Notes under the pieces: model-generated | What the model was told of the DNA's origin: nothing | Database searches by the model: none | Seen by the model: only the letters and a program-made list of their open reading frames with translations | Virus record (IMG/VR): IMGVR_UViG_3300034107_000273 | Coordinates: 43,957-107,956 of that record | Origin: a virus | Reading direction: 5' to 3' (one strand) | DNA: 64,000 bases | Position numbers and translations under genes: made by a program | In this document: positions 1-64,000 of the stretch, piece by piece | Layout of the letters: every line of letters starts with the position of its first letter | Numbering within the stretch: position 1 is the first letter of the stretch

Positions 1-59
1 AAAAGTAAGATTAATGATAACTGAGTTTGAAATAATGGAGCAATTAATAGGAGAAGAAA

Positions 60-362
60 ATGAGTGAACAAACAACGATAGAGATGGTAGATGGATTATC
101 TGAAATAGCAGACTATATGAAAGATGAGGAGTTGACGGCAGCCTTAACATTTATTGCTAAGATCATTATCAAGCCTGACATTCCTCTTAATGTGGCAACT
201 ATAGAGATTGTTAGACTTCAGGCAATCGCAGCAAAAATGGCTTTCAAGGCAACTTGGATGGCCAATGTTGACAAAAATGACAGGGCAAAGAAGAATATTT
301 ATTATACGGCAGCAGAATCAATCAATAACTTGGTATCAGCACTCAAATACATTATGCGCTAA
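60..362 (+). CDS. hypothetical phage protein
   Basis: 100-aa ORF with upstream AGGAG SD. Confidence 0.7.
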   Translation: MSEQTTIEMVDGLSEIADYMKDEELTAALTFIAKIIIKPDIPLNVATIEIVRLQAIAAKMAFKATWMANVDKNDRAKKNIYYTAAESINNLVSALKYIMR

Positions 363-394
363 CCTGGTATACTTATATAGACAAAGGAATAGTT

Positions 395-1180
395 ATGACA
401 AAAAACTTACTAAAGCAGATAATGATTAAAGAGGTTGATACTCCAGCACAGATAGATGCACAAGAGCTTGTGAAGGCTATTGAGGCAGGATATCTTGTTG
501 GGCGTGAACCTAAGCATACACAAAAGAAAACTTTTGGTCCATCTACTATTGCATATGGGCATGGAGAATGTCCACGTTATTGGTACCTTGCATTTGAGGG
601 AGCGGTATTTGAGGATAACTCTGACCCATACGCAGTAGCAAATATGACTAATGGAACTCTTGCTCATGGAAGAATTGAGACAGCGTTTAAGAACTCTGGT
701 ATTTCAATTGATTCAGAGTTTAAGATTTTTAATGATGATCCTCCAATTTTTGGTTATGTAGATAACTTTATTAATTGGAAGGGTGAAGAGGTTGTTGTTG
801 AAGTAAAGACAACCAATAACGAAGTGTTTGAGTATCGTAAACGTACAGGTAAGCCTAAGATGGGTCACGTTGTACAGATACTTATTTACATGAAGATTCT
901 TAAGAAGGCAAAGGGTGTTCTTATTTATGAAAATAAAAACAACCATGAACTTCTTGTAATTCCAGTTGAGGTAAATGATCATTACCGAAAGTGGATTGAT
1001 GAAGCTTTTGAATGGATGAGAGTTGTTCGTAAGTCTTGGGAAGTAAAAGAACTTCCAACAAAGAACTATAGATCAAACTCTAAGATTTGCAAGAATTGTC
1101 CAATTAAAAAAGCATGTGATGAAGCTGGAGCAGGTGTTGTGAAGATAGCATCTCTGGAGGAACTGAGTGAAACTTTGTAG
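395..1180 (+). CDS. Cas4-like PD-(D/E)XK exonuclease
   Basis: N-terminal CPR..Y, GYVD...EVKT nuclease motif, QxxxY motif, C-terminal CxxC-x5-C (Fe-S ligands). Confidence 0.8.
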   Translation: MTKNLLKQIMIKEVDTPAQIDAQELVKAIEAGYLVGREPKHTQKKTFGPSTIAYGHGECPRYWYLAFEGAVFEDNSDPYAVANMTNGTLAHGRIETAFKNSGISIDSEFKIFNDDPPIFGYVDNFINWKGEEVVVEVKTTNNEVFEYRKRTGKPKMGHVVQILIYMKILKKAKGVLIYENKNNHELLVIPVEVNDHYRKWIDEAFEWMRVVRKSWEVKELPTKNYRSNSKICKNCPIKKACDEAGAGVVKIASLEELSETL

Positions 1181-1457
1181 CAGATGTGACAACAGGTTTG
1201 ATCCAAAGGTCAGTTATCAAATTTACTGCAGCCTTGAATGTCGTGACCTTGCTACAAAAGATAAGATTAAAGAAAGATATCAAGTAACTCGTAGACAAAA
1301 GAGGAAGGGGAAGGATCGCAGATGTTTAGGCGGATGCAATACTTCTCTTTCCATCTACAACGATTCTGGATTTTGTGCAAACTGTAATGTAAGCAAAAAG
1401 TCTGTTGATAAAATGTTAAAAGATCTGAAAGGTTTTTTTGATTATGAGCAAGAATAA
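1167..1457 (+). CDS. Cys-rich zinc-finger protein
   Basis: CxxC, YCSxxC, CxxxC and CxxC motifs; overlaps neighbouring genes. Confidence 0.65.
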   Translation: MKLCSRCDNRFDPKVSYQIYCSLECRDLATKDKIKERYQVTRRQKRKGKDRRCLGGCNTSLSIYNDSGFCANCNVSKKSVDKMLKDLKGFFDYEQE

Positions 1458-2040
1458 GTGGGGTATGGAAGTTACCCCAAAAAGAATATGTGCTATTGAT
1501 GCTAGTACTAATAGTCTTGCTTTTGCTATTTTTGATACCTTCACAAAAGATCTTATAAGTGTTGGAAAGATTAACTTTGAAGGTAAAGACACCTATGAAA
1601 AAGTAATGGATGCTGGTAAAAAGGTAAAAGCTTTTCTAGATATATACGGTGGGTTTGAGGCAATTGTTATTGAGCACACTGTATTTATGAATAGTCCTAA
1701 GACTGCAGCAGATTTAGCCTTGGTTCAAGGAGCTATCCTTGGATCAGCTGGTCAGTCAGGAACTACAAAGATTGGAAAAGTATCACCAATAACTTGGCAA
1801 AATTTTATTGGAAACAAAAAGATTTCAAAGGACGAGCAACTTTTTATTCGTGCACAAAATCCTGGTAAATCAGTATCTTGGTATAAGACTTATGAAAGAA
1901 ACCTTAGAAAAGAAAGAACTATAAAGTTTATTAATATTAATTATGATAGAACCATAACAGATAATGATGTAGCAGATGCCTGTGGAATTGGTCACTGGGC
2001 ACTAAAGAACTGGGATAAGGCGGTTGGAAGTAATGAGTGA
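1444..2040 (+). CDS. ruvC: RuvC-like Holliday junction resolvase
   Basis: ICAIDAST, VIEH and DVADA acidic RNase H-fold motifs. Confidence 0.75.
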   Translation: MSKNKWGMEVTPKRICAIDASTNSLAFAIFDTFTKDLISVGKINFEGKDTYEKVMDAGKKVKAFLDIYGGFEAIVIEHTVFMNSPKTAADLALVQGAILGSAGQSGTTKIGKVSPITWQNFIGNKKISKDEQLFIRAQNPGKSVSWYKTYERNLRKERTIKFININYDRTITDNDVADACGIGHWALKNWDKAVGSNE

Positions 2041-2209
2041 AAGAAAAGCCAAAACATTTAAGGAAGAAAATGCTGACGTTATACTAACAGTTAGAACTCT
2101 TGCCCCAACAAAATGGTTGCTCATGGATCGTGAAACTGGTCAAATGTATCAGGGTAATGCAAGTGGTTACTGGGATAAACTAAAAACAGTAGAAAGAGAT
2201 AATAAATAA
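2033..2209 (+). CDS. hypothetical protein
   Basis: short ORF translationally coupled to neighbours. Confidence 0.55.
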   Translation: MSERKAKTFKEENADVILTVRTLAPTKWLLMDRETGQMYQGNASGYWDKLKTVERDNK

Positions 2210-2853
2210 TGCCAGAGTTAAATGCAAACATACCACCTATTGAATGCTATGTACGTGGTAATTTCTTAAGAGATCAATTAGATAGTCATGATAAGTATTT
2301 TCCATGTGTAATTTTTGGAGTGTCAAGCATTAAGGCTAGAAGCCCTTTGTTCCATTTTATGATGGAAGATGGTGGTATTTGGTGGCGTATGCCGATAAAT
2401 GCTTTTTGTGCTAAGCCAGGAGTTCCAGAAGAACCAATCCATAATCTTGTTTTATGGAATTCTTTTAGTTCACATATTTCTGTTACAAAGTTTCAAGCAT
2501 TAAGCAATATGAGAATGTCTTATCTTGATAGAAGCAAAAACACTATCCCTGGAACATATCTGTTTACTTTAGATTGGCATAGCCCAGAAACCAATATACT
2601 AGATGACGGGTATTCTGAAAACCCAGGGCAGCATAAGTGTGGTCACGTTATTCAAAGAGATGACGGAAATTTTGCGGTACAGCCAAATAATAGGGTAAGA
2701 ATTAAAGAGCCGTCATTTGTCACCAAGAAAGACCTAGTGATAAATAGATTAATTAACACAAATAAATGGGATGTTGAAAGTTACGATAAGTGGATACTTG
2801 AAGACTCCAATGCCTATAATTATGATGTTATTGATACCGAAGTTGACAAATAA
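2209..2853 (+). CDS. conserved hypothetical phage protein
   Basis: 214-aa ORF with HKCGH motif, coupled start. Confidence 0.7.
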   Translation: MPELNANIPPIECYVRGNFLRDQLDSHDKYFPCVIFGVSSIKARSPLFHFMMEDGGIWWRMPINAFCAKPGVPEEPIHNLVLWNSFSSHISVTKFQALSNMRMSYLDRSKNTIPGTYLFTLDWHSPETNILDDGYSENPGQHKCGHVIQRDDGNFAVQPNNRVRIKEPSFVTKKDLVINRLINTNKWDVESYDKWILEDSNAYNYDVIDTEVDK

Positions 2854-2857
2854 CGCT

Positions 2858-3013
2858 ATGGCTGGTAAACTATATACATCAGAAGTTTGGTTAAAGAAAA
2901 GATTTCTTATTGATAAGAAGTCACCAGAAGAGATTGCAAAAGAGTGTGGGGCAAGCGTAGAGACTGTCTATGTTTACCTTGCTAAATTCGGACTAAGGAA
3001 GTCAAGGCGATGA
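2858..3013 (+). CDS. small HTH DNA-binding protein
   Basis: SPEEIAKECGASVETVYVYLAKFG helix-turn-helix pattern. Confidence 0.65.
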   Translation: MAGKLYTSEVWLKKRFLIDKKSPEEIAKECGASVETVYVYLAKFGLRKSRR

Positions 3014-3144
3014 ATAAATTACAAAAAGTTATTATTGGTCTAGGAGTTGCTGGTGCAGTAGGATTAACCTATGTCATTACAGCTCTAAAGGGTATGCCAG
3101 AAGCATTCACGTGGGAAAATGATGAGGAAGAAGAGTATGAGTGA
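3010..3144 (+). CDS. small membrane protein (not in ORF track)
   Basis: 44 aa, MNKLQKVIIGLGVAGAVGLTYVITAL...; ATGA overlap with upstream gene. Confidence 0.6.
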   Translation: MNKLQKVIIGLGVAGAVGLTYVITALKGMPEAFTWENDEEEEYE

Positions 3145-3379
3145 TAATCTAACTATTACGGTAGATCAGGTTAATCACCCACGACATTACACTACAGATC
3201 CTTCTGGCGTTGAGTGCATAGAGATTACACGTCATCGTAACTTTAATATTGGTAACGCATTTAAGTATCTATGGCGTGCAGGACTTAAAGATGAGTCAAA
3301 AACTATACAGGATCTTGAGAAAGCAATTTTTTATATTAAAGATGAAATTAATAGGTTAGAGGGCAAATATGTCAACTGA
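3137..3379 (+). CDS. DUF3310 family protein
   Basis: VNHPRHY...GNAFKYLWRAGLK...DLEKAIFY signature. Confidence 0.8.
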   Translation: MSDNLTITVDQVNHPRHYTTDPSGVECIEITRHRNFNIGNAFKYLWRAGLKDESKTIQDLEKAIFYIKDEINRLEGKYVN

Positions 3380-3911
3380 AGAAGAACTAGTAAAGCATCT
3401 TGATATAATGAATGATGTTGTAGGAGAATACCTCAAGGGTAGCGATCCAACAACAATTTCTAAAGAATTAACAATTCCACGTACTCGTGTTGTTGCATAC
3501 ATTGATGAATGGAAAGAAAAGACTTCTAACAACATAGCCATTCGTGCTCGTGCCAAAGATGCTTTAGCAGGAGCAGATGCACATTACAGCAAGCTTATAC
3601 TAAAGTCATACGAAGTTATTGATGAAGCATCAATGACCAATAATCTTAGTGCAAAGACTGCTGCTATTAAACTTGTTATGGACATTGAGTCTAAGCGTAT
3701 TGATATGTTGCAAAAAGCTGGACTCTTAGAAAATAAAGAGATTGCAGAAGAAATGGTTGAGATTGAGCGTCGTCAAGAAGTATTGGTTGGTATTCTTAGA
3801 GACATTGCATCAACACACCCAGAAGTTAGAGATATTATTCTTGAGAGACTATCAGCAATTGCAAAACAAGGAGAAGTATTAACAGTTATTTCTGTGAGTA
3901 CAAATGAATAA
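3369..3911 (+). CDS. HTH/coiled-coil protein, possible terminase small subunit
   Basis: N-terminal HTH-like segment, helical body, two genes upstream of terL. Confidence 0.45.
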   Translation: MSTEEELVKHLDIMNDVVGEYLKGSDPTTISKELTIPRTRVVAYIDEWKEKTSNNIAIRARAKDALAGADAHYSKLILKSYEVIDEASMTNNLSAKTAAIKLVMDIESKRIDMLQKAGLLENKEIAEEMVEIERRQEVLVGILRDIASTHPEVRDIILERLSAIAKQGEVLTVISVSTNE

Positions 3912-4437
3912 TTTACAAAAAATATCTATAATAAATATTGAAGGTATATCTTTAGATGATGTCTTATCTCACTGTGATAATAAAAATTGGACAGATGGAG
4001 AAGTTGCAAAATCTAGGTATTCTTCAGACACTGGATCAGGAACAAATAAAACAATCAGAGATGTTAATGTATCTGAAATGGATGCTGAGATTCATGTTGT
4101 TTTAAATAATTTAATTCAACCACACGTAGACAAGTATGCTAAAGATAATAACATTAAAATATACGCTAATACATTTTATACAATAGCAAAATATTCTAAG
4201 GGTCAGTTTTTTACTGAGCACACAGATTCAACACCAGAGTTTCCTAGAGCAATATCTGCAATATTATATTTAAATGATGACTATGAAGGTGGAACTTTAA
4301 CTTTTGGTAAAATTGGAAAAACCTTTAAGCCAAAAGCAAATACTCTTTTTATATTTCCATCTAGTGATGATTTTAGCCACTCAGCAGACCCAGTTATAGA
4401 TGGTGTAAAGTATGTAATAGTTGGGTTTTGGTCATGA
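3904..4437 (+). CDS. 2OG-Fe(II) oxygenase (P4Hc-like)
   Basis: HTD...YLNDDYEGG...FPS...H...GVKY. Confidence 0.85.
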   Translation: MNNLQKISIINIEGISLDDVLSHCDNKNWTDGEVAKSRYSSDTGSGTNKTIRDVNVSEMDAEIHVVLNNLIQPHVDKYAKDNNIKIYANTFYTIAKYSKGQFFTEHTDSTPEFPRAISAILYLNDDYEGGTLTFGKIGKTFKPKANTLFIFPSSDDFSHSADPVIDGVKYVIVGFWS

Positions 4438-6209
4438 TATTTGATGAATTTTTAGAGGTTTTAAAAGAAAATCATTTTATTGAGAGGCCTGTTGACGCAA
4501 AGACATTTGTTGAGTCTCCAGAGTATCTTGGTCAACCACCTTTATCTGAAATTCAGTATACAATTGTTGAAGCAATGAGCCAGATTTACCGCAAAGAAGA
4601 TGTGATAGATATTCTTGGTGATAAAGGTGAGGAATACTACAAAAAATATACAAAGAATGAACTCATTCTACAACTTGGCAAGGGATCTGGAAAAGACTTC
4701 GTATCAACAGTAGCATGTGCATATGTAGTATATAAGATGCTATGCCTTAAAGATCCTGCTGTTTATTATGGAAAGCCTGCAGGAGATGCTATTGATATTA
4801 TAAACGTTGCTGTTAACGCTCAGCAGGCTAAGAATGTTTTCTTTAAAGGTTTTAAATCAAAGATTGAAAGATCTCCTTGGTTTGCTGGAAAGTATAATCC
4901 AAAGGCAGACTCAATTGAGTTTGATAAATCAATTACTGTTTACTCTGGTCACTCAGAGCGTGAATCACATGAGGGTTTAAACCTATTCATGGCTGTACTT
5001 GATGAGATTTCTGGTTTTGCATCAGAGGTAGCAACAGGAAATGAACAAGGAAAAACTGCTGATAATATTTATAAAGCTTTCCGTGGTACTGTAGATTCTC
5101 GTTTTCCTGATCTTGGAAAGGTTGTGCTTCTTTCATTTCCCCGCTATCAAGGTGACTTTATTTCTCAACGGTATGACTCAGTAATTGCTGATAAAGAGGT
5201 AGTAGAAAAAACACACAAGTTCATCATTAATGAAGAGTTGCCACATGACAACCCAGACAATACGTTTGAAATATCCTGGGATGAAGATCATATACTTTCA
5301 TACAAAATACCTAAGATATTTGCACTGAAGCGTCCAACATGGGATGTTAATCCTACAAGAAAGATTGATGACTTTAAGATTGCATTCTTAACAGACTTAG
5401 GCGATGCTATGATGCGTTTTCTGTGCACACCAACATATTCATCAGATGCTTTCTTTAAGCAAAAAGATAAACTTATTAATTGCATGACCTTAACAAATCC
5501 TGTAGATAGTTTTAGAAGGTTCTCAGAAAACTTTAAACCAGATCCAGATAAGATTTATTATGTTCATGCTGACCTTGCACAAAAACACGATAAGTGTGCG
5601 GTTGCTATTGCTCACGTAGAAAAGTGGGTAAATATTCAGGTAATTAAAGATTATGAACAAGTAGCACCAATTGTAGTAGTAGATGCAGTAGCATGGTGGG
5701 AGCCAAGATCAGAAGGACCAGTTGATCTTTCTCAGGTTAAACAGTGGATTCAAAACCTAAGAAGACAAGGGTTTAACATAGGATTAGTATCATTTGACCG
5801 TTGGCAGTCATTTGATATACAGCAAGAACTTAAAGGTGTTGGTATAAGAACTGATACTGTTTCTGTTGCAAAAAAACACTACGAAGATTTAGCAATGATG
5901 ATCTATGAAGAGCGTGTTGCTATGCCCATGATCCCATTACTTCTGGAAGAAATGTCAGAATTAAAAATCATGAAGGGTAATCGTGTAGATCACCCTAGAA
6001 AAAAATCTAAAGACCTAGCAGATGCTGTTTGTGGGGCAGTATTTGGAGCTATATCCCATACTCCAAAAGAAATGAATGTTGAGATAGAGATTCATACTTG
6101 GGGTACCTCAGACAAACTTGCACGCAGGCAAGAGTCTATGGTAGAATTGGAAGACAGGCAAATGCCAGAAGATGTCAAGAGTTTTCTTGATAATCTAAAA
6201 CTAATATAA
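4434..6209 (+). CDS. terL: terminase large subunit
   Basis: Walker A GKGSGKD, Walker B AVLDE, C-terminal nuclease HADLA...DLADA. Confidence 0.9.
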   Translation: MIFDEFLEVLKENHFIERPVDAKTFVESPEYLGQPPLSEIQYTIVEAMSQIYRKEDVIDILGDKGEEYYKKYTKNELILQLGKGSGKDFVSTVACAYVVYKMLCLKDPAVYYGKPAGDAIDIINVAVNAQQAKNVFFKGFKSKIERSPWFAGKYNPKADSIEFDKSITVYSGHSERESHEGLNLFMAVLDEISGFASEVATGNEQGKTADNIYKAFRGTVDSRFPDLGKVVLLSFPRYQGDFISQRYDSVIADKEVVEKTHKFIINEELPHDNPDNTFEISWDEDHILSYKIPKIFALKRPTWDVNPTRKIDDFKIAFLTDLGDAMMRFLCTPTYSSDAFFKQKDKLINCMTLTNPVDSFRRFSENFKPDPDKIYYVHADLAQKHDKCAVAIAHVEKWVNIQVIKDYEQVAPIVVVDAVAWWEPRSEGPVDLSQVKQWIQNLRRQGFNIGLVSFDRWQSFDIQQELKGVGIRTDTVSVAKKHYEDLAMMIYEERVAMPMIPLLLEEMSELKIMKGNRVDHPRKKSKDLADAVCGAVFGAISHTPKEMNVEIEIHTWGTSDKLARRQESMVELEDRQMPEDVKSFLDNLKLI

Positions 6210-6224
6210 CAAGGAGAAAAAAGA

Positions 6225-7274
6225 ATGAATTCATTCAAGAAGATCGCTATTGTCGTTGCTGCAGCATTGACATTTGCAGGTATTTCAACAGTTGCACAGG
6301 CTGCACCGTTGGTAGTAACAGTTGCTTCAGCAACTAATGCTACAACAACAGCAAACCCTGTAACAGTTGCAGTTCCTTCAACAAACGTAATTGATGCAGG
6401 TCGCACAATTGCAATTGCAGCAACAGCAGACAATGGAACAGTTGTTTCTTTCGCAGCATCATCAACAGTTAAGTTGGTATCTGCACTTAATACATCAGAT
6501 GCTCCAAAGACAGTAGCATCAGGAGTTTCAGCACTTTCAGTAACTTCAGCAGGTACAGCAGTTACAGTATATGCATACACAACATCAACAACAGTTGGTT
6601 CAGTTACCGTTACAAATGGTGCATACTCAACAATTATTTACATTAAGGGTACAGCAGGACCTGCTTATAACCTAGCCGTTACAGTTCCTACAGCAGCAGC
6701 AGTTGGAACAGTTCCAGCAATTTCAGTTACAACAACTGACGTTTTTGGTAACGCATCTTCAGATACAGTAACAGCAACAATCGTTGGTTCAACATTTGCT
6801 GATGGCTCATCAGTCAAGTCAGTAACTCCAGATGTTGCATCATATTCACTTGCTACAGGTGTAGCAGGAGAAGTTACAGTTATTGTAACTGGTCTAACAT
6901 TGGTTACTCCAGTATCTGGATTCCCAGCACCAGTAAAGGCAGCAATTGCTAAGTTTACAGTGTCTGATCTTGCAGCAGTAATTAATGCACTAAAGGTGGA
7001 ACTTGCTGTAGCACAAGCAGAACTTGCTAAGGCAAAGTCAGATGCTTCATTGGCAGCAGCCAAGTCAGCTTCAGATGCAGCACTTGCTAAGGCAGCAGCA
7101 GATAAGGCTTTGGCAGATGCCAAGGCTGTATCAGATGCAGCAGCACTATCTGCAAAGGTAGCAGCAGATCTAGCAACTGCAACAGCAGCAGCAAAATACA
7201 AGGCAGAGTACAACGCTCTTGCTACAAAGTGGAACAAGAAGTTCCCTAAGCTAAAGGTAGCACTAAAGAAGTAA
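6225..7274 (+). CDS. secreted Ala/Thr/Val-rich surface protein
   Basis: signal peptide ending AQA, beta-rich body, coiled coil, basic C-terminus YNALATKWNKKFPKLKVALKK. Confidence 0.7.
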   Translation: MNSFKKIAIVVAAALTFAGISTVAQAAPLVVTVASATNATTTANPVTVAVPSTNVIDAGRTIAIAATADNGTVVSFAASSTVKLVSALNTSDAPKTVASGVSALSVTSAGTAVTVYAYTTSTTVGSVTVTNGAYSTIIYIKGTAGPAYNLAVTVPTAAAVGTVPAISVTTTDVFGNASSDTVTATIVGSTFADGSSVKSVTPDVASYSLATGVAGEVTVIVTGLTLVTPVSGFPAPVKAAIAKFTVSDLAAVINALKVELAVAQAELAKAKSDASLAAAKSASDAALAKAAADKALADAKAVSDAAALSAKVAADLATATAAAKYKAEYNALATKWNKKFPKLKVALKK

Positions 7275-7288
7275 TATTCTTTAAAGTT

Positions 7289-7323
7289 AGAGGACTAGTC
7301 AAGCGCTAGTCCTCTTTCTTTTT
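7289..7323 (+). terminator. intrinsic terminator
   Basis: AGAGGACTAG-7nt-CTAGTCCTCT followed by a T-rich tail. Confidence 0.8.
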
Positions 7324-7385
7324 GCAATAAAATGATATAATAGCTTTATTAGTCATATCACCACTAGGACTATAAGGAGAGATCT

Positions 7386-9467
7386 ATTAAGAAATTAACA
7401 AGGGTATTAATTGTTATATCTTTAATACTAACACCACTACTTTTAATCATAGACAAAGCTCATGCAGCAGAAGGCTTGACTGCTCAAGTCTATAATGTGC
7501 TGGGACAAAATGCTTCTCCTTACATACCCCAGGGAGCCTCTCCAGTAGTGACTACAAATGTACCCAATATTGACTTCCAGTGGGGTTCTGGCAGTGTCTT
7601 AGGTGGCCCTTCAGAGGATGTTATTGTACGATTTACTGGGTCAATTAGAAGCGATTCTACTCAAGACATATCATTTTTAGCAACAGCAGATGACGGAACA
7701 AAACTGTATGTTGATGGCATACTTGTAGCAAGTGACTGGGTAGACAAAGGTGGTGGAGGAACTACAACTGCCCCAATAGCCTTTACAGCAGGAGTCCCTA
7801 AAACAATAGAATTAATGTACTATGAAAATGGTGGTGGAGCAAACGTATTTTTAAACTGGGATCAATCTGGATCAATGCAGATTATTCCAGCATCAGCATT
7901 TACTTCACAAGCAGCACCAGTAGTAAAAACAATAGGACCTCCAAGAAATTTAACTATAGCCAGTAGCGATACATCAACAGTGTTATCTTGGGAAGCACCA
8001 GACACTGGTAACACTCAACCAGAAAGATATGCAATAAGTTTTAATTGTTCTGGATGCAATGGTTGGGGAATTGCAACTGGAAATGTTGGCGGACCAAATT
8101 CTTTAAACACAACAATAACAATTGATCATTCCTTGTTAGACGGCCTTCGTCCTGCAGGAACAGTATGGTCATTTCATATTAGATCAGATAACGACACATT
8201 TGCCCTTTACTCTGCAAATTCAAACGTTGTTACTGGGTCTACATATGTAGCACCAACACCAACACCTACGCCTACTCCTACACCAGAGCCAACGCCTACA
8301 CCAGAAACAACAACTGTTACAACACCAACCCCAGAACCAGGACCAGTTACAGTAGAGCCAACTGGACCAACTGAGGCAGAAATTGCAGCACAAGTAGCAG
8401 CCCAGCTAGCTGCACAACAAGCGGAAGCAGCAAGAATACAGGCAGAGACAGCAGCACTGATTGCAGCACAAGCAGCAGCAGCCCAAGCAGAAGCAAATAG
8501 AATTGCTGCAGAAGAAGCAGCCAGAGAAGCAGCAAGAATTCAAGCAGAAGCGGAACTAAAAGAAAAGGCTGACCGTGAAGCAGCAGAGATTGAAGCAGCA
8601 AGAATTAAAGCAGAAATAGAAGCCAAAGAAGAAGCAGATCGTATTGCAGCAGAAGTTAAAGCAGCAGAAGAAAAAGCAGAAGCAGAGGCTAAGGCAGAGG
8701 CTGATCGTATAGAAGCAGAGCGTATAGCGGAAGAAAAAAGAATTGCTGAAGAAGCAGAAGCAGAGGCAGAGCGTATAGCAGCAGAAGAAGAAGCCATTGC
8801 AGAAGCAGTTGCCAAGGCCGAAGCACTTGCAGAAGAAGAAAGAATTGCTGCAGAAGAAGAGGCTAGAGCGCAAGCCGAAGAAGATGCCAAAGCGGAGGCA
8901 GAAAAGGCTGAGGCTGATAAAATAGCAGCAGAAGAAGCTGCTAAAAAAGCAGAAGAAGAAAGATTAGCAAAAATTGCTAAAGATGCCCAGGATGGAAAAG
9001 AACTATCTAAAGAAGAAGTTGCACTAGTCGTAACAGCATTAGTTGCTAACTTAAGTCCAGGTGAATCAATCTCAGCAGCAGAAGTACAATCTTCTGGAGT
9101 TTCATATTCAGATCTTCCACCACAAACACCAATTGAAATTAGAACATCAGAGTCTGGTGAAGTTCTTGTTATTACCGCAGAAGTGGCAGCAAATGTTGAA
9201 TTAGTTCAAGATCCAGGCGCATTGCTAGAAGCAGTATTTACAGATCCAGGTGCAGCCATTGCTGCTCTTGGAAGTATTGGAGCAGATATGACTCCAGGAG
9301 AAAGAGAAGAAGCAACAGAGATGGTTGTTGCAACAGTTGTTGCTGCAGGTGCAGCAATTAATGCAGCAGCCGTTGCAGCAGGTGGAAGCACAGGAGGAGG
9401 AAATTCTGGTGGAGGTGGCGCATCAGGCTCCAATTCACCAGCTTCAAGAGGAGGTAGAAAATGGTAA
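7386..9467 (+). CDS. secreted PA14 + FN3 + Pro/Thr linker + coiled-coil protein (probable ATT start at 7386)
   Basis: ADDGTKLYVDG and YYENGGGA PA14 motifs, PPRNL..SWEAP FN3, (PT)n linker, E/A/K coil, hydrophobic C-terminus; signal peptide encoded upstream of the ORF-track start. Confidence 0.75.
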   Translation: MKKLTRVLIVISLILTPLLLIIDKAHAAEGLTAQVYNVLGQNASPYIPQGASPVVTTNVPNIDFQWGSGSVLGGPSEDVIVRFTGSIRSDSTQDISFLATADDGTKLYVDGILVASDWVDKGGGGTTTAPIAFTAGVPKTIELMYYENGGGANVFLNWDQSGSMQIIPASAFTSQAAPVVKTIGPPRNLTIASSDTSTVLSWEAPDTGNTQPERYAISFNCSGCNGWGIATGNVGGPNSLNTTITIDHSLLDGLRPAGTVWSFHIRSDNDTFALYSANSNVVTGSTYVAPTPTPTPTPTPEPTPTPETTTVTTPTPEPGPVTVEPTGPTEAEIAAQVAAQLAAQQAEAARIQAETAALIAAQAAAAQAEANRIAAEEAAREAARIQAEAELKEKADREAAEIEAARIKAEIEAKEEADRIAAEVKAAEEKAEAEAKAEADRIEAERIAEEKRIAEEAEAEAERIAAEEEAIAEAVAKAEALAEEERIAAEEEARAQAEEDAKAEAEKAEADKIAAEEAAKKAEEERLAKIAKDAQDGKELSKEEVALVVTALVANLSPGESISAAEVQSSGVSYSDLPPQTPIEIRTSESGEVLVITAEVAANVELVQDPGALLEAVFTDPGAAIAALGSIGADMTPGEREEATEMVVATVVAAGAAINAAAVAAGGSTGGGNSGGGGASGSNSPASRGGRKW

Positions 9468-9643
9468 GAATAGTAAAAAATATAATCAAAGACCTAATTG
9501 ATCAGGCATGGACCCTTCTTGGAATGTTTATAGCCTGGGTGGTTTTAGATGGAAGTGCAAAAACAGTAGTTGGATATGGAATTATAGCAACTACAACACT
9601 TTGGATTGTAACTAGTCCAATTAGAAATAGAGAGGAAGAATAA
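9461..9643 (+). CDS. small membrane protein
   Basis: two hydrophobic segments, GGAGG SD. Confidence 0.7.
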   Translation: MVRIVKNIIKDLIDQAWTLLGMFIAWVVLDGSAKTVVGYGIIATTTLWIVTSPIRNREEE

Positions 9644-9645
9644 AA

Positions 9646-9930
9646 ATGGCAACTAAAAAAATAGTGGAACCACCAAAGAAAGAGCACCCACAAAAAGCAA
9701 TAACAAATATCTTAATGAGAATTCTTGCGGTATTTGCAGCATCAGGACTATCAGTCCTAGGAGCAGGAGCAGTAGTAGGAATTGATACTATGCAGGCAGT
9801 ATTCTTAGCAGGACTATTAGGCGTAGCAACAGTCATAGAAAGACTGGCTAGGGCTTTTTTGGACGATGGAAAACTCACATTGGCAGAGATCAATGATGCG
9901 TTTAAGACGGTAGACAAAAAGGCTAATTAG
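9646..9930 (+). CDS. membrane protein (holin-like)
   Basis: two TM helices, charged termini. Confidence 0.55.
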   Translation: MATKKIVEPPKKEHPQKAITNILMRILAVFAASGLSVLGAGAVVGIDTMQAVFLAGLLGVATVIERLARAFLDDGKLTLAEINDAFKTVDKKAN

Positions 9931-10007
9931 TCATTATTGACGGTAGTTGACAGCCCTCTCTGGGCAATGGTATACTTGAGTATAACCTATCTGGAGAGGG
10001 CTTTGTC

Positions 10008-10526
10008 ATGACCTGCATTGCTGGAATAATGAAAGAAGGCAAAGTATATCTTGCTGGAGAACGAGGAGCCTCTGAAGGCACCTACATAGTACCTATTGAC
10101 AAACCAAAAATATGGAAATCTGGTCCTTATGTCTTTGGATTTGCTGGAACCTTTGATGGTCAAATTATTCAATATAACTTTATTCCACCTGCCTTAGAGG
10201 GTAATGTTGATAAATTTATGCATGGTAAGTTTTTAAAATCACTTAAAGCATTTTATAGTGAATGGGATATTGGTGGTAAAGATAGCGAGTTATCATTATT
10301 AATTGGAGTAAAAGGAAAGCTCTATGAGCATGATGCAGATGGACTAACTCTGATGTCCTATGACAGAGATTATTGTGCAATAGGTTCAGGTGCAGATTTT
10401 GCTATGGGATCACTTTTTGCCACACAAACACATAAAGATCCAAAACGTCGCCTTACATTAGCATTAAATGCAGCAGTTGCCTTTAGCACTTCTTGTATTG
10501 GCCCAGTTGACATAATTCAAGGTTAG
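10008..10526 (+). CDS. Ntn-hydrolase, HslV/proteasome-beta-like peptidase
   Basis: Thr directly after Met (MTCIAG), PKI and AIGSGADFAMGSL motifs. Confidence 0.75.
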   Translation: MTCIAGIMKEGKVYLAGERGASEGTYIVPIDKPKIWKSGPYVFGFAGTFDGQIIQYNFIPPALEGNVDKFMHGKFLKSLKAFYSEWDIGGKDSELSLLIGVKGKLYEHDADGLTLMSYDRDYCAIGSGADFAMGSLFATQTHKDPKRRLTLALNAAVAFSTSCIGPVDIIQG

Positions 10527-10541
10527 GGGTATACTTATATT

Positions 10542-10760
10542 ATGGATGAAGAATTTCAAGAAATATTAAAAAATATTCAAGATTCAGAATCAGACTATAA
10601 AGAGTTTGAAATATGGATTAAAAATGGGATTGAACGTGGATGGATAACAGAACCATTTTGTAATACACATGATGGAGATCCATACATGAGTGAAGAAGAG
10701 TTAGAAGAGTGGGACCAAGGTGGCGACCCATGTCAGGTAGTAATTAGAATAAAGCTATAG
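10542..10760 (+). CDS. hypothetical acidic protein
   Basis: leaderless ORF with FCNTHDG...GDPC motif. Confidence 0.65.
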   Translation: MDEEFQEILKNIQDSESDYKEFEIWIKNGIERGWITEPFCNTHDGDPYMSEEELEEWDQGGDPCQVVIRIKL

Positions 10761-10826
10761 TCTGATATAATATATATGTACTGCCTGCGGGGGTACATTA
10801 ACTTATTCGCTTGAAAGGGGAATAAA

Positions 10827-11249
10827 ATGGTAAGTGTAATAAAACATCCAATGGATCTATTAAATGATCCTTTTTTTATTGGCTTCAACAGAGAGTTGAA
10901 TCGCCTAAATAGTGCACATAAAACAAACTCACAATCATATCCTCCATATGATCTTCTTAAACTAGATGAAGATACATATAAGATCTCATTGGCTATTGCT
11001 GGATTTTCTAGGGAAGATATTGATGTCTCCGTAGATAATAGAACTCTTATTATCAAGGGTGAGATTGTAGAAGTAATAGATGCAGAGGTAGTTCATAAAG
11101 GTATCGCAGGAAGAAAGTTCGTAAGATCTTTTGCTCTTGGAGAATATATGGAAGTAAGCTCTGCAGAACTAAGGGATGGCATGCTACATATTAACGTAGT
11201 CCGCACTGTCCCTGAAGAAAAGAAACCTAAGACAATTAAGATAAAGTAA
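10827..11249 (+). CDS. hsp20: small heat-shock protein (IbpA/Hsp20)
   Basis: YPPYD, AIAGF, HKGIAGRKFVRSFAL and DGMLHI motifs. Confidence 0.93.
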   Translation: MVSVIKHPMDLLNDPFFIGFNRELNRLNSAHKTNSQSYPPYDLLKLDEDTYKISLAIAGFSREDIDVSVDNRTLIIKGEIVEVIDAEVVHKGIAGRKFVRSFALGEYMEVSSAELRDGMLHINVVRTVPEEKKPKTIKIK

Positions 11250-11254
11250 TTAAA

Positions 11255-11281
11255 ACACCTGAGCATGTGTATAAACTGCTC
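11255..11281 (+). ncRNA. 3'-UTR H-type pseudoknot element, copy 1
   Basis: ACAC-CT-GAGCA-T-GTGT-ATAAAC-TGCTC, 5 nt after hsp20 stop. Confidence 0.7.
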
Positions 11282-11356
11282 AATATTCACTTGGATTTAA
11301 TCATAAGTTTACCAATTATAACAAAAGTATATAGTTTTACACTATATACTATAAGT

Positions 11357-12400
11357 ATGAAATTTAAATTCATTACTTTACCAGTAGCATTAGCCATTTT
11401 TGCTAATGCTTTTTTTATTACTACTTCACATGCTGATAACCTACAAGGTGCTGGATCCACATTTGCTGCTAACTTTATAGACAGATGTAGGGTTGAATTT
11501 ATTAAATCAACAGGAGATTCTGTTGTATATGGAGCATCTGGATCGGGTGCTGGTAAAAATATGTTTTCAAATGGTGTAACAGATTTTGCTATGTCAGATG
11601 TTCCTTATTCTGGATCAGAACTAAAACCATCAAAAGAATTTACATATGTTCCATTAGTCGCAGGACCAATTGGAATTATATACAATCTTGATGGATATAA
11701 AATTACTATTAAGATGAGTAAGGATACTCTTGCTAAAGTTTTTGCGGGACAAATAACAATGTGGAATGATCCACAGATATTAAAAGAAAATATGATAGGA
11801 ACAAGACTGCCAAAGATACCATCAACAAAGATCAGAGTTGTTTACCGTATTGATGGATCTGGAACTTCAGAAGTATTTACGTCATACCTTAACGCAATTG
11901 CTCCAAATATATGGACAAAGCCAGGTAATAAAAATTTTATATCTGCATTTCCTGGTGATATATCTAAGCAATATATGAATAGTGCTTCTGGTTCACATGG
12001 CATTGCAATGGTACAGAGTACTACAAATGGATCTATTGGATACAACGAGATATCTTATGCAAGAGGACTTAAAACTATTTCTGTTGAGAATGAATCTGGA
12101 AGGTTTATGCAACCAACAGTTAGTGCAGCATCTGTATTTCTTGGAGATTTTGTTCCAGATAAAAGTGGGGCAGTTAAAATAAATTATAAAAATCCTAATA
12201 AACTATCCTATAACATATCTACATTCACCTACGGTATAGCATACAAAGAAAAGAACTCAAAGAATGATTCTGTAAAGAAGTTCTTTAATTTTATGTTGGA
12301 TACATGCGGTAAAAAAGCAGAAGATCTTGGATACTCACCAATAAGAGGAGCTATGCTTAAGTTTGCAAAGTCAAAGGTAGCAGAAGTAAGTTCAAAGTAG
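11357..12400 (+). CDS. pstS: phosphate ABC transporter substrate-binding protein
   Basis: signal peptide; GAGSTF, GSGAG, DFAMSD and RIDGSGTS motifs. Confidence 0.92.
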   Translation: MKFKFITLPVALAIFANAFFITTSHADNLQGAGSTFAANFIDRCRVEFIKSTGDSVVYGASGSGAGKNMFSNGVTDFAMSDVPYSGSELKPSKEFTYVPLVAGPIGIIYNLDGYKITIKMSKDTLAKVFAGQITMWNDPQILKENMIGTRLPKIPSTKIRVVYRIDGSGTSEVFTSYLNAIAPNIWTKPGNKNFISAFPGDISKQYMNSASGSHGIAMVQSTTNGSIGYNEISYARGLKTISVENESGRFMQPTVSAASVFLGDFVPDKSGAVKINYKNPNKLSYNISTFTYGIAYKEKNSKNDSVKKFFNFMLDTCGKKAEDLGYSPIRGAMLKFAKSKVAEVSSK

Positions 12401-12417
12401 TAGTACAATATAAATGT

Positions 12418-12499
12418 CCCCACACAGGACCTTAGTGATGGATTAGTTACCCATTGGATAGAGACCGTGGCGCAAGTCAGGTGAATTGCCTGTGTGGGG
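12418..12499 (+). ncRNA. putative structured RNA
   Basis: 11-bp closing stem CCCCACACAGG/CCTGTGTGGGG enclosing internal hairpins, one with a GCAA tetraloop. Confidence 0.5.
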
Positions 12500-12529
12500 C
12501 TTTAATATTTGTTGATATAATTAAAGCCT

Positions 12530-12805
12530 ATGACTGACAAAGAGTTAGTGCATTATAATAAGCAGCAGTTTAAAAAAAGACTGTCAGAGATTAAAGAAGC
12601 GTCTGGCTGCACAGACTGTGGAGTTACCAATCCAATAGTATTAGACTTTGATCATCTCAAAGATAAAAAATATAATATCTCAAGAATGATTCATGATGGA
12701 TTTTCTTGGGCAGCTATTAAAAAAGAAATTGCAAAGTGTGAGGTAGTATGTGCAAACTGTCATAGAATAAGAACTCATTATCGTTTGACACACAAAGCCT
12801 CCTAA
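12530..12805 (+). CDS. HNH endonuclease
   Basis: CxxC...DFDH...CANCHRIRTH. Confidence 0.85.
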   Translation: MTDKELVHYNKQQFKKRLSEIKEASGCTDCGVTNPIVLDFDHLKDKKYNISRMIHDGFSWAAIKKEIAKCEVVCANCHRIRTHYRLTHKAS

Positions 12806-12839
12806 TGCTATAATAGATAGATACCTATAGGAGGGTAAT

Positions 12840-13484
12840 ATGTCAGTTAAAGGATCAGTAGAAGCAATCATTGAAATTGCTAAAAAAGAACTAGGAACTA
12901 TTGAAGGACCAAAAGATAATGAAACAAAGTACGGTGCATGGATTAAGGTTAATTTTCAACCATGGTGTCAATCATTTGTTTCGTGGTGTGCATTTACAGC
13001 GGGAGTTAAATCATTCCCAAAGTCTGCTTCAACAGTAGCAGCATCAGATCAGTTCAAGAAAGAAGGACGTTGGTCAGATGCACGTAATGATGACCCAATG
13101 CCAGGAGACTGGATCTATTTTGATTTTCCAGAAGATGGAGTAAATCGTATTTCACATGTTGGTATTTGTATTAAAAATAATGGTGATGGAACTATTCAAG
13201 TTATTGAAGGAAACACTTCAGGAACTGCAAAGGGAGATCAGAGAAACGGCGGAATGTGCGTTGAGAAGACTCGTGGATACGTCAAGAACAATAAGAAGAA
13301 GTTAGTAAATGCTGTTGTTGGTTGGGGTCGTCCAGTATATACTGGTGAAGAGAATGCTCCACTGCTAAATAAGTTGGCAGCAACACCAGTTACGTCTACA
13401 TCTCCAGATGCTGCTAAGAAAGATGCAAAGGCTGCTGCTAAGAAATCTTCTGGTGGCGGAGGAAAAGGTAAGGTAGCACTATAA
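12840..13484 (+). CDS. CHAP-domain peptidoglycan hydrolase (endolysin)
   Basis: PWCQSFVSW, PGD, SHVGI and IEGNT motifs. Confidence 0.85.
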   Translation: MSVKGSVEAIIEIAKKELGTIEGPKDNETKYGAWIKVNFQPWCQSFVSWCAFTAGVKSFPKSASTVAASDQFKKEGRWSDARNDDPMPGDWIYFDFPEDGVNRISHVGICIKNNGDGTIQVIEGNTSGTAKGDQRNGGMCVEKTRGYVKNNKKKLVNAVVGWGRPVYTGEENAPLLNKLAATPVTSTSPDAAKKDAKAAAKKSSGGGGKGKVAL

Positions 13485-13702
13485 TGGATTCTAGAAGAAA
13501 GTCATTACTAAAAACCATAAGCTGGCCCTTTGTACATTTTACTTTTGTTGCTGGAATAATTTATTCTTTGCTTAAGCATTTTACTGGGGAAGCAGAATGG
13601 GAATATGTTGGTCTATACGGACTAATGTACCTTACATTAGAAATGACTTTCTTCTTTATTCATGAGCGAGTTTGGTCTAAATTTGGTAAAAAGGTAAAGT
13701 AA
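13484..13702 (+). CDS. DUF2061-like membrane protein
   Basis: KSLLKTISW...HERVW signature. Confidence 0.7.
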   Translation: MDSRRKSLLKTISWPFVHFTFVAGIIYSLLKHFTGEAEWEYVGLYGLMYLTLEMTFFFIHERVWSKFGKKVK

Positions 13703-14283
13703 TGAAAGTTCTAGGGGATAAAATTTTTATTATAGAAAATTTTATATCTGTTGATACTGCAAACTTTTTAGTAGATTCATTTACTGAGAATATACAGCCA
13801 ACAGTTCACCCTGGAATATACAGCGGACCAGGCCAAGGAGACAATGAAGCCTATAAAATCAGTGGTCAACACAAGATCAAGCAATATGATTCAAAAAATA
13901 ACATTGCTATTGATATAATGACAAGTCTTTGTCCAAGTATGGAAAAGGTTATGTCTAATGTATTCAATAAAAACCTACAATTAAAGTCTATTTCTTATGT
14001 TCATATGAAATCAGGTGGAAAAAATGATCTTCACTATGATAACTATAGTGAAGAATACAAGGATGATTACTCAGGTATTTTATATTTAACAGATAAATAC
14101 TTAGGTGGCGCTTTAAATTTTCCTAACAATGACATAAAAATAGAGCCTAAAATAGGAGATTTTATATGTTTTGTTGGTGACAACGAACTAGAGCATGAGG
14201 TTCAAGAAGTAATTCAAGGAGATCGTGTTAATCTAGTATGTTTTTTTAATGAAAAAGGAAAAGATATATATGCCAATCTATGA
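13702..14283 (+). CDS. 2OG-Fe(II) oxygenase
   Basis: HYD...YLTDKYLGG...HEV...GDR. Confidence 0.85.
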   Translation: MKVLGDKIFIIENFISVDTANFLVDSFTENIQPTVHPGIYSGPGQGDNEAYKISGQHKIKQYDSKNNIAIDIMTSLCPSMEKVMSNVFNKNLQLKSISYVHMKSGGKNDLHYDNYSEEYKDDYSGILYLTDKYLGGALNFPNNDIKIEPKIGDFICFVGDNELEHEVQEVIQGDRVNLVCFFNEKGKDIYANL

Positions 14284-14455
14284 ATATAAATGTTTAAATG
14301 AATGTAATGGAATAGTAAACAAACAAAGATCTATAACTGAATCAGATCCAGGATATCTCTGTGAGACTTGCAATGTTCAACTAGAACGTGTATACTCTAA
14401 TATAGGAGCAGTATTCAACGGTAGTGGATTTTATTCCACTGATAATAGAAAGTAG
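14270..14455 (+). CDS. FmdB-family zinc ribbon protein
   Basis: MPIYEYKC...CETC...FNGSGFYSTD. Confidence 0.85.
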   Translation: MPIYEYKCLNECNGIVNKQRSITESDPGYLCETCNVQLERVYSNIGAVFNGSGFYSTDNRK

Positions 14456-14473
14456 GAGTATACTATTAACACA

Positions 14474-14722
14474 ATGATTACAGAACAAGAAGATAAAAAA
14501 GACTGGGTATTAAAGGCTACAGATCGTTGCGATTCTTGTGCAGCAGAAGCCCTTGTTCAGGTTACTGGAATTGAAGGTGTTTTAACATTTTGTGGGCATC
14601 ACTATAATAAAATTATGAACAATCCAGATGGATACAAGAAGATGATGTCTTTTGCAATAAGTATTATTGATGAAAGAGATAAGCTTATTCAGAACAAGTT
14701 AAAGGATGAAGATTATGTATGA
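14474..14722 (+). CDS. hypothetical Zn-binding protein
   Basis: DRCDSC...FCGHH motif. Confidence 0.7.
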   Translation: MITEQEDKKDWVLKATDRCDSCAAEALVQVTGIEGVLTFCGHHYNKIMNNPDGYKKMMSFAISIIDERDKLIQNKLKDEDYV

Positions 14723-15122
14723 GTACTATGTTCGTAAAGTAGAGAATGTCGTAGATGGAGATACCATTGATGTTCTTATTGATTTAGGGTTTGATATTTT
14801 ATTTCAATCACGTGTTAGATTAGCTGGCATTGATACCCCTGAGTCTCGCACAAAGGATCTTAAAGAGAAGGCTTTGGGGCTTGAGTCTAAAGAATATCTA
14901 AAGAAGCATTTAAAGGATGCTAAGTCTGTTGTCATTAAGACTGAAAAAATGGATTCCTCTGAAAAGTATGGTCGCATTCTTGGCTGGGTATATATTAATG
15001 GTGACACAGAATCTCTTAATGATAAGATGATTAATGATGGATATGCTTGGGGATATATGGGTGATACTAAAGTTAAAGACTTTGATGCTCTTGAAAAAGC
15101 AAGAAAGAAGTCTGGTAAATGA
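14715..15122 (+). CDS. thermonuclease (SNase-like)
   Basis: VVDGDT, VRLAGIDTPE and KYGRILG motifs. Confidence 0.9.
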   Translation: MYEYYVRKVENVVDGDTIDVLIDLGFDILFQSRVRLAGIDTPESRTKDLKEKALGLESKEYLKKHLKDAKSVVIKTEKMDSSEKYGRILGWVYINGDTESLNDKMINDGYAWGYMGDTKVKDFDALEKARKKSGK

Positions 15123-15370
15123 CACACGTACTTTACTTCACCGCTGACTGGTGTAATCCTTGTCAACGCACTAGACCAATTACAGATGAGCTTAAGCGTG
15201 AAGGAATAATTGATTTTTTATATGTTGATGTAGATACAGAGATAGAGTTATCAGAAGAGTTTGGCATTAAATCTATACCAACCTACATATTAATTGAAGA
15301 TGGCATAGAGGTTAAAAGAATGAATGGTGCAAAAACTCGTCAAGAATTCTTGGACTTCATGGATGTTTGA
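15119..15370 (+). CDS. thioredoxin
   Basis: WCNPC active site and SIPT cis-Pro motif. Confidence 0.88.
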   Translation: MTHVLYFTADWCNPCQRTRPITDELKREGIIDFLYVDVDTEIELSEEFGIKSIPTYILIEDGIEVKRMNGAKTRQEFLDFMDV

Positions 15371-15707
15371 TGATGATGCCATAAGTCAGATAATAGATGA
15401 CTTAATTCTTGAGGGTGGATTAGAGGTTGCAGGTATTGATCCTGATAGTGGAGAAATGTTATATTCTTTTACTCCAAAGGTTAAAGAACTAATGCCTGAA
15501 CTATATGAAGATCACTTAAATTTTGTTAATGCTGAACTTATGGTCCTGTGGGAAAAAGGGTATGTTAATATAGACTTCTTTAAAGAAGACCCATTAATCT
15601 CACTAACAAATAAGGCTCATGATCCAGACGAGGTAGCCAAGCTTTCAAAGCAGGAGAAATGGTCTCTTCAGGAGCTAAAAAGAGTTGTAAAGTCTCAAGA
15701 ATTCTGA
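15363..15707 (+). CDS. hypothetical protein
   Basis: ORF coupled to thioredoxin. Confidence 0.6.
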   Translation: MFDDDAISQIIDDLILEGGLEVAGIDPDSGEMLYSFTPKVKELMPELYEDHLNFVNAELMVLWEKGYVNIDFFKEDPLISLTNKAHDPDEVAKLSKQEKWSLQELKRVVKSQEF

Positions 15708-15719
15708 TATAATCATTGT

Positions 15720-16778
15720 ATGCCATATCGTGTAGGTGCTAAAGGAAGTTACGGTTGCTCAGGATACCCTGCGTTAAAAGAGGGTACCAATGAAGTAATG
15801 GGCTGTCATACCTCTAGATCAGAAGCAGCAGCACAAATATATGCAATTAATCGTAGCGAAGGAAACATAGGTAAGAGTATGCCAAATCTAAAAGAAGGCG
15901 ATTACGCCATGACAGCACACGGATCTGATGAAGAGGTCCACATTGGTCAAGTAATTCATGTTATGCGTGAAGGCATGCTTGGTGTTCCTGGAGGAGAGTA
16001 CTCATTAGAAGCATCCGCAGAAAACCCAGCGGTACTAATTCAGTTATTTGAACAAGATGAAAATGGTTTATGGGAAGCAACCAACCTATATACAGGATGC
16101 ATGATGTCGCTCATGGTTGCAATTGATCCACTACCACAAGAACCAACTGAAGAAGAAGTTGCAATGGGTATGTACGATGCATCAATTGGAAAATCAGAAT
16201 GTTGCCCAGAAGATATTTCTAAGCAAGCACCTTGTTGGGATGGTTATGTACAACGTGGAATGAAGCCAGGAAAAGATGGCAAGAAAGTTCCTAACTGTGT
16301 ACCTGCTGCAAAGGCAGATGATTTATTTGAAGATGATGACACAGTTGAATATGAGACTGATACAGTTTCTAAGGCTGAAGGCTACTCGCCACCAGCAGGA
16401 GCAAGATCTGCTGCTCGCAGAGCAATTAAGTTTAAAGAAGATGGTAAGGCAACTGGTGCAGGAACTGCAGTTGGTTGGACTCGTGCAGGCCAGTTAGCAA
16501 GAGGAGAAACTATTTCTCTCAGCACTGTTAAGAGAATGTACTCATACTTCTCACGCCATGAGGTAGACAAAAAGGGCAAGGACTGGGGTAACTCAGCAAA
16601 TCCTTCTAATGGATATATCATGTGGTTAGCATGGGGTGGAGATGCAGGATTCTCTTGGTCAAGAGGAATTGTTAATCGTGAAAAAGATAAGGCTTTGTTT
16701 GCTGACTTTGGTAAAGACTACACAACATCTCAGTCATTGACGCATATATTTAAGCCAAAAGAAAATGGTAATCAATAA
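15720..16778 (+). CDS. multidomain hypothetical phage protein
   Basis: 352 aa, leaderless start; PCWDGY..VPNCVP motif and basic C-terminal domain (RAGQLA...WLAWGG). Confidence 0.7.
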   Translation: MPYRVGAKGSYGCSGYPALKEGTNEVMGCHTSRSEAAAQIYAINRSEGNIGKSMPNLKEGDYAMTAHGSDEEVHIGQVIHVMREGMLGVPGGEYSLEASAENPAVLIQLFEQDENGLWEATNLYTGCMMSLMVAIDPLPQEPTEEEVAMGMYDASIGKSECCPEDISKQAPCWDGYVQRGMKPGKDGKKVPNCVPAAKADDLFEDDDTVEYETDTVSKAEGYSPPAGARSAARRAIKFKEDGKATGAGTAVGWTRAGQLARGETISLSTVKRMYSYFSRHEVDKKGKDWGNSANPSNGYIMWLAWGGDAGFSWSRGIVNREKDKALFADFGKDYTTSQSLTHIFKPKENGNQ

Positions 16779-16928
16779 TGCCAAAAAAGAAGGCTGGATC
16801 ATTTAATGCAACACAAATTAAAGATGGAAAGGTTGTTCGTTTAAATAAAAACGGTACAATTAAATCTATTATTAGTGACTATATTGTAAAACATCCTAAG
16901 AAAGATTAATCTATTTAACGGGGAGAGC

Positions 16929-17348
16929 ATGACATATATATTAGCCATTGGCTTGACATTGCTGTCTATATCCTCTATAATTATAATAGCAGTAAAAAGA
17001 AGTAAAAAGTATTTTACTAAAGTTGTATATACACAAAGTGATATACATCAAATAGTAAAAAACTTTATTCCAAAAGATCTTTTTGAAATGCCAAAACCGC
17101 TTTCTCAAGCAAGAAAGCATATACGTAATAATACAGTAAAGGTTTTGATAATAGAAGATCAGGCATATTGGGTACATAACAATATGTTTTATGTGGCTGA
17201 TACAGTTGAAGGACTAGTAAGTCCAGAAACAGTCAGGCCAGTTGATACAAACAATATGTCAAAGCGAGATATTGATAAGATGCTATTCATTTTGGATAGC
17301 TTAAAGAATGGGAATTCTGATGATAGTAGCAGTACATGGAACAACTGA
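16929..17348 (+). CDS. membrane-anchored hypothetical protein
   Basis: N-terminal TM helix. Confidence 0.65.
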   Translation: MTYILAIGLTLLSISSIIIIAVKRSKKYFTKVVYTQSDIHQIVKNFIPKDLFEMPKPLSQARKHIRNNTVKVLIIEDQAYWVHNNMFYVADTVEGLVSPETVRPVDTNNMSKRDIDKMLFILDSLKNGNSDDSSSTWNN

Positions 17349-17670
17349 CTTTGATGATTATCAAGTCTTTCTTCGTGCTATGGGTGTTGCTCTTTCTGGA
17401 ATGCAAGACGGAGAAAAAGAGTTTATAGTTTATTCAGCAGGTCCAGCATCTGTTAATTCTTTCGTATCTGAATTCTGTAACCTTTCTGAAAGAGGAATGA
17501 AATCTCGTGGCCGTAAGATTAAATTTATGCAGGTACCTACATGGTACATTGAAGAAAACATTAATAGTGTAAATTATCTTGTATTTCTTAGCAAGCCTAA
17601 GCAGCCTGTATCAAAACTTGTTACAACTGCTGAACAAAATAACATTGAAGTTGGAATTTTCCGATACTAA
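17320..17670 (+). CDS. YspA/SLOG-like protein
   Basis: MIVAVHGTTDFDDY N-terminus resembles the SLOG G-x-R/T-x-F-x-D-Y pattern. Confidence 0.45.
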   Translation: MIVAVHGTTDFDDYQVFLRAMGVALSGMQDGEKEFIVYSAGPASVNSFVSEFCNLSERGMKSRGRKIKFMQVPTWYIEENINSVNYLVFLSKPKQPVSKLVTTAEQNNIEVGIFRY

Positions 17671-17680
17671 AGGGGTAAAA

Positions 17681-17890
17681 ATGATAGTAAATAATTTAGA
17701 AACAATGGAAAAGATTGTGTCAAAGAACTACAATCTTCATTGGGATGGTTGGACAGTAGTAGAAACAAAACAGTCTGATATGGCAAAGACTGCAATTAAT
17801 GGAATTTATCGTAAAGGTAAGTGGTTCTTAGCAAAGAATTTTGTACCTGATCGTAAAGGCTGGGATATTCCAAACAGATATAAGGTATAA
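17681..17890 (+). CDS. hypothetical protein
   Basis: SD AGGGG followed by ATG. Confidence 0.6.
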   Translation: MIVNNLETMEKIVSKNYNLHWDGWTVVETKQSDMAKTAINGIYRKGKWFLAKNFVPDRKGWDIPNRYKV

Positions 17891-17892
17891 AT

Positions 17893-18180
17893 ATGAAGCA
17901 ACACTTATGGAAAGATGAAGGTGCTTGCTTTGATATGGACACAAATTTATTTTTTGATAAATATGAAGACGATGAATTGATTAGACCAATAATAGATAAT
18001 CTTTGTCAATCATGTCCAGTTCAAAGAATATGTTTTGCCAATGGTGTATCTGGTAAAGAGTGGGGAATTTGGGGCGGTATTTACCTAGAAAATGGTGAAA
18101 TATCTAGAGAGTTTAGTAAACATAGAACAAAAGAAAAGTGGGGTGAAGTATGGAAATCTCTAACAATGGAGAAGAATTAA
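17893..18180 (+). CDS. whiB: WhiB-family Fe-S transcription factor
   Basis: W...AC...FF...CxxCPVxxxC...GIWGG. Confidence 0.92.
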   Translation: MKQHLWKDEGACFDMDTNLFFDKYEDDELIRPIIDNLCQSCPVQRICFANGVSGKEWGIWGGIYLENGEISREFSKHRTKEKWGEVWKSLTMEKN

Positions 18181-18452
18181 CAAGCTTTGAAGCAATGTCT
18201 TCTATACTTGGTGAGCTTTGGATGGACTATAAGTCTGACAAATACTTCAAAGACTTTATTGAGTATAATGATATTGGATTACCAATTGCATTTTTAGTTG
18301 ATAATGAACTTGTAGAACCAACACAATTAGCTAAGCAATATGTTTATGAAACTTGGAATATATTTTTAGCAGCATTAGAAATTACAGAAGATCTTGGCTG
18401 GGAATCTCTTGAAGAGATTTTTAATTTTGTAGAAAAGAAAAATCAAAAATAA
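18150..18452 (+). CDS. hypothetical protein
   Basis: FIEYNDIGLPIA motif, in operon. Confidence 0.65.
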   Translation: MEISNNGEELTSFEAMSSILGELWMDYKSDKYFKDFIEYNDIGLPIAFLVDNELVEPTQLAKQYVYETWNIFLAALEITEDLGWESLEEIFNFVEKKNQK

Positions 18453-18682
18453 TGTATACAGATACTATGCGTAGAGCAGTTCGTTCTATTACTTCTCCTA
18501 AAAATTTTGGAGTAGAGATTATTGATAATGAACATTTTTTAACTATTAAATTAAACGAATATGACTTTATTACAATGAATCATGATGAAAAAATCCAAGC
18601 ATTACAGTATGTTGTACAACTTAAAAGTGCATTAGAGATGGAAGGTGCTATAGTGTTAGTTACAAGGGAGCCTATAAAATAA
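18452..18682 (+). CDS. hypothetical protein
   Basis: coupled ORF. Confidence 0.65.
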   Translation: MYTDTMRRAVRSITSPKNFGVEIIDNEHFLTIKLNEYDFITMNHDEKIQALQYVVQLKSALEMEGAIVLVTREPIK

Positions 18683-19092
18683 TGACAACTGTAGAAATAA
18701 TCTTAAGTATACTATCTGTATTTTTGTTTATTGTATCTATTAGATTAACCTTCAGAGTATATAATCTAATAAATAGAATAAGTATATTGTCTGTGGCTTA
18801 TGCTAAAATTGAATCATTAACTTCTTTAAAAGACAATAATGATATGAATAATGATGTTCATAAAGAGAACTTTATTAAATTCTTATCAGATTCTCGTGAT
18901 TGGGCATATCAATATATCAAAGATGTTCAAGACAGTTTAGAAAAGTTTGTAAACGAAGTTGAGCCAGAGATTGCATATTTTGATGAGTACGGACTTGTTG
19001 GTGATGCATACCCACATTATCACTCAATGAAAAAAATATCATCAGAGTATAAAGAATTAAAGAAGTTGTTACCAAGTGAGGAAACAAAATGA
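18682..19092 (+). CDS. membrane-anchored hypothetical protein
   Basis: N-terminal TM helix, coupled ORF. Confidence 0.65.
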   Translation: MTTVEIILSILSVFLFIVSIRLTFRVYNLINRISILSVAYAKIESLTSLKDNNDMNNDVHKENFIKFLSDSRDWAYQYIKDVQDSLEKFVNEVEPEIAYFDEYGLVGDAYPHYHSMKKISSEYKELKKLLPSEETK

Positions 19093-19247
19093 AAGATATT
19101 TTATTATCAACATTAACAGGTTTTGGATGTGGTGTCGTGTTTGCTGCATTCAAATTACCAGTCCCAGCTCCACCAGTTTTTGCGGGAGTCGCAGGAATTA
19201 TTGGACTATGGATTGGTTTTACAATACTAACACGAATTATATCCTAG
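19089..19247 (+). CDS. XapX/DUF1427-like small membrane protein (not in ORF track)
   Basis: 52 aa containing FKLPVPAPPVFAGVAGIIG. Confidence 0.7.
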   Translation: MKDILLSTLTGFGCGVVFAAFKLPVPAPPVFAGVAGIIGLWIGFTILTRIIS

Positions 19248-19255
19248 GAGGAAAA

Positions 19256-19558
19256 ATGAATACAACACAACTAAAGGCACTACTTGCATCATATGGACGA
19301 TCAGTTCTTGCTTCAGGTCTTGCCCTATATATGGCAGGCGTTACAGATCCAAAGGATCTATGGACAGCACTAGTTGCTGCACTAGCACCAGTTGCAATTA
19401 GAGCAATCAACCCTAACGACAAGGCTTTTGGTATCTTGCCAGATGCTAGCGCCGTAGAAGAGGCTCTGAAGGCTGCTAAGGCACCTGCAAAGGCACCTGC
19501 AAAGAAGACTGCTAACCCAAAGGTTGCAACAAGAGCAGATAAGAAAGCTCCAAAGTAA
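19256..19558 (+). CDS. holin-like membrane protein with basic tail
   Basis: two TM segments, NPND motif, Lys/Ala tail, AGGAGG SD. Confidence 0.55.
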   Translation: MNTTQLKALLASYGRSVLASGLALYMAGVTDPKDLWTALVAALAPVAIRAINPNDKAFGILPDASAVEEALKAAKAPAKAPAKKTANPKVATRADKKAPK

Positions 19559-19574
19559 TTAATAAAAAATAGAG

Positions 19575-19604
19575 GGGCCAGTCTAGAAATAGGCTGGCCC
19601 TTTT
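19575..19604 (+). terminator. intrinsic terminator
   Basis: GGGCCAGTCTA-GAAA-TAGGCTGGCCC-TTTT. Confidence 0.8.
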
Positions 19605-19623
19605 ACTGCTATAATTAAAACAT

Positions 19624-20310
19624 ATGTCAAAAACAGCTCTCATAATGTGTACTTATATAAGGTTTGAAAACCTTAAAATGACTTTAGGATGCCTACAAAG
19701 GCAAACTAATCAAGACTTTGATTTTTATATAGTTGATAATTCTAATAGACATGATAAACTATTAGGGTATATTAAAAAATTTGGCAACGGAATTGATGTA
19801 ACTGTACATAACTACCAGAATGACTTTAAACAATTTGCTAGGTTCTTGTTAGCAAGAGAACTGGCTGAACAAGGATATGAAAAGATAATCTTTATTGATG
19901 ATGATGAGATTATTCCAGATACTTTTATACAAGAGTGTCATGATCAGTATGAAGAAAATTCTGTTAAAACATTTTGGGCTCATTTTGTAGATAGTATATA
20001 CAATAAAAAAATAAAATTAGAACATAACGAAATAGGAAACTATGCAGGAACAGGTGGTTTGATATGTCACTCAAGTTTATTTCTTAATGATGATTTTTTT
20101 GATTGCCCAGAGGATTACTGGATCATTGATGATCTTTGGTTATCTTTTTACATATTAAAACATACAAACCTTAAGATTAAAGAGCTTAAAACAAACATAC
20201 ATTTTATAAAAGACAACAAAGCAACATTTATGACTCTTGGTAACTTAAAGCAAAAATTTTCTGAAGAATTTATTATTCCAGTATCTAAGTCTTTAGGGCT
20301 AAAGATTTAA
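19624..20310 (+). CDS. GT-A (family 2-like) glycosyltransferase
   Basis: IVDNS and FIDDD (DxD) motifs. Confidence 0.8.
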   Translation: MSKTALIMCTYIRFENLKMTLGCLQRQTNQDFDFYIVDNSNRHDKLLGYIKKFGNGIDVTVHNYQNDFKQFARFLLARELAEQGYEKIIFIDDDEIIPDTFIQECHDQYEENSVKTFWAHFVDSIYNKKIKLEHNEIGNYAGTGGLICHSSLFLNDDFFDCPEDYWIIDDLWLSFYILKHTNLKIKELKTNIHFIKDNKATFMTLGNLKQKFSEEFIIPVSKSLGLKI

Positions 20311-21333
20311 TAAGTCTTGATATTTTTGATATAAAACTTCATTAGAAAAATTATTAAATCCTATATCAAAAGCCTTAGATTTAGCGGTAGAGATATCACT
20401 ATCATAGTAATGATCAATTAAACTAGCAAGCATCTTAGCATCACCCTCATATACATCAAGCATTGTACGAGTCATTAGCCTATCAGTCTTTACAGAATCT
20501 ACAAGCCATTCTTTTGGAAGTATACTGTTGTTGGGAGATACATTGGTCATAAAAACGGGTAGAGAGGCCAATAGAGCTTCGTTCATAGGCAAACACAACC
20601 CTGCATATCTTCTAGGCAAGATCATAGCGTCATAGCCCTCATATAGGCTTTCTCGTGAGTCTGGACTAGAGGTATCAATAGTCAGTCTTGGATCATCGCA
20701 GGGTATGTCCAAAGGTGTCTGACTCTTAATAACAAGTTCATAATCAGCATTAGAATATTTAAGCATTTCAACTACTGTATTTGTACCATTTCTGTCCTTT
20801 ACCGCAGCCTTTCCACCAATATGTAGTATTTTTTTATGTGTCTTAGATGTGTTAATCTTATTTGCATTAGCAAACAATTCTACTCTTGTTGGAGGGGGAA
20901 GATGAACAACCATTGATCTATCGCTAAATTTTGTTACAACATCTTCAAAGTTCCAGAGACTAGGGGAAACTAAAATATCTGGTAGTTCAACATCTGGGTT
21001 TACTAAATAATCTAAAAACTCATAGTTATATTGAAGAATAGTTTTAACTTTTCTTTTCTTAGCCATATTGACAAAAGAGCTATGATAAAAGATTTCACAA
21101 CTAATTACTACATCTAAATCATCTAAGAATTCATATACTTCTTCTCTAGAAGCCATGCCACGCTTAGTAGTTGTAACATTATATCCTGAGTACCATTCTG
21201 GATGTTGTTTATTTCCATTGAAGTGTGATGAATCAATAAGAAGGATCTTACTAGGATTAAGCATCTTAACTAATTCCATAGTTTGATTACCTAAACCAGT
21301 GTTATCAGATCTTGCGATGATTCCTAATCTCAT
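20299..21333 (-). CDS. GT-B (family 4-like) glycosyltransferase
   Basis: PRRYAGLCLPMNEALLASLPV motif. Confidence 0.8.
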   Translation of the reverse strand: MRLGIIARSDNTGLGNQTMELVKMLNPSKILLIDSSHFNGNKQHPEWYSGYNVTTTKRGMASREEVYEFLDDLDVVISCEIFYHSSFVNMAKKRKVKTILQYNYEFLDYLVNPDVELPDILVSPSLWNFEDVVTKFSDRSMVVHLPPPTRVELFANANKINTSKTHKKILHIGGKAAVKDRNGTNTVVEMLKYSNADYELVIKSQTPLDIPCDDPRLTIDTSSPDSRESLYEGYDAMILPRRYAGLCLPMNEALLASLPVFMTNVSPNNSILPKEWLVDSVKTDRLMTRTMLDVYEGDAKMLASLIDHYYDSDISTAKSKAFDIGFNNFSNEVLYQKYQDLLNL

Positions 21334-21995
21334 AAGTCCATCTCTCTATAAAGCTGTCTTAATCCTTTTAGTGTTCCAATATCCATATATTTACCTCCAG
21401 GCTTTACTGCCATTATATTTCTACCGTCTAATATCCAGTCCTTGATTTGTTTTCCAGGATGCTCTAGTGTTGGATCTAAATATCTAATCATGTTTTTTCT
21501 AAACATCATAGTGCCCCACATGTCTGGATAATCACAATCTTCTACTTTATCTTCAGAGCCAATTACTTTATCTCCAGAAACTAAAACCTGTCCAACACGA
21601 CCTTTTATATCATTACTGCACTCCCAAACACCTAGAACTAAATCAGCATTTGTTTCTTTCATCATTGCTTTATAAATATTTACTGGTGAATTCAAGATAT
21701 AAGTATCTGGCATACCAACAAGAACGGTATCATTTTGCTCACCAACCATAAACTTTACGGCATCTGACATTGTTGACGGTTCACGAACAATTAACTTAAC
21801 ATTCATATCCATGTTTTGTATAATAGGAACCCATTCAGCCCTAGTTGATATACGAACTTCATCACATACTTCTAACATTTGTTCTACATGCCATTGAAGC
21901 AAAGATCTTTCATCAGATATAGGCAAACAAAACTTTGGTATACCGCCAATTCTAGATGCTTTTCCAGATGCTGGTAAAATTCCTATTGTTTGCAT
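21330..21995 (-). CDS. sugar-phosphate nucleotidyltransferase
   Basis: ILPASGKASRIGGIPKFCLP and YMDIGT motifs. Confidence 0.85.
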   Translation of the reverse strand: MQTIGILPASGKASRIGGIPKFCLPISDERSLLQWHVEQMLEVCDEVRISTRAEWVPIIQNMDMNVKLIVREPSTMSDAVKFMVGEQNDTVLVGMPDTYILNSPVNIYKAMMKETNADLVLGVWECSNDIKGRVGQVLVSGDKVIGSEDKVEDCDYPDMWGTMMFRKNMIRYLDPTLEHPGKQIKDWILDGRNIMAVKPGGKYMDIGTLKGLRQLYREMDL

Positions 21996-22783
21996 TAGAT
22001 TAACCCATAGTTTTTCTTTAAAGTTTCTATACTATTTACTGGCCAATAATCTAAAGATTTTGTAGGATCATTGAATGGATACTTATATTCGCCCCATCCT
22101 TCTCTTGTTCTATCTCCGCCCCACTTAGACTTAAAGTAATCATGAAGAGGTTCAATATTAATTCTTAGTCCGTCTATTGTTGCACCGCCGTCTATTTGAC
22201 ATGTTACATCAACTTCTGCAGCAGGGGCGTTTATTCTCATTACATAACTTATAGGTGTGTTAGAATGTACAAACTGACTACGCCAAGAAACTTCAACATC
22301 CGAATTAGGATTGCTCATAACTTGTTCTTCAAGTATTCTGCACCTTTGATCCCAGTCACAATCATCAAAATTGTAAGGATAAAAGTTTTCATCAAAGTAT
22401 CCAATTGCTGCAACCAGCTTTTTATTTATTCCAGCTAAATGCCATCCATGCTGTGTCCTAAACATTAGACCATTAAATCCATCAAGCATATCAACTATAT
22501 GAGAAAAAGGTTTATTAAATAACATTGAAGACGAAACAAAAAAGGTCCAGTCATGGTTCTTTTTTAATCCTATGTTCCATGCTCTTGCCAAACCAATATT
22601 CTCTGATTGATACTCTACTTGAAAGCCATATTTTTTTTCAAATACTTCACACTCTCTATTACCGCTATTATCTATAAGTAAAACATTTTTATCTCGTATA
22701 GATTCCATGCAGTTGTATATTCTTTCTGTTACTCTATAAATAGGTATACAAATTAAGTAGTCAATCTTAGTATCTGTTTCCAT
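21995..22783 (-). CDS. GT2-like glycosyltransferase
   Basis: LIDNS, NIGLARAWN and GYFDENF motifs. Confidence 0.8.
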   Translation of the reverse strand: METDTKIDYLICIPIYRVTERIYNCMESIRDKNVLLIDNSGNRECEVFEKKYGFQVEYQSENIGLARAWNIGLKKNHDWTFFVSSSMLFNKPFSHIVDMLDGFNGLMFRTQHGWHLAGINKKLVAAIGYFDENFYPYNFDDCDWDQRCRILEEQVMSNPNSDVEVSWRSQFVHSNTPISYVMRINAPAAEVDVTCQIDGGATIDGLRINIEPLHDYFKSKWGGDRTREGWGEYKYPFNDPTKSLDYWPVNSIETLKKNYGLI

Positions 22784-23465
22784 AAATATAACCTCCTCGT
22801 TCTGGGCTGCCTAAAATTTCTAATCCAAATTGCTTAGATAGCTTTTCAACCATAATTCCAAATCTGCCGTCAAAAGATTTATCAAACTCAAGCGTAATAT
22901 ATTTAATCTTTGCAAGTGTTTCAGGTGGCGTATTAATGATAAGATCAAACTCAGCACCTTCAATGTCTATTTTTACAACATCTATTTCATCAATACCATA
23001 TAGGTCAATAAAGTCTTGAATGGTTATTGCTAAAACTTCTACAGATTCATCATTTGTTTCATTAATAATGCTGCTATTTCCGCCTTTATTGGTAATAAGA
23101 ACAGTCTTTTGTTCATGCCAGATAGCATTATTTATAACTGTAATATTTTCTGTTGGATTGTTTTTAATATTTTCTTTTAGTAATAAAAGATTGTTAGGCT
23201 CTGGTTCAACAGAGTAAACCTTTATTTTGTTATATTCATCTCTAACTTTGTTAAAGTTATCTACATATAAGCTAACGGACCCAATATTTGCTCCAATATC
23301 AAGAAAAACTGCATTGTCTTTAAATTGATACTCATGTATTCTATAAACATTTTCATTCCATGTTTCATCAATTACCTTATAGTCTAAGTTATGATCATTG
23401 CTTGGATCATCAAGAAAACTTCTAATTTCAAATGAGTAGTTTTCATTTATTGTTTTATAATTCAT
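22767..23465 (-). CDS. FkbM-family methyltransferase
   Basis: LDIGANIG, VEPEP and KIDIEGAE motifs. Confidence 0.9.
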   Translation of the reverse strand: MNYKTINENYSFEIRSFLDDPSNDHNLDYKVIDETWNENVYRIHEYQFKDNAVFLDIGANIGSVSLYVDNFNKVRDEYNKIKVYSVEPEPNNLLLLKENIKNNPTENITVINNAIWHEQKTVLITNKGGNSSIINETNDESVEVLAITIQDFIDLYGIDEIDVVKIDIEGAEFDLIINTPPETLAKIKYITLEFDKSFDGRFGIMVEKLSKQFGLEILGSPERGGYIYGNRY

Positions 23466-24415
23466 ATTCCTAGATCCTCTAGTATTTTTTGCCATCTATG
23501 TTTATAAGTATAATTACTCTTAACCAAACTATGCCCTGCTAATCTAATCTTTTCACGTTCATCATCATTCTCAATGTAGTAATCAATTAATTGTTGAAGT
23601 TGTTCAAAATTATTATATTCATAAAAAACAACATGCTCTCTATCAGTAAATTCTTTTTCAAGTCCAGGTACGTATGGGTGTATTAAGAATCCTCCGCGAC
23701 CAAGAGTTTCATAAATTCTATCTGACCAATAGTCAGGGTAATTAAAATCAATACATAAAGTATCACCAACCACTACCTTGGTAGACCAATAAAGTTTATT
23801 TAGATCTAGCCCTCTTATTGATCTAACTCCACCATTTCCATAATGCTCAAATCTATTTCCATATGTTTTGTCTAGCCAATCAATTAATTTTGGACGGTAA
23901 GGCCATTCAGAATGATACTTTTTACTACCAACAAATAGAACATCATGCTTTTTGGTAACATCCCTAATAGTACATTCAGGACCAAATACACCAGCAGGCA
24001 AGTAGTGGCCTTTAACTTCAGTCTTTTCGTTAAACCAGTTTGCCATCTGACTATCAACAGTAAAGAAATGATCAATCATTTTGTATACAGGAAATGACTC
24101 AAGATCTTTTTGTCTTTGAAGCCCAAACCATAAATCAAGATGGTATGTCATGCTTGGAATAGATAAAGTTTTTAATGTTTGAAGAAGTTTTTCCATGCTG
24201 ATCTTGCCTTGTGTTTCCCAGCCATGTGTGTGTATCCAAATAAACAGATCGCTACTTACGCATGCAGCTAAAATATCTTCTGATCTAGCCTCAGACTCTT
24301 GCATTCTTATTACATTATGTCCAAGTTCCTCTAAAGATTTTGCATGGTGAGATTCGCTTGTGTAGTCAACACGAAAGTTACCTAAAAAAACTATATTTGA
24401 CAACGATTCCCCCAT
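23462..24415 (-). CDS. glycosyltransferase (CgeB/Glyco_trans_1_2-like)
   Basis: DVLFVGS, SDRIYETLGRGGFLI and TYKHRW motifs; exact start uncertain. Confidence 0.8.
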   Translation of the reverse strand: MGESLSNIVFLGNFRVDYTSESHHAKSLEELGHNVIRMQESEARSEDILAACVSSDLFIWIHTHGWETQGKISMEKLLQTLKTLSIPSMTYHLDLWFGLQRQKDLESFPVYKMIDHFFTVDSQMANWFNEKTEVKGHYLPAGVFGPECTIRDVTKKHDVLFVGSKKYHSEWPYRPKLIDWLDKTYGNRFEHYGNGGVRSIRGLDLNKLYWSTKVVVGDTLCIDFNYPDYWSDRIYETLGRGGFLIHPYVPGLEKEFTDREHVVFYEYNNFEQLQQLIDYYIENDDEREKIRLAGHSLVKSNYTYKHRWQKILEDLGI

Positions 24416-24445
24416 TTTATTATAAAACAATTGTATCATGCTTTG

Positions 24446-24518
24446 TACCCCTGGCAGGAATTGAACCTGCGACACCAGGCTTAGAAGTCCTGTGTTCTAT
24501 CCACTGAACTACAGAGGT
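24446..24518 (-). tRNA. tRNA-Arg(TCT)
   Basis: cloverleaf, anticodon loop CTTCTAA, GGTTCAATTCC T-arm. Confidence 0.9.
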
Positions 24519-24519
24519 T

Positions 24520-24595
24520 TGGAGCGAAAGACGAGATTTGAACTCGCAACATCTACCTTGGCAAGGTAGTACTCTACCAATTGAGTTACTTCCGC
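24520..24595 (-). tRNA. tRNA-Gly(GCC)
   Basis: cloverleaf, loop TTGCCAA, encoded CCA. Confidence 0.92.
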
Positions 24596-24599
24596 ATTG

Positions 24600-24672
24600 C
24601 TGGTCTGACAGGCTACGATCCTGTGACATCCGAATTAACAGTTCGGCGCTCTACCAACTGAGCTACAGACCA
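24600..24672 (-). tRNA. tRNA-Asn(GTT)
   Basis: cloverleaf, loop CTGTTAA, atypical T-loop ATCGTAG. Confidence 0.85.
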
Positions 24673-24676
24673 CTAG

Positions 24677-24750
24677 TGCACCAGGTAGGACTTGAACCTA
24701 CGACGACCAAATTATGAGTTTGGGGCTCTAACCAACTGAGCTACTGGAGC
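24677..24750 (-). tRNA. tRNA with CAT anticodon (Met or Ile2)
   Basis: cloverleaf, loop CTCATAA; lacks the three G-C anticodon-stem pairs of initiator tRNAs. Confidence 0.85.
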
Positions 24751-24860
24751 TAATACCATTTATTCTTTATCTTGTTTAATACCAATAGTCATTACAAGAT
24801 ATGATAGTCCATACCCTGAAAAGAATGCTATTAATCCAAATACAAGTGCTTCTGCTGTAT

Positions 24861-25094
24861 TCATTTGTTTTCCTTTTCTAATTCTATTTCATCTCTACGC
24901 CAATGTAAAAATGATTTAATATAAACTATGGCATAAGCAATTGCAGAAAAAATAAAACCATATTGTTTTGTAATTACTGCATAAGTTATCCAAAGAATTT
25001 CATTAAAGCAAAGTACAACCCATCCCCATATAGTCTTGCGACCTACAAAGTAAATTCCTGCTACGCCTATTACTGCTAATACCCAAGACCACAT
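24861..25094 (-). CDS. PnuC-like small membrane protein
   Basis: three TM segments, GRKTIWGW pattern. Confidence 0.5.
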   Translation of the reverse strand: MWSWVLAVIGVAGIYFVGRKTIWGWVVLCFNEILWITYAVITKQYGFIFSAIAYAIVYIKSFLHWRRDEIELEKENK

Positions 25095-25215
25095 TTATGC
25101 ACCAATGGTTGGCATTATTTTATCACATGGGCACATGATAGATTCAGCTAAATCACCCTTAGCTTCAATAGTAATCTTTGTCCCGCACTCTGGATCTTCA
25201 CATACATATATACGC

Positions 25216-25452
25216 TTATTCATTATTTTCCCTTACTTTTTCGTTTTGTCCTCTTGCAATTGCTGCACACACTTTAAATGCAGCCTTAGTTCTACGACTT
25301 TTCATAAAGCCTAAACCGTCCCATACTGGTACAGTAGCCTCAATATCAAGAGCAATCTGCTCTCTAATCTCTTTAACAGTTGTAATGATAAGATCCATTA
25401 CATAAGCTTTTTGTTCATCATCTAAGTCTTTAGTCCATCCATTTGTTTCCAT
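25216..25452 (-). CDS. hypothetical protein
   Basis: ORF in minus-strand run. Confidence 0.55.
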   Translation of the reverse strand: METNGWTKDLDDEQKAYVMDLIITTVKEIREQIALDIEATVPVWDGLGFMKSRRTKAAFKVCAAIARGQNEKVRENNE

Positions 25453-25506
25453 ATGTTAATCATACCAGAAACTCAGCGGTATTGCAAGTGTGGTATGATT
25501 ATATTA

Positions 25507-25670
25507 TGTATGAATGCGATCACTGGTTAATACCAATAGTATACGGATATATGTATGGGGAAATCATTGATAAGGTAGATAACAATGAGGTTGTTTATGG
25601 TGGTGCTAGAAAAATTGCAGGCTCACCTGAATGGTTTTGCAATAGATGCTTGGAAGATATTGATCTTTAA
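25507..25670 (+). CDS. small Zn-ribbon-like protein
   Basis: CDH..IPIVYG...WFCNRC; leaderless promoter upstream; start approximate. Confidence 0.45.
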
Positions 25671-25868
25671 TTATTGTCTATGCCTTTTCTTATTTCCAAA
25701 TTTAGCTTTAACCTCAGCCTTAGCCTGATTTACAATTGCGTTCGTAATGTCTTCAACATTAAACTCTTTCTCATTATCCATTAGTCAATCCTATCTAAAT
25801 CTTCAAAGCTATTAACACCATACAGATTAATTATTTCTTCAACAGTAAATTCTAGGTCAAATTGTTTT

Positions 25869-26075
25869 TCAGTATCCATTTAGGCACTCATTTCTCGTGT
25901 GATACAGTCTAATCTTTGTCATAATTTTGCGGGATGGGGCAGAGATATCCTCTTTACAAGTTAAACATCTATAAGACCATTCACCAGTAAAGAAATCATG
26001 TATGTATCCTTTGGCATTGGCATACTTCTTGAATACAAAGGTTTGAAAAGGATCTGGGATTTCTAGGTTAATCAT
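25869..26075 (-). CDS. hypothetical protein
   Basis: CxxC...H...C pattern. Confidence 0.55.
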   Translation of the reverse strand: MINLEIPDPFQTFVFKKYANAKGYIHDFFTGEWSYRCLTCKEDISAPSRKIMTKIRLYHTRNECLNGY

Positions 26076-26219
26076 AGTTTTCTTACAAGATCAGCAGCCA
26101 TTTTAAGACCTTTAACTACACCATCATGATAGTCTTGATTCTTAATTATTCTAGCCCTATCCCATACATCATAAGACTCTTGATCTAGTCTATCTGCTAT
26201 TTCTATTTTTAACATCATT

Positions 26220-26501
26220 TCATCTAAGCTCATCTTGATCCCATTTCTCTGTATTAATTGTATAGTATGTTCCCCACTTTTCATAGGGTTTATTAAGATA
26301 CTTCCACATTTTTGCATGGTACTTATAAGCCAAACCATTCTTGCCATCTTCATCATAATCAAAACATTTAACTAAATGATTACCAGCATATCCTCCAAGA
26401 AAGTTGCCAAGCCATCTAAGAGGAAGTATCTTTGTTCTGTTTATCTTCTGTGACATTCTGAGGAACCCATCTGAGTTTTCCATCTTTATACTCTCTTTCA
26501 T
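26220..26501 (-). CDS. hypothetical protein
   Basis: ORF in minus-strand run. Confidence 0.55.
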   Translation of the reverse strand: MKESIKMENSDGFLRMSQKINRTKILPLRWLGNFLGGYAGNHLVKCFDYDEDGKNGLAYKYHAKMWKYLNKPYEKWGTYYTINTEKWDQDELR

Positions 26502-26622
26502 ATCCTAAAGCTTTCCAGTCCATCTGCATAATACGTGGTTCTTTCATATATTAAGTATACTAAAACAATATAGATATGTCAAGCCTGAAAATACATCTCT
26601 ATAGATGCTGGAAGTGCCCCAA

Positions 26623-27288
26623 CTACAGCCACTCTTGTTCTCTTCTTACATCTATATTCCATAAACCGTCTATAGCAAAGTCTTGTGATTTTTTAAGATC
26701 ATAATATTTTTTATTTTTATGAAAGGTTTCAGCATATCTATTAAGCAATTCTGAATCACTTTGAATGGTTTGTGATGGTCCAGATGGGGCAACAACTTCA
26801 ACTGCACGATTATGAAATGTTAATACTTGAGGGTTATCTTGTTTTGCTATGCGAAAAAATCTTTCTTGATAGTCATCATCTTCACCTGTATATGGGTAAA
26901 AATGCTCATCAAATAAGCCAACTTTTCTAACTATATTTTCTCCAATAGAAAAACAACTAAATCCTTCACTTGAACCTATTATATTTGATTCACCGCTAAC
27001 TTCATAAAACTTTTCTAAAGATCCTGGTAGCCAATGTGTATCCGCAGAAGAAAATAGCCAGTATTTTTCATGAGGATAAAGCTTAATAGTTAAGTTCCAC
27101 GATCCAGACATTCCTAAATTAGATGGAAGGTTAAGTACCCTAACATTTAAATCTTTTCTCTTAGGTTCGTAATCTTCTTTTCCATTATTGATAATCAATA
27201 TTTCTTTAATTGGAAAGTCTATTAGGTTTAAATTTTCATCTAATAGGTCATATCTGTTTAAAACTGGTATTGATAAAACTGGTATCAT
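26623..27288 (-). CDS. GT2-like glycosyltransferase (paralog of 21995-22783)
   Basis: IINNG, NLGMSGSWN and GLFDEHFYP motifs. Confidence 0.8.
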   Translation of the reverse strand: MIPVLSIPVLNRYDLLDENLNLIDFPIKEILIINNGKEDYEPKRKDLNVRVLNLPSNLGMSGSWNLTIKLYPHEKYWLFSSADTHWLPGSLEKFYEVSGESNIIGSSEGFSCFSIGENIVRKVGLFDEHFYPYTGEDDDYQERFFRIAKQDNPQVLTFHNRAVEVVAPSGPSQTIQSDSELLNRYAETFHKNKKYYDLKKSQDFAIDGLWNIDVRREQEWL

Positions 27289-27575
27289 TATGAGGATAAG
27301 CCCATTTTTAAATGATGGTCGCATACGTCTGCAATGATATACTCTTCGTTATCTAGTATTACATCAAAGTACTTGGCATCTTTCTCGCAGTACACGCATT
27401 TTCCTGATTTCATATATCTATCATATCATATCTGGTTTTAAGTTCGGCGACGATATAGAGGTATCAAACCTTACATGCTCCAAAGGAGCACTATTGGTTA
27501 GCATCCACATCTTTGTCCCATATTATTAAACACTTTGTACAGGTAATACCTGCATCCCTCATATACCAAGTATGC

Positions 27576-27782
27576 TTACACATTCCTGTATTTCCAATTT
27601 AGCAGGGTATATATGAATTCACCGTACCACTTATGAGAACAACGCTTAATCCCATTCATACCATAATGATCCATCATAAATAAAGTTAGCTTTGTTTTGC
27701 TTTTGGTTCTAATGAACTTACCACAATCAATACATGCCTGAAAAATGTGCATAGGAAGTGGCTTATCGTAATCTACTTTCAC
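27576..27782 (-). CDS. hypothetical protein
   Basis: CxxC-containing ORF coupled to neighbour. Confidence 0.5.
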   Translation of the reverse strand: MKVDYDKPLPMHIFQACIDCGKFIRTKSKTKLTLFMMDHYGMNGIKRCSHKWYGEFIYTLLNWKYRNV

Positions 27783-27997
27783 ATTAACTCCTTTTCAATA
27801 GCCCTAATAGTTGGACAAGGATATGACCATTCATCGCATTCCATACAATTTGTTCCCCATGAACCGTCAGGTAAAGTTATTTCCTGTGGCTTATGTAATT
27901 CTAGGACAGAACGTATAACTATATATGGATGGTTTAGGGTTCTACTATTCATATAGGTTTGGCTTTTTGTAGCCTCTAATAATTCATCATGTGTCAT
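27779..27997 (-). CDS. hypothetical Zn-binding protein
   Basis: LHKP...CMEC...YPCPTI motif. Confidence 0.65.
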   Translation of the reverse strand: MTHDELLEATKSQTYMNSRTLNHPYIVIRSVLELHKPQEITLPDGSWGTNCMECDEWSYPCPTIRAIEKELM

Positions 27998-28134
27998 TTA
28001 GTACACCAGATCCTTCCATCACTCATGGTTTGATGAGTCTCCCAAAATAGGGGATCTTTATGGCTCATCTCACATTTTTGACATTCGTTTTTCTTCATAA
28101 AACAAGCATACCCTATTTTGGAGGGGAAGTCAAA

Positions 28135-28365
28135 TTAAGGATATCCACCATTCCAGATGACATCCCAAGAGATTGTATTATAATATAGAGCATCTACTGG
28201 AGTGCCATTTGCGTCATAGAAACCACCATCAACATAGGTAAATGGCTCAATATATGTATTATCATATACTTGGATAGGAGCAATCTTAGCTTTCACAATG
28301 ACAACATGTGGATCAAAGTAAGATTCTATATTTGGTTTTTGTTGCTTAGATATTATTGTGAGCAT
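28135..28365 (-). CDS. hypothetical virion-associated protein
   Basis: coupled to upstream gene; DGG/NGGYP motifs like 60938-61399. Confidence 0.5.
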   Translation of the reverse strand: MLTIISKQQKPNIESYFDPHVVIVKAKIAPIQVYDNTYIEPFTYVDGGFYDANGTPVDALYYNTISWDVIWNGGYP

Positions 28366-29276
28366 TATACTGCTCCAGATACATCATCCGTTACGTTTAA
28401 CATTCCTGTTAGAACTGTATACACTTTATCTGGTGTTTCGCTTTGAGTTAAAAATATTGGAGTTCCACCTGTTGCTGGGTTTCTCCATGTAGAAAAAGTA
28501 TATCCTGATCTTGTAACTATAGGAGCTGTATGTAAAAGACCAATGTCCTTGGTTGTTGAAGTTCCTCCTGTGCCACCATTTGCATCCCAAGTAACCCTGT
28601 ATTGTCCAGCTGGGATAGGTGTTGGTGCATCTGCAGCAGCAACTGCTGAAGTAGCCGAAGAGGTAGCAGTAGCATTGTCTCCAACACCATTACTTGCTGT
28701 AATAACAACTGTAATAGCCTTAGTTAAATCTCCTGAGACAATGGTGTATGTAGGAGAGTTAGTTCCAACGTTACTTCCAGCAGCTTTCCATTGATAAGAT
28801 AGGGTTGGTGTTGGAGAACCAGTAAGTCCAGTTGTACCAGCTGTCAATACTTGTCCTACTTTAGCTGTTCCAGTAATTGTTGCTGTTGAGATTGCAGGAG
28901 CGATGTCAGGTAGAACATCAGCTGTTCCTCCTGTTGCTAGAGGTACAGCATTCCATTGAGCATAAAATGTTATATTCTTATCTGGAGTATAGGTGGTTCC
29001 AGAATCTATTATTTGAACATCATAAAAATAATTACCAGCTGATAAATTTCTTCCAATGTTAGATGGAATTTTGCAAGATATACTAGACAAACCTACCTTT
29101 TGAGCAGTTCCTGTATATTGGGTAGCACCTGCTCCTCTGAAGTTAGCAATCTTAAATGTGTAGGTTTCAAACCCAGAAAGATCAAAGTCACTTCCATCTT
29201 GGTTCTTTACATCAATGCTGAATTCAAATGTATCTCCACGGTAGTACTCAAGGTTGTGAGTTTTTGGGAATGCCAT
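28365..29276 (-). CDS. BppU-N-like virion protein with inserted Ig-like/InlB-B-repeat segment
   Basis: YYRGDT...YFYDVQI...YTVLTG..V scaffold; insert contains AKVGQVLT..YQW and WDANGG..GYTF..W. Confidence 0.6.
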   Translation of the reverse strand: MAFPKTHNLEYYRGDTFEFSIDVKNQDGSDFDLSGFETYTFKIANFRGAGATQYTGTAQKVGLSSISCKIPSNIGRNLSAGNYFYDVQIIDSGTTYTPDKNITFYAQWNAVPLATGGTADVLPDIAPAISTATITGTAKVGQVLTAGTTGLTGSPTPTLSYQWKAAGSNVGTNSPTYTIVSGDLTKAITVVITASNGVGDNATATSSATSAVAAADAPTPIPAGQYRVTWDANGGTGGTSTTKDIGLLHTAPIVTRSGYTFSTWRNPATGGTPIFLTQSETPDKVYTVLTGMLNVTDDVSGAV

Positions 29277-29502
29277 AGTATGTGCCTCTTTTCTTAATTT
29301 ATTATATCATGGTTTAAGTATTTGAAAATTTCGGGGAATATAAATTGATCCTCATAATCCCTATAGTAAATACACTATATCCCCATATGCCCAATAGCCA
29401 AAGAGACGTACCGTTTTTTATAGATCGTAGCCTTTTATATACTCACATTTGTCACATTTTGAGATAATAAAGCTACCCTTGATATAAAGGTTTATAGAGT
29501 GA

Positions 29503-30387
29503 GGTTTGTTATCTAAGCACATATATATATGATAGCATACTGGTTTTACTGGGCTATATATAGGGTTTGAAGGCTTATTTGATACTAGATATGGGGTTTG
29601 AAATGAGAAATAAATCTTACTGACATTTTTTAGATATGGTTTGGGTGGAGGAAAGTGGAGGATAGTGGGTTATTGGGCGCTTATACAGATGGCGTCGTAA
29701 TGTCCACGGCTTTAAAACCTCCTATCATAAAACCTTTCCTTTGTCAAACCTTCTCTTTCTGGCATGGAGTATATCATCCAAACCTCTATTTGTCAAACCT
29801 TTATAGCTTAAAAGCCCTATAAAAAACCTATACAAAACCAGCCGAAATGTCCAATAATATAATAGAAAGGTTTGATAATATTTAAAAAGATATCCAAAAC
29901 CAGGAGAAAAGGTTTGTTATTCTATAGGGAGTAAAAGGTATGTGGTTTGTCTTATATCCCCCGTCAAAAACGGGGACGCTAAAGCGTTGATCGTAATGTC
30001 TGATAGGATTATTAGCGCCTTCTGGCACGGGACTTAAAGAGATATAAGAACTATACCTATAGTAACCAATAGAGTAATAAACCCTGTAGCTATAAATATA
30101 AACAAATCATAGTCTGGTTTGATATCATGTGGATCTTCATGAGAGTGGGTATGCTGAGAAAAACCATCATTAATAAAATATGGTCCACCGTGTTTTGAAA
30201 AATGATTTCTACCCATAAAACCATTATAACATGGTTTGACAAGGATGGTTTGATATGATATAAGCTATGAATCTGGAAAAATATTTGAAGCTTCGTAATG
30301 TCCATGAATCTGGAAAAAATTTTGAATGCTCGTAATGTCTGAAAATGGGAAAAATTTGGACATATCGTAATAAGGTTTGAAGGTTTG
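29503..30387. repeat. cluster of 15 GGTTTG hexamers, 4x TCGTAATGTC and a 37-bp tandem repeat
   Basis: counted by eye in largely non-coding DNA; tandem units start at 30267 and 30304. Confidence 0.75.
30034..30216 (-). CDS. small membrane protein
   Basis: leaderless TGTTATAAT-N6-ATG start, C-terminal TM helix. Confidence 0.6.
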   Translation of the reverse strand: MGRNHFSKHGGPYFINDGFSQHTHSHEDPHDIKPDYDLFIFIATGFITLLVTIGIVLISL

Positions 30388-30446
30388 GATCGGGACCCCT
30401 CGGGCACAACGGCAGGCTTTTGTCAAGCCCACCGCTGGCATCACTA

Positions 30447-30659
30447 TTAGAATAGTTTGTATTGGTTGTAGTTATTGTACCGCTCTTGCATTGTGTGTTC
30501 CGCTGAGTCTGCAATAGTAATTAAACGATTGTAGATTACATTTGGTGATGACTCTGCAAGATACTGCCCTATCAAATCAAGGTCTAACCTTAAGTCTGAT
30601 AGAACATTAGATAGTTGGATTGCTACCTTTTCTTCCTTTGTTACCAGTTTTCGTCTCAT
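30447..30659 (-). CDS. hypothetical protein
   Basis: AAGGAG SD, own promoter. Confidence 0.65.
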   Translation of the reverse strand: MRRKLVTKEEKVAIQLSNVLSDLRLDLDLIGQYLAESSPNVIYNRLITIADSAEHTMQERYNNYNQYKLF

Positions 30660-30741
30660 GGTTCTCCTTCATTTCATTGTACCAAAAATAAGGGGGGAGC
30701 GCAACCCACCACAAATCGCACTCCCCCGTTGCAGCGTTTGT

Positions 30742-31110
30742 TTATACCACTGCGTGCTCAGGCAAATATGCTTGGATAAACTTATCCCATTTGACAGGAA
30801 CATTATCAGTTACTGTCTTGTTAACAAAATCAATGACGACTGTCTGGTCTCCTAAATCATAGTTAGTACCATTAATCGCATAGATTCCAAATCCATGCTC
30901 ATCTAAAATATTATGCTGAATGAGATAACTAATTATCATACGTGTGCCATATGAAGCATCATTCCAACGTGGCTTGGCATGCTCTAGCGCTTGTGCAATA
31001 TCAGTCTCCCATCCAGTCTGGCCCCAGTGACTGTATAGAACAACAGATACGGAGGGCTCTCCTACTGCAGGATCTGAATCTTTAAAAACAAAGTTAATTC
31101 TTGCTCCCAT
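30742..31110 (-). CDS. hypothetical phage protein
   Basis: LYSHWG...RWND motif, GAGGAG SD. Confidence 0.7.
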   Translation of the reverse strand: MGARINFVFKDSDPAVGEPSVSVVLYSHWGQTGWETDIAQALEHAKPRWNDASYGTRMIISYLIQHNILDEHGFGIYAINGTNYDLGDQTVVIDFVNKTVTDNVPVKWDKFIQAYLPEHAVV

Positions 31111-31355
31111 TATTCTTGCTCCTCAATCTCTGTAACTTGTAGTGGAAACCAATCGTATGCATAATCTTCAACATCTTCAGTTAATTCAATACGATTAATC
31201 TCAGCAATTGCAGAGGCTTCATCTTCTGACTCAATCTCAAACTCATAGTAAGTTTCTCTAGTGGCAGTTATTTTGTATAGTGGCATTTTCTTCCTTTTCT
31301 GTAGTAGTTACTTCAATTGTACCAAAATCTAGGGGCAGTGTCAATTCTTCCCACA

Positions 31356-32045
31356 TTAATTGCTCCTGTCGTCATAGGCCTTTTGGTGTGCCTCACACAT
31401 GTCACTGCTCCAGCCACAGTGTGGGCATGGATAGTCTGAACAGTCATCACAGTCAATGATTTGGCTATCCTCATAGGTACCGTCACAATCATTGCATTGG
31501 TTGTCATACATTGACTCACTAATTATCTTACCACGCAAGAGTTCACACTCTCCACCCCAGCCAGTCTCTTCTTCGTATGACAAAGTAAATAATAAATCAG
31601 GGTACTGTTCAGAAAGATTAAGTAGAGCAGGCATTGGACGAGACCATGCTGTATTAAAGTTATAGTGAACAACGTGGTTCTCACCATTGACTGTATCTTC
31701 AACGGTAGTATCAGGGTATTCATTATCTGAAGATACCGCTACATCCCACTTAGTACCCCAGTTACGAACATTCCAGTTATACCAATCATCACCCTCAAAG
31801 GTAATTGGTAGTTCTGGTGTATGTACAGGCTGACTGTCATAGGTATCTAGATTAGTAGGCTTAACAATGTTCCAGAATGCAAAGACAGGGTTTGGATACG
31901 TTACCTGTTGTTTTTCCATTTGATGTGTCTCAGTGCTCCAGTTGTCATGAACACGAACGAATGGTTGATTAAGTTGGTCCATCATTTTCTTGACAGACTC
32001 TGGATTGCCTTCTACAGTTAATCCGTTAAATACCCAGTTTGGCAT
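31356..32045 (-). CDS. DUF1281/YubB ferredoxin-like protein
   Basis: MPNW, WYNWNVRNWGTKWD and FNTAWS motifs. Confidence 0.75.
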   Translation of the reverse strand: MPNWVFNGLTVEGNPESVKKMMDQLNQPFVRVHDNWSTETHQMEKQQVTYPNPVFAFWNIVKPTNLDTYDSQPVHTPELPITFEGDDWYNWNVRNWGTKWDVAVSSDNEYPDTTVEDTVNGENHVVHYNFNTAWSRPMPALLNLSEQYPDLLFTLSYEEETGWGGECELLRGKIISESMYDNQCNDCDGTYEDSQIIDCDDCSDYPCPHCGWSSDMCEAHQKAYDDRSN

Positions 32046-32277
32046 GGTGGTTCTCCTTTATTTGTTGGCGGTCTATACTTAAATTATACGTCAAGCAGTA
32101 TAGGTCTGTCAAGCAGTCTTTGTACCCCTCTGCCCACTGTTTATCTTCAAACTCTTTATCTTGCATTTCATTCATCATATTCTTTAACTCGCCGTGCAGG
32201 ATATCAATTAGAGGAATGCTAAGATCTTCCATAGCACGTTCTAAGTGCTTGGGTAGGAATGGATACTTATCACTCAT
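32026..32277 (-). CDS. hypothetical protein
   Basis: ORF in operon. Confidence 0.6.
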   Translation of the reverse strand: MSDKYPFLPKHLERAMEDLSIPLIDILHGELKNMMNEMQDKEFEDKQWAEGYKDCLTDLYCLTYNLSIDRQQIKENHHAKLGI

Positions 32278-32449
32278 TAATTAACTCCAATACATAGTCG
32301 TATGCGTCAAGGGCACCCATATAGAAATCATCTGACTCCCAATGGTATCCCTCTCCAGGGTCAGCACCTTCTTGTGCTTCTTCCATGTCTTGCTCAACGC
32401 TGATTCTGTGAATTTTTAAGTACTCTCTTAATGTGTTTATGTCCATATA

Positions 32450-32665
32450 TTAATTATAAGGGTTGCTGTTGATTTTGACAAGTTTTGGTGGTGTGATGTT
32501 AGTCACAGGCTCCAGGGTAGGTCCCTTAGCATCTGACTCTTCTAATAGGATAACTATACCCTCACCGTCACAGATGCAGGAAGGCTCTCTAACAAGATCT
32601 GAACAGGCAGTGATTTCAATCAGGGCATCGCAATCAATGCATAGATAATCATACTTAGTCCACAT
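32450..32665 (-). CDS. small Zn-ribbon protein
   Basis: YDYLCIDC...CIC motif. Confidence 0.6.
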   Translation of the reverse strand: MWTKYDYLCIDCDALIEITACSDLVREPSCICDGEGIVILLEESDAKGPTLEPVTNITPPKLVKINSNPYN

Positions 32666-32973
32666 AATCAGTCCTTACATATATCGCATAGGGATTCAAT
32701 ACAACAAATAGATTCAACTGAGCACCAATCGCACCAGTCTTTATTAAGATTACAATTCATTAGTCAAAGTACCCTTCTGCCCATAAGCCCTGGAGGAAAG
32801 AATAGGTTTTAGCCAAACCTTCTCGTAATTGTTCATTAGATGAACTATCATGAGCAAGCCCTACAAAATGGCTCATCTCATCTAAATCTGTTTTAGTATA
32901 ACCTAACATTATTCCTCACATTCACATTTATAGTTTGGGTTTTGGACGGGTATTCTACAAAAAGGATGACATT

Positions 32974-33186
32974 TCATAGTAGGAAATCATCTCCCTCTAT
33001 GTATCCATAGTATTCGTTATACTGTTGTTTTAGTTCAGGTGAGGCATATTGCATAAACATATTTTCTGCATAGTCTTCCCCTTGTTCTAAGTTGTTATTA
33101 GACCATTGGTCAAACAACTCTTCTGCAATTTCCTGTATCATTGCTCCTGTGATGTGTTCTGCTAGTGTGTCTATGAATTGTTCCAT
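32974..33186 (-). CDS. hypothetical acidic protein
   Basis: AGGAG SD followed by ATG. Confidence 0.6.
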   Translation of the reverse strand: MEQFIDTLAEHITGAMIQEIAEELFDQWSNNNLEQGEDYAENMFMQYASPELKQQYNEYYGYIEGDDFLL

Positions 33187-33307
33187 TTTTTCTCCTATGG
33201 TAGTTATGATATTAATTTTACAGGAAAACTGGGAAAAAAGCAACTCCTACGTAATAAAGTTTTTAATGAATGTTTATATTATGTAAAGTGCCCCCGAGCC
33301 GTTTTCC

Positions 33308-33384
33308 TGGCGATCCGTACGAGACTTGAACTCGTGACCTCTACCGTGACAGGGTAGCGCTCTAACCAACTGAGCTAACGGACC
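33308..33384 (-). tRNA. tRNA-Asp(GTC)
   Basis: cloverleaf, loop CTGTCAC, encoded CCA. Confidence 0.93.
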
Positions 33385-33392
33385 AATAAGGT

Positions 33393-33420
33393 GAGCAGTT
33401 TTAAATCTTGCTCAGGATTT
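33393..33420 (-). ncRNA. 3'-UTR pseudoknot element, copy 2
   Basis: AAATC-CT-GAGCA-A-GATTT-AAAAC-TGCTC. Confidence 0.75.
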
Positions 33421-33427
33421 TTTTTAG

Positions 33428-34444
33428 TTATGCAATCTGCATTACGTTTTGCACAACTTTTAGCAAACGATTTTTTTCTGCGTTAATTGCAGGGTCAAAA
33501 CCACTTGCACTAGCAAGAATACTTTCGTTATTCCCACCACGTGCAGAACGATACCAGTCAAGGCGTTCTGTTAGTGCATTGAAAGCACCCCATGCGTTAC
33601 CAGCAATCATGCCGTTAAACTCGCCTGTATAAATGTCGTTAATAACATCTACCTTGTTTTCCCATTTCTTGAAAGCACCCTTTGAGTCCTTTTCAGGCTT
33701 AGGGTATGCAGAAAGGATAATGTCATTGAAAGACTTAGCATTGACTTCTTTTTCAATCATTGCCTTAGCCATGATGTCAAATTCATCCATGTAAGCATTA
33801 GCAAGACCAAGAGTCTGTCGTGCAATAGCAACCTTACCGCTTGCTGTCTGTGTGTGACGTATCTTGAAAGATTGCTTGATACCATTCTTACGCTTTTTCT
33901 GATTAAGTGCAAGATTGAGAGTGTTAGCGCACACAACACGAACAGGTGTAATGCTTGCTTGAATAGCGATAGAGCCGTCATGTGATGTGTTGATAAGTAA
34001 ATAAGTCTTTACCTTATCTGCAACACCGCTAGGGTCTAGAACAGTTTCACGCTCTAGTGCTAGTGCGCCAAATACTACACGACCGCCCTTGATTGAGCCA
34101 GCAGTTTCCCAACGACCTCCGCCGTCTAGAATGTTATCACCAAATGAGAACAAGTCCTCATTCTGCATAACGTGGTAACGCTCACCAACGACACCAAGAA
34201 TGTCTGTCTGAGAGTTGTCAGTAGGATTGGTACGCAATACATACTGATAGTTTTTATCGCTTGTTAAGTGTGATGGAGTTTGCAAATCCTCTAGACGAAC
34301 ATTCCACCCATTGAGGTTAGCAAGAGCCAACATCTCTGATGTGTTTTTTTCCTCTGTAAAGACTGTACCCAATCCATGCCATGCAGGCTCTCTAAATGAA
34401 GCAAAAGAGGTCTTGCCGTTTTGTATTTCTAGGTCATGTGCCAT
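33428..34444 (-). CDS. DUF932 / phage-plasmid TIGR03299-like protein
   Basis: PAWHGLG, ETAGSIKGG, NTSHDGS, TPVRVVCANTL and RHT motifs. Confidence 0.85.
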   Translation of the reverse strand: MAHDLEIQNGKTSFASFREPAWHGLGTVFTEEKNTSEMLALANLNGWNVRLEDLQTPSHLTSDKNYQYVLRTNPTDNSQTDILGVVGERYHVMQNEDLFSFGDNILDGGGRWETAGSIKGGRVVFGALALERETVLDPSGVADKVKTYLLINTSHDGSIAIQASITPVRVVCANTLNLALNQKKRKNGIKQSFKIRHTQTASGKVAIARQTLGLANAYMDEFDIMAKAMIEKEVNAKSFNDIILSAYPKPEKDSKGAFKKWENKVDVINDIYTGEFNGMIAGNAWGAFNALTERLDWYRSARGGNNESILASASGFDPAINAEKNRLLKVVQNVMQIA

Positions 34445-34627
34445 GAGTTTATTTTCCTTTTCTTTTTGTAGTTATTTTAAGTATAGCAGGATAGGCTGAC
34501 AAATGCAAAGCGGGATAGTTAAAAATGGGAAAAAATGGGGATTATTTTAATGTGTCGTAAATCACAGTGTGAGCTTGATCACGCCCCCCGAGCCGCTTTT
34601 TTATGCAACGGCATAAATAAAAATAAG

Positions 34628-34654
34628 GAGCAGTTTTAAAACATGCTCAGGTTT
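34628..34654 (-). ncRNA. 3'-UTR pseudoknot element, copy 3
   Basis: AAAC-CT-GAGCA-T-GTTT-TAAAAC-TGCTC. Confidence 0.75.
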
Positions 34655-34669
34655 ATTAGTAGCCCCCTA

Positions 34670-35101
34670 CTAAATACTTACTCTCTCAATGGAAGAGGAT
34701 AGGTATTGAACTGAGTCTGAACTATAATCAACAGTATCAAAATCAATTTCATGAATTAAGTTTTGTGCCTCTTCTTCATTACGTGCATTAACTGTAATTG
34801 AATACTGAACTTCAACTTCTAGTTCAAATTCTTTTGTTAATTCAAAACCGCAAATGTCTGCAATTTCTTGTGCTTCTGACTCATTAAGCGTACCTGCTTC
34901 AATGGCTTCAAAGGTCCATTCTTGCATTGCTTCTACCATACGATTATGCTCTGCTGCTAAGCCGTATGAACGTTGTGTTACTACGCTGATGTGCTTTTCT
35001 AGTTCATCTATGCGTGTTTTGTTTGATGCTAACTGTGACTCAAGGAATTCTCTTGTCAAGTACATTGGCTTTTCTGTTGTTTCTGTGATTGGTTGGTCCA
35101 T
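34670..35101 (-). CDS. hypothetical protein
   Basis: 143 aa, own promoter and SD. Confidence 0.7.
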   Translation of the reverse strand: MDQPITETTEKPMYLTREFLESQLASNKTRIDELEKHISVVTQRSYGLAAEHNRMVEAMQEWTFEAIEAGTLNESEAQEIADICGFELTKEFELEVEVQYSITVNARNEEEAQNLIHEIDFDTVDYSSDSVQYLSSSIERVSI

Positions 35102-35165
35102 AAGGGCTACCTCTTTCTGTTAGTTGTTTAGTTTAATTGTACTGCAGGGCACTGACAAATGTCAA

Positions 35166-35663
35166 TTACCAAGATGATGCATAAGAAAATGACAACTTAT
35201 CAATTTCTGGTAGGGCAAATAGGCGTTCTAATTGACGGATAGTATTCTTGATATCATTCCAATACCATTCATCAATATCTGTACCACCAAAGAAAAATCC
35301 TGCTTGTGGTGGAAATAGGCTAGGGTCTTTAGTTTCTAGCGCATGCTTACACAGTGCAAGCAATTCTATTAGTTTATCTTGTGAGACATAGTAGTCTCCA
35401 CAGTCATCAATACCATTCTGAACATTCTTGACAAACCAAGCATGTATCTGATTAGCCTTGCGCCAATAAGCACAGGTAACTTCTACACTTGCTCCATAGA
35501 TATCTGTTGCAACATCTGTGAGTTGTGTCAATGCCATTAGGTCATTGAACTTAGGATATACGGCTTCAGGTGATGAATAAGATAATTCATCATTTGCTTG
35601 GAGCGCTTTCCAATTAATTTTTTCTAAATGCTTCTTAGCACTAAGGTACATGTCTAATCCCAT
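35166..35663 (-). CDS. conserved hypothetical phage protein
   Basis: MGLDMYL...YWRKANQIHAWF...GFFFG...YASSW. Confidence 0.75.
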   Translation of the reverse strand: MGLDMYLSAKKHLEKINWKALQANDELSYSSPEAVYPKFNDLMALTQLTDVATDIYGASVEVTCAYWRKANQIHAWFVKNVQNGIDDCGDYYVSQDKLIELLALCKHALETKDPSLFPPQAGFFFGGTDIDEWYWNDIKNTIRQLERLFALPEIDKLSFSYASSW

Positions 35664-35806
35664 GGGGGCTTCCTTCTTTCTGTTGTTCTGATATTAATAT
35701 AATTCTAGCAGGTTGGACTGACAAATGCCAATCGTAAATCCTGGGATCTTAAATAGTGGTACGTAAAGGGTGTGATTAAATTCACATGAGCTCGGGGGCA
35801 AAAAGT

Positions 35807-35833
35807 GAACAGTTTTAATTCATGTTCAGGAAT
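35807..35833 (-). ncRNA. pseudoknot element, copy 4
   Basis: ATTC-CT-GAACA-T-GAAT-TAAAAC-TGTTC (compensatory change in stem 2). Confidence 0.75.
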
Positions 35834-35869
35834 GCACCGCCTCGCTATAGCACTGGCAGTAACTTTGTT

Positions 35870-35896
35870 GAGCAGTTTTGCAACCTACTCAGGTTG
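35870..35896 (-). ncRNA. pseudoknot element, copy 5
   Basis: CAAC-CT-GAGTA-G-GTTG-CAAAAC-TGCTC. Confidence 0.75.
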
Positions 35897-35931
35897 TTTG
35901 GGTTCAGGACTTTAATTGCCTCCCAAATTAT

Positions 35932-36354
35932 TTAGAGATAACGAGCAACCGCATTGTAAGTGCTTGTGCTAACTACTTCCTCATCTGTCATCTTTAGGAT
36001 ACGAATAGCATTAGAGATTTCCTCTTTCTGCTCACGATAGTTATAAACAGAGATTGACTCAAAATCCCTCTCAGGCTCTTTAGGTAAATCCTTGTCTGAT
36101 ACTGTTAGGTCGTAGTCAATGTTGAGAGTGTTGTTCCAGTTGCGATAGTTAGTGCGAAAGTTTTCAGCCTTCTTGATGTTAGCAACCGCATAGTCGCTAA
36201 TCTCTTTCTGCCAAGCCTTACGCAACTTTTCATACTTTGCTTCGTTTGCTTCTTGTGATGCGTAGTCTGCTTCTAGTTTAGCAAGTGCTACTTCTAGTGC
36301 CTTGATTACCTTTGGTGTTGCTATCTTTACTGAGATTGCTTTTTGACGTGCCAT
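35932..36354 (-). CDS. hypothetical protein
   Basis: 140-aa helical ORF with own promoter. Confidence 0.7.
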   Translation of the reverse strand: MARQKAISVKIATPKVIKALEVALAKLEADYASQEANEAKYEKLRKAWQKEISDYAVANIKKAENFRTNYRNWNNTLNIDYDLTVSDKDLPKEPERDFESISVYNYREQKEEISNAIRILKMTDEEVVSTSTYNAVARYL

Positions 36355-36419
36355 GTGTTTTTCTCTTTTCTTTGGTGGGTTATTTATAGTATAGGGGTTG
36401 GGTGTGACATTTTTAGTGT

Positions 36420-36446
36420 GAGCAGTTTTAATTCATACTCAGGAAT
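36420..36446 (-). ncRNA. pseudoknot element, copy 6
   Basis: ATTC-CT-GAGTA-T-GAAT-TAAAAC-TGCTC. Confidence 0.75.
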
Positions 36447-36460
36447 AAGCAATTAACTAG

Positions 36461-36628
36461 TTACGCTTGGGCTTTCCATGTTGTCCAGCGTGTGTTGCCA
36501 TTAACGTCTAACTTAACACGAACTGTATCCTTTGATGTTGGTGCGATTTCAAGGATTGTTCCTGTTACCTTTGACTTTTGTGATGTGTAGAGGTCGCCTA
36601 CCTTGTATGTGTTTGTTGCTACTGTCAT
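36461..36628 (-). CDS. small SH3-like beta protein
   Basis: YKVGD...GTILEI pattern, AAGGAG SD. Confidence 0.6.
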   Translation of the reverse strand: MTVATNTYKVGDLYTSQKSKVTGTILEIAPTSKDTVRVKLDVNGNTRWTTWKAQA

Positions 36629-36815
36629 TTTATTTCTCCTTTTTAGTTTGTTGTATGTATTAAGTATAACATTTCCCACTGACATTTTTCAACTCCATTT
36701 CTGTTATTTCTCACTATTTGAGACGCTTGCGGGTGTGATGTAGGTCACTATTGGTAAATCAGGAACACTAATAGGGCTATTATGAATAGCGGAATTATGC
36801 TTTCCATTTATCTCC

Positions 36816-37538
36816 TTACTTTTTACTTGATGAGAATACAACGTCACTCTTTGAGTATACACAAAGTGAGCAAGAAACGCAAGCGGAGCCTTGTTGAGAG
36901 ATTAGGGGAATGGCTTTTTTATTCTCAGGACACTTTGCCCCTACCTTGCCAATCATCTCTTTCATGTCTGCTTGTCCTACTTGAAAGTTTTTTGCGAGGT
37001 ATGCAAGACGAATACCATGATCTGTTTTAAGACCAATACCTATAGCCTTGTTTTCGCTATCTGTAGAATAGTATAAAGATAGATTAGGAATATCTTTAAG
37101 CATTACCGCTGCACTCTTCACTCTTGTATAAACCCAGAATTGAATTTCAGGATTATTAAGGATGACATGCTTCCATGCGAATGTATAAGTATCATTAAAG
37201 AAGTCGCCGTCCCAATGAATACGGAATAGCATAGGGGCTTCACGCTTTACACAATCAGCCTTGAAGTCTGCAATCATCTCTTCAAGCAATGCTTCAATAG
37301 TATCATGATCAGCGTCTTTAACTAATTCCCAATTATGTAATAGGTTTTTCTTTACTGTTGGGAATACCTTTTCCAATTTGCCTGCATAGCAAACACTCTC
37401 GCAGACACTCGTTGCGCCAGGACATGAATAGTTTTTTCCTGCAGGTAGTCCAAAGGTGTTGGCGATACTTGCTTGTTTTCCATTAGGGGTGACGGCATTA
37501 GCGACCTTTCTGTCTTTGCTTCTGAGTAGTTTAGTCAT
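36816..37538 (-). CDS. Gp88-like Cys-motif (radical-SAM-related) phage protein
   Basis: CPGATSVCESVCYA, FRIHWDGDF and WVYTR motifs, C-terminal CxxCxxC. Confidence 0.7.
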   Translation of the reverse strand: MTKLLRSKDRKVANAVTPNGKQASIANTFGLPAGKNYSCPGATSVCESVCYAGKLEKVFPTVKKNLLHNWELVKDADHDTIEALLEEMIADFKADCVKREAPMLFRIHWDGDFFNDTYTFAWKHVILNNPEIQFWVYTRVKSAAVMLKDIPNLSLYYSTDSENKAIGIGLKTDHGIRLAYLAKNFQVGQADMKEMIGKVGAKCPENKKAIPLISQQGSACVSCSLCVYSKSDVVFSSSKK

Positions 37539-37767
37539 GGTGGGTTACTCGCTTTCTTTCTTTAATTTTAGCATTTGGGACTGACATTTTTTTCTATTGT
37601 ATTTCTTTTTATTTGGAACAGCTGAGGCTGCATTAGAACGGCGAAGTTCCATTAACCTTCTTAATTCCTCAGAATTTTTCTTCATAACTTAATCTTATCA
37701 GAAATGGGAAAAAATATCAAATCTCTTAAATGTGATCAATCTCACAGGGCCCCCTCGGGCCGTTTTT

Positions 37768-38001
37768 TCAATCTAAATAAACGTACCAATCAACTTCATC
37801 ATCAAATGCAAACTGAACAATTTCTGATTCACCAAAATCATTTGTTATTTGAATGTCATAGTTATCTCCTGTTGAATCACTTTCAATAAAAGTAATTTCA
37901 ACAATCTCATCACCATAACCAATTAGATCCCCAATCTGTAGTGCATCTACAGTTAGCGAATCTGCTTTGACTAGTTCCATGTCAATCATTGTAGCACTCA
38001 T
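37768..38001 (-). CDS. hypothetical acidic protein
   Basis: LQIGD beta-rich ORF. Confidence 0.6.
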   Translation of the reverse strand: MSATMIDMELVKADSLTVDALQIGDLIGYGDEIVEITFIESDSTGDNYDIQITNDFGESEIVQFAFDDEVDWYVYLD

Positions 38002-38142
38002 TTAGATAAACTCCGCTAAATCTCTATCCATTATTTCATTCATGTCCACTCCTTGAGTTTCTGCTATGGCTTCCCATAGGTCTGATTCTGTATAGTTTCC
38101 ATCAGGATACCATTCTGCTAAAAGTGAGTATAAGTCTGTCAT

Positions 38143-38466
38143 TTATTCTAATCCCAATCCTAATTCATAGCCTGCATCTTCTTCCCAATAGTCTGCCTCA
38201 TCTTGTGGCAACCATGGGTCTAAGTGGTGTTGTTCAATAATTGCAAACGCTGGAGCGTGGCTCATTCCCTTATAGAATACTCCGTCTGGCATCGCAATCT
38301 GGCGCATGGCATCATTTTCATGGTATGCGTCAATAGCATCTATGCAAGGCTGAACCATGCTTAGTGGTACTGGTGGATAGTGATTACCTTGTAAGTGATA
38401 ACCAATAGCCTGTTCAAGTGTTATGTCTAGGTTTTCTGCTAAGTCCATCGCTGTATTGTATCCCAT
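38143..38466 (-). CDS. hypothetical protein
   Basis: HLQGNHYPPVP...HHLDPW motif. Confidence 0.7.
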   Translation of the reverse strand: MGYNTAMDLAENLDITLEQAIGYHLQGNHYPPVPLSMVQPCIDAIDAYHENDAMRQIAMPDGVFYKGMSHAPAFAIIEQHHLDPWLPQDEADYWEEDAGYELGLGLE

Positions 38467-38684
38467 TATCGTGTTACCACCATTCCTGTTTTGTAGAAAG
38501 TTTTTGTGTGCATTTTGCCTGAAGGTTCAGACAAGTTAATTGTTGAGTATTCATTAGCAAGTCCATGGTCAATAAACTTTTGATAAACTTCAACGGCAGA
38601 TAGGCAATCGCTATAACGACCAACCCAAGTAGTAGTAGGGTCTGAGTCATAGGTACAAGTGACTGAGTATAGGTATTCGTTCAT
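38466..38684 (-). CDS. hypothetical protein
   Basis: coupled ORF. Confidence 0.6.
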   Translation of the reverse strand: MNEYLYSVTCTYDSDPTTTWVGRYSDCLSAVEVYQKFIDHGLANEYSTINLSEPSGKMHTKTFYKTGMVVTR

Positions 38685-38875
38685 TAGTTATTCTCCTTAT
38701 AGTTTTCGTTCATTATACTTTCAGCATACCATGCACAGTATTCATTTTCAAGCGACACGCCCTTGTTGCAATCGCAAAATTCTGAGTCGTATTCCTCGCC
38801 ACCATTACCAAAAAAGAGGACACCCTCATCATGGCAATCAACGCAATCAACCAAAAAGTCTAGTAAGTTTCCCAT
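38684..38875 (-). CDS. small Cys-rich protein
   Basis: CxxC...CxC motif. Confidence 0.6.
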   Translation of the reverse strand: MGNLLDFLVDCVDCHDEGVLFFGNGGEEYDSEFCDCNKGVSLENEYCAWYAESIMNENYKENN

Positions 38876-38879
38876 TTAT

Positions 38880-39089
38880 TTATTCTCCAATCTTTACGGC
38901 TACTGTAGCCCAAAAGTCTTTTATGCCACGTGTTGGCGATACCTGAATTGCATACGCCTCAAAGTCTGAGCCGTACCAAACTGAGTCACGCTTTTCAGCA
39001 TGAACAACAACACCCTCATCATGGCGAGAGTGTGAGCGATAGTATTTTCCTACTAGTAGGCTTTCTATTGTATAAGGTTTTGCTGACAT
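38880..39089 (-). CDS. hypothetical protein
   Basis: SD and promoter upstream. Confidence 0.6.
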   Translation of the reverse strand: MSAKPYTIESLLVGKYYRSHSRHDEGVVVHAEKRDSVWYGSDFEAYAIQVSPTRGIKDFWATVAVKIGE

Positions 39090-39284
39090 TAGCAACCTGC
39101 TTTCTTTTTGTTTATTTAACTTATTACTCTGTAATCCTATCATGCGAGGCAGACAAAAAACTAATTACTAGCGAGTAATCTTAAATAGTGAGACGCTCAG
39201 AAAATGTGAGAAAAATCACAACCACGTAAAGTTATCCACAAGAGCCTGTGGAAAACCCCCCGAGCTTTTTTATTTGAAAAGATC

Positions 39285-39311
39285 AAGCAGTTTTAAAACT
39301 TGCTTAGGTTT
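39285..39311 (-). ncRNA. pseudoknot element, copy 7
   Basis: AAAC-CT-AAGCA-A-GTTT-TAAAAC-TGCTT (compensatory change in stem 2). Confidence 0.75.
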
Positions 39312-39317
39312 TTTATT

Positions 39318-39524
39318 TTATTTTAGTAAAGCGTGTAATTCTGGCAGTTGGCAAATTTCTTTTGTGCAAGCATCATAGAATTTATTTTCATCAAATCTAG
39401 GATTGTCTGCACTGAACCATTCACTGAATTCAAAAATTAAATCTTGAAAAGTTTTTAATTCAATTTCATTTGCAAACTGATTTAGAATTTTTGCAGTTTC
39501 AACGTAGTCTTTACGTGTCATCAT
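39318..39524 (-). CDS. hypothetical phage protein
   Basis: TRKDY...DNPRFD..KF..AC motif. Confidence 0.7.
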   Translation of the reverse strand: MMTRKDYVETAKILNQFANEIELKTFQDLIFEFSEWFSADNPRFDENKFYDACTKEICQLPELHALLK

Positions 39525-39684
39525 TATAGGCTCACCAATTTTTCTACATAGTGTGAAATTTGATTGTATGCATTAGCGCATTGATAACAATAAGTCTCAG
39601 TAGGAATTCCACCAAGCATTAGCGCATCAATTCCTGAATAAACCAACTCTGTTGAGTTGCAATTAATTACTTGACACTCTTTCA

Positions 39685-39888
39685 TTATTCTGCCACCTTT
39701 AGAATTGCGTATGAGCCATTTTTATTTATTTCATCAAGAATAGGTTGCAAGCGTGAGCCAACCAATTCCTTTAGCATTTCTTCAAGCATTTGGACTTGCT
39801 CTTGCTTAGGAAGTGCAGCCATTGCCAGTGTGATAGGGTGTCCTGATTTGAATTCTGTTACGAATTTTAGATTATGTTCAACGTTCAT
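39685..39888 (-). CDS. hypothetical protein
   Basis: ORF in module. Confidence 0.6.
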   Translation of the reverse strand: MNVEHNLKFVTEFKSGHPITLAMAALPKQEQVQMLEEMLKELVGSRLQPILDEINKNGSYAILKVAE

Positions 39889-39907
39889 TTATTTTATTTC
39901 CTATTCT

Positions 39908-40105
39908 TTAGTTTGAGTTAGTAAGTGTGCGAGTGCCACGTAGTGTTCCTGTAACACCTAGGGCATCACAAGATAGTTTTACAGATACGCCAACAGGTAA
40001 TTGTGTTGGGTATTGTGAGATGAATTGAGCAACAGCACCTTGTGAGGCGAAGTTGATTTTTTTTGTTGAACCTGAAAAGGTTTCTAGTGTTACAGTGTAA
40101 GTCAT
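39908..40105 (-). CDS. hypothetical protein
   Basis: AAAGGGAG SD, TGTCAG promoter. Confidence 0.65.
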   Translation of the reverse strand: MTYTVTLETFSGSTKKINFASQGAVAQFISQYPTQLPVGVSVKLSCDALGVTGTLRGTRTLTNSN

Positions 40106-41940
40106 TAAGTGACTCCCTTTCGTTTGTTTGATAAGACTATCTTACCATTTGGGGCTGACAAATTAGGGCATTTATTTGCTAGGCTCATTGTGATTTGCAT
40201 CACACTTATTTGCTAGGCTCACTGCCTTATTTATCTTTATTTAATTGTTATACCTACAAGGGTACCAGATAAGTTTCAGGAAGTCAAAACGACACGCCGT
40301 AAAATGGGAAAAAATTTGTGTGACCTTAAACACATAAGTTATACACAGCCTGTGGAAAACGCCTCGGGCCGTTTTTTATGCATGGATCTGAATTTTTATA
40401 AATTAGATTTCCAATAAATAAAACCAAACACAATCATTGCAATCATTACAACCAACATTTTTTATTCTCTTTCTAATTCTGTGTAATCAACAACAACAAA
40501 ATCAAGTCGTTCCAATGGAATAACTTTTAACCAAGATAGTGCAGACTCAAAGTTATCATCCTCAATGGTGACGGATAAATCAAAATTAAAAACTGGCATT
40601 ATTTATTCTCCTTATAAAGAAAGTCCCACGCCTTACGGCATAACACAATTGAATTGCAATTGTCACAACAGATAACACCATGCTCATTTAATTCTAAATC
40701 ATACATGTCAATCATGGCAGTTACTGCACCACATACAGATTTTACAGGCACATAGGTACTCATTATTTCTCACACTCACATTCTAAAGCAGATAGGTCAA
40801 AGTCGCAATGCTTGCAACCTTGAAACAAAAAGTGTTCATTGCAATAAATTGCAGTTTGCATTTCCTCGCAACACAAGAATTGTTTTGTGCCACGCAAAAA
40901 GACATTTGTTAAAGACATAGGGAAAAGGACAAGTGTAGGGGTACTCATTAGTTACTCACATACCAATCTGTCCATGTAGGGAATTGTTCAGGGTCACTAT
41001 CATAGTAGTAACGCTCAATGTTATTTTCACAATCCATGCAGAAAGTAAATTGTTCATCTCCAATTTCAGAGATAGCGGAAAGCATAGGTTTATGCTCATG
41101 TGTTTTTGTTAATGTAGTCATTTTATGACCACCTTTCTTTAGCGGATTTCTTTACCACTTTTATTTTCTTATACTGCAAGTATAGCCTATAAGTCTGACA
41201 TTTATCAACCTACTAGCCAGTAATTCCAGATAGTGAGACGCTCAAGTAATGTGATAAAGGACACACTTACTTAAAGTTATCCACAGAAGTTATCCACAGG
41301 CGCCCCGAGCAAAAAATCGCAGCTTTTTATTTCTGCGATCTTTTTTTATTTATAAATTACTTTGCGAATAAATAAAACCAAAAACAATAAATGCAATCAT
41401 CACAACTAACAATTTATTTCTCCTCAATTTCATCTAGTAGATCCCATAGTGCAGTTTCTAATTCTTTAGAAACTAAATCTAATTTTTCTTGTAGTGTTTT
41501 CATTCTGCATTCTCCAATTCATTTATGTCTGCGACATAGACATTGTTTTTATTTATTCCATAGTTTAATTGGAATTCAAATACAGTGATAGCCTCATCAT
41601 AGGAATCAGCCTCAACGTTTATGAAAGTATTAAATTCAAATGTAGCCATTCTTTATTCTCCCTTTATAGTGTTTTTCCGCAGTGGTTACAAGGTTTTCCT
41701 TGGTGGTCTATGCTAAGGGCATCATAGTTTGTGCCCTTCCAACAATGGTGGCATACGATTACAAAGTCCATTATTCTGTTACCGCCTTATCTGTTATCAT
41801 TTTAAGAATTAACTGTAACTGTTCTGTAGTTAGTAGTGCTTGAGCGCAACCCCAAGCAAATGAAAGCGCAAGCGCACTATCTCCATAGTGCTCATTAGCA
41901 AGAGTGTTTATCTCTTGCGTTATCTCAAAATTAGTTTTCA

Positions 41941-42036
41941 TTATTTATTTTCTTCTTTCTTTAGTAGTGATAGGGCAAGGGCAAGACTTTGCTTGCGCTG
42001 GGCTTCTACGTGAGCCTTGTATTCTTCAAGTGTCAT
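41941..42036 (-). CDS. 31-aa peptide, paralog of 42625-42720
   Basis: MTLEEYKAHVEAQRKQSLALALSLLKKEENK, GAAAGG SD. Confidence 0.65.
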   Translation of the reverse strand: MTLEEYKAHVEAQRKQSLALALSLLKKEENK

Positions 42037-42287
42037 TTATCTGACCTTTCTTTTTCTTTATACTGTAATTGTAGCATGGGGGTCTGACAAATTGGGGGAT
42101 ATCCATGGGCGTGTCGTAGAATTATTTTTGTGATGTTGGTCACAAACGGCCCGAGCAAAATTTGCAGCTGTTACACTGCAAATCTTTTTTTACTTATTGC
42201 CAAACATGTTAAATATTTCATCAACCTGTTCATCAGTTAAGTGATCTAACTGAATTGCTTTTTCAAATTCAAAGAAATCTTTTTCCA

Positions 42288-42482
42288 TTATTCTGTTTCC
42301 TCGTTTTCTTCTAGTGCATCTTGAAAGTCATAGAGTGCCTCATTGTATGCGATTGGGTCGCACTCTTTTAGTATTTGCGAAGGGTAAAAAGTTAATTGTC
42401 CTATAGTTACAACAGGATAAGAATCATCTAGCATTTCATCAAATAATTCTTTACTAGCGAAAGCCATTTCAAAATCTAACAT
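42288..42482 (-). CDS. hypothetical acidic protein
   Basis: FDEMLDD...PSQILKECDPIAY. Confidence 0.65.
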   Translation of the reverse strand: MLDFEMAFASKELFDEMLDDSYPVVTIGQLTFYPSQILKECDPIAYNEALYDFQDALEENEETE

Positions 42483-42628
42483 TAGTTTTCTTCTTTCTGT
42501 AGTAGGTAAGTATTAGTTAGGGAACGATTATTATTTGAGAACATAGACTCTATAACCGCTTTATCTTTTAGTGATTGAGCAATTCTTTTATCTTGTTGCT
42601 CTTTTAGAATTCTATCAAATGTGCTCAT
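42482..42628 (-). CDS. 48-aa protein, paralog of 43458-43604
   Basis: MSTFDRILKEQQDKRIAQSLKDKAVIESMFSN...KEEN. Confidence 0.65.
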   Translation of the reverse strand: MSTFDRILKEQQDKRIAQSLKDKAVIESMFSNNNRSLTNTYLLQKEEN

Positions 42629-42720
42629 TTGTCTGAGCCTTTCTTTAGTAGGGACATGGCTTGCAAGGTGCTTGCCTTGCGTTGCGCCTCAACGTGCGCC
42701 TTGTATTCTTCTAGTGTCAT
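42625..42720 (-). CDS. 31-aa peptide, paralog of 41941-42036
   Basis: MTLEEYKAHVEAQRKASTLQAMSLLKKGSDK. Confidence 0.65.
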   Translation of the reverse strand: MTLEEYKAHVEAQRKASTLQAMSLLKKGSDK

Positions 42721-43457
42721 TTATTTAACGACCTTTCTTGTTGTTTATACTAGCAATTCTAGCATGGGGGTCTGACAAATTAGCCTATTTGTTAGGGTGT
42801 GTCGTGTGTGACCTTAGTCACGCCACAGGAATGGATTACCTGTAGCCTCATAGCCGTCACGCCATGAACAGCGAGGATAGACAGTGTGACTAGAAACATA
42901 GCCACACTCTGGGCAGATAACGTTTGCTAGTCGTGAGCGCATGGTTTCATAGCCCTCTGCATTTCTATTTTCAAACAGTGAGTTCATTTGGAACTCCTTT
43001 CTTTATTTTCTTTATACTAGTATTCTAGCACCTACCACTGACAAATTTGGAGATTTTTTGGGCGTGTCGTAGAACTATTTTTGTGATCCTCATCACATGG
43101 CCCCCGAGGCGTGTGAGCGACATCACATGCGACACGCCGTGTTTAGATTTGCTTTTGTCAGTCCTAACTGTTATACTTGCAGTATTAGATAGTTAAAGTA
43201 TAACTACTAAACGAAAGGTCACTAACATGAACCCATTTACAGCACTACAAGATTTCCTAGATGAGAATGTCGCTTACGGACTAATTGGAGCCTTCATAGG
43301 CGTAGCAGTAGCCGTTATCCTATGCCTTACGCTTGGAGCGTGACACACATCACACAACGCCAACGGCGTGTCGCCTTGACTTTTCAGGGTATGTATGATA
43401 CCCTTACAGGTATAACAATTAAATAAGATTAACTAACTAACAAGAAAGGTGTTCAGA

Positions 43458-43604
43458 ATGAATACACTAGAAAGAATACAGAAAGAGCAAGCAGAAAAGC
43501 GTGCTATACAATCTATCAAGGACAAGGCTATTGTTGCCTCAATGTTTTCTAATACAAATCGTCCATTAAACAATCAGTACCTACTAGGTAAAGAGGAAAA
43601 CTAA
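43458..43604 (+). CDS. 48-aa protein, paralog of 42482-42628
   Basis: MNTLERIQKEQAEKRAIQSIKDKAIVASMFSN...KEEN, GAAAGG SD. Confidence 0.65.
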   Translation: MNTLERIQKEQAEKRAIQSIKDKAIVASMFSNTNRPLNNQYLLGKEEN

Positions 43605-43721
43605 GTGTTTATTATTGACATGATTACAAATTTTATTGAAGAGTACGCTATGGTTATAGTTATCTCATCAGTATGCATTATCCCTACTATTATCTACTAC
43701 ATCAACAATTAAGGAAAACTA

Positions 43722-43916
43722 ATGTCACTATCACTAATAAACAAAATCAATGTTGGAAAACTGTTTATCTCCAACGACCATATGTATCTTGTTAAAGAGG
43801 TATTAGAGGTAAATGATGAACACGAATCAGTAACTGCAACACTTACTAACTATAAAGGTGAGGAAGTGTTTTTTTGTGGTGGGTTTTCTCAATGGTTTGA
43901 AGGGTTGGTTAAATAA
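43722..43916 (+). CDS. hypothetical protein
   Basis: AAGGA SD followed by ATG. Confidence 0.6.
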   Translation: MSLSLINKINVGKLFISNDHMYLVKEVLEVNDEHESVTATLTNYKGEEVFFCGGFSQWFEGLVK

Positions 43917-44061
43917 ATGAGTGCCATGTACGCACACACATGCGAGGCGTGTGGGGATACAGGTATTATTATTTTTGATGAGGGCACCACACGCATAGAC
44001 CCTTGCAAGTGCTAAAAGGGTACTAGTACTAATTAAAAAGCTGGTACTAGATGGATCTAAG

Positions 44062-44097
44062 TGGTGGGCATACATATGGTGTGCTCACTATTTTTTT
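44062..44097 (+). terminator. intrinsic terminator ending the rightward early unit
   Basis: TGGTGGGCATAC-5nt-GTGTGCTCACTA followed by T7. Confidence 0.7.
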
Positions 44098-44184
44098 CTA
44101 TTTATTTTTTCATATACATGTATCATACACAAATAGAAAATATTCAGATTTTCTCAAAACCAAAATTATTCAGATTTTCAGAAA

Positions 44185-44379
44185 ATGCGGTATACTAAAT
44201 ACATGGCCATACTAGATAACGTAGATAACGATACATATCCACTATTTGAAACAGAACCGTCTTCCCTGAGTGTAAAGATATTTTCAGAAACGGTTTGTAA
44301 AGATTGTGAACATTCACCTATGTCAAATACTGACAATATGGGTAGAGAAAAATTTTGGGAATATTCACAAACCCCTTAA
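44185..44379 (+). CDS. hypothetical protein
   Basis: probable leaderless start at the second Met (MAILDN). Confidence 0.45.
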   Translation: MRYTKYMAILDNVDNDTYPLFETEPSSLSVKIFSETVCKDCEHSPMSNTDNMGREKFWEYSQTP

Positions 44380-44561
44380 GCGATAAAACCTTCTTCTTTC
44401 ATTCTATCGTAAAGGTTTGACATCAATAAGCCAAGGCTTGGCTGACTCATTTGAATAGAAGACTCTGCATCTTCCTTAGACATTCCTGAACGCTCACATA
44501 GTTCACGATTATCGTTATTAACGCTATTGATCATAAATGCTATTACTTCTTGTTGATTCAT
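44376..44561 (-). CDS. hypothetical protein
   Basis: ORF in short minus-strand operon. Confidence 0.55.
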   Translation of the reverse strand: MNQQEVIAFMINSVNNDNRELCERSGMSKEDAESSIQMSQPSLGLLMSNLYDRMKEEGFIA

Positions 44562-44565
44562 TTTT

Positions 44566-44763
44566 TCACCATTTCTCTATAGGACATTTTGCTTTTTCTA
44601 ATTTAGTTTTTAGCTTCATAAAGCAACCACACTTCTTGCAAGTCTGATTTCCTTTACGAAAGAATTCACATGTTCTGCATATTGCCAAACGGTATTCTTC
44701 AAGTTCTTCTGGACTTCTAGGAGATCCATTAATAAGATCCCAAGGCTTTACATCATCACTCAC
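44566..44763 (-). CDS. small Cys-rich protein (DUF6171-like)
   Basis: RLAICRTC...CKKCGCFM..KT.L...CP..KW. Confidence 0.65.
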   Translation of the reverse strand: MSDDVKPWDLINGSPRSPEELEEYRLAICRTCEFFRKGNQTCKKCGCFMKLKTKLEKAKCPIEKW

Positions 44764-45389
44764 AATATCTCCAATTTGGACGGTATATCAATGATATCAC
44801 AAGAGACTGTAGTCCATAACTGATGAGACATAGTAGGACGTATAGTAGCAGACATACCTGGTATCTCCATTACATATTTGTAGCCTTTTCCATGCTTAGA
44901 TTCTTTTCTTGACCAATGCTCAAAACCATAATCTAATTTGGATGCTTCAAATACAAATAGATAATACGTCTTAGTCTCAATTTTGGACGGTATATGAGAC
45001 CAATCCTGGTCTGCTTTGGCTAAACACACATACCAATCAGCATGTGTAGATGAAACACTCTCAACCATTTTCTCTAATGTTTCGTGTTTGCCTAGCCTAG
45101 ATCCAGATATAACCAATGTAGCCTTCTCTGGGTCATATCTTCCTGACTTGACGGATATACTCTCTCCTGACTCCAAAGTCATGTCTATACTGACGCTATG
45201 GCTTCTATCAGGCTTCCAGTCATTTGGCATACCGTTTTCATTTAGGGTATCTGAGACTAGCTCTTCTAAATACTCACTTGTACAAGGTAATCTATATACC
45301 GAATGATGGATTGCCAGCTTTTCTAGCAAACCACCAATTAGAATATTTTTGAGTTTATCACGCATAATAGAATCCATTGTATCAGACAT
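44760..45389 (-). CDS. putative restriction-endonuclease-like PD-(D/E)XK nuclease
   Basis: helix with EE (YLEELV), then D (SIDM) and SVKS motif. Confidence 0.4.
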   Translation of the reverse strand: MSDTMDSIMRDKLKNILIGGLLEKLAIHHSVYRLPCTSEYLEELVSDTLNENGMPNDWKPDRSHSVSIDMTLESGESISVKSGRYDPEKATLVISGSRLGKHETLEKMVESVSSTHADWYVCLAKADQDWSHIPSKIETKTYYLFVFEASKLDYGFEHWSRKESKHGKGYKYVMEIPGMSATIRPTMSHQLWTTVSCDIIDIPSKLEIL

Positions 45390-45515
45390 GCTTGGATGGT
45401 GTCAATCCATATGTGTCTAAGGGATGGTTTGTATAACCTCTATTTCGGCGACGATTTAAGTGCCCCGCCCGAACTTAAAAGATAATTTAGTTTAGAATAA
45501 TGGTATAATCTTTGC

Positions 45516-45797
45516 ATGACATTACATTCCCTAACCACACTAAGCAGCTCAACTGCTACACTTCTAACTCCAAACGGAACTCACAGCGGATTGGACATTA
45601 CTGTTCAAAATGTTGATGCATCAGCATATGTATATGTTGGTGGAGAAGGTGTTACTTCAACTAATTATGGATATCGCTTAGCACCAGCTGCAGCACTTTC
45701 TATTGAGCTGCCAGGAAAAGATGCACTCTATGCAATAACAAGTGTTAATGGTTCCAAGATTGCAGTACTTAAGACAAACCTAGAGTCAGGTAATTAA
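45516..45797 (+). CDS. putative virion protein
   Basis: beta-rich (VQN...VYVGG...GYRL), leaderless late-type promoter. Confidence 0.55.
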   Translation: MTLHSLTTLSSSTATLLTPNGTHSGLDITVQNVDASAYVYVGGEGVTSTNYGYRLAPAAALSIELPGKDALYAITSVNGSKIAVLKTNLESGN

Positions 45798-45799
45798 TA

Positions 45800-46384
45800 A
45801 TGGCACGTTTTACACAGATCGGCGAGCCTGGACCACAGGGGCCAGAGGGTCCTTCAGGTGCTGGATTTAGCACATACTTAGTTCGCAATAATACTGGATC
45901 AACAATTTTAAAAGGAACTTTAGTTTCTGCTGTAGATGCAGAGCCAAGCGGTAGAATTGATGTTGAACCATTTGCTGCTGTCGGAGGTTTAGATTCAGAG
46001 TTACGTGTAATGGGTATAGTTATGGATAACCTTTCAACAGGAATTAACGGAACTGTCATGAGTCTGGGAACACTAACTGGATTAGATACTAGAGGAACAT
46101 CTGCTAGCGGATTGTCAGTAGGAGATGAAACCTGGGCAGAAGGAGATATACTTTTTGCACATCCTGCAGTTGCAGGAAAACTTACTAAGGTAAGACCACA
46201 ACATGATTTGCCAGTTGCTTTTATTACAATTCGCCATGCATCTTCAGGACAAATTGCAATTAGAATTGTTCCAGGAAATCATCATTTAGAGTGGCTACAT
46301 GATGTTCAAATAACAAATCCTCAAAATGGTGATGTTTTAAAATTTAATAGTTCTTTGGGACTTTGGACTAATGTTGCAGAATAA
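45800..46384 (+). CDS. putative virion protein with short collagen segment
   Basis: GEPGPQGPEGP; C-terminal LHDVQITNPQNGDVLKFNSSLGLWTN fibre motif. Confidence 0.6.
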   Translation: MARFTQIGEPGPQGPEGPSGAGFSTYLVRNNTGSTILKGTLVSAVDAEPSGRIDVEPFAAVGGLDSELRVMGIVMDNLSTGINGTVMSLGTLTGLDTRGTSASGLSVGDETWAEGDILFAHPAVAGKLTKVRPQHDLPVAFITIRHASSGQIAIRIVPGNHHLEWLHDVQITNPQNGDVLKFNSSLGLWTNVAE

Positions 46385-46421
46385 ATTAATTAGTCTTAAA
46401 TAATGATATAATAATCTTATT

Positions 46422-46688
46422 ATGACAATTCAAGACTGGGCTTCGTTAATTGTAGCAATTCTTACAATTGTCTCATCATTTGGTTTAGCTGTTAGATGGC
46501 TTGTAAAACATTACCTAAGCGAACTTAAACCAAATTCTGGATCAAGCTTAAGAGACCAGGTTAATAGACTTGAACATTCTTTAGACGAACAAAGAATTGA
46601 CTCTATTGAATCTAGAAATCGTCAAGAGTCAAAGCTTGATGAGATGTATAAAATATTAATTGAGCATATTGCTAAAACTGACAAGTAA
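46422..46688 (+). CDS. membrane protein (TM + coiled coil)
   Basis: N-terminal TM helix, ELKPNSGSSLRD motif. Confidence 0.65.
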   Translation: MTIQDWASLIVAILTIVSSFGLAVRWLVKHYLSELKPNSGSSLRDQVNRLEHSLDEQRIDSIESRNRQESKLDEMYKILIEHIAKTDK

Positions 46689-46931
46689 CCTAATTTTCCT
46701 ATTTTCCTTATATATAATATATTAACTATCTTTTAAAAACCTATATTAGATATACTTCTTTTCTTTATATATTTTAAGTATACACTACCGTTTTGAGTTA
46801 TTCAACTTGAAGTTCAAAAAAAGTTTATAACAATTCTGTAACAATTCCAAATACCCTGGCCTTATAACTTTTTGTTATACTATATGTCCACTTTGTCTAT
46901 ATTTATATAAACAATGTTATAATTTAAGTCT

Positions 46932-46985
46932 GCTAGTACTCAGGTTCTAACCCACCCCACTGCGCCTGAGTACTAGCTTTATTTT
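46932..46985 (+). other. 13-bp hairpin with 20-nt loop at the end of an AT-rich gap
   Basis: GCTAGTACTCAGG / CCTGAGTACTAGC followed by TTTATTTT. Confidence 0.6.
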
Positions 46986-47002
46986 ATGGTATAATCAATG
47001 AT

Positions 47003-47419
47003 ATGTGTACACCAACAATGGAAAAATTTGGAGCAACCCCAGCAAATATTCAGTGGGCCGTTGTCCGTGGAGATTATGCTTCTTTTACTGTTTCTTTTCT
47101 TGAAAATGATGAAGTTACAGAGTTTGATACAGACGGATGGCAATTTTCTGCTACCGCATATGATCCAACAACAGATGTACTTGACGAACTAGATGTTTTA
47201 GTTGATGGTTCAGTAATTACTGTAAGCGCTCCAGCACTTATAACTGAAAATTGGGGAATAAAGTACAGGTCGGTAGTAGCAGAATTGCTATTTGACCTAC
47301 AGGCATTAATACCAGATGGCAATTCTACAATTACTTGGACTCCAGTAATAGGCACAATTTGTGTACTTGGAGATGTTTCTCCAGGCACTGCAAGAAGTAC
47401 TATTGGTGGTTTATCTTAA
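47003..47419 (+). CDS. BppU-N-like virion protein
   Basis: VRGD...FDLQ...TPVIGTI.V..DV scaffold. Confidence 0.55.
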   Translation: MCTPTMEKFGATPANIQWAVVRGDYASFTVSFLENDEVTEFDTDGWQFSATAYDPTTDVLDELDVLVDGSVITVSAPALITENWGIKYRSVVAELLFDLQALIPDGNSTITWTPVIGTICVLGDVSPGTARSTIGGLS

Positions 47420-47506
47420 ATGATAATTAAAATTAAGGACACCAATCCAAAACTTCCACCATTGATAAAAGTTAATGGGACTGTTTTCAAAGTAAAGAAA
47501 TAACCA

Positions 47507-48244
47507 ATGGCCATATCAAAAAATATGGATGCTCCAAAAACCAGATATTCTGAAGCAGTAAAATCAACCAAAAGCATAGAGGCTAACAATACTGAGTATA
47601 TAGCCGTGCCAGGAATACAGGGAGAAAAAGGTGAGGTAGGCCCCGCAGGACCACAAGGACCTCAAGGCCCAAGAGGAGAGCGTGGTATTCCTGGAAAAGA
47701 TGGTAAAGAAGGACCAAAAGGCCCTAAAGGTGATCCTGGTAAGGGCGGTGGAGAGGGTTACGAAAGTTCATCAGGTCAATATCCAGGATGGGCATATTAT
47801 CAAAACAAAAATAAAAAACCATTATTTTTAGGCCCTGATAGAGGTCATGATGGTTGGGTAAATATTTTTATGGATGATGATGCAGATAATAATATTTTAA
47901 GATTTCTTCCAAAAGGCTCAGTTTCACTTTGGAATTCAGTGACACAAAGAATCAACCTAAAGGGTTTAAAAGCAGGATCTATTATAACAATTCGTTATGA
48001 TATTACTTTAAGCACATTTAACAATAATACAGAGGTTTGGTTTAGGACAGTTACCCCAGACCTTTCATATGGGCCTACGACTTTGGTTGGCAACTTAAAA
48101 TATCAGTTTGAATACGACCTATCCCTAGAACATACATTTTTTGTAGAAAATGAAAAAATGAAAAACCTAGGTGCATACTCACAGGTCCTTACTGATAATG
48201 AGTCTTCAATGATCGTTAAGTCTATGTATATAAATATTCTTTAA
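47507..48244 (+). CDS. collagen-like repeat protein
   Basis: about 15 Gly-X-Y triplets followed by a globular C-terminal domain. Confidence 0.8.
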
Positions 48245-48314
48245 AATAAAAATGTAAAATTAATATAATTGTCTGTATGTTTAAAATGTGTTATTTTGTG
48301 GTATACTTATGAAC

Positions 48315-49394
48315 ATGAGCGCCCAGAAACCTAATTCCATTGATTCTTCAACAAAGTCAGCGCCACTTGCACCTACAATAGGAACAGCAACAAATGTTGG
48401 AACTGGTCGTGCCTATAATAATGGTTCTGCAACAATTACATTTACTGCACCTACATTTGATGGAAAACTACCAATCACTTCTTATACTGTAACATCTAGC
48501 ACTGGTGGATTTACAGCATCTGGTGCTTCATCTCCATTAACTGTAACAGGTCTTGCTTCTGGTACAGCATATACATTTACAGTAACTGCTACTAATGCAG
48601 TTGGCACAAGTCCTGCTTCTGCAGCATCCAATAGCATTACTGCAACTACTGTTCCACAGGCTCCAACTATTGGAACTCCAACAGTTGCTACTGGTCAGGC
48701 TTATAGTGGATCTGCTTCTGTATCTGTTCCATTTACCACTAACGCAACTGGTGGTTCTACTATTACTAGTTATACAGTTACATCTTCATCAGGAAATACT
48801 GCTTCTGGTTCATCTTCTCCTATTTTAGTATCTGATACTGTAGGAACTGCTCGTACTTATACAGTTACCGCCACAAATGCAAATGGAACATCTACTGCCT
48901 CTTCTGCTAGTTCTTCTGTTACACCTTCTTCTGTTCCACAGGCTCCTACAATTGGTACCGCTACTGGTGGCGCAAGTGGTGTTGTGTCAGTACCTTTTAC
49001 AGCTAACGCAACTGGTGGTTCTTCAGTTACTGGATTTACTGCGACATCTTCTTCTGGACGTACTGCTTCAGGAGCTTCTTCTCCAATTCCGTTTACAGAA
49101 ATTTCTGCTGGAACTTATACTTATACAGTTAGAGCAACAAATGCAAATGGTAACTCTGCAGCATCTGCTGCAAGTAATTCTGTAGTGTCAACATTTGGTC
49201 CGTTCTTCCCACCGTTCTTCCCATTCTTCCCACCATTCTTTCCACCTTTCTTTCCATTTTTCCCATTCTTCCCACCGTTCTTCCCACCGTTCTTCCCAAC
49301 ATTTGGTCCATTCTTCCCACCTACATTTGGTCCATTCTTCCCACCGTTCTTCCCATTCTTCCCTCCAAGATTTGGTGGCGGTGGAGCAGTCTAA
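48315..49394 (+). CDS. three-FN3-repeat protein with C-terminal Pro/Phe repeat tail
   Basis: 3x APTIGT...FT...G...IT.YTVTSS...YTFTV.ATN; tail (PFF/PPFF)n. Confidence 0.8.
   Translation: MSAQKPNSIDSSTKSAPLAPTIGTATNVGTGRAYNNGSATITFTAPTFDGKLPITSYTVTSSTGGFTASGASSPLTVTGLASGTAYTFTVTATNAVGTSPASAASNSITATTVPQAPTIGTPTVATGQAYSGSASVSVPFTTNATGGSTITSYTVTSSSGNTASGSSSPILVSDTVGTARTYTVTATNANGTSTASSASSSVTPSSVPQAPTIGTATGGASGVVSVPFTANATGGSSVTGFTATSSSGRTASGASSPIPFTEISAGTYTYTVRATNANGNSAASAASNSVVSTFGPFFPPFFPFFPPFFPPFFPFFPFFPPFFPPFFPTFGPFFPPTFGPFFPPFFPFFPPRFGGGGAV
49191..49373 (+). repeat. coding low-complexity repeat TFGPFFPPFFPFF...
   Basis: about 60 residues almost entirely P and F, with synonymous codon variation. 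Confidence 0.9.
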
Positions 49395-49459
49395 ACGGTA
49401 TCCTGAATAATACAAATATATTCCATATGATATACTTGTTTTAAACAGGGGGTAACAAA

Positions 49460-50173
49460 ATGAACTCTTATGACGAAAATTCAAACGAGTGGTTTACAAA
49501 AGATCGTTCAGAGACATCATCCAATAGATCTAGTATCAGAGAGATAAACTACAATATCTCAGTAGAAAATCCAGCTCTTGGATTAAATATTTATAAAAAT
49601 ACATTCTCTGCTACAGATGCAAATAGGTATATAGACATTCTTGAGTCTAACCTATCAGGAGATAAAAAATATAAATGGTCAGAAGCACAAGTTACCAACT
49701 CTACAGTTCCGATTAAAAAAGCACGAGACTGTGTAGACTTTAAATATAAACAAGAAAACCTGGGTGCGAGAGATGAAAACAATTCTGAACTCTTAGATCT
49801 TCATCAAGAAATATATGAAAAGCTAAAGTTTTGTATAGACGATTATGCAAGGTACTGGGGAATTAATGTTGTATATTACGAAGCCTTTAACTTTGTAAAG
49901 TATGAAGGAGAAGGAACCCACTTTAATATTCATGCAGACCACGGACCAGCATATAACTGTACAGTGTCTGCTGTTATCTATATTAACGATGATTACGAGG
50001 GTGGCGAGATTAAGTTCCCAAGACTTGACAACTATGTTCATAAACCAAGAGTAGGAGATATAGCGGTTTTCCCATCTAACTATATATATGAGCATGCATC
50101 ACTTCCTATGAAGTCTGGAACAAAGTATTGTGTTGTTGTTATGACAGATATCAATGAATTGGGACACAAGTAA
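49460..50173 (+). CDS. 2OG-Fe(II) oxygenase (P4Hc-like)
   Basis: HAD...YINDDYEGG...FPS...H...GTKY. Confidence 0.88.
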   Translation: MNSYDENSNEWFTKDRSETSSNRSSIREINYNISVENPALGLNIYKNTFSATDANRYIDILESNLSGDKKYKWSEAQVTNSTVPIKKARDCVDFKYKQENLGARDENNSELLDLHQEIYEKLKFCIDDYARYWGINVVYYEAFNFVKYEGEGTHFNIHADHGPAYNCTVSAVIYINDDYEGGEIKFPRLDNYVHKPRVGDIAVFPSNYIYEHASLPMKSGTKYCVVVMTDINELGHK

Positions 50174-50943
50174 TGTCTTTAGTTGCTATATTTAGATCCT
50201 TTAGGCCATGGATTAACAAAGATAGCAAGTCTACTCCTACATCAACTCAAAATGAAATACCTCAATGGTATAAGGATGCTGATAGATTTGCAAAAAATGA
50301 ATTAACTGGTGAGTACTATAAAGCACCAAAAGAGGTTTGCCCATTTCCAAAAGAAGGAACACAGGATGACTATGGAAAGATTCCAACATGGAAAGCGTGT
50401 CCAGCAATCATGGATGCATTTTTAACTGGATATGTATTAAAGACTCCTTGTGATCTTATATTTTTTAAAAATGAAAATGGATCAATAGATGTTAGAATTG
50501 ATGATGAAAAACATTTAGATTTTTGTAGCAAAAGATTTGCAATGCCACAATTTGAACATCCAAAAGGTTTTTATAAAGATCACTTTGCATGGTATCCAGA
50601 CTGGGGATTAGAGTTGCCAGAAGGATATAGCGCAATCTATATGACTCCAATGAATAGATTTGATTTACCATTTATGAATACAACTGGAATTATTGATAAT
50701 GATAGTGTTCATCTTTTAGGGACAATACCCTTTTTTATTCCAGAGGGATGGGAAGGAACTATTCCAGCAGGAACTCCTTATGTACAAATAATTCCATTTA
50801 AGAGAGAAAACTGGTATCATGAACTAGAATATTTAAATCATAAAGATATGTATGATAGAATGATATCAAATGCAAGTTTTTACCGTCAGCCTGATGGCGG
50901 TGTATATAAGAATAAGGTTTGGACTAGAAGAGAATATAAATAG
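50173..50943 (+). CDS. DUF6065-related hypothetical protein
   Basis: KACPAIMDAFLTGY, TGIIDND and GTPYVQIIPFKRE motifs. Confidence 0.5.
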   Translation: MSLVAIFRSFRPWINKDSKSTPTSTQNEIPQWYKDADRFAKNELTGEYYKAPKEVCPFPKEGTQDDYGKIPTWKACPAIMDAFLTGYVLKTPCDLIFFKNENGSIDVRIDDEKHLDFCSKRFAMPQFEHPKGFYKDHFAWYPDWGLELPEGYSAIYMTPMNRFDLPFMNTTGIIDNDSVHLLGTIPFFIPEGWEGTIPAGTPYVQIIPFKRENWYHELEYLNHKDMYDRMISNASFYRQPDGGVYKNKVWTRREYK

Positions 50944-50951
50944 GGGGAAAT

Positions 50952-51608
50952 ATGAATACTTGGACAGAGAAGGTAAATTTTGGTAATGGAATTGTTTGTT
51001 ATCGTAATGTAATTAATTCTGATATCAAAGTTATAGAAAGACTTGAGGCTAACTTAAAGCCAGAAGGAGACAAAACGGGCTACAGCTGGTTGCCAGCGTA
51101 TGTAGGCTATGGTGATTTAATGCCAGAATACAGAGATTGCAATGACTTTAAGTTTAAAAAAACAGACCTTCAATATGATAAAAGTGAAACATCTGTAAAT
51201 CTTCAAAGCCTATGGCAAGATGTTTATGATGTTCAGTTCCCAGCAGTTGAAGACTATAGAAGAGACTATAACATTATGGATCTTAGATACTGGGAGGCTT
51301 TTAACTTTATCAAGTATGGCCCAGGACAACATTTTCAAGAACATCATGATCACGGGTTCTCATACAACTGTACTGTGTCACTTGTAGCATATCCAAATGA
51401 TGACTATGAGGGTGGAGAACTATACTTTAGATTACAAGATTTAAAGATTAAGCCACAAGCTGGAGACCTATACATATTTCCATCTAATTTTATGTATCCT
51501 CATAAAGCTATGCCAGTTTTATCTGGAACAAAGTATTCAATAGTTACAATGCTTGATTACAACAAAAAGTTCCATACTCCAGAAATGTATGAGCCAGACA
51601 AAGAATAA
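50952..51608 (+). CDS. 2OG-Fe(II) oxygenase
   Basis: HHD...NDDYEGG...FPSNFMYPH...GTKY. Confidence 0.88.
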   Translation: MNTWTEKVNFGNGIVCYRNVINSDIKVIERLEANLKPEGDKTGYSWLPAYVGYGDLMPEYRDCNDFKFKKTDLQYDKSETSVNLQSLWQDVYDVQFPAVEDYRRDYNIMDLRYWEAFNFIKYGPGQHFQEHHDHGFSYNCTVSLVAYPNDDYEGGELYFRLQDLKIKPQAGDLYIFPSNFMYPHKAMPVLSGTKYSIVTMLDYNKKFHTPEMYEPDKE

Positions 51609-52324
51609 TGATAAACATAATTGCTGAAAAAGTAAAAGGATCTCATATAAACGTTACACCAATGTCTATAAAAAGAGATTGGATGGATGAAACTCCAGAA
51701 AAGCACGCATATAGGTGTTTTCCAGTAACACAAGCAAATATGATAGGTTGGACGCTATCTTGTGATATTGACATTAAGTTTATTTGGAATGGAGTAAATG
51801 ATACATCCTCAGAAAATGTAAAAATTTTAGAAGGTGGTGACATTGTTTACACTGGTAGAGGTCAGTCTAGTGTAAGCTTTACAACTGGTCTGGTTTTTAA
51901 ATCACCAGAAAACATAAGCCTTCTTGCTATTAATCCATCCAACTACTTTAATAAAGACTTTGAAACCATATCTTCTCTAATCAGTACTTCTTGGTATGAT
52001 AATGATTTTCCATTAGCAATAAAAGCACTCACTCCAAATAAAGAGATCACAATAAAATCTGGGGAGCCTTTAGCAACTATAATTCCTGTATCCTTAACGA
52101 ATATGGACAAAAGTTGTATAGAGATCGTTGATTATTTAGACAATGATAACTCTAGATCTAATGCTCGTAAAACATATGGAGAGGCAGCACAAAAGCTAAA
52201 CACTGCGGGGGCATGGACAGATTGGTATAGAGATGCAGTAAATGAAAAAGGTGAGAGTGTTGGCTCTCATGAAATAAAAGCTTTACGTCTTAATGTTCAA
52301 GATAACACACAAGGCAAATCATAG
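51608..52324 (+). CDS. DUF6065-family protein
   Basis: RDWMD...HAYRCFPV..AN..GW signature. Confidence 0.65.
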   Translation: MINIIAEKVKGSHINVTPMSIKRDWMDETPEKHAYRCFPVTQANMIGWTLSCDIDIKFIWNGVNDTSSENVKILEGGDIVYTGRGQSSVSFTTGLVFKSPENISLLAINPSNYFNKDFETISSLISTSWYDNDFPLAIKALTPNKEITIKSGEPLATIIPVSLTNMDKSCIEIVDYLDNDNSRSNARKTYGEAAQKLNTAGAWTDWYRDAVNEKGESVGSHEIKALRLNVQDNTQGKS

Positions 52325-52343
52325 GAAATGGTATAATCTAATT

Positions 52344-53018
52344 ATGGATAATATAGAAGCTTCTGTTGTAATAAGAAAACCATCAATGACACCTTCTGGC
52401 TGGTTTGGCAATGGCAAAGAGATGATTGTTGAATTAGAAAATTTTATGACAGCCCAAGAGATAGAGTTTTTAGAGAAGGCTGCAAAGTCATTAACAATCT
52501 GGGATGTTACAGAAAGCCATGTAAATGAAAATGGAACAGTTGTTTATGATTCAGACTACTGGAAAGATAGGGTAGCAACAAGTCCAACACTTAATAAAAA
52601 TGATCCAACAATTGCCCCAGTGATTGCAGGATTGTTTGAAAGACTTAAGCCAATCGTTGAAGAGTTCTATAAGGTAAAGGTTACACCTACTGGTACAACT
52701 ATCGTTAGATGGCTTCCAGGGCAGTTTCAGAAGCCTCACGCAGACAAGGAACTACATGAAGGACCAGACGCTGGACTTCCAAATGATTTTCCAAACTATG
52801 ACCTATCAAGCTTATTTTACTTAAACGACGACTATGAAGGTGGGGAACTGTACTTCCCACTACAGGGTGTACAGTTTAAACCAAAAAAGGGTGCTGCTTA
52901 TTTTTTCCCAGGGGACATGAACTATGTACACGGAGTAACAGAAATCAAGAGCGGTATTAGATATACCTGCCCATTCTTCTGGGAAATTACAGAACATACT
53001 GGAGACAGGAAGCCATAA
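52344..53018 (+). CDS. 2OG-Fe(II) oxygenase
   Basis: HAD...YLNDDYEGG...HGV...GIRY. Confidence 0.88.
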   Translation: MDNIEASVVIRKPSMTPSGWFGNGKEMIVELENFMTAQEIEFLEKAAKSLTIWDVTESHVNENGTVVYDSDYWKDRVATSPTLNKNDPTIAPVIAGLFERLKPIVEEFYKVKVTPTGTTIVRWLPGQFQKPHADKELHEGPDAGLPNDFPNYDLSSLFYLNDDYEGGELYFPLQGVQFKPKKGAAYFFPGDMNYVHGVTEIKSGIRYTCPFFWEITEHTGDRKP

Positions 53019-53891
53019 ATGACAACATCAAACCTTGAAGCAGTAGAAATATATCCAAACATTCTTGTTTACAAAAACATGTTTAAAGATATTTCAAAAT
53101 CTTACAAGGTTTTAACAGATTCTTTAGTAGAGTCAGAAGACAGACTTTTTAGTCCTTGGACACAGTGGTCTATTTTTGGCGACTATTTAAACCCTATAGT
53201 TCCTAATTTTTCTATGTCAGATAGACATGGTAATTTAAAAAATATAGAGACTTCAACAGAGATTCAAGAAAGTCAAAAAAACTTTGTTATAGAGATGCTG
53301 GAAAATTTTCACTTGGTCACAGAGGACTATATTAAAAGACATGATATTGATGTAGATTTAAACGATACATCTGTAGATGAGCTTGGTAATACCGTACCTA
53401 CCTGGAGATGGACTGGAGGAACAGTGGGAAGGTATCACATAAGCACTGATTCAGAGCCTGTAGGGATGAGGTATCATTCAGATTATATGAGAGAGCAAGG
53501 AAGTTCTCCAGGCTATAAGTTTGTAATAACTTGTACAATTTATTTTAACGATGACTATGAAGGCGGAGAAGTAGACTTTGTGATGGGAGACAAACTTGTA
53601 AAGTACAAGCCAGAGGCTGGAGATCTTTTAGTCTTCCCATCGGGTCATCCAGACTACTTGACAGAAGAAGGTAAGCCGTACCTTCACGGGGTTATGCCAT
53701 CATACAATAATAATAAGTTTTTAGCAAGAATGTATTGGCAAAAATATCAAAAAGGGACAGATGAGTGGTATGAAAAAGAAGCAGAGTTTGGAAAAAAAGT
53801 CTGGGCAAAAATGCAGCCAGAACTAGAAGAACAGTTTAGACTAAAGCATCCACAAAGAGCAGTAATAGAAAATGGAGTGAGATTAAAATGA
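53019..53891 (+). CDS. 2OG-Fe(II) oxygenase
   Basis: HSD...YFNDDYEGG...HGV...KF. Confidence 0.85.
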   Translation: MTTSNLEAVEIYPNILVYKNMFKDISKSYKVLTDSLVESEDRLFSPWTQWSIFGDYLNPIVPNFSMSDRHGNLKNIETSTEIQESQKNFVIEMLENFHLVTEDYIKRHDIDVDLNDTSVDELGNTVPTWRWTGGTVGRYHISTDSEPVGMRYHSDYMREQGSSPGYKFVITCTIYFNDDYEGGEVDFVMGDKLVKYKPEAGDLLVFPSGHPDYLTEEGKPYLHGVMPSYNNNKFLARMYWQKYQKGTDEWYEKEAEFGKKVWAKMQPELEEQFRLKHPQRAVIENGVRLK

Positions 53892-54643
53892 ACTTAAACA
53901 ATAAAGTTAGATTGACAAAAGATATTGTTCTTTATGAAAACTTTTTAACTAAAGAAGAGTCTGAAAAGATTATTCAAGTTTTAGATAAACAGTCTGAAAA
54001 TGGTGGTATTTCTTGGATGCCTATATCATTTTATGAATCATACTCTTCAGTTTTGCCACAAGACAACGATCAAGAAGTTATTGATGCTGGATTAAACCCA
54101 ACCATATTTTCAGACATTGAAAATGCAATGCCAGAAGCAATTGCATCAGTACATGGACTTGACCCAAAAACAATTTCAAAAATTGGATACCATACGCAAA
54201 AATGGGAGCCAGGAGCATATGCAAGAGTTCACTCAGATAATACTGACGAGCATGGTAACTCTGGAGCATTTACAAGAAGTAGATACGCTGGATTCTTATA
54301 CCTGAACGATGACTTTCAAGGTGGTCTTCTTAGATTCCCAGATCAAGACATAGAGATTAAACCACAGGTAGGAATGCTTGCTGTTTTTGATGGGGGATTT
54401 AACAACATGCACGAAGTATCTCTAATAGAAAGTGGAGTAAGATACACCATTGGGTCTTTCTGGGATGATAGAGAAGAGTCAGATTACCCACAAGAACTAC
54501 GAGATGCATGGGCTGCAGAAATGAAAGCTACTAGAGCAGAACAAGAAATTGAAAGAGCAGAATGGCAGGAGTTGCTTAAGCAGGGTTGGAAACTAGATAA
54601 AGATGGAAAAAAATACAAGTTAGAAGACATTGTAAATGATTGA
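53888..54643 (+). CDS. 2OG-Fe(II) oxygenase
   Basis: HSD...YLNDDFQGG...HEV...GVRY. Confidence 0.88.
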   Translation: MNLNNKVRLTKDIVLYENFLTKEESEKIIQVLDKQSENGGISWMPISFYESYSSVLPQDNDQEVIDAGLNPTIFSDIENAMPEAIASVHGLDPKTISKIGYHTQKWEPGAYARVHSDNTDEHGNSGAFTRSRYAGFLYLNDDFQGGLLRFPDQDIEIKPQVGMLAVFDGGFNNMHEVSLIESGVRYTIGSFWDDREESDYPQELRDAWAAEMKATRAEQEIERAEWQELLKQGWKLDKDGKKYKLEDIVND

Positions 54644-55295
54644 TACTTTTAAAAAACACTTAATAGATAGTGGGTATGAAGTTAAAGATATTACTCCAGA
54701 ACTATTCTCTGTTGAAAACTTTTTATCAGAAGATCAGATAAACACATTTTGGGATATTATTAATAGTACATCTCAAGAAGACTGGGAAGTAGAGTATCAC
54801 GCAAACCTAAAAAACTTTTGTATGCAAAAATTTGGTAGAGATGATGTAGACAATTTAGTTGCTGAAGGTAAGTTTGAAATTACTCAAAATTGGAAAGATA
54901 AAAACTTTAATATATCAAGTCATGAAATATACAGGCCATTATATGAGGGCATAAACTCAATGGTAGTAGAGTCTGATCCAGAGTTGGTTTTGAGTGGTTT
55001 TGCAACAATTCAAAGAATGCAAGCAGGAGTAGAGTTAAAAGCGCATACTGACCAAAGAACAGACCCATCTATAAAATACGCTACGATTGTGTATATTAAT
55101 GATAACTACGCAGATGGTGAACTGTTTTTTCCAAATCTTGATATCCAGTTAAAGCCTAAGCCAGGAACTATGTTATTTTTTCCAGGTAATGAGCAATATG
55201 AGCATGGAGTTAAGCACGTAGGAGAGGGTCCAATAAGATATGTTCTTGTTGGGTTTATTAAAGAAAAAAACTTTTATGAAAAAAATAAGTACTAG
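54636..55295 (+). CDS. 2OG-Fe(II) oxygenase
   Basis: HTD...YINDNYADG...HGV...IRY. Confidence 0.88.
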   Translation: MIDTFKKHLIDSGYEVKDITPELFSVENFLSEDQINTFWDIINSTSQEDWEVEYHANLKNFCMQKFGRDDVDNLVAEGKFEITQNWKDKNFNISSHEIYRPLYEGINSMVVESDPELVLSGFATIQRMQAGVELKAHTDQRTDPSIKYATIVYINDNYADGELFFPNLDIQLKPKPGTMLFFPGNEQYEHGVKHVGEGPIRYVLVGFIKEKNFYEKNKY

Positions 55296-55304
55296 GAGAA
55301 TCAA

Positions 55305-56039
55305 ATGAATAAAGAAATACTAGATCCAAAAGCATACTACTATACGGATGCTATTGAAGACTTTGATACCTTTAAAAAGGTTTGGAAAGAGTTAGACGAC
55401 CTTGAGCAATATACAGAGTCAGGTGTAAATGTTTGGAACCCTTGGACCGCCTCTAATGATAAAAATTTTATTTACGGAGAAACAAAAACATTTGATATTA
55501 ATGCGATAAATAGGCTTAGTGGAGAAGTAGCGGAAAAAAGTAAATATATTTACGATGCTATTATGACTACGATGTATAACGTTTGCAAAGACTACGCCTC
55601 TTCTTTAGGTGATTTTGACGAGCCAAGACTTTTCCCAACCTTTAATATAAAAAAGTACAATACTGGAGTTGGCATGGGCGCACATTTTGACCAGCTAGAT
55701 GGGGATAAGACATTAAGATACTCATTGGTTATGTACTTAAATGATGACTGTGAAGGCGGAGAAATTTCTTTTCAGTTAAAAGACTATGATGGCGGATGGA
55801 CAAGTGCAGATGGTTTCTCTAAAGGATCAGCACCAGCTGTAGATTTAGATTATGATATATCTGTTGCTAATGGTGCAATTGATTTTGGATTAAAACCAAA
55901 AGCAAATAGTGTAATTATATTTCCAGCATTTCCTCCATATTTTCACACGGCACATGTAGTAAAGTCTGGATTTAAGTATATGATTCCTGGTCACTGGATA
56001 CATAATGAAATGAATCTTAATCGCAACGAAAGCATGTAA
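55305..56039 (+). CDS. 2OG-Fe(II) oxygenase
   Basis: HFD...YLNDDCEGG...HTA...GFKY. Confidence 0.88.
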   Translation: MNKEILDPKAYYYTDAIEDFDTFKKVWKELDDLEQYTESGVNVWNPWTASNDKNFIYGETKTFDINAINRLSGEVAEKSKYIYDAIMTTMYNVCKDYASSLGDFDEPRLFPTFNIKKYNTGVGMGAHFDQLDGDKTLRYSLVMYLNDDCEGGEISFQLKDYDGGWTSADGFSKGSAPAVDLDYDISVANGAIDFGLKPKANSVIIFPAFPPYFHTAHVVKSGFKYMIPGHWIHNEMNLNRNESM

Positions 56040-56708
56040 ATGAAAACGGCAATCGTTACTGGATCTAGCAAGGGTGTTGGGTATGCAACAGTAAAACTGC
56101 TATCTGAAAGTGGATATAGGGTCATAGCAGTCTCTAGAGACTTATCAAGGGTATCTCAGATAGACTCTGATAATGTTGAAACATATCAACTAGATATAAC
56201 TGATTCAAAACAAATAGAAGAATTCTTTGAAAAATATAAAGACATAACCCTAGATCTTTTAGTTAATAATGCTGGTGGTGGATCTAGCCCAACAATGCTT
56301 ATCAATGAAACAATGGAAAATTTTAGAATTGCCTACGATATAAATGTTTCTGGACCAATGTATCTTTCTCAGCTTTTTGTTCCATGTATGCAAAGGTCTG
56401 ACTCACCAACCATTATATTTGTTAGTTCGTTAGGTGGAAAAGTTCCATATCGTAGTGGAGGAAACTATACAAACGCTAAAAGAGGCATGATGGCCCTAGT
56501 TGATACTATGCGATTAGAGTTTCCTGCATACGGTATTAAGGTTACTGAGATATGCCCTGGAACTATTGATACACTAATAGAAAAGCGTGAAATAGCACTA
56601 ACTGCTGAAGATCTTGCAGAGTCTATTAGATGGGTATCAGAGTTGCCAAGTCATTTTAATATTAATCATATTGAAATGAACCATATAAGCAGCAGTAAGT
56701 TTGCCTAG
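56040..56708 (+). CDS. short-chain dehydrogenase/reductase
   Basis: TGSSKGVG, NNAG and YxxxK (YTNAK) motifs. Confidence 0.9.
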   Translation: MKTAIVTGSSKGVGYATVKLLSESGYRVIAVSRDLSRVSQIDSDNVETYQLDITDSKQIEEFFEKYKDITLDLLVNNAGGGSSPTMLINETMENFRIAYDINVSGPMYLSQLFVPCMQRSDSPTIIFVSSLGGKVPYRSGGNYTNAKRGMMALVDTMRLEFPAYGIKVTEICPGTIDTLIEKREIALTAEDLAESIRWVSELPSHFNINHIEMNHISSSKFA

Positions 56709-56710
56709 AA

Positions 56711-57283
56711 CTAGGAAGGAAACCTAGTCATCCAAACCTTAGTCTTTGGCGTAATTCCATGCCAAGCAGACCAGTTTTTTCCACCGTTACTCATATGATA
56801 GGCAACCTGTGCATTAATAACAGGATTTAACAATTCACTGTTAAAGTTAATGCCAAACTTTGCCTTGCGATCATCCTTTAGCATTCCAATCATATTTATC
56901 TGGAATATACCGTAAGAATTGTCGCCAGTTTTTTCATTGCCATTAAAAGCCATTGGACGGCCATTAGACTCTTTTTTAGCTACCGCCCAAGCCTTCACAA
57001 GTCCATCACCACGAAAACCAACCGCATGTAGTAATTCTTTTAACTGACGATCTGTAAGGCTAACAGCATCTTGATATTTATGTAGAACGTTTAGGTCCTT
57101 TTTTACTGCTACCAGACTTCTAGGCTTAGAAACCAAAAAAACCGCCTTGGCGGTTGAAGGTTCAGACAGCGCTGGTTTACTTAGATTATTTTCAGTACTT
57201 AAAGCATTAGCTGCATTACTTAATGGTGCAATAAGCCCCAGTGCAGCAAGGATTCCAATCCAAATCTTTTTATCTCTTCTCAT
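56711..57283 (-). CDS. secreted lytic transglycosylase / lysozyme-like protein
   Basis: signal peptide; catalytic ES (KKESNG), GIFQIN and WSAW motifs. Confidence 0.8.
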   Translation of the reverse strand: MRRDKKIWIGILAALGLIAPLSNAANALSTENNLSKPALSEPSTAKAVFLVSKPRSLVAVKKDLNVLHKYQDAVSLTDRQLKELLHAVGFRGDGLVKAWAVAKKESNGRPMAFNGNEKTGDNSYGIFQINMIGMLKDDRKAKFGINFNSELLNPVINAQVAYHMSNGGKNWSAWHGITPKTKVWMTRFPS

Positions 57284-57425
57284 AATAATAACCTCCTAGA
57301 GACTAAAGATGCTACCCGTTGGTAGCACTATCTAAGTATAGCATCAAAATTTCCCCAAAAGCAAGTTTTGGTGATATTTATTTAAATTATTTTAAATTGC
57401 TATTTGATCGTGGTATAATATAAAA

Positions 57426-57836
57426 ATGGCTACATACAGAGGACAATCATCTACCTATGACATTGGTGAAAAACCACCATTTGTTAATTGGACAATCGTA
57501 AAAGGAGATACAGCATCTTTTAAGGTTTACCTAACAGATGATGCAAAAGAACCTTTAACTATTGATGACTGGGACATTGAAGTAGAGTTTAAAAGACCTA
57601 CCACTCCAGTTGATCCTCAAATAATTACAGATACCGCAAGCTTAATTTTTACAATTACACCAGAACAAGACCTAGATGATGCTGATGGTGAGTTTAAGGT
57701 TAATATAACTGCAGCACAATCCGCACAGCTAAGAACAAATGATATTTTTGATATTGAATTACGTCTTCCACAGAACACACTTGTTTGGACAGTTGCTCAA
57801 GGGAAGATTATTCTCCTTGAGGATGTTACAAACTAA
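57426..57836 (+). CDS. BppU-N-like virion protein
   Basis: VKGDT...FDIE...WTVAQG.I...EDVT scaffold. Confidence 0.6.
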   Translation: MATYRGQSSTYDIGEKPPFVNWTIVKGDTASFKVYLTDDAKEPLTIDDWDIEVEFKRPTTPVDPQIITDTASLIFTITPEQDLDDADGEFKVNITAAQSAQLRTNDIFDIELRLPQNTLVWTVAQGKIILLEDVTN

Positions 57837-58057
57837 TGGCAACAGTTGTTATAAATAATAATACACCAGTTTTTACAACAGACATTAAAAGAGTTTATGC
57901 TCCAAATGTAGAAATTACCCAACCAATTCGTGGGGTAAGTATAAACTCAGTCCTACCATTTAGAATAAGACTTACAGCAATACAGATACCAACATCTATT
58001 GGCAATGTACCAGCGATTCCTTTGCAGATTATTGGTTTCTCTAACTATATACTTTAA
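57836..58057 (+). CDS. hypothetical virion protein
   Basis: coupled ORF in structural block. Confidence 0.55.
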   Translation: MATVVINNNTPVFTTDIKRVYAPNVEITQPIRGVSINSVLPFRIRLTAIQIPTSIGNVPAIPLQIIGFSNYIL

Positions 58058-58079
58058 TATCTTATGATATAATTCACAT

Positions 58080-58526
58080 ATGGCTAAATTATCAATTTCA
58101 AGCATCAAGGGTCTTTTTCAAACTGGAGATCGTCCAAGTCAAACAAATTATGAAGATTTGATTGACAGCACCTCTGCAAGATCAACAGACCTTGGTTCAG
58201 ACGGAAATAATGAGACTACAATCAACGGTATTGAGAACTCAACAATTTTTGATAACTTTTTAGCAAGTGAGTGGAGATCGGTGAAATATTTGATCTCAAT
58301 TAAAAAAGTTTCTGGTGGCGATAATAAATATTACGCTACAGAATTAACTATAGTCCCTGATGCTACAGATGTAAGCGTTAGTGAATATGGAACAGTAGAC
58401 AATGATGGGAATATTGGCACCATCTCCGTGTCTAGAGCAGGAAATACAGTTTCACTAACTGTAATTCCAGTGGGTGGATTGACCCCTATAACCTTGCGCT
58501 ATTTGCGTATTGGTTTGAAGGCTTAA
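58080..58526 (+). CDS. putative virion/fibre-associated protein
   Basis: FQTGDRP...DLIDS; C-terminal domain similar to that of 58543-60918 (KY.I...SEYG). Confidence 0.6.
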   Translation: MAKLSISSIKGLFQTGDRPSQTNYEDLIDSTSARSTDLGSDGNNETTINGIENSTIFDNFLASEWRSVKYLISIKKVSGGDNKYYATELTIVPDATDVSVSEYGTVDNDGNIGTISVSRAGNTVSLTVIPVGGLTPITLRYLRIGLKA

Positions 58527-58542
58527 CCTAAAGGAGATAAAA

Positions 58543-60918
58543 ATGGCAACAGTAACAAAAGATTTTAGAGTAAAAGCAGGACTGGTGGTTGAGGGATCAA
58601 CCGCGACTGTTAATGGAAAGAATATTATCACAGCAGGTGTCGTTGACGCTAAAGGTGATTTGATTGTTGGTAGTGCAGACGATGCAGTAGCACGTTTAGG
58701 CATTGGTACAAACGGTCAAGTACTTACAGCAAACTCAGGTGCAACATACGGAGTTGAGTGGGCAGCACCAGCAGCTGTTGGTGTTTTTGGTTCTTCAATT
58801 ACATTTGAAGGCACAACAGCAGATGATTACGAAACAACAATTGAAGTAGCTGATCCAACAGCTGACCGTACAATTACATTCCCAAATGCAACTGGTACAG
58901 TAGCACTTACTTCAGATATTACATCAGCAGTCAATGGAATTTCAACAACTGATATTGAAGAAGGAACTAACCTTTACTTCACAGATGAAAGAGCACAAGA
59001 TGCTGTAGGTAATGCAGTTGGAACTGGTCTTACTTATACAGACTCAACAGGTGCAATCTCTGTAACAGCAAATACTTATGATGCATACGGTTCAGCATCA
59101 GCAGTTGCTGGAGATCTTTCAACACACACAGGATCAACAGCAGCACACGGTGTAACAGGTGCGGTAGTTGGAACAGAAAATACACAAACTCTTACAAATA
59201 AGACACTTACAAGCCCAGTAGTTTCAGGACTTGCACTTTCAGATTCAAGCATTGTTTTTGAAGGTTCATCAGCAGATGCTAACGAAACAACACTTACAGT
59301 AGCAAATCCTACAGCAGATCGTACCATCACTCTTCCAGACGTAACTGGTACTGTTGTTACAACTGGTGATACAGGCTCTGTAACAAATACAATGCTTGCT
59401 GGATCAATCGCAAATGAAAAGCTTTCAAACTCAGCAATTACAATTAATGGTACATCAACATCTCTTGGTGGTTCACGCACACTAGGATCTGATGATATTG
59501 CAGAAGGTTCAACCAACAAATACTTTACAGATGAAAGAGCACAGGATGCTATTGGAACTGTAGTTGGAAGTGGTCTTGACTATGATGATACTACAGGAGC
59601 AATTTCTGTAGACCCTTCAGAATTCACACTAAACTCTGTAGGTGTTCCAAATGGTGCAGTATCTTTAAACAGCCAAAAAATCACAAACCTCGCAACACCA
59701 ACTGATGGAACAGATGCTGTAACAAAGGCTTATGTAGATGCAGCAACAGAAGGTCTTCATGTTCATGAATCAGCTCGTGCAGCAACAACAGTAAACGTTA
59801 ACCTAGCAAACGCTCTTGAAAATGGAGACACTCTTGATGGAGTTACTCTTGCAACTGGAGATCGTATTCTTGTTAAGAATCAGACAACACAATCTGAAAA
59901 CGGTATTTACGTAGTAGCAGCATCTGGTCAACCAGCTCGTGCTACAGACTTTGATACAGCATCAGAAGTTGACTCTGGTGACTTTGTATTTGTTTATTCT
60001 GGTACAGAAAATGGTGGAACTGGTTGGGTCCAAACAAATCGTCCAGCAACAATTGGAACAGATGCAATTGCATTTACACAGTTCTCAGGTGCTGGTACAT
60101 ATTTAGCAGGTAATGGTTTAACACTAACTGGTAATTCATTTAGTATTAATACAACTATTACAGCAGATTTAAGTACAGCGCAAACACTAACAAACAAGTC
60201 AATTAGTGGTTCAGCAAATACACTTACAAACATTCCAAATAATGCTTTGTCAAATTCTGCAATCACAATTAACGGAACATCAGTATCACTTGGTGGAACT
60301 CGCACTCTTGGATCAGATGACATTTCAGAAGGTTCTACAAACAAGTACTTTACTGATGAACGTGCACAGGATGCTATTGGAAATGTCGTAGGAACAGGCC
60401 TTTCATATAACGATACAACTGGTGCAATTTCTAACTCAGGTGTAACAGGACTTACTGGAACTACAAATCAGGTATCAGTATCTGCTGCAACTGGATCAGT
60501 TACACTATCTACTCCACAAGACATTCACTCTGCAGCATCTCCAACATTTGCAGCACTGTCTGTAGGATCAGGAGCACTAACTGCTGGTTCTGTAGTACTT
60601 CCAGATGCTCTTGTTGGTTCTGCTCTAGCAACTGCTGGAACTTCAGCAACAACAATTGATACATTCTCAGCATCAACATATACTGCTGCTAAGTATGTAA
60701 TTCAAATGAAAAAGGGTACTGACATTGAAGTAATTGAAATGTTGGTAGCAATAGACGGATCAAACAATGTTTATGTAACAGAGTACGCTAATGTACAAAG
60801 TAATGGTGAACTAGGAACAACAAACGCTGTTTATGACGGTGGAAATGTTCTTCTTCAAGTTACTGCAGCAGCATCAGATACAGCTGTTAAGGTAAGCAAG
60901 ACCTATATTGAAGCATAA
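58543..60918 (+). CDS. tail fibre / virion fibre protein
   Basis: Thr/Ala/Gly-rich; repeats TN.YFTDERAQDA x3 and FEG..AD..ETT...PTADRTIT x2; RILVKNQT...NGIY domain. Confidence 0.75.
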   Translation: MATVTKDFRVKAGLVVEGSTATVNGKNIITAGVVDAKGDLIVGSADDAVARLGIGTNGQVLTANSGATYGVEWAAPAAVGVFGSSITFEGTTADDYETTIEVADPTADRTITFPNATGTVALTSDITSAVNGISTTDIEEGTNLYFTDERAQDAVGNAVGTGLTYTDSTGAISVTANTYDAYGSASAVAGDLSTHTGSTAAHGVTGAVVGTENTQTLTNKTLTSPVVSGLALSDSSIVFEGSSADANETTLTVANPTADRTITLPDVTGTVVTTGDTGSVTNTMLAGSIANEKLSNSAITINGTSTSLGGSRTLGSDDIAEGSTNKYFTDERAQDAIGTVVGSGLDYDDTTGAISVDPSEFTLNSVGVPNGAVSLNSQKITNLATPTDGTDAVTKAYVDAATEGLHVHESARAATTVNVNLANALENGDTLDGVTLATGDRILVKNQTTQSENGIYVVAASGQPARATDFDTASEVDSGDFVFVYSGTENGGTGWVQTNRPATIGTDAIAFTQFSGAGTYLAGNGLTLTGNSFSINTTITADLSTAQTLTNKSISGSANTLTNIPNNALSNSAITINGTSVSLGGTRTLGSDDISEGSTNKYFTDERAQDAIGNVVGTGLSYNDTTGAISNSGVTGLTGTTNQVSVSAATGSVTLSTPQDIHSAASPTFAALSVGSGALTAGSVVLPDALVGSALATAGTSATTIDTFSASTYTAAKYVIQMKKGTDIEVIEMLVAIDGSNNVYVTEYANVQSNGELGTTNAVYDGGNVLLQVTAAASDTAVKVSKTYIEA

Positions 60919-60937
60919 TTAAGAAAAGAGGATAGAA

Positions 60938-61399
60938 GTGGCAACTGTAAATAAAGATTTTAAAGTAAAGCATGGTTTAGATGTAAACCAAGGCGGTACT
61001 TTTGGAGGAACTGTTACAGTTGCTACTCCTACCGAAAACACACATGCAACAACAAAACTTTATGTAGACACAAGAGCACCTGTTGCAACCCCAGCATCAA
61101 CAGCCCCAGCAACACCAGTAAATGGACAGTTATGGTTTGATACAGTATCACGTCATATCTCTGTATATTCTACTGATGCTGCTGACTGGATTATGATTGC
61201 AACATTTTCAGATACCGCTGATCTAAGACAACATATTCACGATACTGCAATTGACGGAACTGGACTTATTGTTTCAATATTTCAAGATGCAGGTTTCTAC
61301 GATTCAATATTTACATCAACTGAAATTGCAGGATTCTATGATTCAGACTACTGGAATAACAGCTACGACGGCGGAAGCCCATTAGATAATTTTAGTTAA
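60938..61399 (+). CDS. virion fibre-associated protein
   Basis: KDFKVK N-terminus shared with 58543; ATKLYVD and GQLWFDT motifs. Confidence 0.6.
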   Translation: MATVNKDFKVKHGLDVNQGGTFGGTVTVATPTENTHATTKLYVDTRAPVATPASTAPATPVNGQLWFDTVSRHISVYSTDAADWIMIATFSDTADLRQHIHDTAIDGTGLIVSIFQDAGFYDSIFTSTEIAGFYDSDYWNNSYDGGSPLDNFS

Positions 61400-61443
61400 T
61401 TATCTGATATAATACTATAAGACACCTAAAGAGGAGACTATAA

Positions 61444-63984
61444 ATGGCAACAAGAATGCAACAGCGCAGAGGTACTGCTGCACAATGGGTTTCAACAAAT
61501 TCTGGCAATGGCCCAATCCTCAACGCAGGTGAAATCGGATATGAGACCGATACAAATAAATTTAAAATTGGTGATGGAACAAATCACTGGATAAACCTTG
61601 ATTACTTCATTGATGCTAGTTCAACAGTAAATCCTGCTTTTGGTTCAAGCATTACATTTGAGGGTGCAACTGCAAATGACTTTGAGACTACCGTTGCAAT
61701 AACAGACCCAACTGCTGACCGCACAATTACTCTTCCAGATGCAACAGGAACAGTAGTATTAGCCGACGGTAGCGGAAATGTTACAGTTTCAGGAAACTTA
61801 ACTGTAAGTGGTACAACTACTACTATTAACAGTACAACAATTAATGCTACAACAGGAATGGTGTTTGAGGGTGCAACTGCAAATGACTTTGAGACTATTC
61901 TTACAGTAACTGACCCAACAGCAGATAGAACACTAACTCTTCCAGATTCAACAGGAACAATTGCTACACAGGAACACGTAACCAATGAAATAGGGTCACA
62001 TAGCTCAGACACAACTTCTGTTCATGGTATTGCAAACACAGCAGACCTTGCTACAAAGACCTACGCTGATACAGCAGTTTCTACTCACTCTTCAGACACA
62101 ACTGATGTTCATGGAATTACAGACACTTCAGCACTGGCTACAAAAACGTATGCAGATACAGCGGTTTCTAATCACTCTTCAGATACTACAGATGTTCATG
62201 GAATAGCAGATACTTCAGCACTTGCTACAAAGACTTATGCTGATACTGCAGCCTCTACAGCAGCATCTACATCGCTTTCTTCTCATGCTTCAGATACAAC
62301 AGATATTCATGGAATTGCAGATACCAGTATTCTTGTAACAACAACTGGAACTCAAACTCTTACAAACAAGACAATTACCACTCCATCTGGTCTAGTTAAA
62401 TCAGATGTAGGCCTAGGCAATGTAGATAACACCTCAGATGCTAATAAGCCAGTATCAACAGCCCAACAGACTGCTCTTGATTTAAAAGCCAGTCTTTCAG
62501 GTGCTACATTTACAGGAACAGTTAGCGGAATTACAAAGTCTATGGTTGGTTTAGCAAACGTTGATAACACAGCAGATGCATCAAAGCCAGTTTCAACTGC
62601 TCAACAAACTGCTCTTGATCTAAAGGCAAACCTGGCTGGTCCTACATTTACAGGAACAGTTGTACTTCCTTCAACAACATCAGTTGGAGATGTCTCAGCA
62701 ACTGAACTTGGCTATGTAAATGGAGTAACCTCAGCTATTCAGACTCAGTTAGACGATAAGCTGTCTAAAACTGGTGGAACAATGACTGGGGCACTTACTC
62801 TATCAGCTGACCCATCCGCCTCACTACATGCAGCAACAAAGCAGTATGTTGACAACACAGCATCAGGAGTTGTTGCAAAGCCACAAGTTCTTGGAGCAAC
62901 TACAGCAAACATTGATGCTACATACAGCAATGGTACAGCTGGAGTAGGCGCAACTCTTACACACAATACAAACGGAGTATTTCCTGCAGAAGCAGGTGGA
63001 GCATCAGGTTGGGCAGTTGGAAAAGGTATTCTTGTAAAGAATCAAACTAATAAGGCTCAAAATGGTAGATACTATATCTCAAATATGGGGTCTGTATCAA
63101 CACCTTACGTTCTTACTCGTTGTATATATTGTGATGAAGCATCAGAGATTCCAGGCGCATACATATTCGTACAAGATGGAACAAACGCTGGGACAGGGTG
63201 GATTCAGGTAGTTGCAGACCCTGCAACATTTGTTGTTGGAACAGATAACATTGATGTATTCCAGTTCTCAGGTTCAGGAACAATCACAGCAGGAACTGGA
63301 ATAACTGTATCAGGTAACGAAGTTTCTATTTCAACTGGGGCAATAACTTCATCGCTGATACTTGATGGAACAATTGTTGACGGAGATATTAACGCTTCAG
63401 CAGCAATCGCTCAGTCTAAGATTTCAGGGCTTACAACAGATCTTGCTGCTAAAGCACCACTTGCTTCTCCAACATTTACTGGAACTGTAACAATCCCAAA
63501 TGGTGCAGCATTAGGAACTCCAGCATCTGCAACATTAACAAATGCAACGGGATTGCCAGTCGCAACTGGAATTGCAAACCTTGGAACAGGCGTGGCAACA
63601 TTCCTTACAACTCCATCATCTGCAAATCTTGCATCAATGGTTACTGATGAAATTGGAACTGGTAACTTAATACTTTCTGATATTGCAACTAATGCACAGT
63701 CAGCATCTTATACTTTAGCTCTTGCAGATAAAGGAAAGCTTGTTGAAATCAGTAATGCATCTGCAAATACTTTAACAGTTCCACCAAGCTCATCAGTTGA
63801 TTTTCCAGTAGGATCACAAATTACAGTTCTACAAACTGGAGCAGGTCAAACAACAATTACTGCTGGATTAGGTGTTACTATAAATGGAACACCTGGATTA
63901 AAGTTACGTGCCCAGTGGTCATCAGTAACATTAATTAAGCGTCTTACAGATACATGGGTTGTAGTCGGAGACTTAACAGCATAG
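61444..63984 (+). CDS. tail fibre protein with Mtd/hyaluronidase-type N-terminus
   Basis: RMQQRRGTAAQW...GEIGYETDT.KFKIGDG; repeats HSSDTT.VHGI x4 and GLxNVDNT.D..KPVSTAQQ x2. Confidence 0.8.
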   Translation: MATRMQQRRGTAAQWVSTNSGNGPILNAGEIGYETDTNKFKIGDGTNHWINLDYFIDASSTVNPAFGSSITFEGATANDFETTVAITDPTADRTITLPDATGTVVLADGSGNVTVSGNLTVSGTTTTINSTTINATTGMVFEGATANDFETILTVTDPTADRTLTLPDSTGTIATQEHVTNEIGSHSSDTTSVHGIANTADLATKTYADTAVSTHSSDTTDVHGITDTSALATKTYADTAVSNHSSDTTDVHGIADTSALATKTYADTAASTAASTSLSSHASDTTDIHGIADTSILVTTTGTQTLTNKTITTPSGLVKSDVGLGNVDNTSDANKPVSTAQQTALDLKASLSGATFTGTVSGITKSMVGLANVDNTADASKPVSTAQQTALDLKANLAGPTFTGTVVLPSTTSVGDVSATELGYVNGVTSAIQTQLDDKLSKTGGTMTGALTLSADPSASLHAATKQYVDNTASGVVAKPQVLGATTANIDATYSNGTAGVGATLTHNTNGVFPAEAGGASGWAVGKGILVKNQTNKAQNGRYYISNMGSVSTPYVLTRCIYCDEASEIPGAYIFVQDGTNAGTGWIQVVADPATFVVGTDNIDVFQFSGSGTITAGTGITVSGNEVSISTGAITSSLILDGTIVDGDINASAAIAQSKISGLTTDLAAKAPLASPTFTGTVTIPNGAALGTPASATLTNATGLPVATGIANLGTGVATFLTTPSSANLASMVTDEIGTGNLILSDIATNAQSASYTLALADKGKLVEISNASANTLTVPPSSSVDFPVGSQITVLQTGAGQTTITAGLGVTINGTPGLKLRAQWSSVTLIKRLTDTWVVVGDLTA

Positions 63985-64000
63985 TACTTATAAAATAATA

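Follow-up and report, generated by a model that had tools for sequence, protein, structure and literature searches.

A family of tiny, tightly conserved RNA pseudoknots placed behind stop codons in phage genomes

The BWYV-type pseudoknots, which direct -1 frameshifting in luteoviruses and poleroviruses, are H-type knots of 28 nt, and the element described here, carried by a DNA phage, has the same topology and a similar size (27-28 nt). In both, the first stem (S1) has 4-5 bp, loop 1 begins with C and is 1-2 nt long, one base forms the junction, and an A-rich loop ends in AAA(C) and would occupy the minor groove of S1. The phage knot is also placed, like the BWYV type, 4-11 nt after the A-site codon. 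In the phage, however, this codon is a stop codon, with neither a slippery heptamer 5-9 nt ahead of the knot nor a -1 frame extension, and what follows is a tRNA, a promoter or the next gene start rather than a -1 frame ORF. Besides, the second stem (S2) has 5-6 bp compared to 3 bp in the BWYV type, BWYV is a plant RNA virus, and there is no sequence homology beyond the AAAC.

The coremin (xrRNA_C) and Watson-Crick-type coremin (xrRNA_WCC) elements of plant and fungal RNA viruses have been modelled as a BWYV-like knot, with hairpin loop bases of coremin (GAG in SPlV5) pairing with CUC after a spacer containing UUAAAC (PMC10321173, PMC10520033). Similarly, GAG(CA) in the phage knot pairs with (UG)CUC after (U)AAAAC; both elements reside in untranslated regions behind genes, and coremin stalls ribosomes. 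On the other hand, the loop of coremin hairpin 1 has the consensus YGAD or YGNNAD (PMC10520033), which does not fit the phage loop CUGAGCAN (C-U-G-A-G-C-A-N), where the second base is U and not G. S2 has 5 bp compared to 3 bp in coremin, the obligatory second hairpin of coremin is absent, and bacteria lack Xrn1, the exonuclease that coremin blocks.

The preQ1-I riboswitch aptamer (RF00522) is likewise a minimal H-type knot, of ~30 nt, and shares with the phage knot a variable P1 and an A-rich 3' tail before the P2 strand. Still, its covariance model did not match the phage knot, which has one variable base as loop 2 in place of the ligand-reading loop, is present in several copies per operon, and is not located in 5' UTRs of queuosine genes (no que genes were found among its neighbours). 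Finally, like the hairpins of intrinsic terminators and 3' stabilisers, the phage knot stands just after stop codons and is followed by a U-tract in a subset of cases. It fills the same slot as GC-rich GNRA hairpins of relatives, and in the window, a stretch of 64,000 nt from an IMG/VR virus record, promoters of the following unit come after it. In contrast to those GC-rich stem-loops, it is a low-GC pseudoknot of conserved sequence, and most of its copies lack a U-tract and have to be transcribed through.

The first-pass annotation of the window reported seven such pseudoknots, and all of them were located at the reported places and strands (Table 1). According to a covariance model, they make the complete set in the 107,956-bp phage genome, with scores of 39-54 bits compared to 13 bits for the next best match in the whole genome. 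The pattern CTRARYA-N7-AAACTGYTY had seven matches against 0.15 expected, and none of 100 shuffles reached seven. The general form is S1 (3-5 bp, free sequence)-CU-GAGCA-1 nt-S1'-N(1-2)AAAC-UGCUC. The S1 and S2 pairings listed earlier proved correct; S1 of copy 7 pairs as AAAAC/GUUUU. Every copy is on the sense strand of the neighbour genes; the stop-to-S1 spacers were 5, 7, 15, 14, 35 and 5 nt, within the range reported, plus one tandem copy, and both the tRNA-Asp 8 nt from copy 2 and the placement of copy 1 after hsp20 were seen again. Between the tandem copies 4 and 5 there is just a stub.

Table 1. Pseudoknot copies and adjoining features, in coordinates of the window.
Feature	Position	Strand	Sequence and score	Neighbourhood
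Pseudoknot copy 1	11255..11281	+	ACAC-CU-GAGCA-U-GUGU-AUAAAC-UGCUC; 49.3 bits	hsp20 stop 5 nt before start; pstS ATG 76 nt past end
hsp20 gene	10827..11249	+		3' end bears copy 1
Pseudoknot copy 2	33393..33420	-	S1 AAAUC/GAUUU; 53.8 bits	DUF932 gene stop 7 nt before; tRNA-Asp 8 nt after
DUF932 (phrog_1221) gene	33428..34444	-		3' end bears copy 2
tRNA-Asp(GUC)	33308..33384	-		directly downstream of copy 2
Pseudoknot copy 3	34628..34654	-	S1 AAAC/GUUU; 49.8 bits	stop of 143-aa gene 15 nt before; U-rich tail (CUUAUUUUUAUUUAU) after
Pseudoknot copy 4	35870..35896	-	S1 CAAC/GUUG, S2 GAGUA/UGCUC, U.G wobble; 42 bits	starts 35 nt past stop of 140-aa gene
Pseudoknot copy 5	35807..35833	-	S1 AUUC/GAAU, S2 GAACA/UGUUC (compensatory); 39.2 bits	tandem with copy 4, 63 nt after it; then ACUUUUUG
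Ordinary hairpin	35835..35861	-		between tandem copies 4 and 5 (fold of 35799-35901)
Pseudoknot copy 6	36420..36446	-	S1 AUUC/GAAU, S2 GAGUA/UGCUC; 44 bits	stop of 74-aa gene 14 nt before; next ATG 65 nt past end
Pseudoknot copy 7	39285..39312	-	S1 AAAAC/GUUUU, S2 AAGCA/UGCUU (compensatory); 40.5 bits	stop of 68-aa gene 5 nt before; GAUCUUUUC after

All seven repeats are genuine instances of one very small RNA knot whose fold is tightly conserved. In an alignment of 112 copies, the S1 pairs 7-20 and 8-19 were paired in 100% and 99% of cases, with four pair types each, and pair 6-21 in 80%; covariation at these three S1 pairs runs through all four Watson-Crick types. In S2, only compensatory changes are seen. 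For example, pair 14-30 was G-C 101 times and A-U 11 times but never G-U or A-C, both of which the search pattern permitted, and further compensatory variants were GAGUA/UACUC and AAGCA/UGCUU; an orthologue of copy 7 (locus L108) keeps the latter with a different S1. The covariation was far above every shuffle and slide control. Pair 15-29 was U.G in 31 of the 112 copies, which would give a C-A mismatch on the opposite strand. The invariant bases are in the junction and loops (C9-G18, C10, U11, A24-A26 and C27), with the stem sequence free, while loop 2 consists of a single variable base (alignment column 17) and tolerates inserted hairpins, some of them large. The earlier proposal of a structured cis RNA rather than a DNA repeat is therefore strongly supported, by covariation in more than 100 homologues, by U.G pairs confined to the sense strand and by compensatory change at orthologous sites.

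The same observations bear on the possibility that the repeat acts at the DNA level, as a protein-binding site or a recombination hotspot at gene-cassette borders, with the RNA fold incidental. The 24-nt conserved core does flank small accessory genes, relatives differ by gain or loss of small ORFs between two knot copies, and only the stub separates the tandem pair. However, S1 covaries with its pairing kept, the U.G pairs would become mismatches on the other strand, the sense-strand bias is strong and accompanied by anchoring to stop codons, and the cassette shuffling may be no more than a side effect of having a repeated core. We consider a DNA-level role highly improbable.

Many more uncultured phages, well over 100, share the motif: a scan of IMG/VR with the pattern gave at least 120 viral contigs, and S1 was paired, with differing sequences, in 139 of the 145 IMG/VR matches. 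In bacterial genomes the matches of the pattern were mostly unpaired chance matches; true matches were also present in MAGs assigned to many bacterial phyla. The family is widespread across habitats, and the genes upstream and downstream of the knots are diverse. This diversity of neighbours, along with the MAGs of many phyla, suggests a generic, host-independent role. In agreement with the first-pass annotation, the knots match no catalogued RNA family: the search of Rfam 15 produced no covariance-model match at any window copy at the gathering threshold, none at E<=10 in 6.6 kb, and none in slices of 61-111 nt with the laxest filters. A literature search found no paper describing the motif.

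With respect to genes, the anchor of the knot is the preceding stop codon, not the start codon that follows. Copies were intergenic and on the same strand as both neighbour genes in 92% of cases. The stop-to-S1 spacer was never shorter than 4 nt, was most often 6 nt, and measured 4-11 nt in 62% of copies; when the spacers were long, the median distance of the knot was 18 nt from the upstream stop compared to 143 nt from the next start. A UGA lies inside the motif itself, often with a UAA too. In about 40% of copies the next gene starts merely 19-36 nt downstream, so transcription must read through those knots.

Could the knot be a mechanical insulator against machines moving in the 5'-to-3' direction, such as read-through or post-termination sliding ribosomes, RNase J-type exonucleases or Rho, that protects or uncouples the downstream cistron? 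It would then be a bacterial counterpart of the coremin- or BWYV-type knots that stall Xrn1 or ribosomes. The architecture fits both the BWYV-like frameshift knots and the coremin pseudoknot model (PMC10321173), with a common plan of S1, a short loop 1, an S2 whose initial GAG pairs with CUC, and an A-rich loop ending in AAAC. Frameshift knots meet the entry channel of the ribosome at a spacing equal to the 4-11 nt between stop and knot, scanning ribosomes are stalled by coremin (PMC10520033), and tandem knot copies occur. Yet the position of the knot is tied to the upstream stop rather than to the downstream gene, there is no counterpart of the second hairpin on which the Xrn1 resistance of coremin depends (folding of the 35 nt behind the knot is no better than in controls, and this stretch is G-poor), and classical frameshift knots do not stall Xrn1 according to the literature. 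It also counts against an insulator, which we judge unlikely, that a plain hairpin can occupy the knot slot and that the hosts seemingly span many phyla. To our knowledge, RNase J is not present in all bacterial phyla, another point against it.

Downstream of the knot, UUUU was observed within 10 nt in 25% of copies, compared to 4.7% at the same offset after stops without a knot, and at least six U in 8 nt in 15% compared to 2.9% in controls. In the window, U-rich tails are confined to copies 3, 5 and 7, and sigma-70-like promoters of the following unit lie behind these copies. A "U-tract-free terminator", one of the roles suggested earlier, is thus only partly right, as about a quarter of the family carries such a tract. 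Since about 75% of copies have no U-tract and about 40% are read through, termination cannot be the general role.

A tRNA on the same strand followed the knot at 4-13 nt in 14 of 144 copies (about 0.2 expected), in at least four independent contexts, while a tRNA preceding the knot was found in none of the 144. The base right after S2 was A in 67% of copies, with pyrimidines next, and ACCA was the joint commonest tetramer there (13 of 141 against about 4.5 expected); no window copy has it, and copy 2 has ACCU. Positions +1 to +9 were G-poor, the mean MFE of positions +1 to +35 was -3.3 kcal/mol compared to -4.2 kcal/mol in controls, and a hairpin began within 3 nt after the knot in 17% of copies only. 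RNase E prefers single-stranded, AU-rich, G-poor tracts, and the tract behind the knot has this character. Together with the recurrent junctions with tRNA 5' ends and the excess of A and ACCA after S2, this would suit a processing mark, a tRNA-acceptor-like or otherwise recognised structure that guides RNase P, E, Y or III to gene boundaries of polycistronic phage transcripts. Against it, ACCA follows only 9% of copies, the coaxial helix has 9-10 bp compared to 12 bp of the acceptor/T arm, no match to tRNA-like or RNase P-substrate families was seen, and protection of the end left by an RNase P cut at a real tRNA explains the tRNA adjacency equally well; we regard such a mark as very doubtful. 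An acceptor mimic of the TYMV type was rejected, as a discriminator base plus CCA does not regularly follow the knot.

After orthologous DUF932 genes the knot was present, with differing S1, at 17 of 19 loci, and the gene order DUF932, pseudoknot, tRNA-Asp is kept in relatives. A swap of the knot for a hairpin was observed at n=2 loci: in L118 the slot before tRNA-Asp holds a GGGCCCC-GAAA-GGGGCCC hairpin (-19.9 kcal/mol), and in L056 the slot holds a classic terminator, made of a GAAA hairpin of 10 bp (-23.4 kcal/mol) and a U-tract. The nested secondary structure of the knot alone is weak (-6.2 kcal/mol for copy 2). If the knot is equivalent to hairpins of -20 kcal/mol, it would therefore need tertiary stabilisation, and this need would account for the invariance of the loop bases.

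Invariant junction and loop bases in combination with free stem sequence are also a hallmark of riboswitches, and topology and size like those of the preQ1-I aptamer, as well as the wide distribution across habitats, would agree with an aptamer-like binding site tuning neighbour genes, either a small riboswitch-like sensor of a global metabolite or ion or an operator for a conserved RNA-binding protein of host or phage. We find such a site quite unlikely: the neighbours have no gene class in common upstream or downstream, the distance to the next start is variable with no expression platform visible, the single variable base of loop 2 offers no pocket-forming loop and takes large hairpin insertions, the knot is interchangeable with a GNRA hairpin, and an operon may have several copies.

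Among the functions listed in the first-pass annotation, the group of exonuclease cap, terminator and processing signal fits best. The ToxI-like decoy on that list is unlikely, because the copies are dispersed and not arranged in tandem arrays of identical repeats, S1 differs within the genome, and no toxin family was matched among neighbour proteins in PHROGs and Pfam scans.

We propose, with a confidence that stays somewhat below an even chance, that the knot is a portable gene-end element, a 3' cap or a surrogate of the terminator hairpin, stabilised by tertiary contacts. It would be transcribed together with the upstream gene and would fold just beyond the footprint of a ribosome halted at the stop codon, with the CU of loop 1 probably contacting the deep groove of S2, whose sequence is fixed, and the AAAC loop probably contacting the minor groove of S1, whose sequence is free. 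The knot would then fill the role of the stable GC-rich hairpin found at other gene ends and would keep 3'-to-5' exonucleases from entering the upstream message. Downstream cleavage, e.g., by RNase P where a tRNA adjoins, may make the protected end, as may termination, and with a U-tract behind it the knot would act as the hairpin of an intrinsic terminator. A literature search found no pseudoknot that blocks bacterial 3' exonucleases, and we know of no documented barrier of this kind. The strict conservation of S2 and loops across unrelated phages would seem to exceed the needs of a mere roadblock, and binding sites for a ligand or protein show such conservation just as typically.

Quite tentatively, this very widespread phage RNA may form a new class, either a 27-nt roadblock made of a triple-helix-type pseudoknot or the smallest known aptamer for a universal ligand or factor. 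The roadblock, if real, would be self-contained and direction-specific and would work in hosts of many phyla, as the bacterial-world counterpart of viral exonuclease-resistant RNAs, with mRNA ends defined without a GC-rich hairpin or a U-tract. The strict conservation of loop bases makes the knot an attractive small target for structure determination, and the natural swap of knot and hairpin is a ready-made experimental design. The family would be a new entry for RNA family databases and would show where transcript units meet in the genomes of uncultured phages; as a compact part, it could help to stabilise or insulate synthetic transcripts. If our reading is true, phages have in common a very small RNA module, low in GC and defined by its sequence, with which message ends are set or protected whatever the host.

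Reading the sequence at all seven sites, we found a unit of 27-28 nt with its parts in the same order: a first arm (S1) of 4-5 nt whose last base is C, the dinucleotide CU, the block GAGCA (S2; variants GAACA, AAGCA and GAGUA), a single free base, the complement of S1 with G as its first base, an A-rich linker of 5-6 nt with AAAC at its 3' end, and the complement of the GAGCA block. A degenerate pattern of this knot had 7 matches in the window scan compared to 0.15 expected. The window covers the rightmost 64 kb of the complete 107,956-bp IMG/VR record, and in this whole genome a covariance model detected exactly seven knots, the same seven, at 39-54 bits, the next match reaching 13 bits. The first-pass annotation had described seven copies, every one on the sense strand, six behind stop codons and one a tandem copy, and this description held in all its parts: the strand was the sense one in 7/7 copies, and the distances from the stop codon to the first arm were 5, 7, 15, 14, 35 and 5 nt, the remaining copy being the tandem one. 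Six of the copies are situated within a leftward block of small genes, probably early genes, and one between hsp20 and pstS; tRNA-Asp starts 8 nt 3' of copy 2. Coordinates of the features discussed here are collected in the table.

To characterize the family we searched IMG/VR with a pattern that fixes the conserved blocks only, and obtained matches on at least 120 contigs. Among the matches listed, 139 of 145 formed at least three S1 pairs in a row, and their S1 sequences differed widely. The same pattern applied to 596 Gb of bacterial and archaeal genomes, an internal negative control for S1 pairing, gave mostly zero S1 pairs and about 20 well-paired cases; most of these matches are thus due to chance, as expected from the size of the set. 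When 112 copies were aligned without gaps (pairs are numbered by column), pair 7-20 was formed in all 112 (GC 44, AU 29, CG 22, UA 17), pair 8-19 in 111 and pair 6-21 in 90, while shuffle and slide controls all fell far below the real alignment. In S2, pair 14-30 was G-C 101 times and A-U 11 times and never G-U or A-C, though the pattern permitted both, and pair 15-29 was C-G 81 times and U-G 31 times. The model also found copies beyond the reach of the pattern, with the additional S2 variants GAGUA/UACUC and AAGCA/UGCUU, and some in which the one-base junction loop has taken up an entire hairpin. In relatives with 70-82% nucleotide identity the knot was present at the orthologous junctions, its S1 wholly different yet paired, and the rare AAGCA/UGCUU variant was retained at the orthologous copy in a relative. 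The U.G pairs, read on the opposite strand, would be C-A mismatches. The claim of a structured RNA element is therefore supported: judged from the sequences, the covariation of S1 and S2, the changes at orthologous sites and the strand asymmetry of U.G argue that the knot is a sense-strand RNA pseudoknot under strong purifying selection.

Unvarying in the alignment were C9-G18, C10, U11, A13-U31, A16-U28, A24-A26 and C27, and the same bases were unvarying in secondary copies not chosen by pattern. The junction-adjacent pair was nearly always A-U or U-A. Immediately 3' of S2 the first base was A in 67% of copies and could pair with U11, the following two bases were pyrimidines in about 80%, and G was depleted over the nine bases downstream of the knot. 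Nested folding alone contributes about -6 kcal/mol. By analogy with BWYV-type knots, where both loop-1 deep-groove contacts and A-rich minor-groove contacts are known, we infer that the invariant bases of the loops engage in triples, with the CU of loop 1 in the deep groove of S2 and AAAC in the minor groove of S1. The former placement would explain why S2 is fixed in sequence and G29 is retained despite the change of its partner, and the latter why S1 is free in sequence. In three contigs the junction base is replaced by an insert of 9-40 nt, in two of them a hairpin, and the acceptance of such inserts shows that this position would face away from the knot core. A subtype in three contigs has the 3' half AAAAAGGCUC rather than AAACUGCUC, and an S2 of 4 bp (GAGC/GCUC).

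The first reading had matched the element to no known RNA family, and a search of Rfam 15 at three sensitivities likewise returned no match to the knot; no published account of the motif turned up in the literature, whether searched for sequence words or by topic. Ten named phages were scanned whole with the covariance model (Streptomyces Samisti12, Rhodococcus Trina, Stenotrophomonas Moby, two crAss-like phages, S-PM2, Syn9, P-SSM2, T4 and T5) and none had the knot, hence there is no cultured model among these ten; two weak matches in P-SSM2 have S2 unpaired and are not knots. The knots make up a widespread, uncatalogued family enriched in phages. The topology of the knot equals that of preQ1-I, but the ligand loop and the que genes of the latter are absent; a ligand or protein binding site is a reading that we consider improbable. 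Topology is also shared with BWYV-type knots, whose slippery site and -1 ORF are absent here, and a frameshift or readthrough signal was rejected because there is nothing behind the knot to read into. The nearest look-alike in sequence logic is the coremin/xrRNA_WCC pseudoknot model, in which GAG pairs with CUC after a UUAAAC spacer (PMC10321173). The loop of the phage knot departs from the coremin consensus, and the second hairpin obligatory in coremin is absent behind it; a coremin- or BWYV-like barrier to 5'-to-3' machines seems to us unlikely, if less so than a binding site.

The genome is siphovirus-like, with portal, protease, capsid, a 3303-aa ORF, class II ribonucleotide reductase, DnaB-like helicase and terminase, as well as hsp20, pstS and five tRNAs. 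None of the structural genes in the module outside the window carries a knot. The DUF932 protein is closest (54%) to those of Streptomyces phages of the Samistivirus group, which are without the knot in the covariance-model scan. The proteins scanned included no single-subunit RNA polymerase, which together with sigma-70-like promoters suggests transcription by the host polymerase. These near-consensus promoters have an extended motif in common, (T)TGCATTTGTCAG...CTGCTAnAAT, and stand ahead of consecutive early genes, which suggests that each small early gene may be its own host-polymerase transcription unit. Copies 3 and 5 precede such promoters of the next gene, and copy 1 precedes a putative Pho-box promoter of pstS: between this copy and the pstS start are 8-nt repeats spaced 11 nt, TTTAATCA, GTTTACCA and ATAACAAA, which we take to resemble a Pho box. 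Cyanophage pstS genes are known to have Pho boxes ahead of them. A second repeat, GCTCGGGGG, usually with an A-run in front, had 6 matches compared to 1.6 expected; it sits 10-40 nt 3' of copies 3, 5 and 7 and just past tRNA-Asp, is once inverted, and formed no stable hairpin on folding.

Table. Positions of features in the window and in other contigs (L-numbers) scanned for the knot; C1 is the whole genome record
Feature	Sequence	Position	Strand	Remark
tRNA cluster	window	24445-24750	-	four genes: Arg-UCU, Gly-GCC, Asn-GUU, Met-CAU
tRNA-Asp	window	33308-33384		fifth tRNA, apart from cluster
GCTCGGGGG repeat	window	33291-33299, 34585-34593, 39257-39265	-	
GCTCGGGGG repeat	window	35790-35798	+	
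GCTCGGGGG repeat	window	41302, 43101		one-mismatch copies
Sigma-70-like promoters	window	35165-35136, 35731-35702, 34509-34474	-	
8-nt repeats	window	11290-11357	+	copy 1 to pstS ATG at 11358
Gene-end hairpin	window	37748-37761		7 nt past stop of gene 37768-38001(-)
Weaker model matches	window	53821-53868, 43743-43774		not knots
Junction insert	L098	3077-3146	-	
Junction insert	L089	6623-6677	+	
Junction insert	L036	9985-10032	+	
AAAAAGGCUC subtype	L053	3670-3709		
AAAAAGGCUC subtype	L016	11341-11380	-	
AAAAAGGCUC subtype	L090	1972-2011		
55-codon ORF between two knots	L108	5449-5701	-	window 35807-35896(-) there has tandem knots and hairpin stub only
3303-codon ORF in structural module	C1	11889-21800		outside window; then ORFs of 1469, 1173, 1162 codons

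Across the family, 92% of the knots outside called ORFs share the strand with both neighbouring genes. Small gene cassettes may be gained or lost by way of the repeated core; that the repeat is in essence a cassette border at the DNA level is very improbable. The distance from the stop codon to the first S1 pair had a minimum of 4 nt and a mode of 6, with 62% of values at 4-11 nt, and in intergenic regions of 150-300 nt the knot was at a median of 18 nt from the preceding stop and 143 nt from the following start. The genes 5' of the knot are diverse (DUF932 14/88, Hsp20 2/88), as are those 3' of it. UUUU occurred within 10 nt 3' of the knot in 25% of cases compared to 4.7% after knot-free stops. 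The downstream 35 nt had no more structure than controls, and pairing of the A-rich 5' flank with the U-rich 3' flank showed no excess (3.28 compared to 3.24 in re-paired controls). Among 144 knots, 14 had a same-strand tRNA 4-13 nt 3', in at least four independent contexts, with about 0.2 expected, and none had a tRNA upstream. A processing mark is a doubtful reading, rated below a binding site, and a tRNA-like tail was rejected, with ACCA in just 9% of copies.

For DUF932 orthologues (25-95% identity), the knot was directly behind the stop in 17 of 19 loci and was in many of them followed by tRNA-Asp; S1 came in seven or more different sequences. In contig L118 the knot slot holds the hairpin GGGCCCC-GAAA-GGGGCCC (-19.9 kcal/mol), 6 nt 5' of tRNA-Asp; with the tRNA behind it, this hairpin cannot act as an efficient terminator. 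In contig L056 the slot holds a GAAA-loop hairpin of 10 bp with a U-tract, a textbook intrinsic terminator. Therefore, in function, the knot takes the place of a stable hairpin at the gene end. The window itself has an ordinary hairpin at a gene end in the operon that elsewhere has knots, GGCCC-GAGG-GGGCC (-11.2 kcal/mol), with an A-run in front and a run of T on the other strand.

On this sequence evidence the function of the knot is probably gene-end capping or termination. As to mechanism, the knot would fold just beyond the terminating ribosome and survive translation of the upstream gene; the end of the upstream message would be made by RNase P, by another endonuclease cut or by termination, and the knot would then shield this 3' end. 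With a U-tract it would also act as a terminator hairpin. Our preferred, still tentative, reading is that the knot is a portable gene-end module for 3'-end protection that, where a U-tract follows, may serve as a terminator as well.

Follow-up and report, generated by a model that had tools for sequence, protein, structure and literature searches.

The spacers of a 13-kb block of small leftward genes in a lake phage carry conserved look-alikes of host CRP, DnaA and PafBC sites, so the phage probably couples its first genes to the state of its host. The window (the whole stretch of DNA analysed) comprised 64 000 nucleotides, positions 43,957 to 107,956 of IMG/VR record IMGVR_UViG_3300034107_000273, and all coordinates below refer to it. 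Judged from the sequence, the chances are about even that this is an early ('host-takeover') block of an actinobacterial phage linked to host Crp, PafBC and DnaA. The phage is probably an abundant, uncultured lake phage of actinobacteria, with a host among the freshwater low-GC Actinobacteria. It encodes WhiB, and its PstS gene has its best match in Ca. Planktophila; these two genes point to Nanopelagicaceae as the likely host family. Nanopelagicales (acI) belong to the most abundant bacteria of fresh water; to our knowledge, their phages are almost unstudied.

On the minus strand the block (window 30399-43354) was read as a chain of 10-11 units holding about 45 small genes, mostly of unknown family. 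Within a unit the order is genes, hairpin or terminator, CCCGAG/CTCGGG site, boxes, promoter and the next genes. This modular order, claimed in the first-pass annotation, was seen at 10 of 10 CYCGRG sites, each directly after a terminator or hairpin. The 10 CYCGRG copies of the whole 107,956-bp genome all lie in the block (1.1 expected in order-3 Markov simulations). The degenerate spelling of the site was too wide: CCCGAG, CTCGGG or CCCGGG occur, CTCGAG never. The elements of the block were located as follows.

30399, 33293, 34587, 35791, 37754, 39259, 40363, 41304, 42150 and 43103 (span 30399..43108): ten CCCGAG/CTCGGG junction sites
43060..43140: divergent control region at the upstream end of the block
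39315-39277, 36446-36418, 35900-35862, 35837-35799, 34658-34620 and 33423-33385, minus strand: six copies (33385..39315) of the RNA hairpin CCU-GAGCA-N6-(U)AAAAC-UGCUC, just 3' of genes
30693..30727, minus strand: strong intrinsic terminator with a 16-bp stem and a T run, preceding the last small gene
42183-42160 and about 41345-41311: further intrinsic terminators
33428..34444, minus strand: DUF932 gene, 338 aa, homologue of Jay2Jay gp5
36816..37538, minus strand: GP88-family gene, 240 aa, homologue of Jay2Jay gp10
33308..33384, minus strand: tRNA-Asp, between a hairpin and a CTCGGG site

Two promoters are served by the control region, one at 43043 directed leftward and one at 43156 directed rightward. 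Its elements are, in order, GGCGTGTCG, a CRP box (43112-43127), CTCGGG (43103-43108), a second CRP box (43082-43097) and CGACACGCC (43061-43069). The RNA hairpin had no match in Rfam. In the relatives it was counted 229 times in the forward orientation and 0 times in reverse, and compensatory stem variants were present.

The relatives were 80 related lake-phage contigs with 74-83% DNA identity. The same kind of block was present in 80 of 80, and at least 384 related IMG/VR stretches encode a relative of the block's DUF932 protein, whose gene is the most conserved in the block. The CYCGRG-type site is absent from 38 of the 80. CRP-type, TTATCCACA and CGACACGCC boxes were found at 13-120 times expectation in these contigs; CRP and GACACGCC boxes are confined to -9 kb to +3 kb around the DUF932 gene, and TTATCCACA has one extra cluster 4-6 kb downstream of it. 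Enrichment over the rest of the genome and conservation in relatives, both proposed earlier as checks, were borne out. The motifs are concentrated in the block above Markov expectation (TTATCCACA alone only across relatives), and the boxes are kept and, bar the one TTATCCACA cluster, restricted to the block.

The early promoters are, by their geometry, of the PafBC-dependent type, which the first-pass annotation had missed.

43016..43046, minus strand: first leftward early promoter, ATTTGTCAGTGG-N7-TGCTAGAAT, of the TGTCAG-N10-TAnnnT type
42777, 42089, 41200, 40160, 37586, 36684, 36409, 35723, 35157 and 34501, minus strand: further promoters of this type

About 13 such promoters lie in the block, so the transcription units outnumber the ten CYCGRG-bounded modules. 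TGTCA-N11-TAnnnT gave 606 matches on the transcribed strand; the opposite strand gave 113, and other spacings about 50. The gap of 11 bp between TGTCA and TAnnnT replaces the 17-bp promoter gap claimed before: a conserved hexamer 17 bp upstream of the -10 was not found at early promoters, and canonical promoters with 16-18-bp spacing were not enriched (52 versus 54.7 expected). The consensus is A.tTGTCAG.ccc...tg.TA.aaT, with a -10 that is often TGn-extended. The published PafBC consensus is tGTCgg(N10)tA(N3)T (PMC8635444), and PafBC-dependent (RecA-NDp) promoters of Actinobacteria are read by sigma adaptation (PMC8635444, PMC6789036, PMC11804915). Both sets share tGTC(a/g)g-N10-tAnnnT, in which GTC is invariant and a -10 but no -35 element is present. 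The phage promoters differ in standing about 13 in a row, on a phage, before genes other than DNA-repair genes. The bases after TGTCAG are also more variable than in host matches: host-family matches are enriched for TGTCRGTG, and the host-like GTG is often missing from the phage promoters. Five host genes behind such motifs were looked up, and none showed a clear DNA-repair function. An adjacent WYL pair (PafB/PafC) was present in 3 of 3 host-family genomes.

Palindromic boxes of the CRP type accompany these promoters.

32492, 35771, 37731, 39205, 40189, 42129, 43082 and 43112: eight perfect CRP-type boxes
34551, 34568, 36734, 40319, 41250, 42807 and 43339: seven one-mismatch CRP-type boxes

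All eight perfect copies of TGTGA-N6-TCACA in the whole 107,956-bp genome are in the block, where order-3 Markov simulations predict 0.03 for the genome. With up to one mismatch, 17 were counted in the window, 15 of them at 32492-43354 (3.2 expected for the whole window). The relatives hold 358 copies of the palindrome versus 3 expected, at 79 of 80 loci. The consensus over 288 unique sites is TGTGAt.ta.ATCACA; its half-sites are conserved and the N6 spacer drifts. The CRP/GlxR match claimed for these boxes was upheld by this consensus, including the T6/A11 preference known from CRP/GlxR sites, and by a matching Crp in the inferred host family. That family has one Crp (227 aa, adjoining nth; E 5.5e-78 to Mtb CRP 3d0s). 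Its recognition helix, GASRETVNKALADFA, is of the R-E-x-x-x-K/R type and identical to that of M. tuberculosis CRP; the rest of the helix-turn-helix departs from the mycobacterial one by a single Leu-for-Ile change. In 16 host-family genomes almost no perfect TGTGA-N6-TCACA was seen, and sites with one mismatch reached only about 1.5 times the control. This suggests that the host regulon is small and the phage sites unusually perfect.

Box centres peak at -64.5, -74.5 and -85.5 from an assumed promoter start. The helical phasing gave a Rayleigh p of about 1e-20 for 218 sites and of about 0.001 after collapse to 16 sequence clusters; related sequences are not independent samples. Within one cluster the centre alternates between -74.5 and -85.5, one helical turn. 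Class I CRP promoters (E. coli lac P1) and the Crp/GlxR sites of Mycobacterium and Corynebacterium share the 16-bp palindrome and the T6/A11 preference, and class I centres are likewise upstream and one helical turn apart. In E. coli they lie at -61.5, -72.5 and -82.5, an offset of 2-3 bp from the phage values, for which the start is assumed. Class I sites work with a -35 promoter, whereas the phage sites are paired with a -26-element promoter; most chromosomal sites also match the palindrome less well than those of the phage, which are perfect or nearly so.

DnaA-type boxes occupy three successive spacers.

39232..41298: full span of the DnaA-type boxes
39232/39247: inverted pair
40339/40351: inverted pair, imperfect
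41277/41290: direct pair

The block holds three of the four genome copies of TTATCCACA (4 exact versus 1.2 expected in order-3 Markov simulations). At up to one mismatch 25 were counted in the window versus 24 expected, which alone is not significant; significance is reached only across the relatives (413 versus 27 expected, 77 of 80 loci). The DnaA assignment made earlier stands in part: TTATCCACA is enriched in relatives and flanks dnaA in the inferred host family, and its count in the window alone is not significant. Genomes of the Nanopelagicaceae family have groups of 3-5 exact TTATCCACA boxes on the flanks of dnaA; some of these boxes form pairs, spaced 10-11 bp there and 11-13 bp in the phage. 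Other boxes are also concentrated in the block: CGACACGCC (5 of 6 genome copies, the sixth at 43365, just outside), AAATGGGAAAAA (3 of 4, the fourth at 30343), TGAGACGC (3 of 4) and TACTAGCnAGTAA (2 of 2). For GACACGCC, 0.6 copies are expected in the genome (order-3 Markov simulations), and the relatives hold 253 versus 19 expected. The WhiA assignment proved weak, although WhiA is present in the host family. WhiA recognises an asymmetric GACAC that precedes the -35 and may lie on either strand (PMC10243135). Only this 5-base core matches, and bare GACAC is only 1.6 times denser inside the block than outside. What is conserved is the 11-mer CGACACGCCgt, which occurs on either strand and at no preferred distance.

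These observations can be assembled into a mechanism. Hairpins and terminators would cut the early genes into short units, and host RNA polymerase would restart at the roughly 13 promoters with a -10, TGTCAG at -26 and no -35, a layout that host SigA could read together with the activator PafBC. Nearly all of these promoters are preceded, on the helix face of the polymerase, by a predicted high-affinity Crp/GlxR-type site, from which bound host Crp would boost or gate transcription in the manner of class I CRP promoters. Pairs of host-type DnaA boxes and other conserved boxes are present in some of the spacers as well. We infer that the host factors bind and activate at these sites; the helical phasing of the CRP boxes speaks for the coupling of early genes to host state that the first-pass annotation proposed. 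Cyanophage promoters contain NtcA sites and Pho boxes, and DnaA stimulates lambda pR. The principle would be the same, a lytic phage setting host global-regulator sites before its own genes, but here different host-type sites are combined within spacers and repeated over the whole early block. If host Crp, PafBC and DnaA drive the block, it would give a clear example from nature of several host global regulators being read together by one lytic phage. In that case it would further offer a ready set of strong, compact, regulator-dependent promoters for organisms without genetic tools, and PafBC sigma adaptation would extend beyond DNA repair to phage takeover.

By its sequence the phage is a virulent-type, distant relative of the Streptomyces cluster BE phages (Stanwilliamsviridae), with a TerL 53% identical to the BE-phage TerL over the full length. 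BE phages carry DUF932 and GP88 genes inside a direct terminal repeat of about 11 kb (PMC5764925), and homologues of both genes occur twice per BE genome, within the repeat. From this homology we infer that the block likely also lies inside a long terminal repeat. The assembly contains the block once. Related contigs can be closed into circles, with end repeats in two (G020, G021) and a terminal overlap in one (G018); this fits both a collapsed repeat and circular permutation. In the Jay2Jay/BE repeat, the order and strand of the DUF932 and GP88-family genes match those seen here. Many small leftward genes and spacers of 90-250 bp with repeated palindromes, terminators and promoters are likewise present. 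However, only these 2 genes are common to both, and GC is 50% in the BE phages versus 37% here.

Bacillus phage SPO1 has a host-takeover module in its terminal redundancy and T5 a pre-early region in its terminal repeat. Like the present block, these regions of about 10-13 kb consist of very small early genes without a known family, arranged in numerous short operons that have terminators and strong promoters for host polymerase; they lie in a long terminal repeat, which here is predicted from homology. They have no sequence homology to the present block, and their early promoters are canonical sigma-A/sigma-70. We know of no description of SPO1 or T5 early promoters preceded by arrays of host global-regulator sites. 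The terminal redundancy of SPO1 is 13.2 kb (size quoted in PMC5764925). With more doubt than confidence, a fuller scheme can be proposed. A widespread lake phage would fire its whole first gene set through PafBC, the DNA-damage activator of the host, which senses single-stranded DNA. cAMP-Crp would gate each promoter from the phased site, and some units would have DnaA boxes taken from the host origin. The start of infection would then depend on the DNA, energy and replication state of a slow-growing, oligotrophic cell, with no early promoter of the phage's own design. With a long terminal repeat, either end of the virion DNA would bear these genes, and whichever end is injected first would bring them in.

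Alternatively, the boxes may be operators for the phage's own proteins, early products or injected ones, and their likeness to CRP, DnaA and PafBC sites convergence or coincidence; we consider this unlikely. The spacers of Jay2Jay have the same modular layout with another palindrome (GTGTCCGGGCCCGACAC / TGTCCGGGCCGGACA) and no CRP or TTATCCACA boxes, as would fit co-evolving phage regulators. A small DNA-binding protein could hide among the mostly family-less genes, although no DNA-binding family was found among 30 proteins from the block and its right flank. GTGAGCCTAGCAAATAA, TTGAGCGTCTCAC and ATTACTnGCTAGTAAT are conserved and had no host candidate among the regulators considered. On the other hand, the 16-mer is the exact consensus of a host-family regulator with an identical recognition helix, and the 9-mer is the host oriC box, including its 10-11-bp pairing. 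Moreover, no Crp, cNMP-binding or WYL-domain protein is encoded in the phage genome, and the sites lie upstream of the promoters, not over them as shut-off operators do. Even if the boxes were phage operators, the block would still be a well-defined host-takeover module for mining small inhibitors of actinobacterial functions.

It is quite improbable that the spacer cassettes (terminator, junction and promoter) are chiefly homology patches for the shuffling of early genes, with the boxes as passengers. Gene content does change at spacers, a point raised earlier as a check on module borders: about 15 of 79 loci have the 165-aa gene at 35166-35663, and 50-70 have both its neighbours. At unit borders CCCGAG/CTCGGG is found in either orientation, and among lineages its presence is all-or-none. 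Alignments end in spacers in 46% of cases versus 26% expected, a share inflated by the faster divergence of non-coding DNA. Conserved half-sites around a free spacer, together with the phasing, indicate protein binding, and recombination and regulation are compatible roles. In T4-type phages, PeSL (promoter-early stem-loop) cassettes flank small variable early genes. These are likewise repeated promoter-plus-hairpin cassettes where gene content differs between relatives, with other sequences and in another host clade; the recombination role is putative here.

Very doubtful is the earlier suggestion of a sponge that would titrate Crp, DnaA and further global regulators of the host and thereby switch off host programmes instead of regulating phage genes: 15 near-consensus CRP boxes lie in 11 kb while host-family genomes are almost without perfect sites, and DnaA boxes titrate DnaA at datA of E. 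coli, but no evidence of its own was found for it, the sites stand one or two per promoter with no dense arrays, and a decoy needs no fixed helical phase, which here is kept even across one-turn insertions or deletions and favours action at promoters.

The stretch just downstream of the block was also inspected.

29276..30447: flanking stretch of about 1.2 kb, mostly non-coding

It is a candidate origin or genome end. It is dense in CAAACC/GGTTTG (15 of the 76 copies in the genome) and in GACATTACGA (4 of 5), and the matching flank of the relatives carries 2-3 extra TGTGGATAA boxes, 11 bp apart.

The minus-strand early region of small genes at window 30399-43354 (the block) is best read as a host-takeover block in which a phased site for host Crp would serve each PafBC-type promoter, with DnaA-type and unassigned boxes added in some units. 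All eight genome copies of the perfect CRP-type palindrome (TGTGA-N6-TCACA) and all ten of the junction site CYCGRG lie inside the block, and the other boxes listed in the first-pass annotation are also concentrated there. Order-3 Markov simulations of the genome gave chance counts of 0.03 for the palindrome, 1.1 for CYCGRG, 1.2 for the DnaA-type 9-mer TTATCCACA and 0.6 for GACACGCC; against this expectation, the proposed motif enrichment over a composition-matched background was borne out for the palindrome and CYCGRG. On the minus strand, every CYCGRG was found in the same order: intrinsic terminator or conserved hairpin, CYCGRG, boxes, promoter. With this constant order and the concentration of motifs, the modular build described by the first-pass annotation is real. 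Its figure of about ten holds for the modules bounded by junction sites, but transcription units are more numerous, with about 13 promoters. CYCGRG was present only as CCCGAG, CTCGGG and CCCGGG, in both orientations. A role as part of a constant hairpin was rejected (it holds at 37754 only), as was a restriction site avoided elsewhere: base composition predicts about 30 copies but the order-3 model about one, hence no avoidance signal. In the literature, no account was found of actinophages with PafBC-type or CRP-type sites in their early regions.

The window covers the final 64 kb of a 107,956-bp IMG/VR virus record, and the GC content of the phage DNA is about 37%. Over its full length, the large terminase shares 53% identity with those of Streptomyces cluster BE phages (family Stanwilliamsviridae). 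Because of this likeness, a WhiB gene and a PstS-like gene closest to Ca. Planktophila, we infer a phage of freshwater low-GC Actinobacteria, with a host probably in the Nanopelagicaceae. Nanopelagicales have been brought into culture, and related phage isolates are available (PMC10202952). The WhiB gene and the PstS-like phosphate-binding gene (36% identity to its best match) are carried outside the block. Near-identical phage records were searched for and none was found. A protein search of IMG/VR retrieved 384 stretches encoding a relative of the DUF932 protein of the block; the best 80 of these 384 (L005-L084) were examined as relatives, with 74-83% identity in alignable DNA.

Features of the block and its surroundings (window coordinates)
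11267-12400 and 17908-18081, plus strand: PstS-like and WhiB genes
29276-30447: mostly non-coding, repeat-rich stretch (about 1.2 kb) directly downstream of the block
33206-33245 and 37692-37720, minus strand: canonical-looking promoters with TTTTTCCCAnTTT in the 17-bp spacer (TTGCTT-17-TAAAAT and TTGATA-17-TAAGAT)
33385-39315: six copies of an RNA hairpin
34501 to 43043, minus strand: 12 PafBC-type promoter sites
43156, plus strand: one divergent PafBC-type site, opposite the first early promoter
43156-43916, plus strand: divergent rightward unit
About 43218-43340, plus strand: gene for a hydrophobic peptide of about 40 aa, in the rightward unit
43339-43372: a further GACACGCC box and a one-mismatch CRP box, after the peptide gene
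44566-44763, right flank: DUF6171 gene

A canonical -35/-10 model (16-18-bp spacer; TTGTCA-17-TAnnnT) was rejected: it provided a promoter for only one third of the CRP boxes and gave no excess in a consensus scan, and canonical promoters were not enriched in the region. In the relatives, the arrangement TGTCA-N11-TAnnnT matched 606 times on the transcribed strand, against about 50 at other spacings and 113 on the other strand. This is the layout of the published PafBC consensus, tGTCgg(N10)tA(N3)T, with -26 and -10 elements and no -35 (PMC8635444). Such promoters are read by RNAP-SigA via 'sigma adaptation' once PafBC has bound single-stranded DNA (PMC8635444; PMC11804915). PafB and PafC are encoded as an adjacent pair in the host family; no WYL protein was found in the phage. 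About one third of the TGTCRG-N10-TAnnnT matches in host-family genomes continue with GTG, as in RecA-NDp. The genes behind five host PafBC-type motifs identified no repair regulon and are uninformative on function.

With at most one mismatch, 15 CRP-type boxes were counted between 32492 and 43354 (3.2 expected for the whole window). The match of the palindrome to the CRP/GlxR consensus extends to the T6/A11 preference of CRP/GlxR sites, also present in the phage sites, and the inferred host family has a candidate reader. One Crp is encoded in a Planktophila genome, adjoining nth as in mycobacteria (E 5.5e-78 to M. tuberculosis CRP). The recognition helices of the two proteins are identical, and the rest of the helix-turn-helix differs by a single Leu-for-Ile change. 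No phage-encoded Crp or cNMP-binding protein was found. Measured from the -10 of the closest PafBC-type promoter downstream, the centres of the CRP boxes peaked at -64.5, -74.5 and -85.5. This 10.5-bp periodicity persisted after 150 unique spacers were collapsed to 16 sequence clusters (Rayleigh p ~0.001), and within one cluster some variants are centred at -74.5 and others at -85.5, a shift of one helical turn. A box-bound protein, here host Crp, would be turned towards the polymerase in the manner of class I CRP promoters, whose sites are likewise helically phased with polymerase. Since phasing is the signature of a polymerase-facing protein, it argues against a pure decoy, and the suggestion of a DNA sponge titrating global regulators is disfavoured. 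Perfect CRP sites were nearly absent from 16 host-family genomes and one-mismatch sites reached about 1.5x the control, which indicates a small and imperfect host Crp regulon and unusually strong phage sites. The one-mismatch site CGTGAAGGTATTCACA, observed in three Nanopelagicaceae-family genomes (G003:C1:145188, G005:C1:1512 and G011:C1:592276), is probably a genuine member of this very small regulon.

The DnaA assignment was sustained in part, that of WhiA hardly. DnaA-type boxes are paired in three successive spacers of the block, but the TTATCCACA 9-mer alone is not significant in the window. Exact copies of TTATCCACA form clusters flanking dnaA on either side in host-family genomes, some of them as pairs 10-11 bp apart. 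The phages share this low-GC box form and similar pairs, and the box is enriched in the relatives, which would fit recognition by host DnaA. For WhiA, a host WhiA and the phage WhiB are present and the GACAC core alone matches the WhiA site; the density of bare GACAC in the block is 1.6x that outside it. What is conserved is a longer box (CGACACGCCgt), which occurs on either strand at no fixed distance. WhiA sites lack symmetry and vary in position (PMC10243135). The CGACACGCCgt boxes are doubtful predicted WhiA sites.

Conservation in the 80 relatives held for three of the motifs and was partial for others. Observed and expected counts were 358 and 3 for the palindrome (present in 79 of 80 loci), 413 and 27 for TTATCCACA, and 253 and 19 for GACACGCC. 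All three were confined to the same block, within about 9 kb on the upstream side and 3 kb on the downstream side of the DUF932 gene, except for an extra TTATCCACA cluster 4-6 kb downstream. AAATGGGAAAAA was weakly conserved (16 vs 3.7 expected, in 11 of 80 loci) and CYCGRG was missing from 38 of the 80. Across orthologous spacers, conservation is strongest in the promoter and the hairpin; both CRP half-sites are retained, and the six bases between them drift. TGAGCGTCTCA and TACTAGCnAGTAA are parts of one spacer type common to many relatives, and there are further conserved boxes beyond those first listed, e.g. GTGAGCCTAGCAAATAA flanking a CRP box. A fixed promoter distance was looked for with the GACACGCC, DnaA and CYCGRG boxes and none was found. 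In at least two units, AAATGGGAAAAA sits within the spacer of another promoter; the two canonical-looking promoters carrying TTTTTCCCAnTTT, the reverse of AAATGGGAAAAA, may form a second promoter class.

A Pfam search covered 30 proteins encoded in the block and in its right flank. Only DUF932, GP88, DUF1281_C and DUF6171 were matched, and no DNA-binding family was found among them. Relatives differ mosaically in gene content, and alignments break in spacers more often than expected (46% vs 26%), in line with the predicted swapping at module borders, although faster non-coding drift contributes. The Rfam search returned tRNA as its sole match. The hairpin, CCU-GAGCA-N6-(U)AAAAC-UGCUC, lies directly 3' of genes. 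Its copies in the relatives, 229 in number, are all on the transcribed strand, and paired changes in the stem (AAGCA/TGCTT, GAACA/TGTTC) compensate each other. The hairpin, which has no match in Rfam and is often followed immediately by a tRNA gene, may serve in processing or termination.

That the block belongs to a long terminal repeat, as had been proposed, has somewhat better than even chances, judging from the terminase similarity and from Jay2Jay (L003), a Streptomyces cluster BE phage. Its terminal repeat is 11,438 bp in the database record and 10,778 bp in the announcement paper. Only two homologues of block genes, DUF932 and GP88-family, were found in Jay2Jay; both lie in the repeat, in the same order and strand. 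The repeat has the modular build of the block but a different repeated palindrome, so the build is older than the particular boxes. This palindrome (GTGTCCGGGCCCGACAC / TGTCCGGGCCGGACA) is present in at least ten copies in the spacers of L003:1-11438, adjoining GGGCCCCGAAGGGCCC terminators and a promoter-like TAGACT cassette that is itself repeated.

Contig ends of relatives were rejected as a proxy for genome ends, as a collapsed repeat leaves no assembly-graph branch. They are scattered across the block, with no more than a loose cluster at 29.3-30.45 kb, around which 11 of 30 incomplete related contigs end. The 118,084-bp record G018 (of L046), labelled linear in IMG/VR, has ends overlapping by about 1.3 kb inside the early block, and the related records G020 and G021 are flagged with end repeats. 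These assemblies thus form closed circles of about 108-116 kb, which is uninformative on a terminal repeat. The stretch at 29276-30447 holds 15 of the 76 genome CAAACC/GGTTTG hexamers and four of the five GACATTACGA copies. In its counterpart in relatives there are two to three TGTGGATAA boxes at 11-bp spacing, which resembles the host origin. The stretch is a candidate for a replication origin or a physical genome end.

Follow-up and report, generated by a model that had tools for sequence, protein, structure and literature searches.

A Pro/Phe-repeat fiber-region protein linked to a cassette of seven prolyl hydroxylase-type oxygenases in a phage lineage

Gene Content of the Locus

The window analyzed here, a 64,000-nt stretch of DNA, represents the final 64 kb of a 108-kb IMG/VR phage genome that carries a whiB gene. 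The phage is uncultured, comes from a lake and probably infects actinobacteria. The locus of interest begins with a gene for an FN3x3 fiber-region protein possessing a C-terminal Pro/Phe polymer (48288..49394, + strand; fn3 PF00041, 2.5e-11), directly followed by a cassette of ten tightly packed, co-oriented genes: seven PF13640 oxygenases, two DUF6065-like proteins and one classical short-chain dehydrogenase/reductase (SDR). The spacings between the cassette genes range from -32 to +9 nt, which is operon-like, and all lie on the same strand as the structural genes. The SDR gene is the last of the ten (56040..56708, + strand; PF00106, 9e-40), a position conserved in related loci, and the NCBIfam matches of its product were all to generic SDR families and stayed below the family cut-offs.

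Upstream of the FN3x3 gene lies a gene for a collagen-like protein (47507..48244, + strand; PF01391, 31.2 bits vs cut-off 27.2), in which 17 G-X-Y triplets including X-Pro-Gly and X-Lys-Gly sites were detected by regular expression, and which is a possible second substrate candidate. An SLT-type lysozyme (56711..57283, - strand; PF18896, 1.6e-17) marks the downstream boundary of the cassette, and two large fiber proteins are also encoded on this side. A previous sequence-only reading had described an FN3x3 protein ending in approximately 60 residues of P/F repeat, ten co-oriented genes downstream of it, seven of them with intact HxD...H...R/K motifs, and a location among virion fiber genes, all of which is borne out by the domain searches and alignments reported here. 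Two additional PF13640 genes are present in the window, far from the cassette (3904-4437 and 13702-14283).

The FN3x3 Protein and Its Pro/Phe Tract

The FN3x3 open reading frame can start at GTG 48288, yielding 368 aa; judged from the sequence, ATG 48315 is more likely to be the true start and would give a 359-aa protein. A promoter-like, extended -10-like element (TGgTATACT) ends at 48307, just before this ATG. In PHROG, the protein matched a minor tail protein family (phrog_6977, 1e-7). Its C-terminal part reads TFGPFFPPFFPFFPP...FFPFFPPRFGGGGAV, and sequence, repeat and codon analysis delimited a 59-residue Pro/Phe tract (49191..49367, + strand) built from PFF and PPFF units, interrupted three times by TFG/T and followed by RFGGGGAV.

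The DNA of the tract is an imperfect tandem repeat with periods of 9, 12, 21 and 33, whose variation is silent in the P/F frame alone and changes residues in the other five frames. Within the tract, TTC outnumbers TTT among Phe codons (23 : 7), whereas TTT prevails genome-wide (TTT 748 : TTC 204). In more than 100 related contigs, the peptide is kept despite differing DNA. These results agree with the earlier proposal that synonymous codon variation points to selection on the peptide. The tract was also found as an internal linker within fiber proteins of 960-1560 aa.

Seven P4H-Type Oxygenases

All seven oxygenases of the cassette scored above the Pfam cut-off for PF13640 (33-54 bits vs 27), and their alignment contains an invariant HxD...H motif followed by a basic K/R. 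These P4H-type 2OG-Fe(II) oxygenases, all encoded on the + strand, are ox1 (49460..50173; 42.7 bits; H158, D160, H212, K222), ox2 (50952..51608; 54.1 bits; H131, D133, H184, K194), ox3 (52293..53018; 38 bits; H149, D151, H213, R223), ox4 (53019..53891; 36.2 bits; H153, D155, H223, K233), ox5 (53888..54643; 35.5 bits; H115, D117, H175, R185), ox6 (54636..55295; 43.7 bits; H137, D139, H190, R201) and ox7 (55305..56039; 33.1 bits; H127, D129, H214, K224). Among them, ox4 has an insert and a helical C-terminal extension and occurs in approximately half of the related cassettes, and ox7 has a 32-residue insert. For each paralogue, 66-132 distinct orthologues were compared, and none departs from HxD...H or from the basic 2OG-binding residue (for ox1, no change across 132 orthologues); all seven enzymes look catalytically competent on this basis.

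Both sequence and predicted fold support the assignment of the seven enzymes to the protein prolyl/lysyl hydroxylase type, in line with the class suggested in the sequence-only reading. The best PDB sequence matches of ox2 were LH3, B. anthracis P4H and mimivirus L230 (LH3 and L230 were also matched by ox1), the matches of ox3 included BaP4H, PBCV-1 vCPH, C-P4H alpha-2 and P3H1, and the best match of ox6 was BaP4H. When the AF2 model of ox1 (pLDDT 90.9) was compared with known structures using Foldseek, the best 50 hits were all prolyl hydroxylases or uncharacterized PKHD/PiuC-type relatives (best E 1.3e-9), including vCPH and bacterial P4H relatives that act on EF-Tu (4iw3, 5v7y). None of the seven passed the AlkB or Tet_JBP models, and the clavaminate and PhyH types are not represented among them.

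DUF6065-Like Proteins and the Glycosylation Link

The first DUF6065-like protein, dufA (50173..50943, + strand), is DUF6065-related, has a predicted dUTPase-like fold and an invariant Cys76, matched phrog_7084 (1.4e-31) and had no match in Pfam; the second, dufB (51608..52324, + strand), belongs to the DUF6065 family itself (PF19541, 113.8 bits vs cut-off 26.6; 1.2e-32). They fall into one PHROG (7084) with weak BLASTP similarity (2e-4), and dufA homologues number 1447 cluster representatives. The AF2 model of dufA (pLDDT 94.8) gave VIA Z scores of 8.9-5.0 with dUTPase/dCTP deaminase chains, and its polar residues are conserved. The DUF6065-like proteins thus resemble dUTPase in fold and are not oxygenase-like.

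A fold of this kind would also suit modification of nucleotides or DNA, such as base hydroxylation followed by tailoring, with pyrimidine nucleotides as the substrates of the dUTPase-fold proteins. In HF2, the dufA homologue adjoins ribonucleotide reductase, ox3 has a weak, sub-threshold match to Tet_JBP (19.8 bits vs 34.9), and at another place in the window a GT2 gene weakly matches a TET-associated glycosyltransferase. However, all seven oxygenases pass PF13640 and resemble protein P4Hs rather than Tet_JBP or AlkB, the dufA sequence has no dUTPase match, and the cassette is located in the late structural region, apart from the replication genes, which makes action on nucleotides or DNA very improbable.

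A different connection is provided by PF11397, the Skp1-hydroxyproline GlcNAc-transferase (Gnt1) family. In one related phage (P0020), a PF11397 domain (2.4e-30) is fused to a dufA-like domain; in another locus (L033), a fiber gene has dufA-like and PF11397 genes downstream of it; and PF11397-like genes were found in nine related loci. From these fusions and neighborhoods we infer a step after hydroxylation in which the two DUF6065-like proteins might take part, perhaps one dependent on a uridine-nucleotide sugar. No PF11397 gene was found in the phage genome and no glycosyltransferase in the cassette.

Linkage of Tract and Cassette across Phages

The sequence-only reading had called for a co-occurrence check of PFF tails and oxygenase arrays, and the two proved to be linked in both directions within one lineage. 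An unbiased search of 2.9 million viral contigs for DNA encoding PFFPPFFPFFP yielded 85 tract genes that were followed by 3 kb or more of sequence. The cassette lies within 3 kb downstream in 80 of these 85, elsewhere in the locus in three, and is absent in two; conversely, a tract gene lies within 3 kb upstream in 50 of 51 cassettes, the single exception having a shorter P/F/S/G tract. An oxygenase follows 21 of 24 PFF-type FN3 homologues vs 2 of 54 of other types (Fisher 8e-14, uncorrected for phylogeny). Across cellular genomes totaling 596 Gb, genuine PFF open reading frames were limited to five small MAG contigs, four with the same cassette genes and a fifth (1.8 kb) that stops soon after the tract gene. 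By DNA-pattern scans, which hit only phage contigs or cassette-bearing small MAG contigs, the tract is confined to this phage lineage.

The association also survives rearrangement. The block formed by the FN3-PFF gene and the cassette was found on either side of the slt-fiber block, and the internal order varies (ox1-dufA-ox2-dufB, ox1-ox2-dufB-dufA or ox2-dufA-ox1-dufB), yet the tract gene always directly precedes the cassette. A natural control is offered by L080, a locus that shares the tail module: its FN3 protein has a Pro-free (FGA)n repeat, and the genes next downstream encode a dufA-like protein and then replication functions but no oxygenase. These data support a tight and specific link within the lineage, although, since all cases come from one lineage, the counts may represent few independent evolutionary events. 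The number of oxygenases per cassette (6-10) showed no correlation with tract Pro fraction (rho 0.09) and a weak correlation with tract length (rho 0.28, p 0.046, uncorrected). In other phages, an oxygenase or DUF6065-like gene is sometimes present near Gly-rich FN3 fibers.

Comparison with Known Systems

A close parallel is the tandem dioxygenase array gp41-gp54 of Synechococcus phage Syn9 (Iyer, Abhiman, de Souza, Aravind 2010; PMC2938197), which comprises 10 dioxygenases and a dUTPase-fold Cys protein and for which secondary-metabolite synthesis was proposed, with the substrate unnamed. In both arrays, numerous divergent 2OG-Fe(II) dioxygenases of the classical kind stand in tandem, together with a dUTPase-fold protein that has a conserved cysteine, and both lie directly downstream of tail-fiber genes. 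Given the dUTPase-like fold of dufA and its homology to gp43 (hhalign 97.7%, E 2e-12), the enzyme set of the cassette matches that of Syn9. On the other hand, two tryptophan halogenases and a member of the JmjC/MINA type are present in Syn9 but absent from the cassette, no SDR was found in the examined part of the Syn9 array and no Pro/Phe-repeat protein nearby, whereas the cassette travels with a lineage-specific repeat protein.

The Syn9 precedent favors a small-molecule pathway in which a free peptide, an amino acid or a nucleotide-linked metabolite would be processed successively by dioxygenases, the SDR and the two dUTPase-fold enzymes, the Pro/Phe protein being a mere neighbor. The classical SDR at the cassette end, the nucleotide-enzyme fold of dufA with its conserved polar residues and invariant Cys, and the many different oxygenases, reminiscent of serial tailoring, would fit such a pathway. 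Nevertheless, we regard it as unlikely, considering that no scaffold-forming gene (NRPS, ATP-grasp, PKS or halogenase) occurs within or beside the cassette, that each of the seven enzymes belongs to the P4H/PHD type, of which the characterized members hydroxylate proteins, and that the Pro/Phe gene and the cassette are strictly and specifically linked, also where rearrangements have occurred.

The chlorovirus PBCV-1 also encodes a P4H-type enzyme (vCPH, PDB 5c5t), which is among the sequence or fold matches of ox3 and ox1, together with its own Pro-rich repeats as presumed substrates. It differs in having one enzyme rather than seven, a eukaryotic host, and neither gene adjacency nor a dUTPase-fold partner or SDR. 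The PBCV-1 repeats, reportedly described by Eriksson et al. in 1999, are said to be of the Pro-Ala-Pro-Lys kind, without Phe. vCPH is active on Pro-containing peptides, but hydroxyproline was not detected in PBCV-1 virions (PMC7019647). PF13640-type hydroxylation of a protein followed by O-glycosylation is known from mimivirus L230 and animal LH3 (collagen lysyl hydroxylase with glycosyltransferase) and from Dictyostelium Skp1 (PhyA/Gnt1), to which the PF11397 genes of related phages offer a likeness. The cassette departs from them in its lack of a glycosyltransferase, and the candidate substrate is a Pro/Phe polymer instead of G-X-Y collagen or a single Skp1 proline.

Proposed Function and Its Alternatives

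We propose, with about even confidence, that this late, operon-like set of protein hydroxylases tailors the phage's own fiber proteins. The FN3x3 protein would be a tail-fiber or decoration protein whose Pro/Phe polymer forms the distal stalk, most likely an extended polyproline-II-like rod. The seven diverged oxygenases would hydroxylate prolines of the tract, each in its own sequence context or ring position, and might also modify Pro or Lys of the neighboring collagen-like protein. Hydroxylation may stiffen and solubilize the extremely hydrophobic segment, with the two dUTPase-fold, conserved-Cys proteins presumably serving as accessory factors. Phage oxygenase arrays have been unexplained since 2010, and the near-constant adjacency of polymer and enzymes in related phage fragments makes the polymer a testable candidate substrate.

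Several observations count against self-hydroxylation. Accessory genes commonly reside in the region after fiber genes, one simple repeat would not seem to need as many as seven to ten different hydroxylases, and the number of oxygenases hardly follows tract composition or length. Likewise, the homologous Syn9 array lacks a Pro/Phe protein, the PBCV-1 virions yielded no hydroxyproline, the phage has no PF11397 glycosyltransferase, and the dUTPase-like fold and SDR also suit nucleotide or small-molecule chemistry.

Some of these points would also fit protein targets other than the tract, either host EF-Tu and ribosomal proteins or other virion proteins, in which case the tract would be an unmodified rigid linker adjoining an accessory-gene insertion site. 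The EF-Tu-acting relatives in the fold search, the distant PF13640 genes, the Gly-rich FN3 fibers and the PBCV-1 result speak for this, as do the further Pro-rich sequences of the genome, namely the PPVI repeat of the tape measure (PPVIPPVIPPVV), a PTPTPTPEPTP linker and the collagen-like protein. We find it doubtful nonetheless: it leaves unexplained why the tract is confined to cassette-bearing phages and why adjacency is kept when blocks move, the collagen-like gene adjoins the FN3-PFF gene in only a subset of related loci, and L080 lacks both a Pro-rich tract and oxygenases while retaining the rest of the tail module.

With regard to self-hydroxylation, the earlier idea of a dedicated pathway acting on the Pro/Phe tail is retained in part, as linkage and enzyme class fit hydroxylation. 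Its RiPP-like aspect is abandoned because the tract is carried by a folded 359-aa FN3 protein, also occurs as an internal linker in the large fiber proteins, and is accompanied by no protease, cyclase or recognition-element genes; its extensin-like aspect does not suit a tract without Ser-Pro(n) motifs in which Tyr is rare, and cross-linking of the tail is pure conjecture. The tips of the Pro/Phe stalks in relatives are hypervariable and consist of short hydrophobic ends, Cys-rich knots or Hint-like domains.

The FN3-PFF protein and its Pro/Phe tract

All ORFs described in the sequence-only reading are present in the window. The product of ORF 48288-49394 (+) contains three FN3 domains and has a weak match to a 'minor tail protein' PHROG, and its C-terminus consists of 59 residues of PFF/PPFF units (nt 49191-49367) followed by RFGGGGAV. 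Since an extended -10-like element (TGgTATACT, window 48297-48315) stops 7 nt upstream of ATG 48315, this codon is a likelier start than GTG 48288, and the mRNA is perhaps leaderless. Leaderless mRNAs are common in actinobacteria. In the promoter scan, sites were no more numerous than in shuffled sequences, and the terminator scan found none between the tract gene and ox1, the first gene of the downstream cassette.

The tract DNA is an imperfect tandem repeat whose variation is silent in the Pro/Phe frame only. Its Phe codons (23 TTC to 7 TTT) show the opposite preference to that of the genome (748 TTT to 204 TTC). Gly is confined to three TFG/FG interruptions, so that the tract does not have the Gly at every third residue that marks a collagen; the product of the neighbouring gene 47507-48244 does (PF01391). 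In related phages, the tract joins FN3 domains to hypervariable tips, which are short hydrophobic ends (as in this genome), Cys-rich knots of 20-45 residues or Hint-like domains, and it also occurs internally, in one to three copies, in fibre-sized proteins of 959-1561 aa. The tract is a module, not just a tail, and behaves like the stalks and linkers of receptor-binding proteins, which argues against a RiPP precursor. The RiPP-like pathway suggested from the sequence is also at odds with the carrier, a three-FN3 protein of 359-368 aa where the tract is not an internal linker of the larger fibre-sized proteins, and genes for a recognition element, a protease or a cyclase were not found with Pfam. 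The comparison with extensins fails as well, as the PFF/PPFF tract has no Ser-Pro runs and, in this genome, no Tyr.

A putative Hint/intein-like C-terminal domain follows the repeat in L124:1954-3249, L234:3566-6481, L080:9212-10381 and L088:9144-10460 (L-numbers denote related viral loci), as well as in L051, L066 and L138. It starts with C/S-x-x-x-T/N-x-V...G...VGD and ends with ...CEPYD..F....HN, and in Pfam only the L234 domain gave a match, a weak one to Hint_2 (E 0.0025, below the cut-off). If Hint-like self-processing is real, the C-terminus of the tract would be released or transferred.

Linkage between the tract and the oxygenase cassette

Downstream of the tract gene, ten genes (49460-56708) lie -32 to +9 nt from one another, and all of their ORFs could be assigned: seven PF13640 oxygenases (ox1-ox7), the two DUF6065-like proteins dufA and dufB, and one classical SDR. 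Co-occurrence of PFF tails with such oxygenase arrays, which the sequence-only reading had put forward for testing, held from three sides within one lineage. On the repeat side, 2.9 million viral contigs were searched with a degenerate DNA pattern encoding PFFPPFFPFFP; of the 85 tract ORFs that had 3 kb or more of downstream sequence, 80 had oxygenase/DUF genes within 3 kb, three had them elsewhere in the locus and two had none. On the cassette side, loci were retrieved with dufA as query and those with enough upstream DNA were counted, and 50 of 51 cassettes had a tract ORF no more than 3 kb upstream, the exception (L124) having a shorter PFF/PSF/PGF tract. Among FN3 homologues, an oxygenase lay downstream of 21/24 of PFF type versus 2/54 of the others (Fisher 8e-14, uncorrected for relatedness). 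In 596 Gb of cellular genomes, true tract ORFs matching the same DNA pattern were confined to five small MAG contigs from fresh water, four of which carry cassette genes; the fifth is just 1.8 kb long.

Relative to the [lysozyme-fibre] block, the [FN3-PFF + cassette] block can be upstream or downstream, and at least three versions of the gene order within the cassette exist; the pairing of tract and cassette survives rearrangement. Distant variants of the tract, a PPPF repeat (L034) and a PPxFFA repeat (L061), still adjoin diverged oxygenases. A natural control is provided by L080, which has the same tail module, but the repeat of its FN3 protein is (FGA)n and free of Pro: in L080:9212-12521 the genes after the FN3 gene are a dufA-like one, DUF6817 and ribonucleotide reductase, where the replication genes begin, and no oxygenase lies between the FN3 gene and the replication genes. 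The lack of both a Pro-rich repeat and oxygenases in this locus is in line with the linkage. All of the linkage is confined to one phage lineage, and accessory genes are commonly located downstream of fibre genes.

A (FTPFG)n repeat occurs in L083 and L088, and the downstream ORF in L088 could not be shown to encode an oxygenase or a relative of DUF6065. In addition, a dose relation was considered and set aside as support: over 53 distinct complete cassettes, the oxygenase count (6-10) showed a weak, uncorrected correlation with tract length (rho 0.28, p 0.046), and no relation to the Pro or Tyr fraction of the tract, tip length or tip Cys count.

The oxygenases

The seven cassette oxygenases match PF13640 with 33.1-54.1 bits (cut-off 27), and HxD...H is invariant in all nine PF13640 paralogues that the genome encodes. 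In the orthologue groups of ox1-ox7 from related phages (66-132 distinct sequences each), the H, D and H residues and the basic 2OG ligand (K/R) are invariant. Given that the paralogues are mutually only 20-45% identical, these separate groups with invariant catalytic residues indicate that ox1-ox7 are seven different maintained enzymes, neither recent duplicates nor decaying copies.

The nearest solved proteins to ox1, ox2, ox3 and ox6 are B. anthracis P4H, LH3, PBCV-1 vCPH, human C-P4H, P3H1 and mimivirus L230, with E-values that are weak but consistent. For ox1, the one paralogue modelled (AlphaFold2, pLDDT 90.9), the fold is a double-stranded beta-helix nearest to prolyl hydroxylases, and the top 50 Foldseek matches (E 1.3e-9 to 1e-7) are all protein prolyl hydroxylases or uncharacterised PKHD/PiuC-type relatives, including Cr-P4H, PHD2, P. 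putida P4H, vCPH, P3H1, BaP4H and C-P4H-II. By the family model and catalytic residues, ox1-ox7 are of the P4H/PHD type, and hydroxylation of peptidyl Pro or Lys is their putative activity. Such enzymes may act on proteins other than the tract protein, as the genome encodes further Pro-rich candidates (the collagen-like protein, the PPVI repeat of the tape measure and a PT linker); set beside the pairing of tract and cassette, action on other proteins seems to us rather unlikely.

Two more PF13640 oxygenases with intact HxD...H are encoded outside the cassette (window 3904-4437 and 13702-14283), one of them immediately before the large terminase gene.

The DUF6065-related proteins and a link to glycosylation

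The dufB product (51608-52324) is a DUF6065 protein (PF19541; 113.8 bits, cut-off 26.6). The dufA product (50173-50943) has no Pfam match, phrog_7084 is common to both, and DUF6065 is matched by 9 of the 61 sequences in the dufA family alignment, dufB included; hence dufA is considered to represent a related family and not a scored DUF6065 member. This family comprises 1447 cluster representatives (E <= 1e-3), and the ESM Atlas clusters nearest to dufA are 56-93% viral among members of known taxon. In cultured viruses, tblastn detected dufA relatives only in haloarchaeal HF2-type viruses and one cyanophage, so that, with the haloarchaeal HF2-type myoviruses, the family spans viruses of bacteria and archaea. 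In Halorubrum phage HF2 (L295), the gene of the dufA-like protein (48119-49003, ~26% identity) has ribonucleotide reductase on one side and the end of the tail module on the other.

The dufA model (pLDDT 94.8) has a dUTPase/dCTP-deaminase-like all-beta fold. VIA-align gave Z values of 8.9 to 5.0, the top 22 rows all being dUTPase-superfamily chains, and Foldseek matched the dUTPase superfamily with E 5e-3 and probability 0.99-1.0; as a Z near 8 is middling, this speaks for likeness of fold, not of function. PF00692 (dUTPase) had no match in the genome at E <= 0.01, and the dufA family profile found no chain among PDB sequences at E <= 10. A dUTPase is recognized by PF00692 together with five motifs, including the C-terminal P-loop-like motif V, a combination that dufA lacks; its 'SGIxDxD' and 'GTPIxQII' are like dUTPase motifs III and IV by eye, a resemblance only. 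Cys76 is invariant and several polar residues are near-invariant across the family, which suggests that dufA is an enzyme.

Several observations connect this family with PF11397, the family of Skp1-hydroxyproline GlcNAc-transferase. In one representative of the dufA family (P0020, 552 aa), a dufA-like domain is fused to a PF11397 domain (2.4e-30), and no locus encoding it was found in the viral-contig scan. In L033:4403-6224, the order is a fibre gene whose product has a Tyr/Thr-rich tail, a dufA-like gene and a PF11397 gene. Nine related loci have PF11397-like genes in the vicinity of the lysozyme or oxygenase genes, several of them next to oxygenase-like or fibre-module genes; phmmer over all ORFs found none in the present genome. 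A dufA-like gene also lies downstream of 10 of 43 Gly-rich FN3 fibre genes without oxygenases. From these fusions, neighbours and positions we infer a more general role of the dUTPase-fold proteins in fibre tailoring, perhaps at a step that uses a uridine-nucleotide sugar, with oxygenases occurring where the tail is Pro-rich.

Relationship to known systems

The cassette resembles the Syn9-type array (Iyer et al. 2010, PMC2938197), in which diverged classical 2OGFeDOs in tandem occur with a dUTPase-fold protein having a conserved Cys. Syn9 gp43 is homologous to dufA (hhalign 97.7%, E 2e-12), and the Syn9 array, like the present cassette, lies directly downstream of tail-fibre genes. However, the Syn9 array contains tryptophan halogenases and a JmjC/MINA-type member, both absent from the cassette, and it has no Pro/Phe protein. 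Based on the shared enzyme types, the gp43-dufA homology and the position after fibre genes, the enzyme set is related to the Syn9 array, which was described in 2010. The closest viral precedent is PBCV-1 P4H, which is active on peptides in vitro; hydroxyproline was undetected in PBCV-1 virions (PMC7019647).

Roles previously proposed for phage 2OG-Fe(II) oxygenases include repair of DNA, drawdown of 2OG and synthesis of secondary metabolites (PMC3037559, PMC2938197). A small-molecule pathway would agree with the last of these; the structural neighbours of ox1 are protein hydroxylases and their relatives, and we regard such a pathway as quite unlikely. Modification of nucleotides or DNA could be read from the dUTPase-like fold; as dufA has no sequence match to dUTPase, we regard it as very improbable. 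In the literature searched, on DUF6065 and on phage Pro/Phe repeats with 2-oxoglutarate enzymes, no paper describing this system was found. The Pro/Phe polymer specific to this lineage, and the strictness with which it is paired with the array, are absent from that literature.

Proposed function

In the interpretation given in the sequence-only reading, the P4H-type enzyme class and the tract-cassette linkage stand, and the RiPP-like and extensin-like parts do not. We propose that the P4H-type enzymes of the cassette, expressed late, would hydroxylate the Pro/Phe stalk of the phage's own fibre and perhaps also the collagen-like neighbour, with the dUTPase-fold proteins acting as accessory tailoring factors, an explanation whose chances of being right or wrong we judge to be evenly balanced. 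A bolder and more tentative possibility, which we consider somewhat doubtful, is that the tract represents a new viral structural biopolymer, in which 7-10 hydroxylases and the dUTPase-fold enzymes would produce a hydroxylated stalk, glycosylated in some relatives, bearing a receptor-binding tip. Outside this lineage, the collections searched yielded no such pure Pro/Phe polymer.

2OG-Fe(II) oxygenases are numerous in marine and freshwater phages and have awaited a role since at least 2010, and this lineage offers a concrete and easily tested candidate substrate encoded beside the enzymes. If the biopolymer reading is true, the tandem dioxygenase arrays of phages, and of cyanophages among them, would have their first substrate and function. 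Should the link be real, phages would build fibres that are hydroxylated after translation, comparable to the collagen of animals, a new protein material would be defined, and the large, mostly viral DUF6065-related family would acquire a role.

Genome context and host

The IMG/VR record (107,956 bp) is rated complete by CheckV, and the window is its final 64 kb; GC is ~36%. A WhiB-family gene at window 17908-18081 (61864-62037 of the genome; PF02467, 42.2 bits) fits an actinobacterial host. Lake Mendota bins are found among the related contigs and the mis-binned MAG contigs. Compared with 50,697 phage records by megablast, the 8.4-kb region had no match and thus no close cultured relative, and dufB had no tblastn match in phages.

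Several other genes were observed. A PPVIPPVIPPVVPPVIPPVIP repeat is present in the 3303-aa tape measure (G000:C1:11889-21800, before the window), and a PTPTPTPTPEPTPTPE linker in a 663-aa protein (window 7476-9467); both are possible substrates of P4H-type enzymes. This presumed actinophage also encodes a PstS-like phosphate-binding protein (window 11267-12400; phrog_5385, 2e-40), an auxiliary metabolic gene known from cyanophages. In addition, a cluster on both strands (window 19624-24475) comprises a GT2 gene at 19624-20310 (+), with a weak sub-threshold match to TET-associated glycosyltransferase, another weak GT2, an FkbM-type methyltransferase and a Glyco_trans_1_2 gene, and a further GT2 lies at window 26623-27324.
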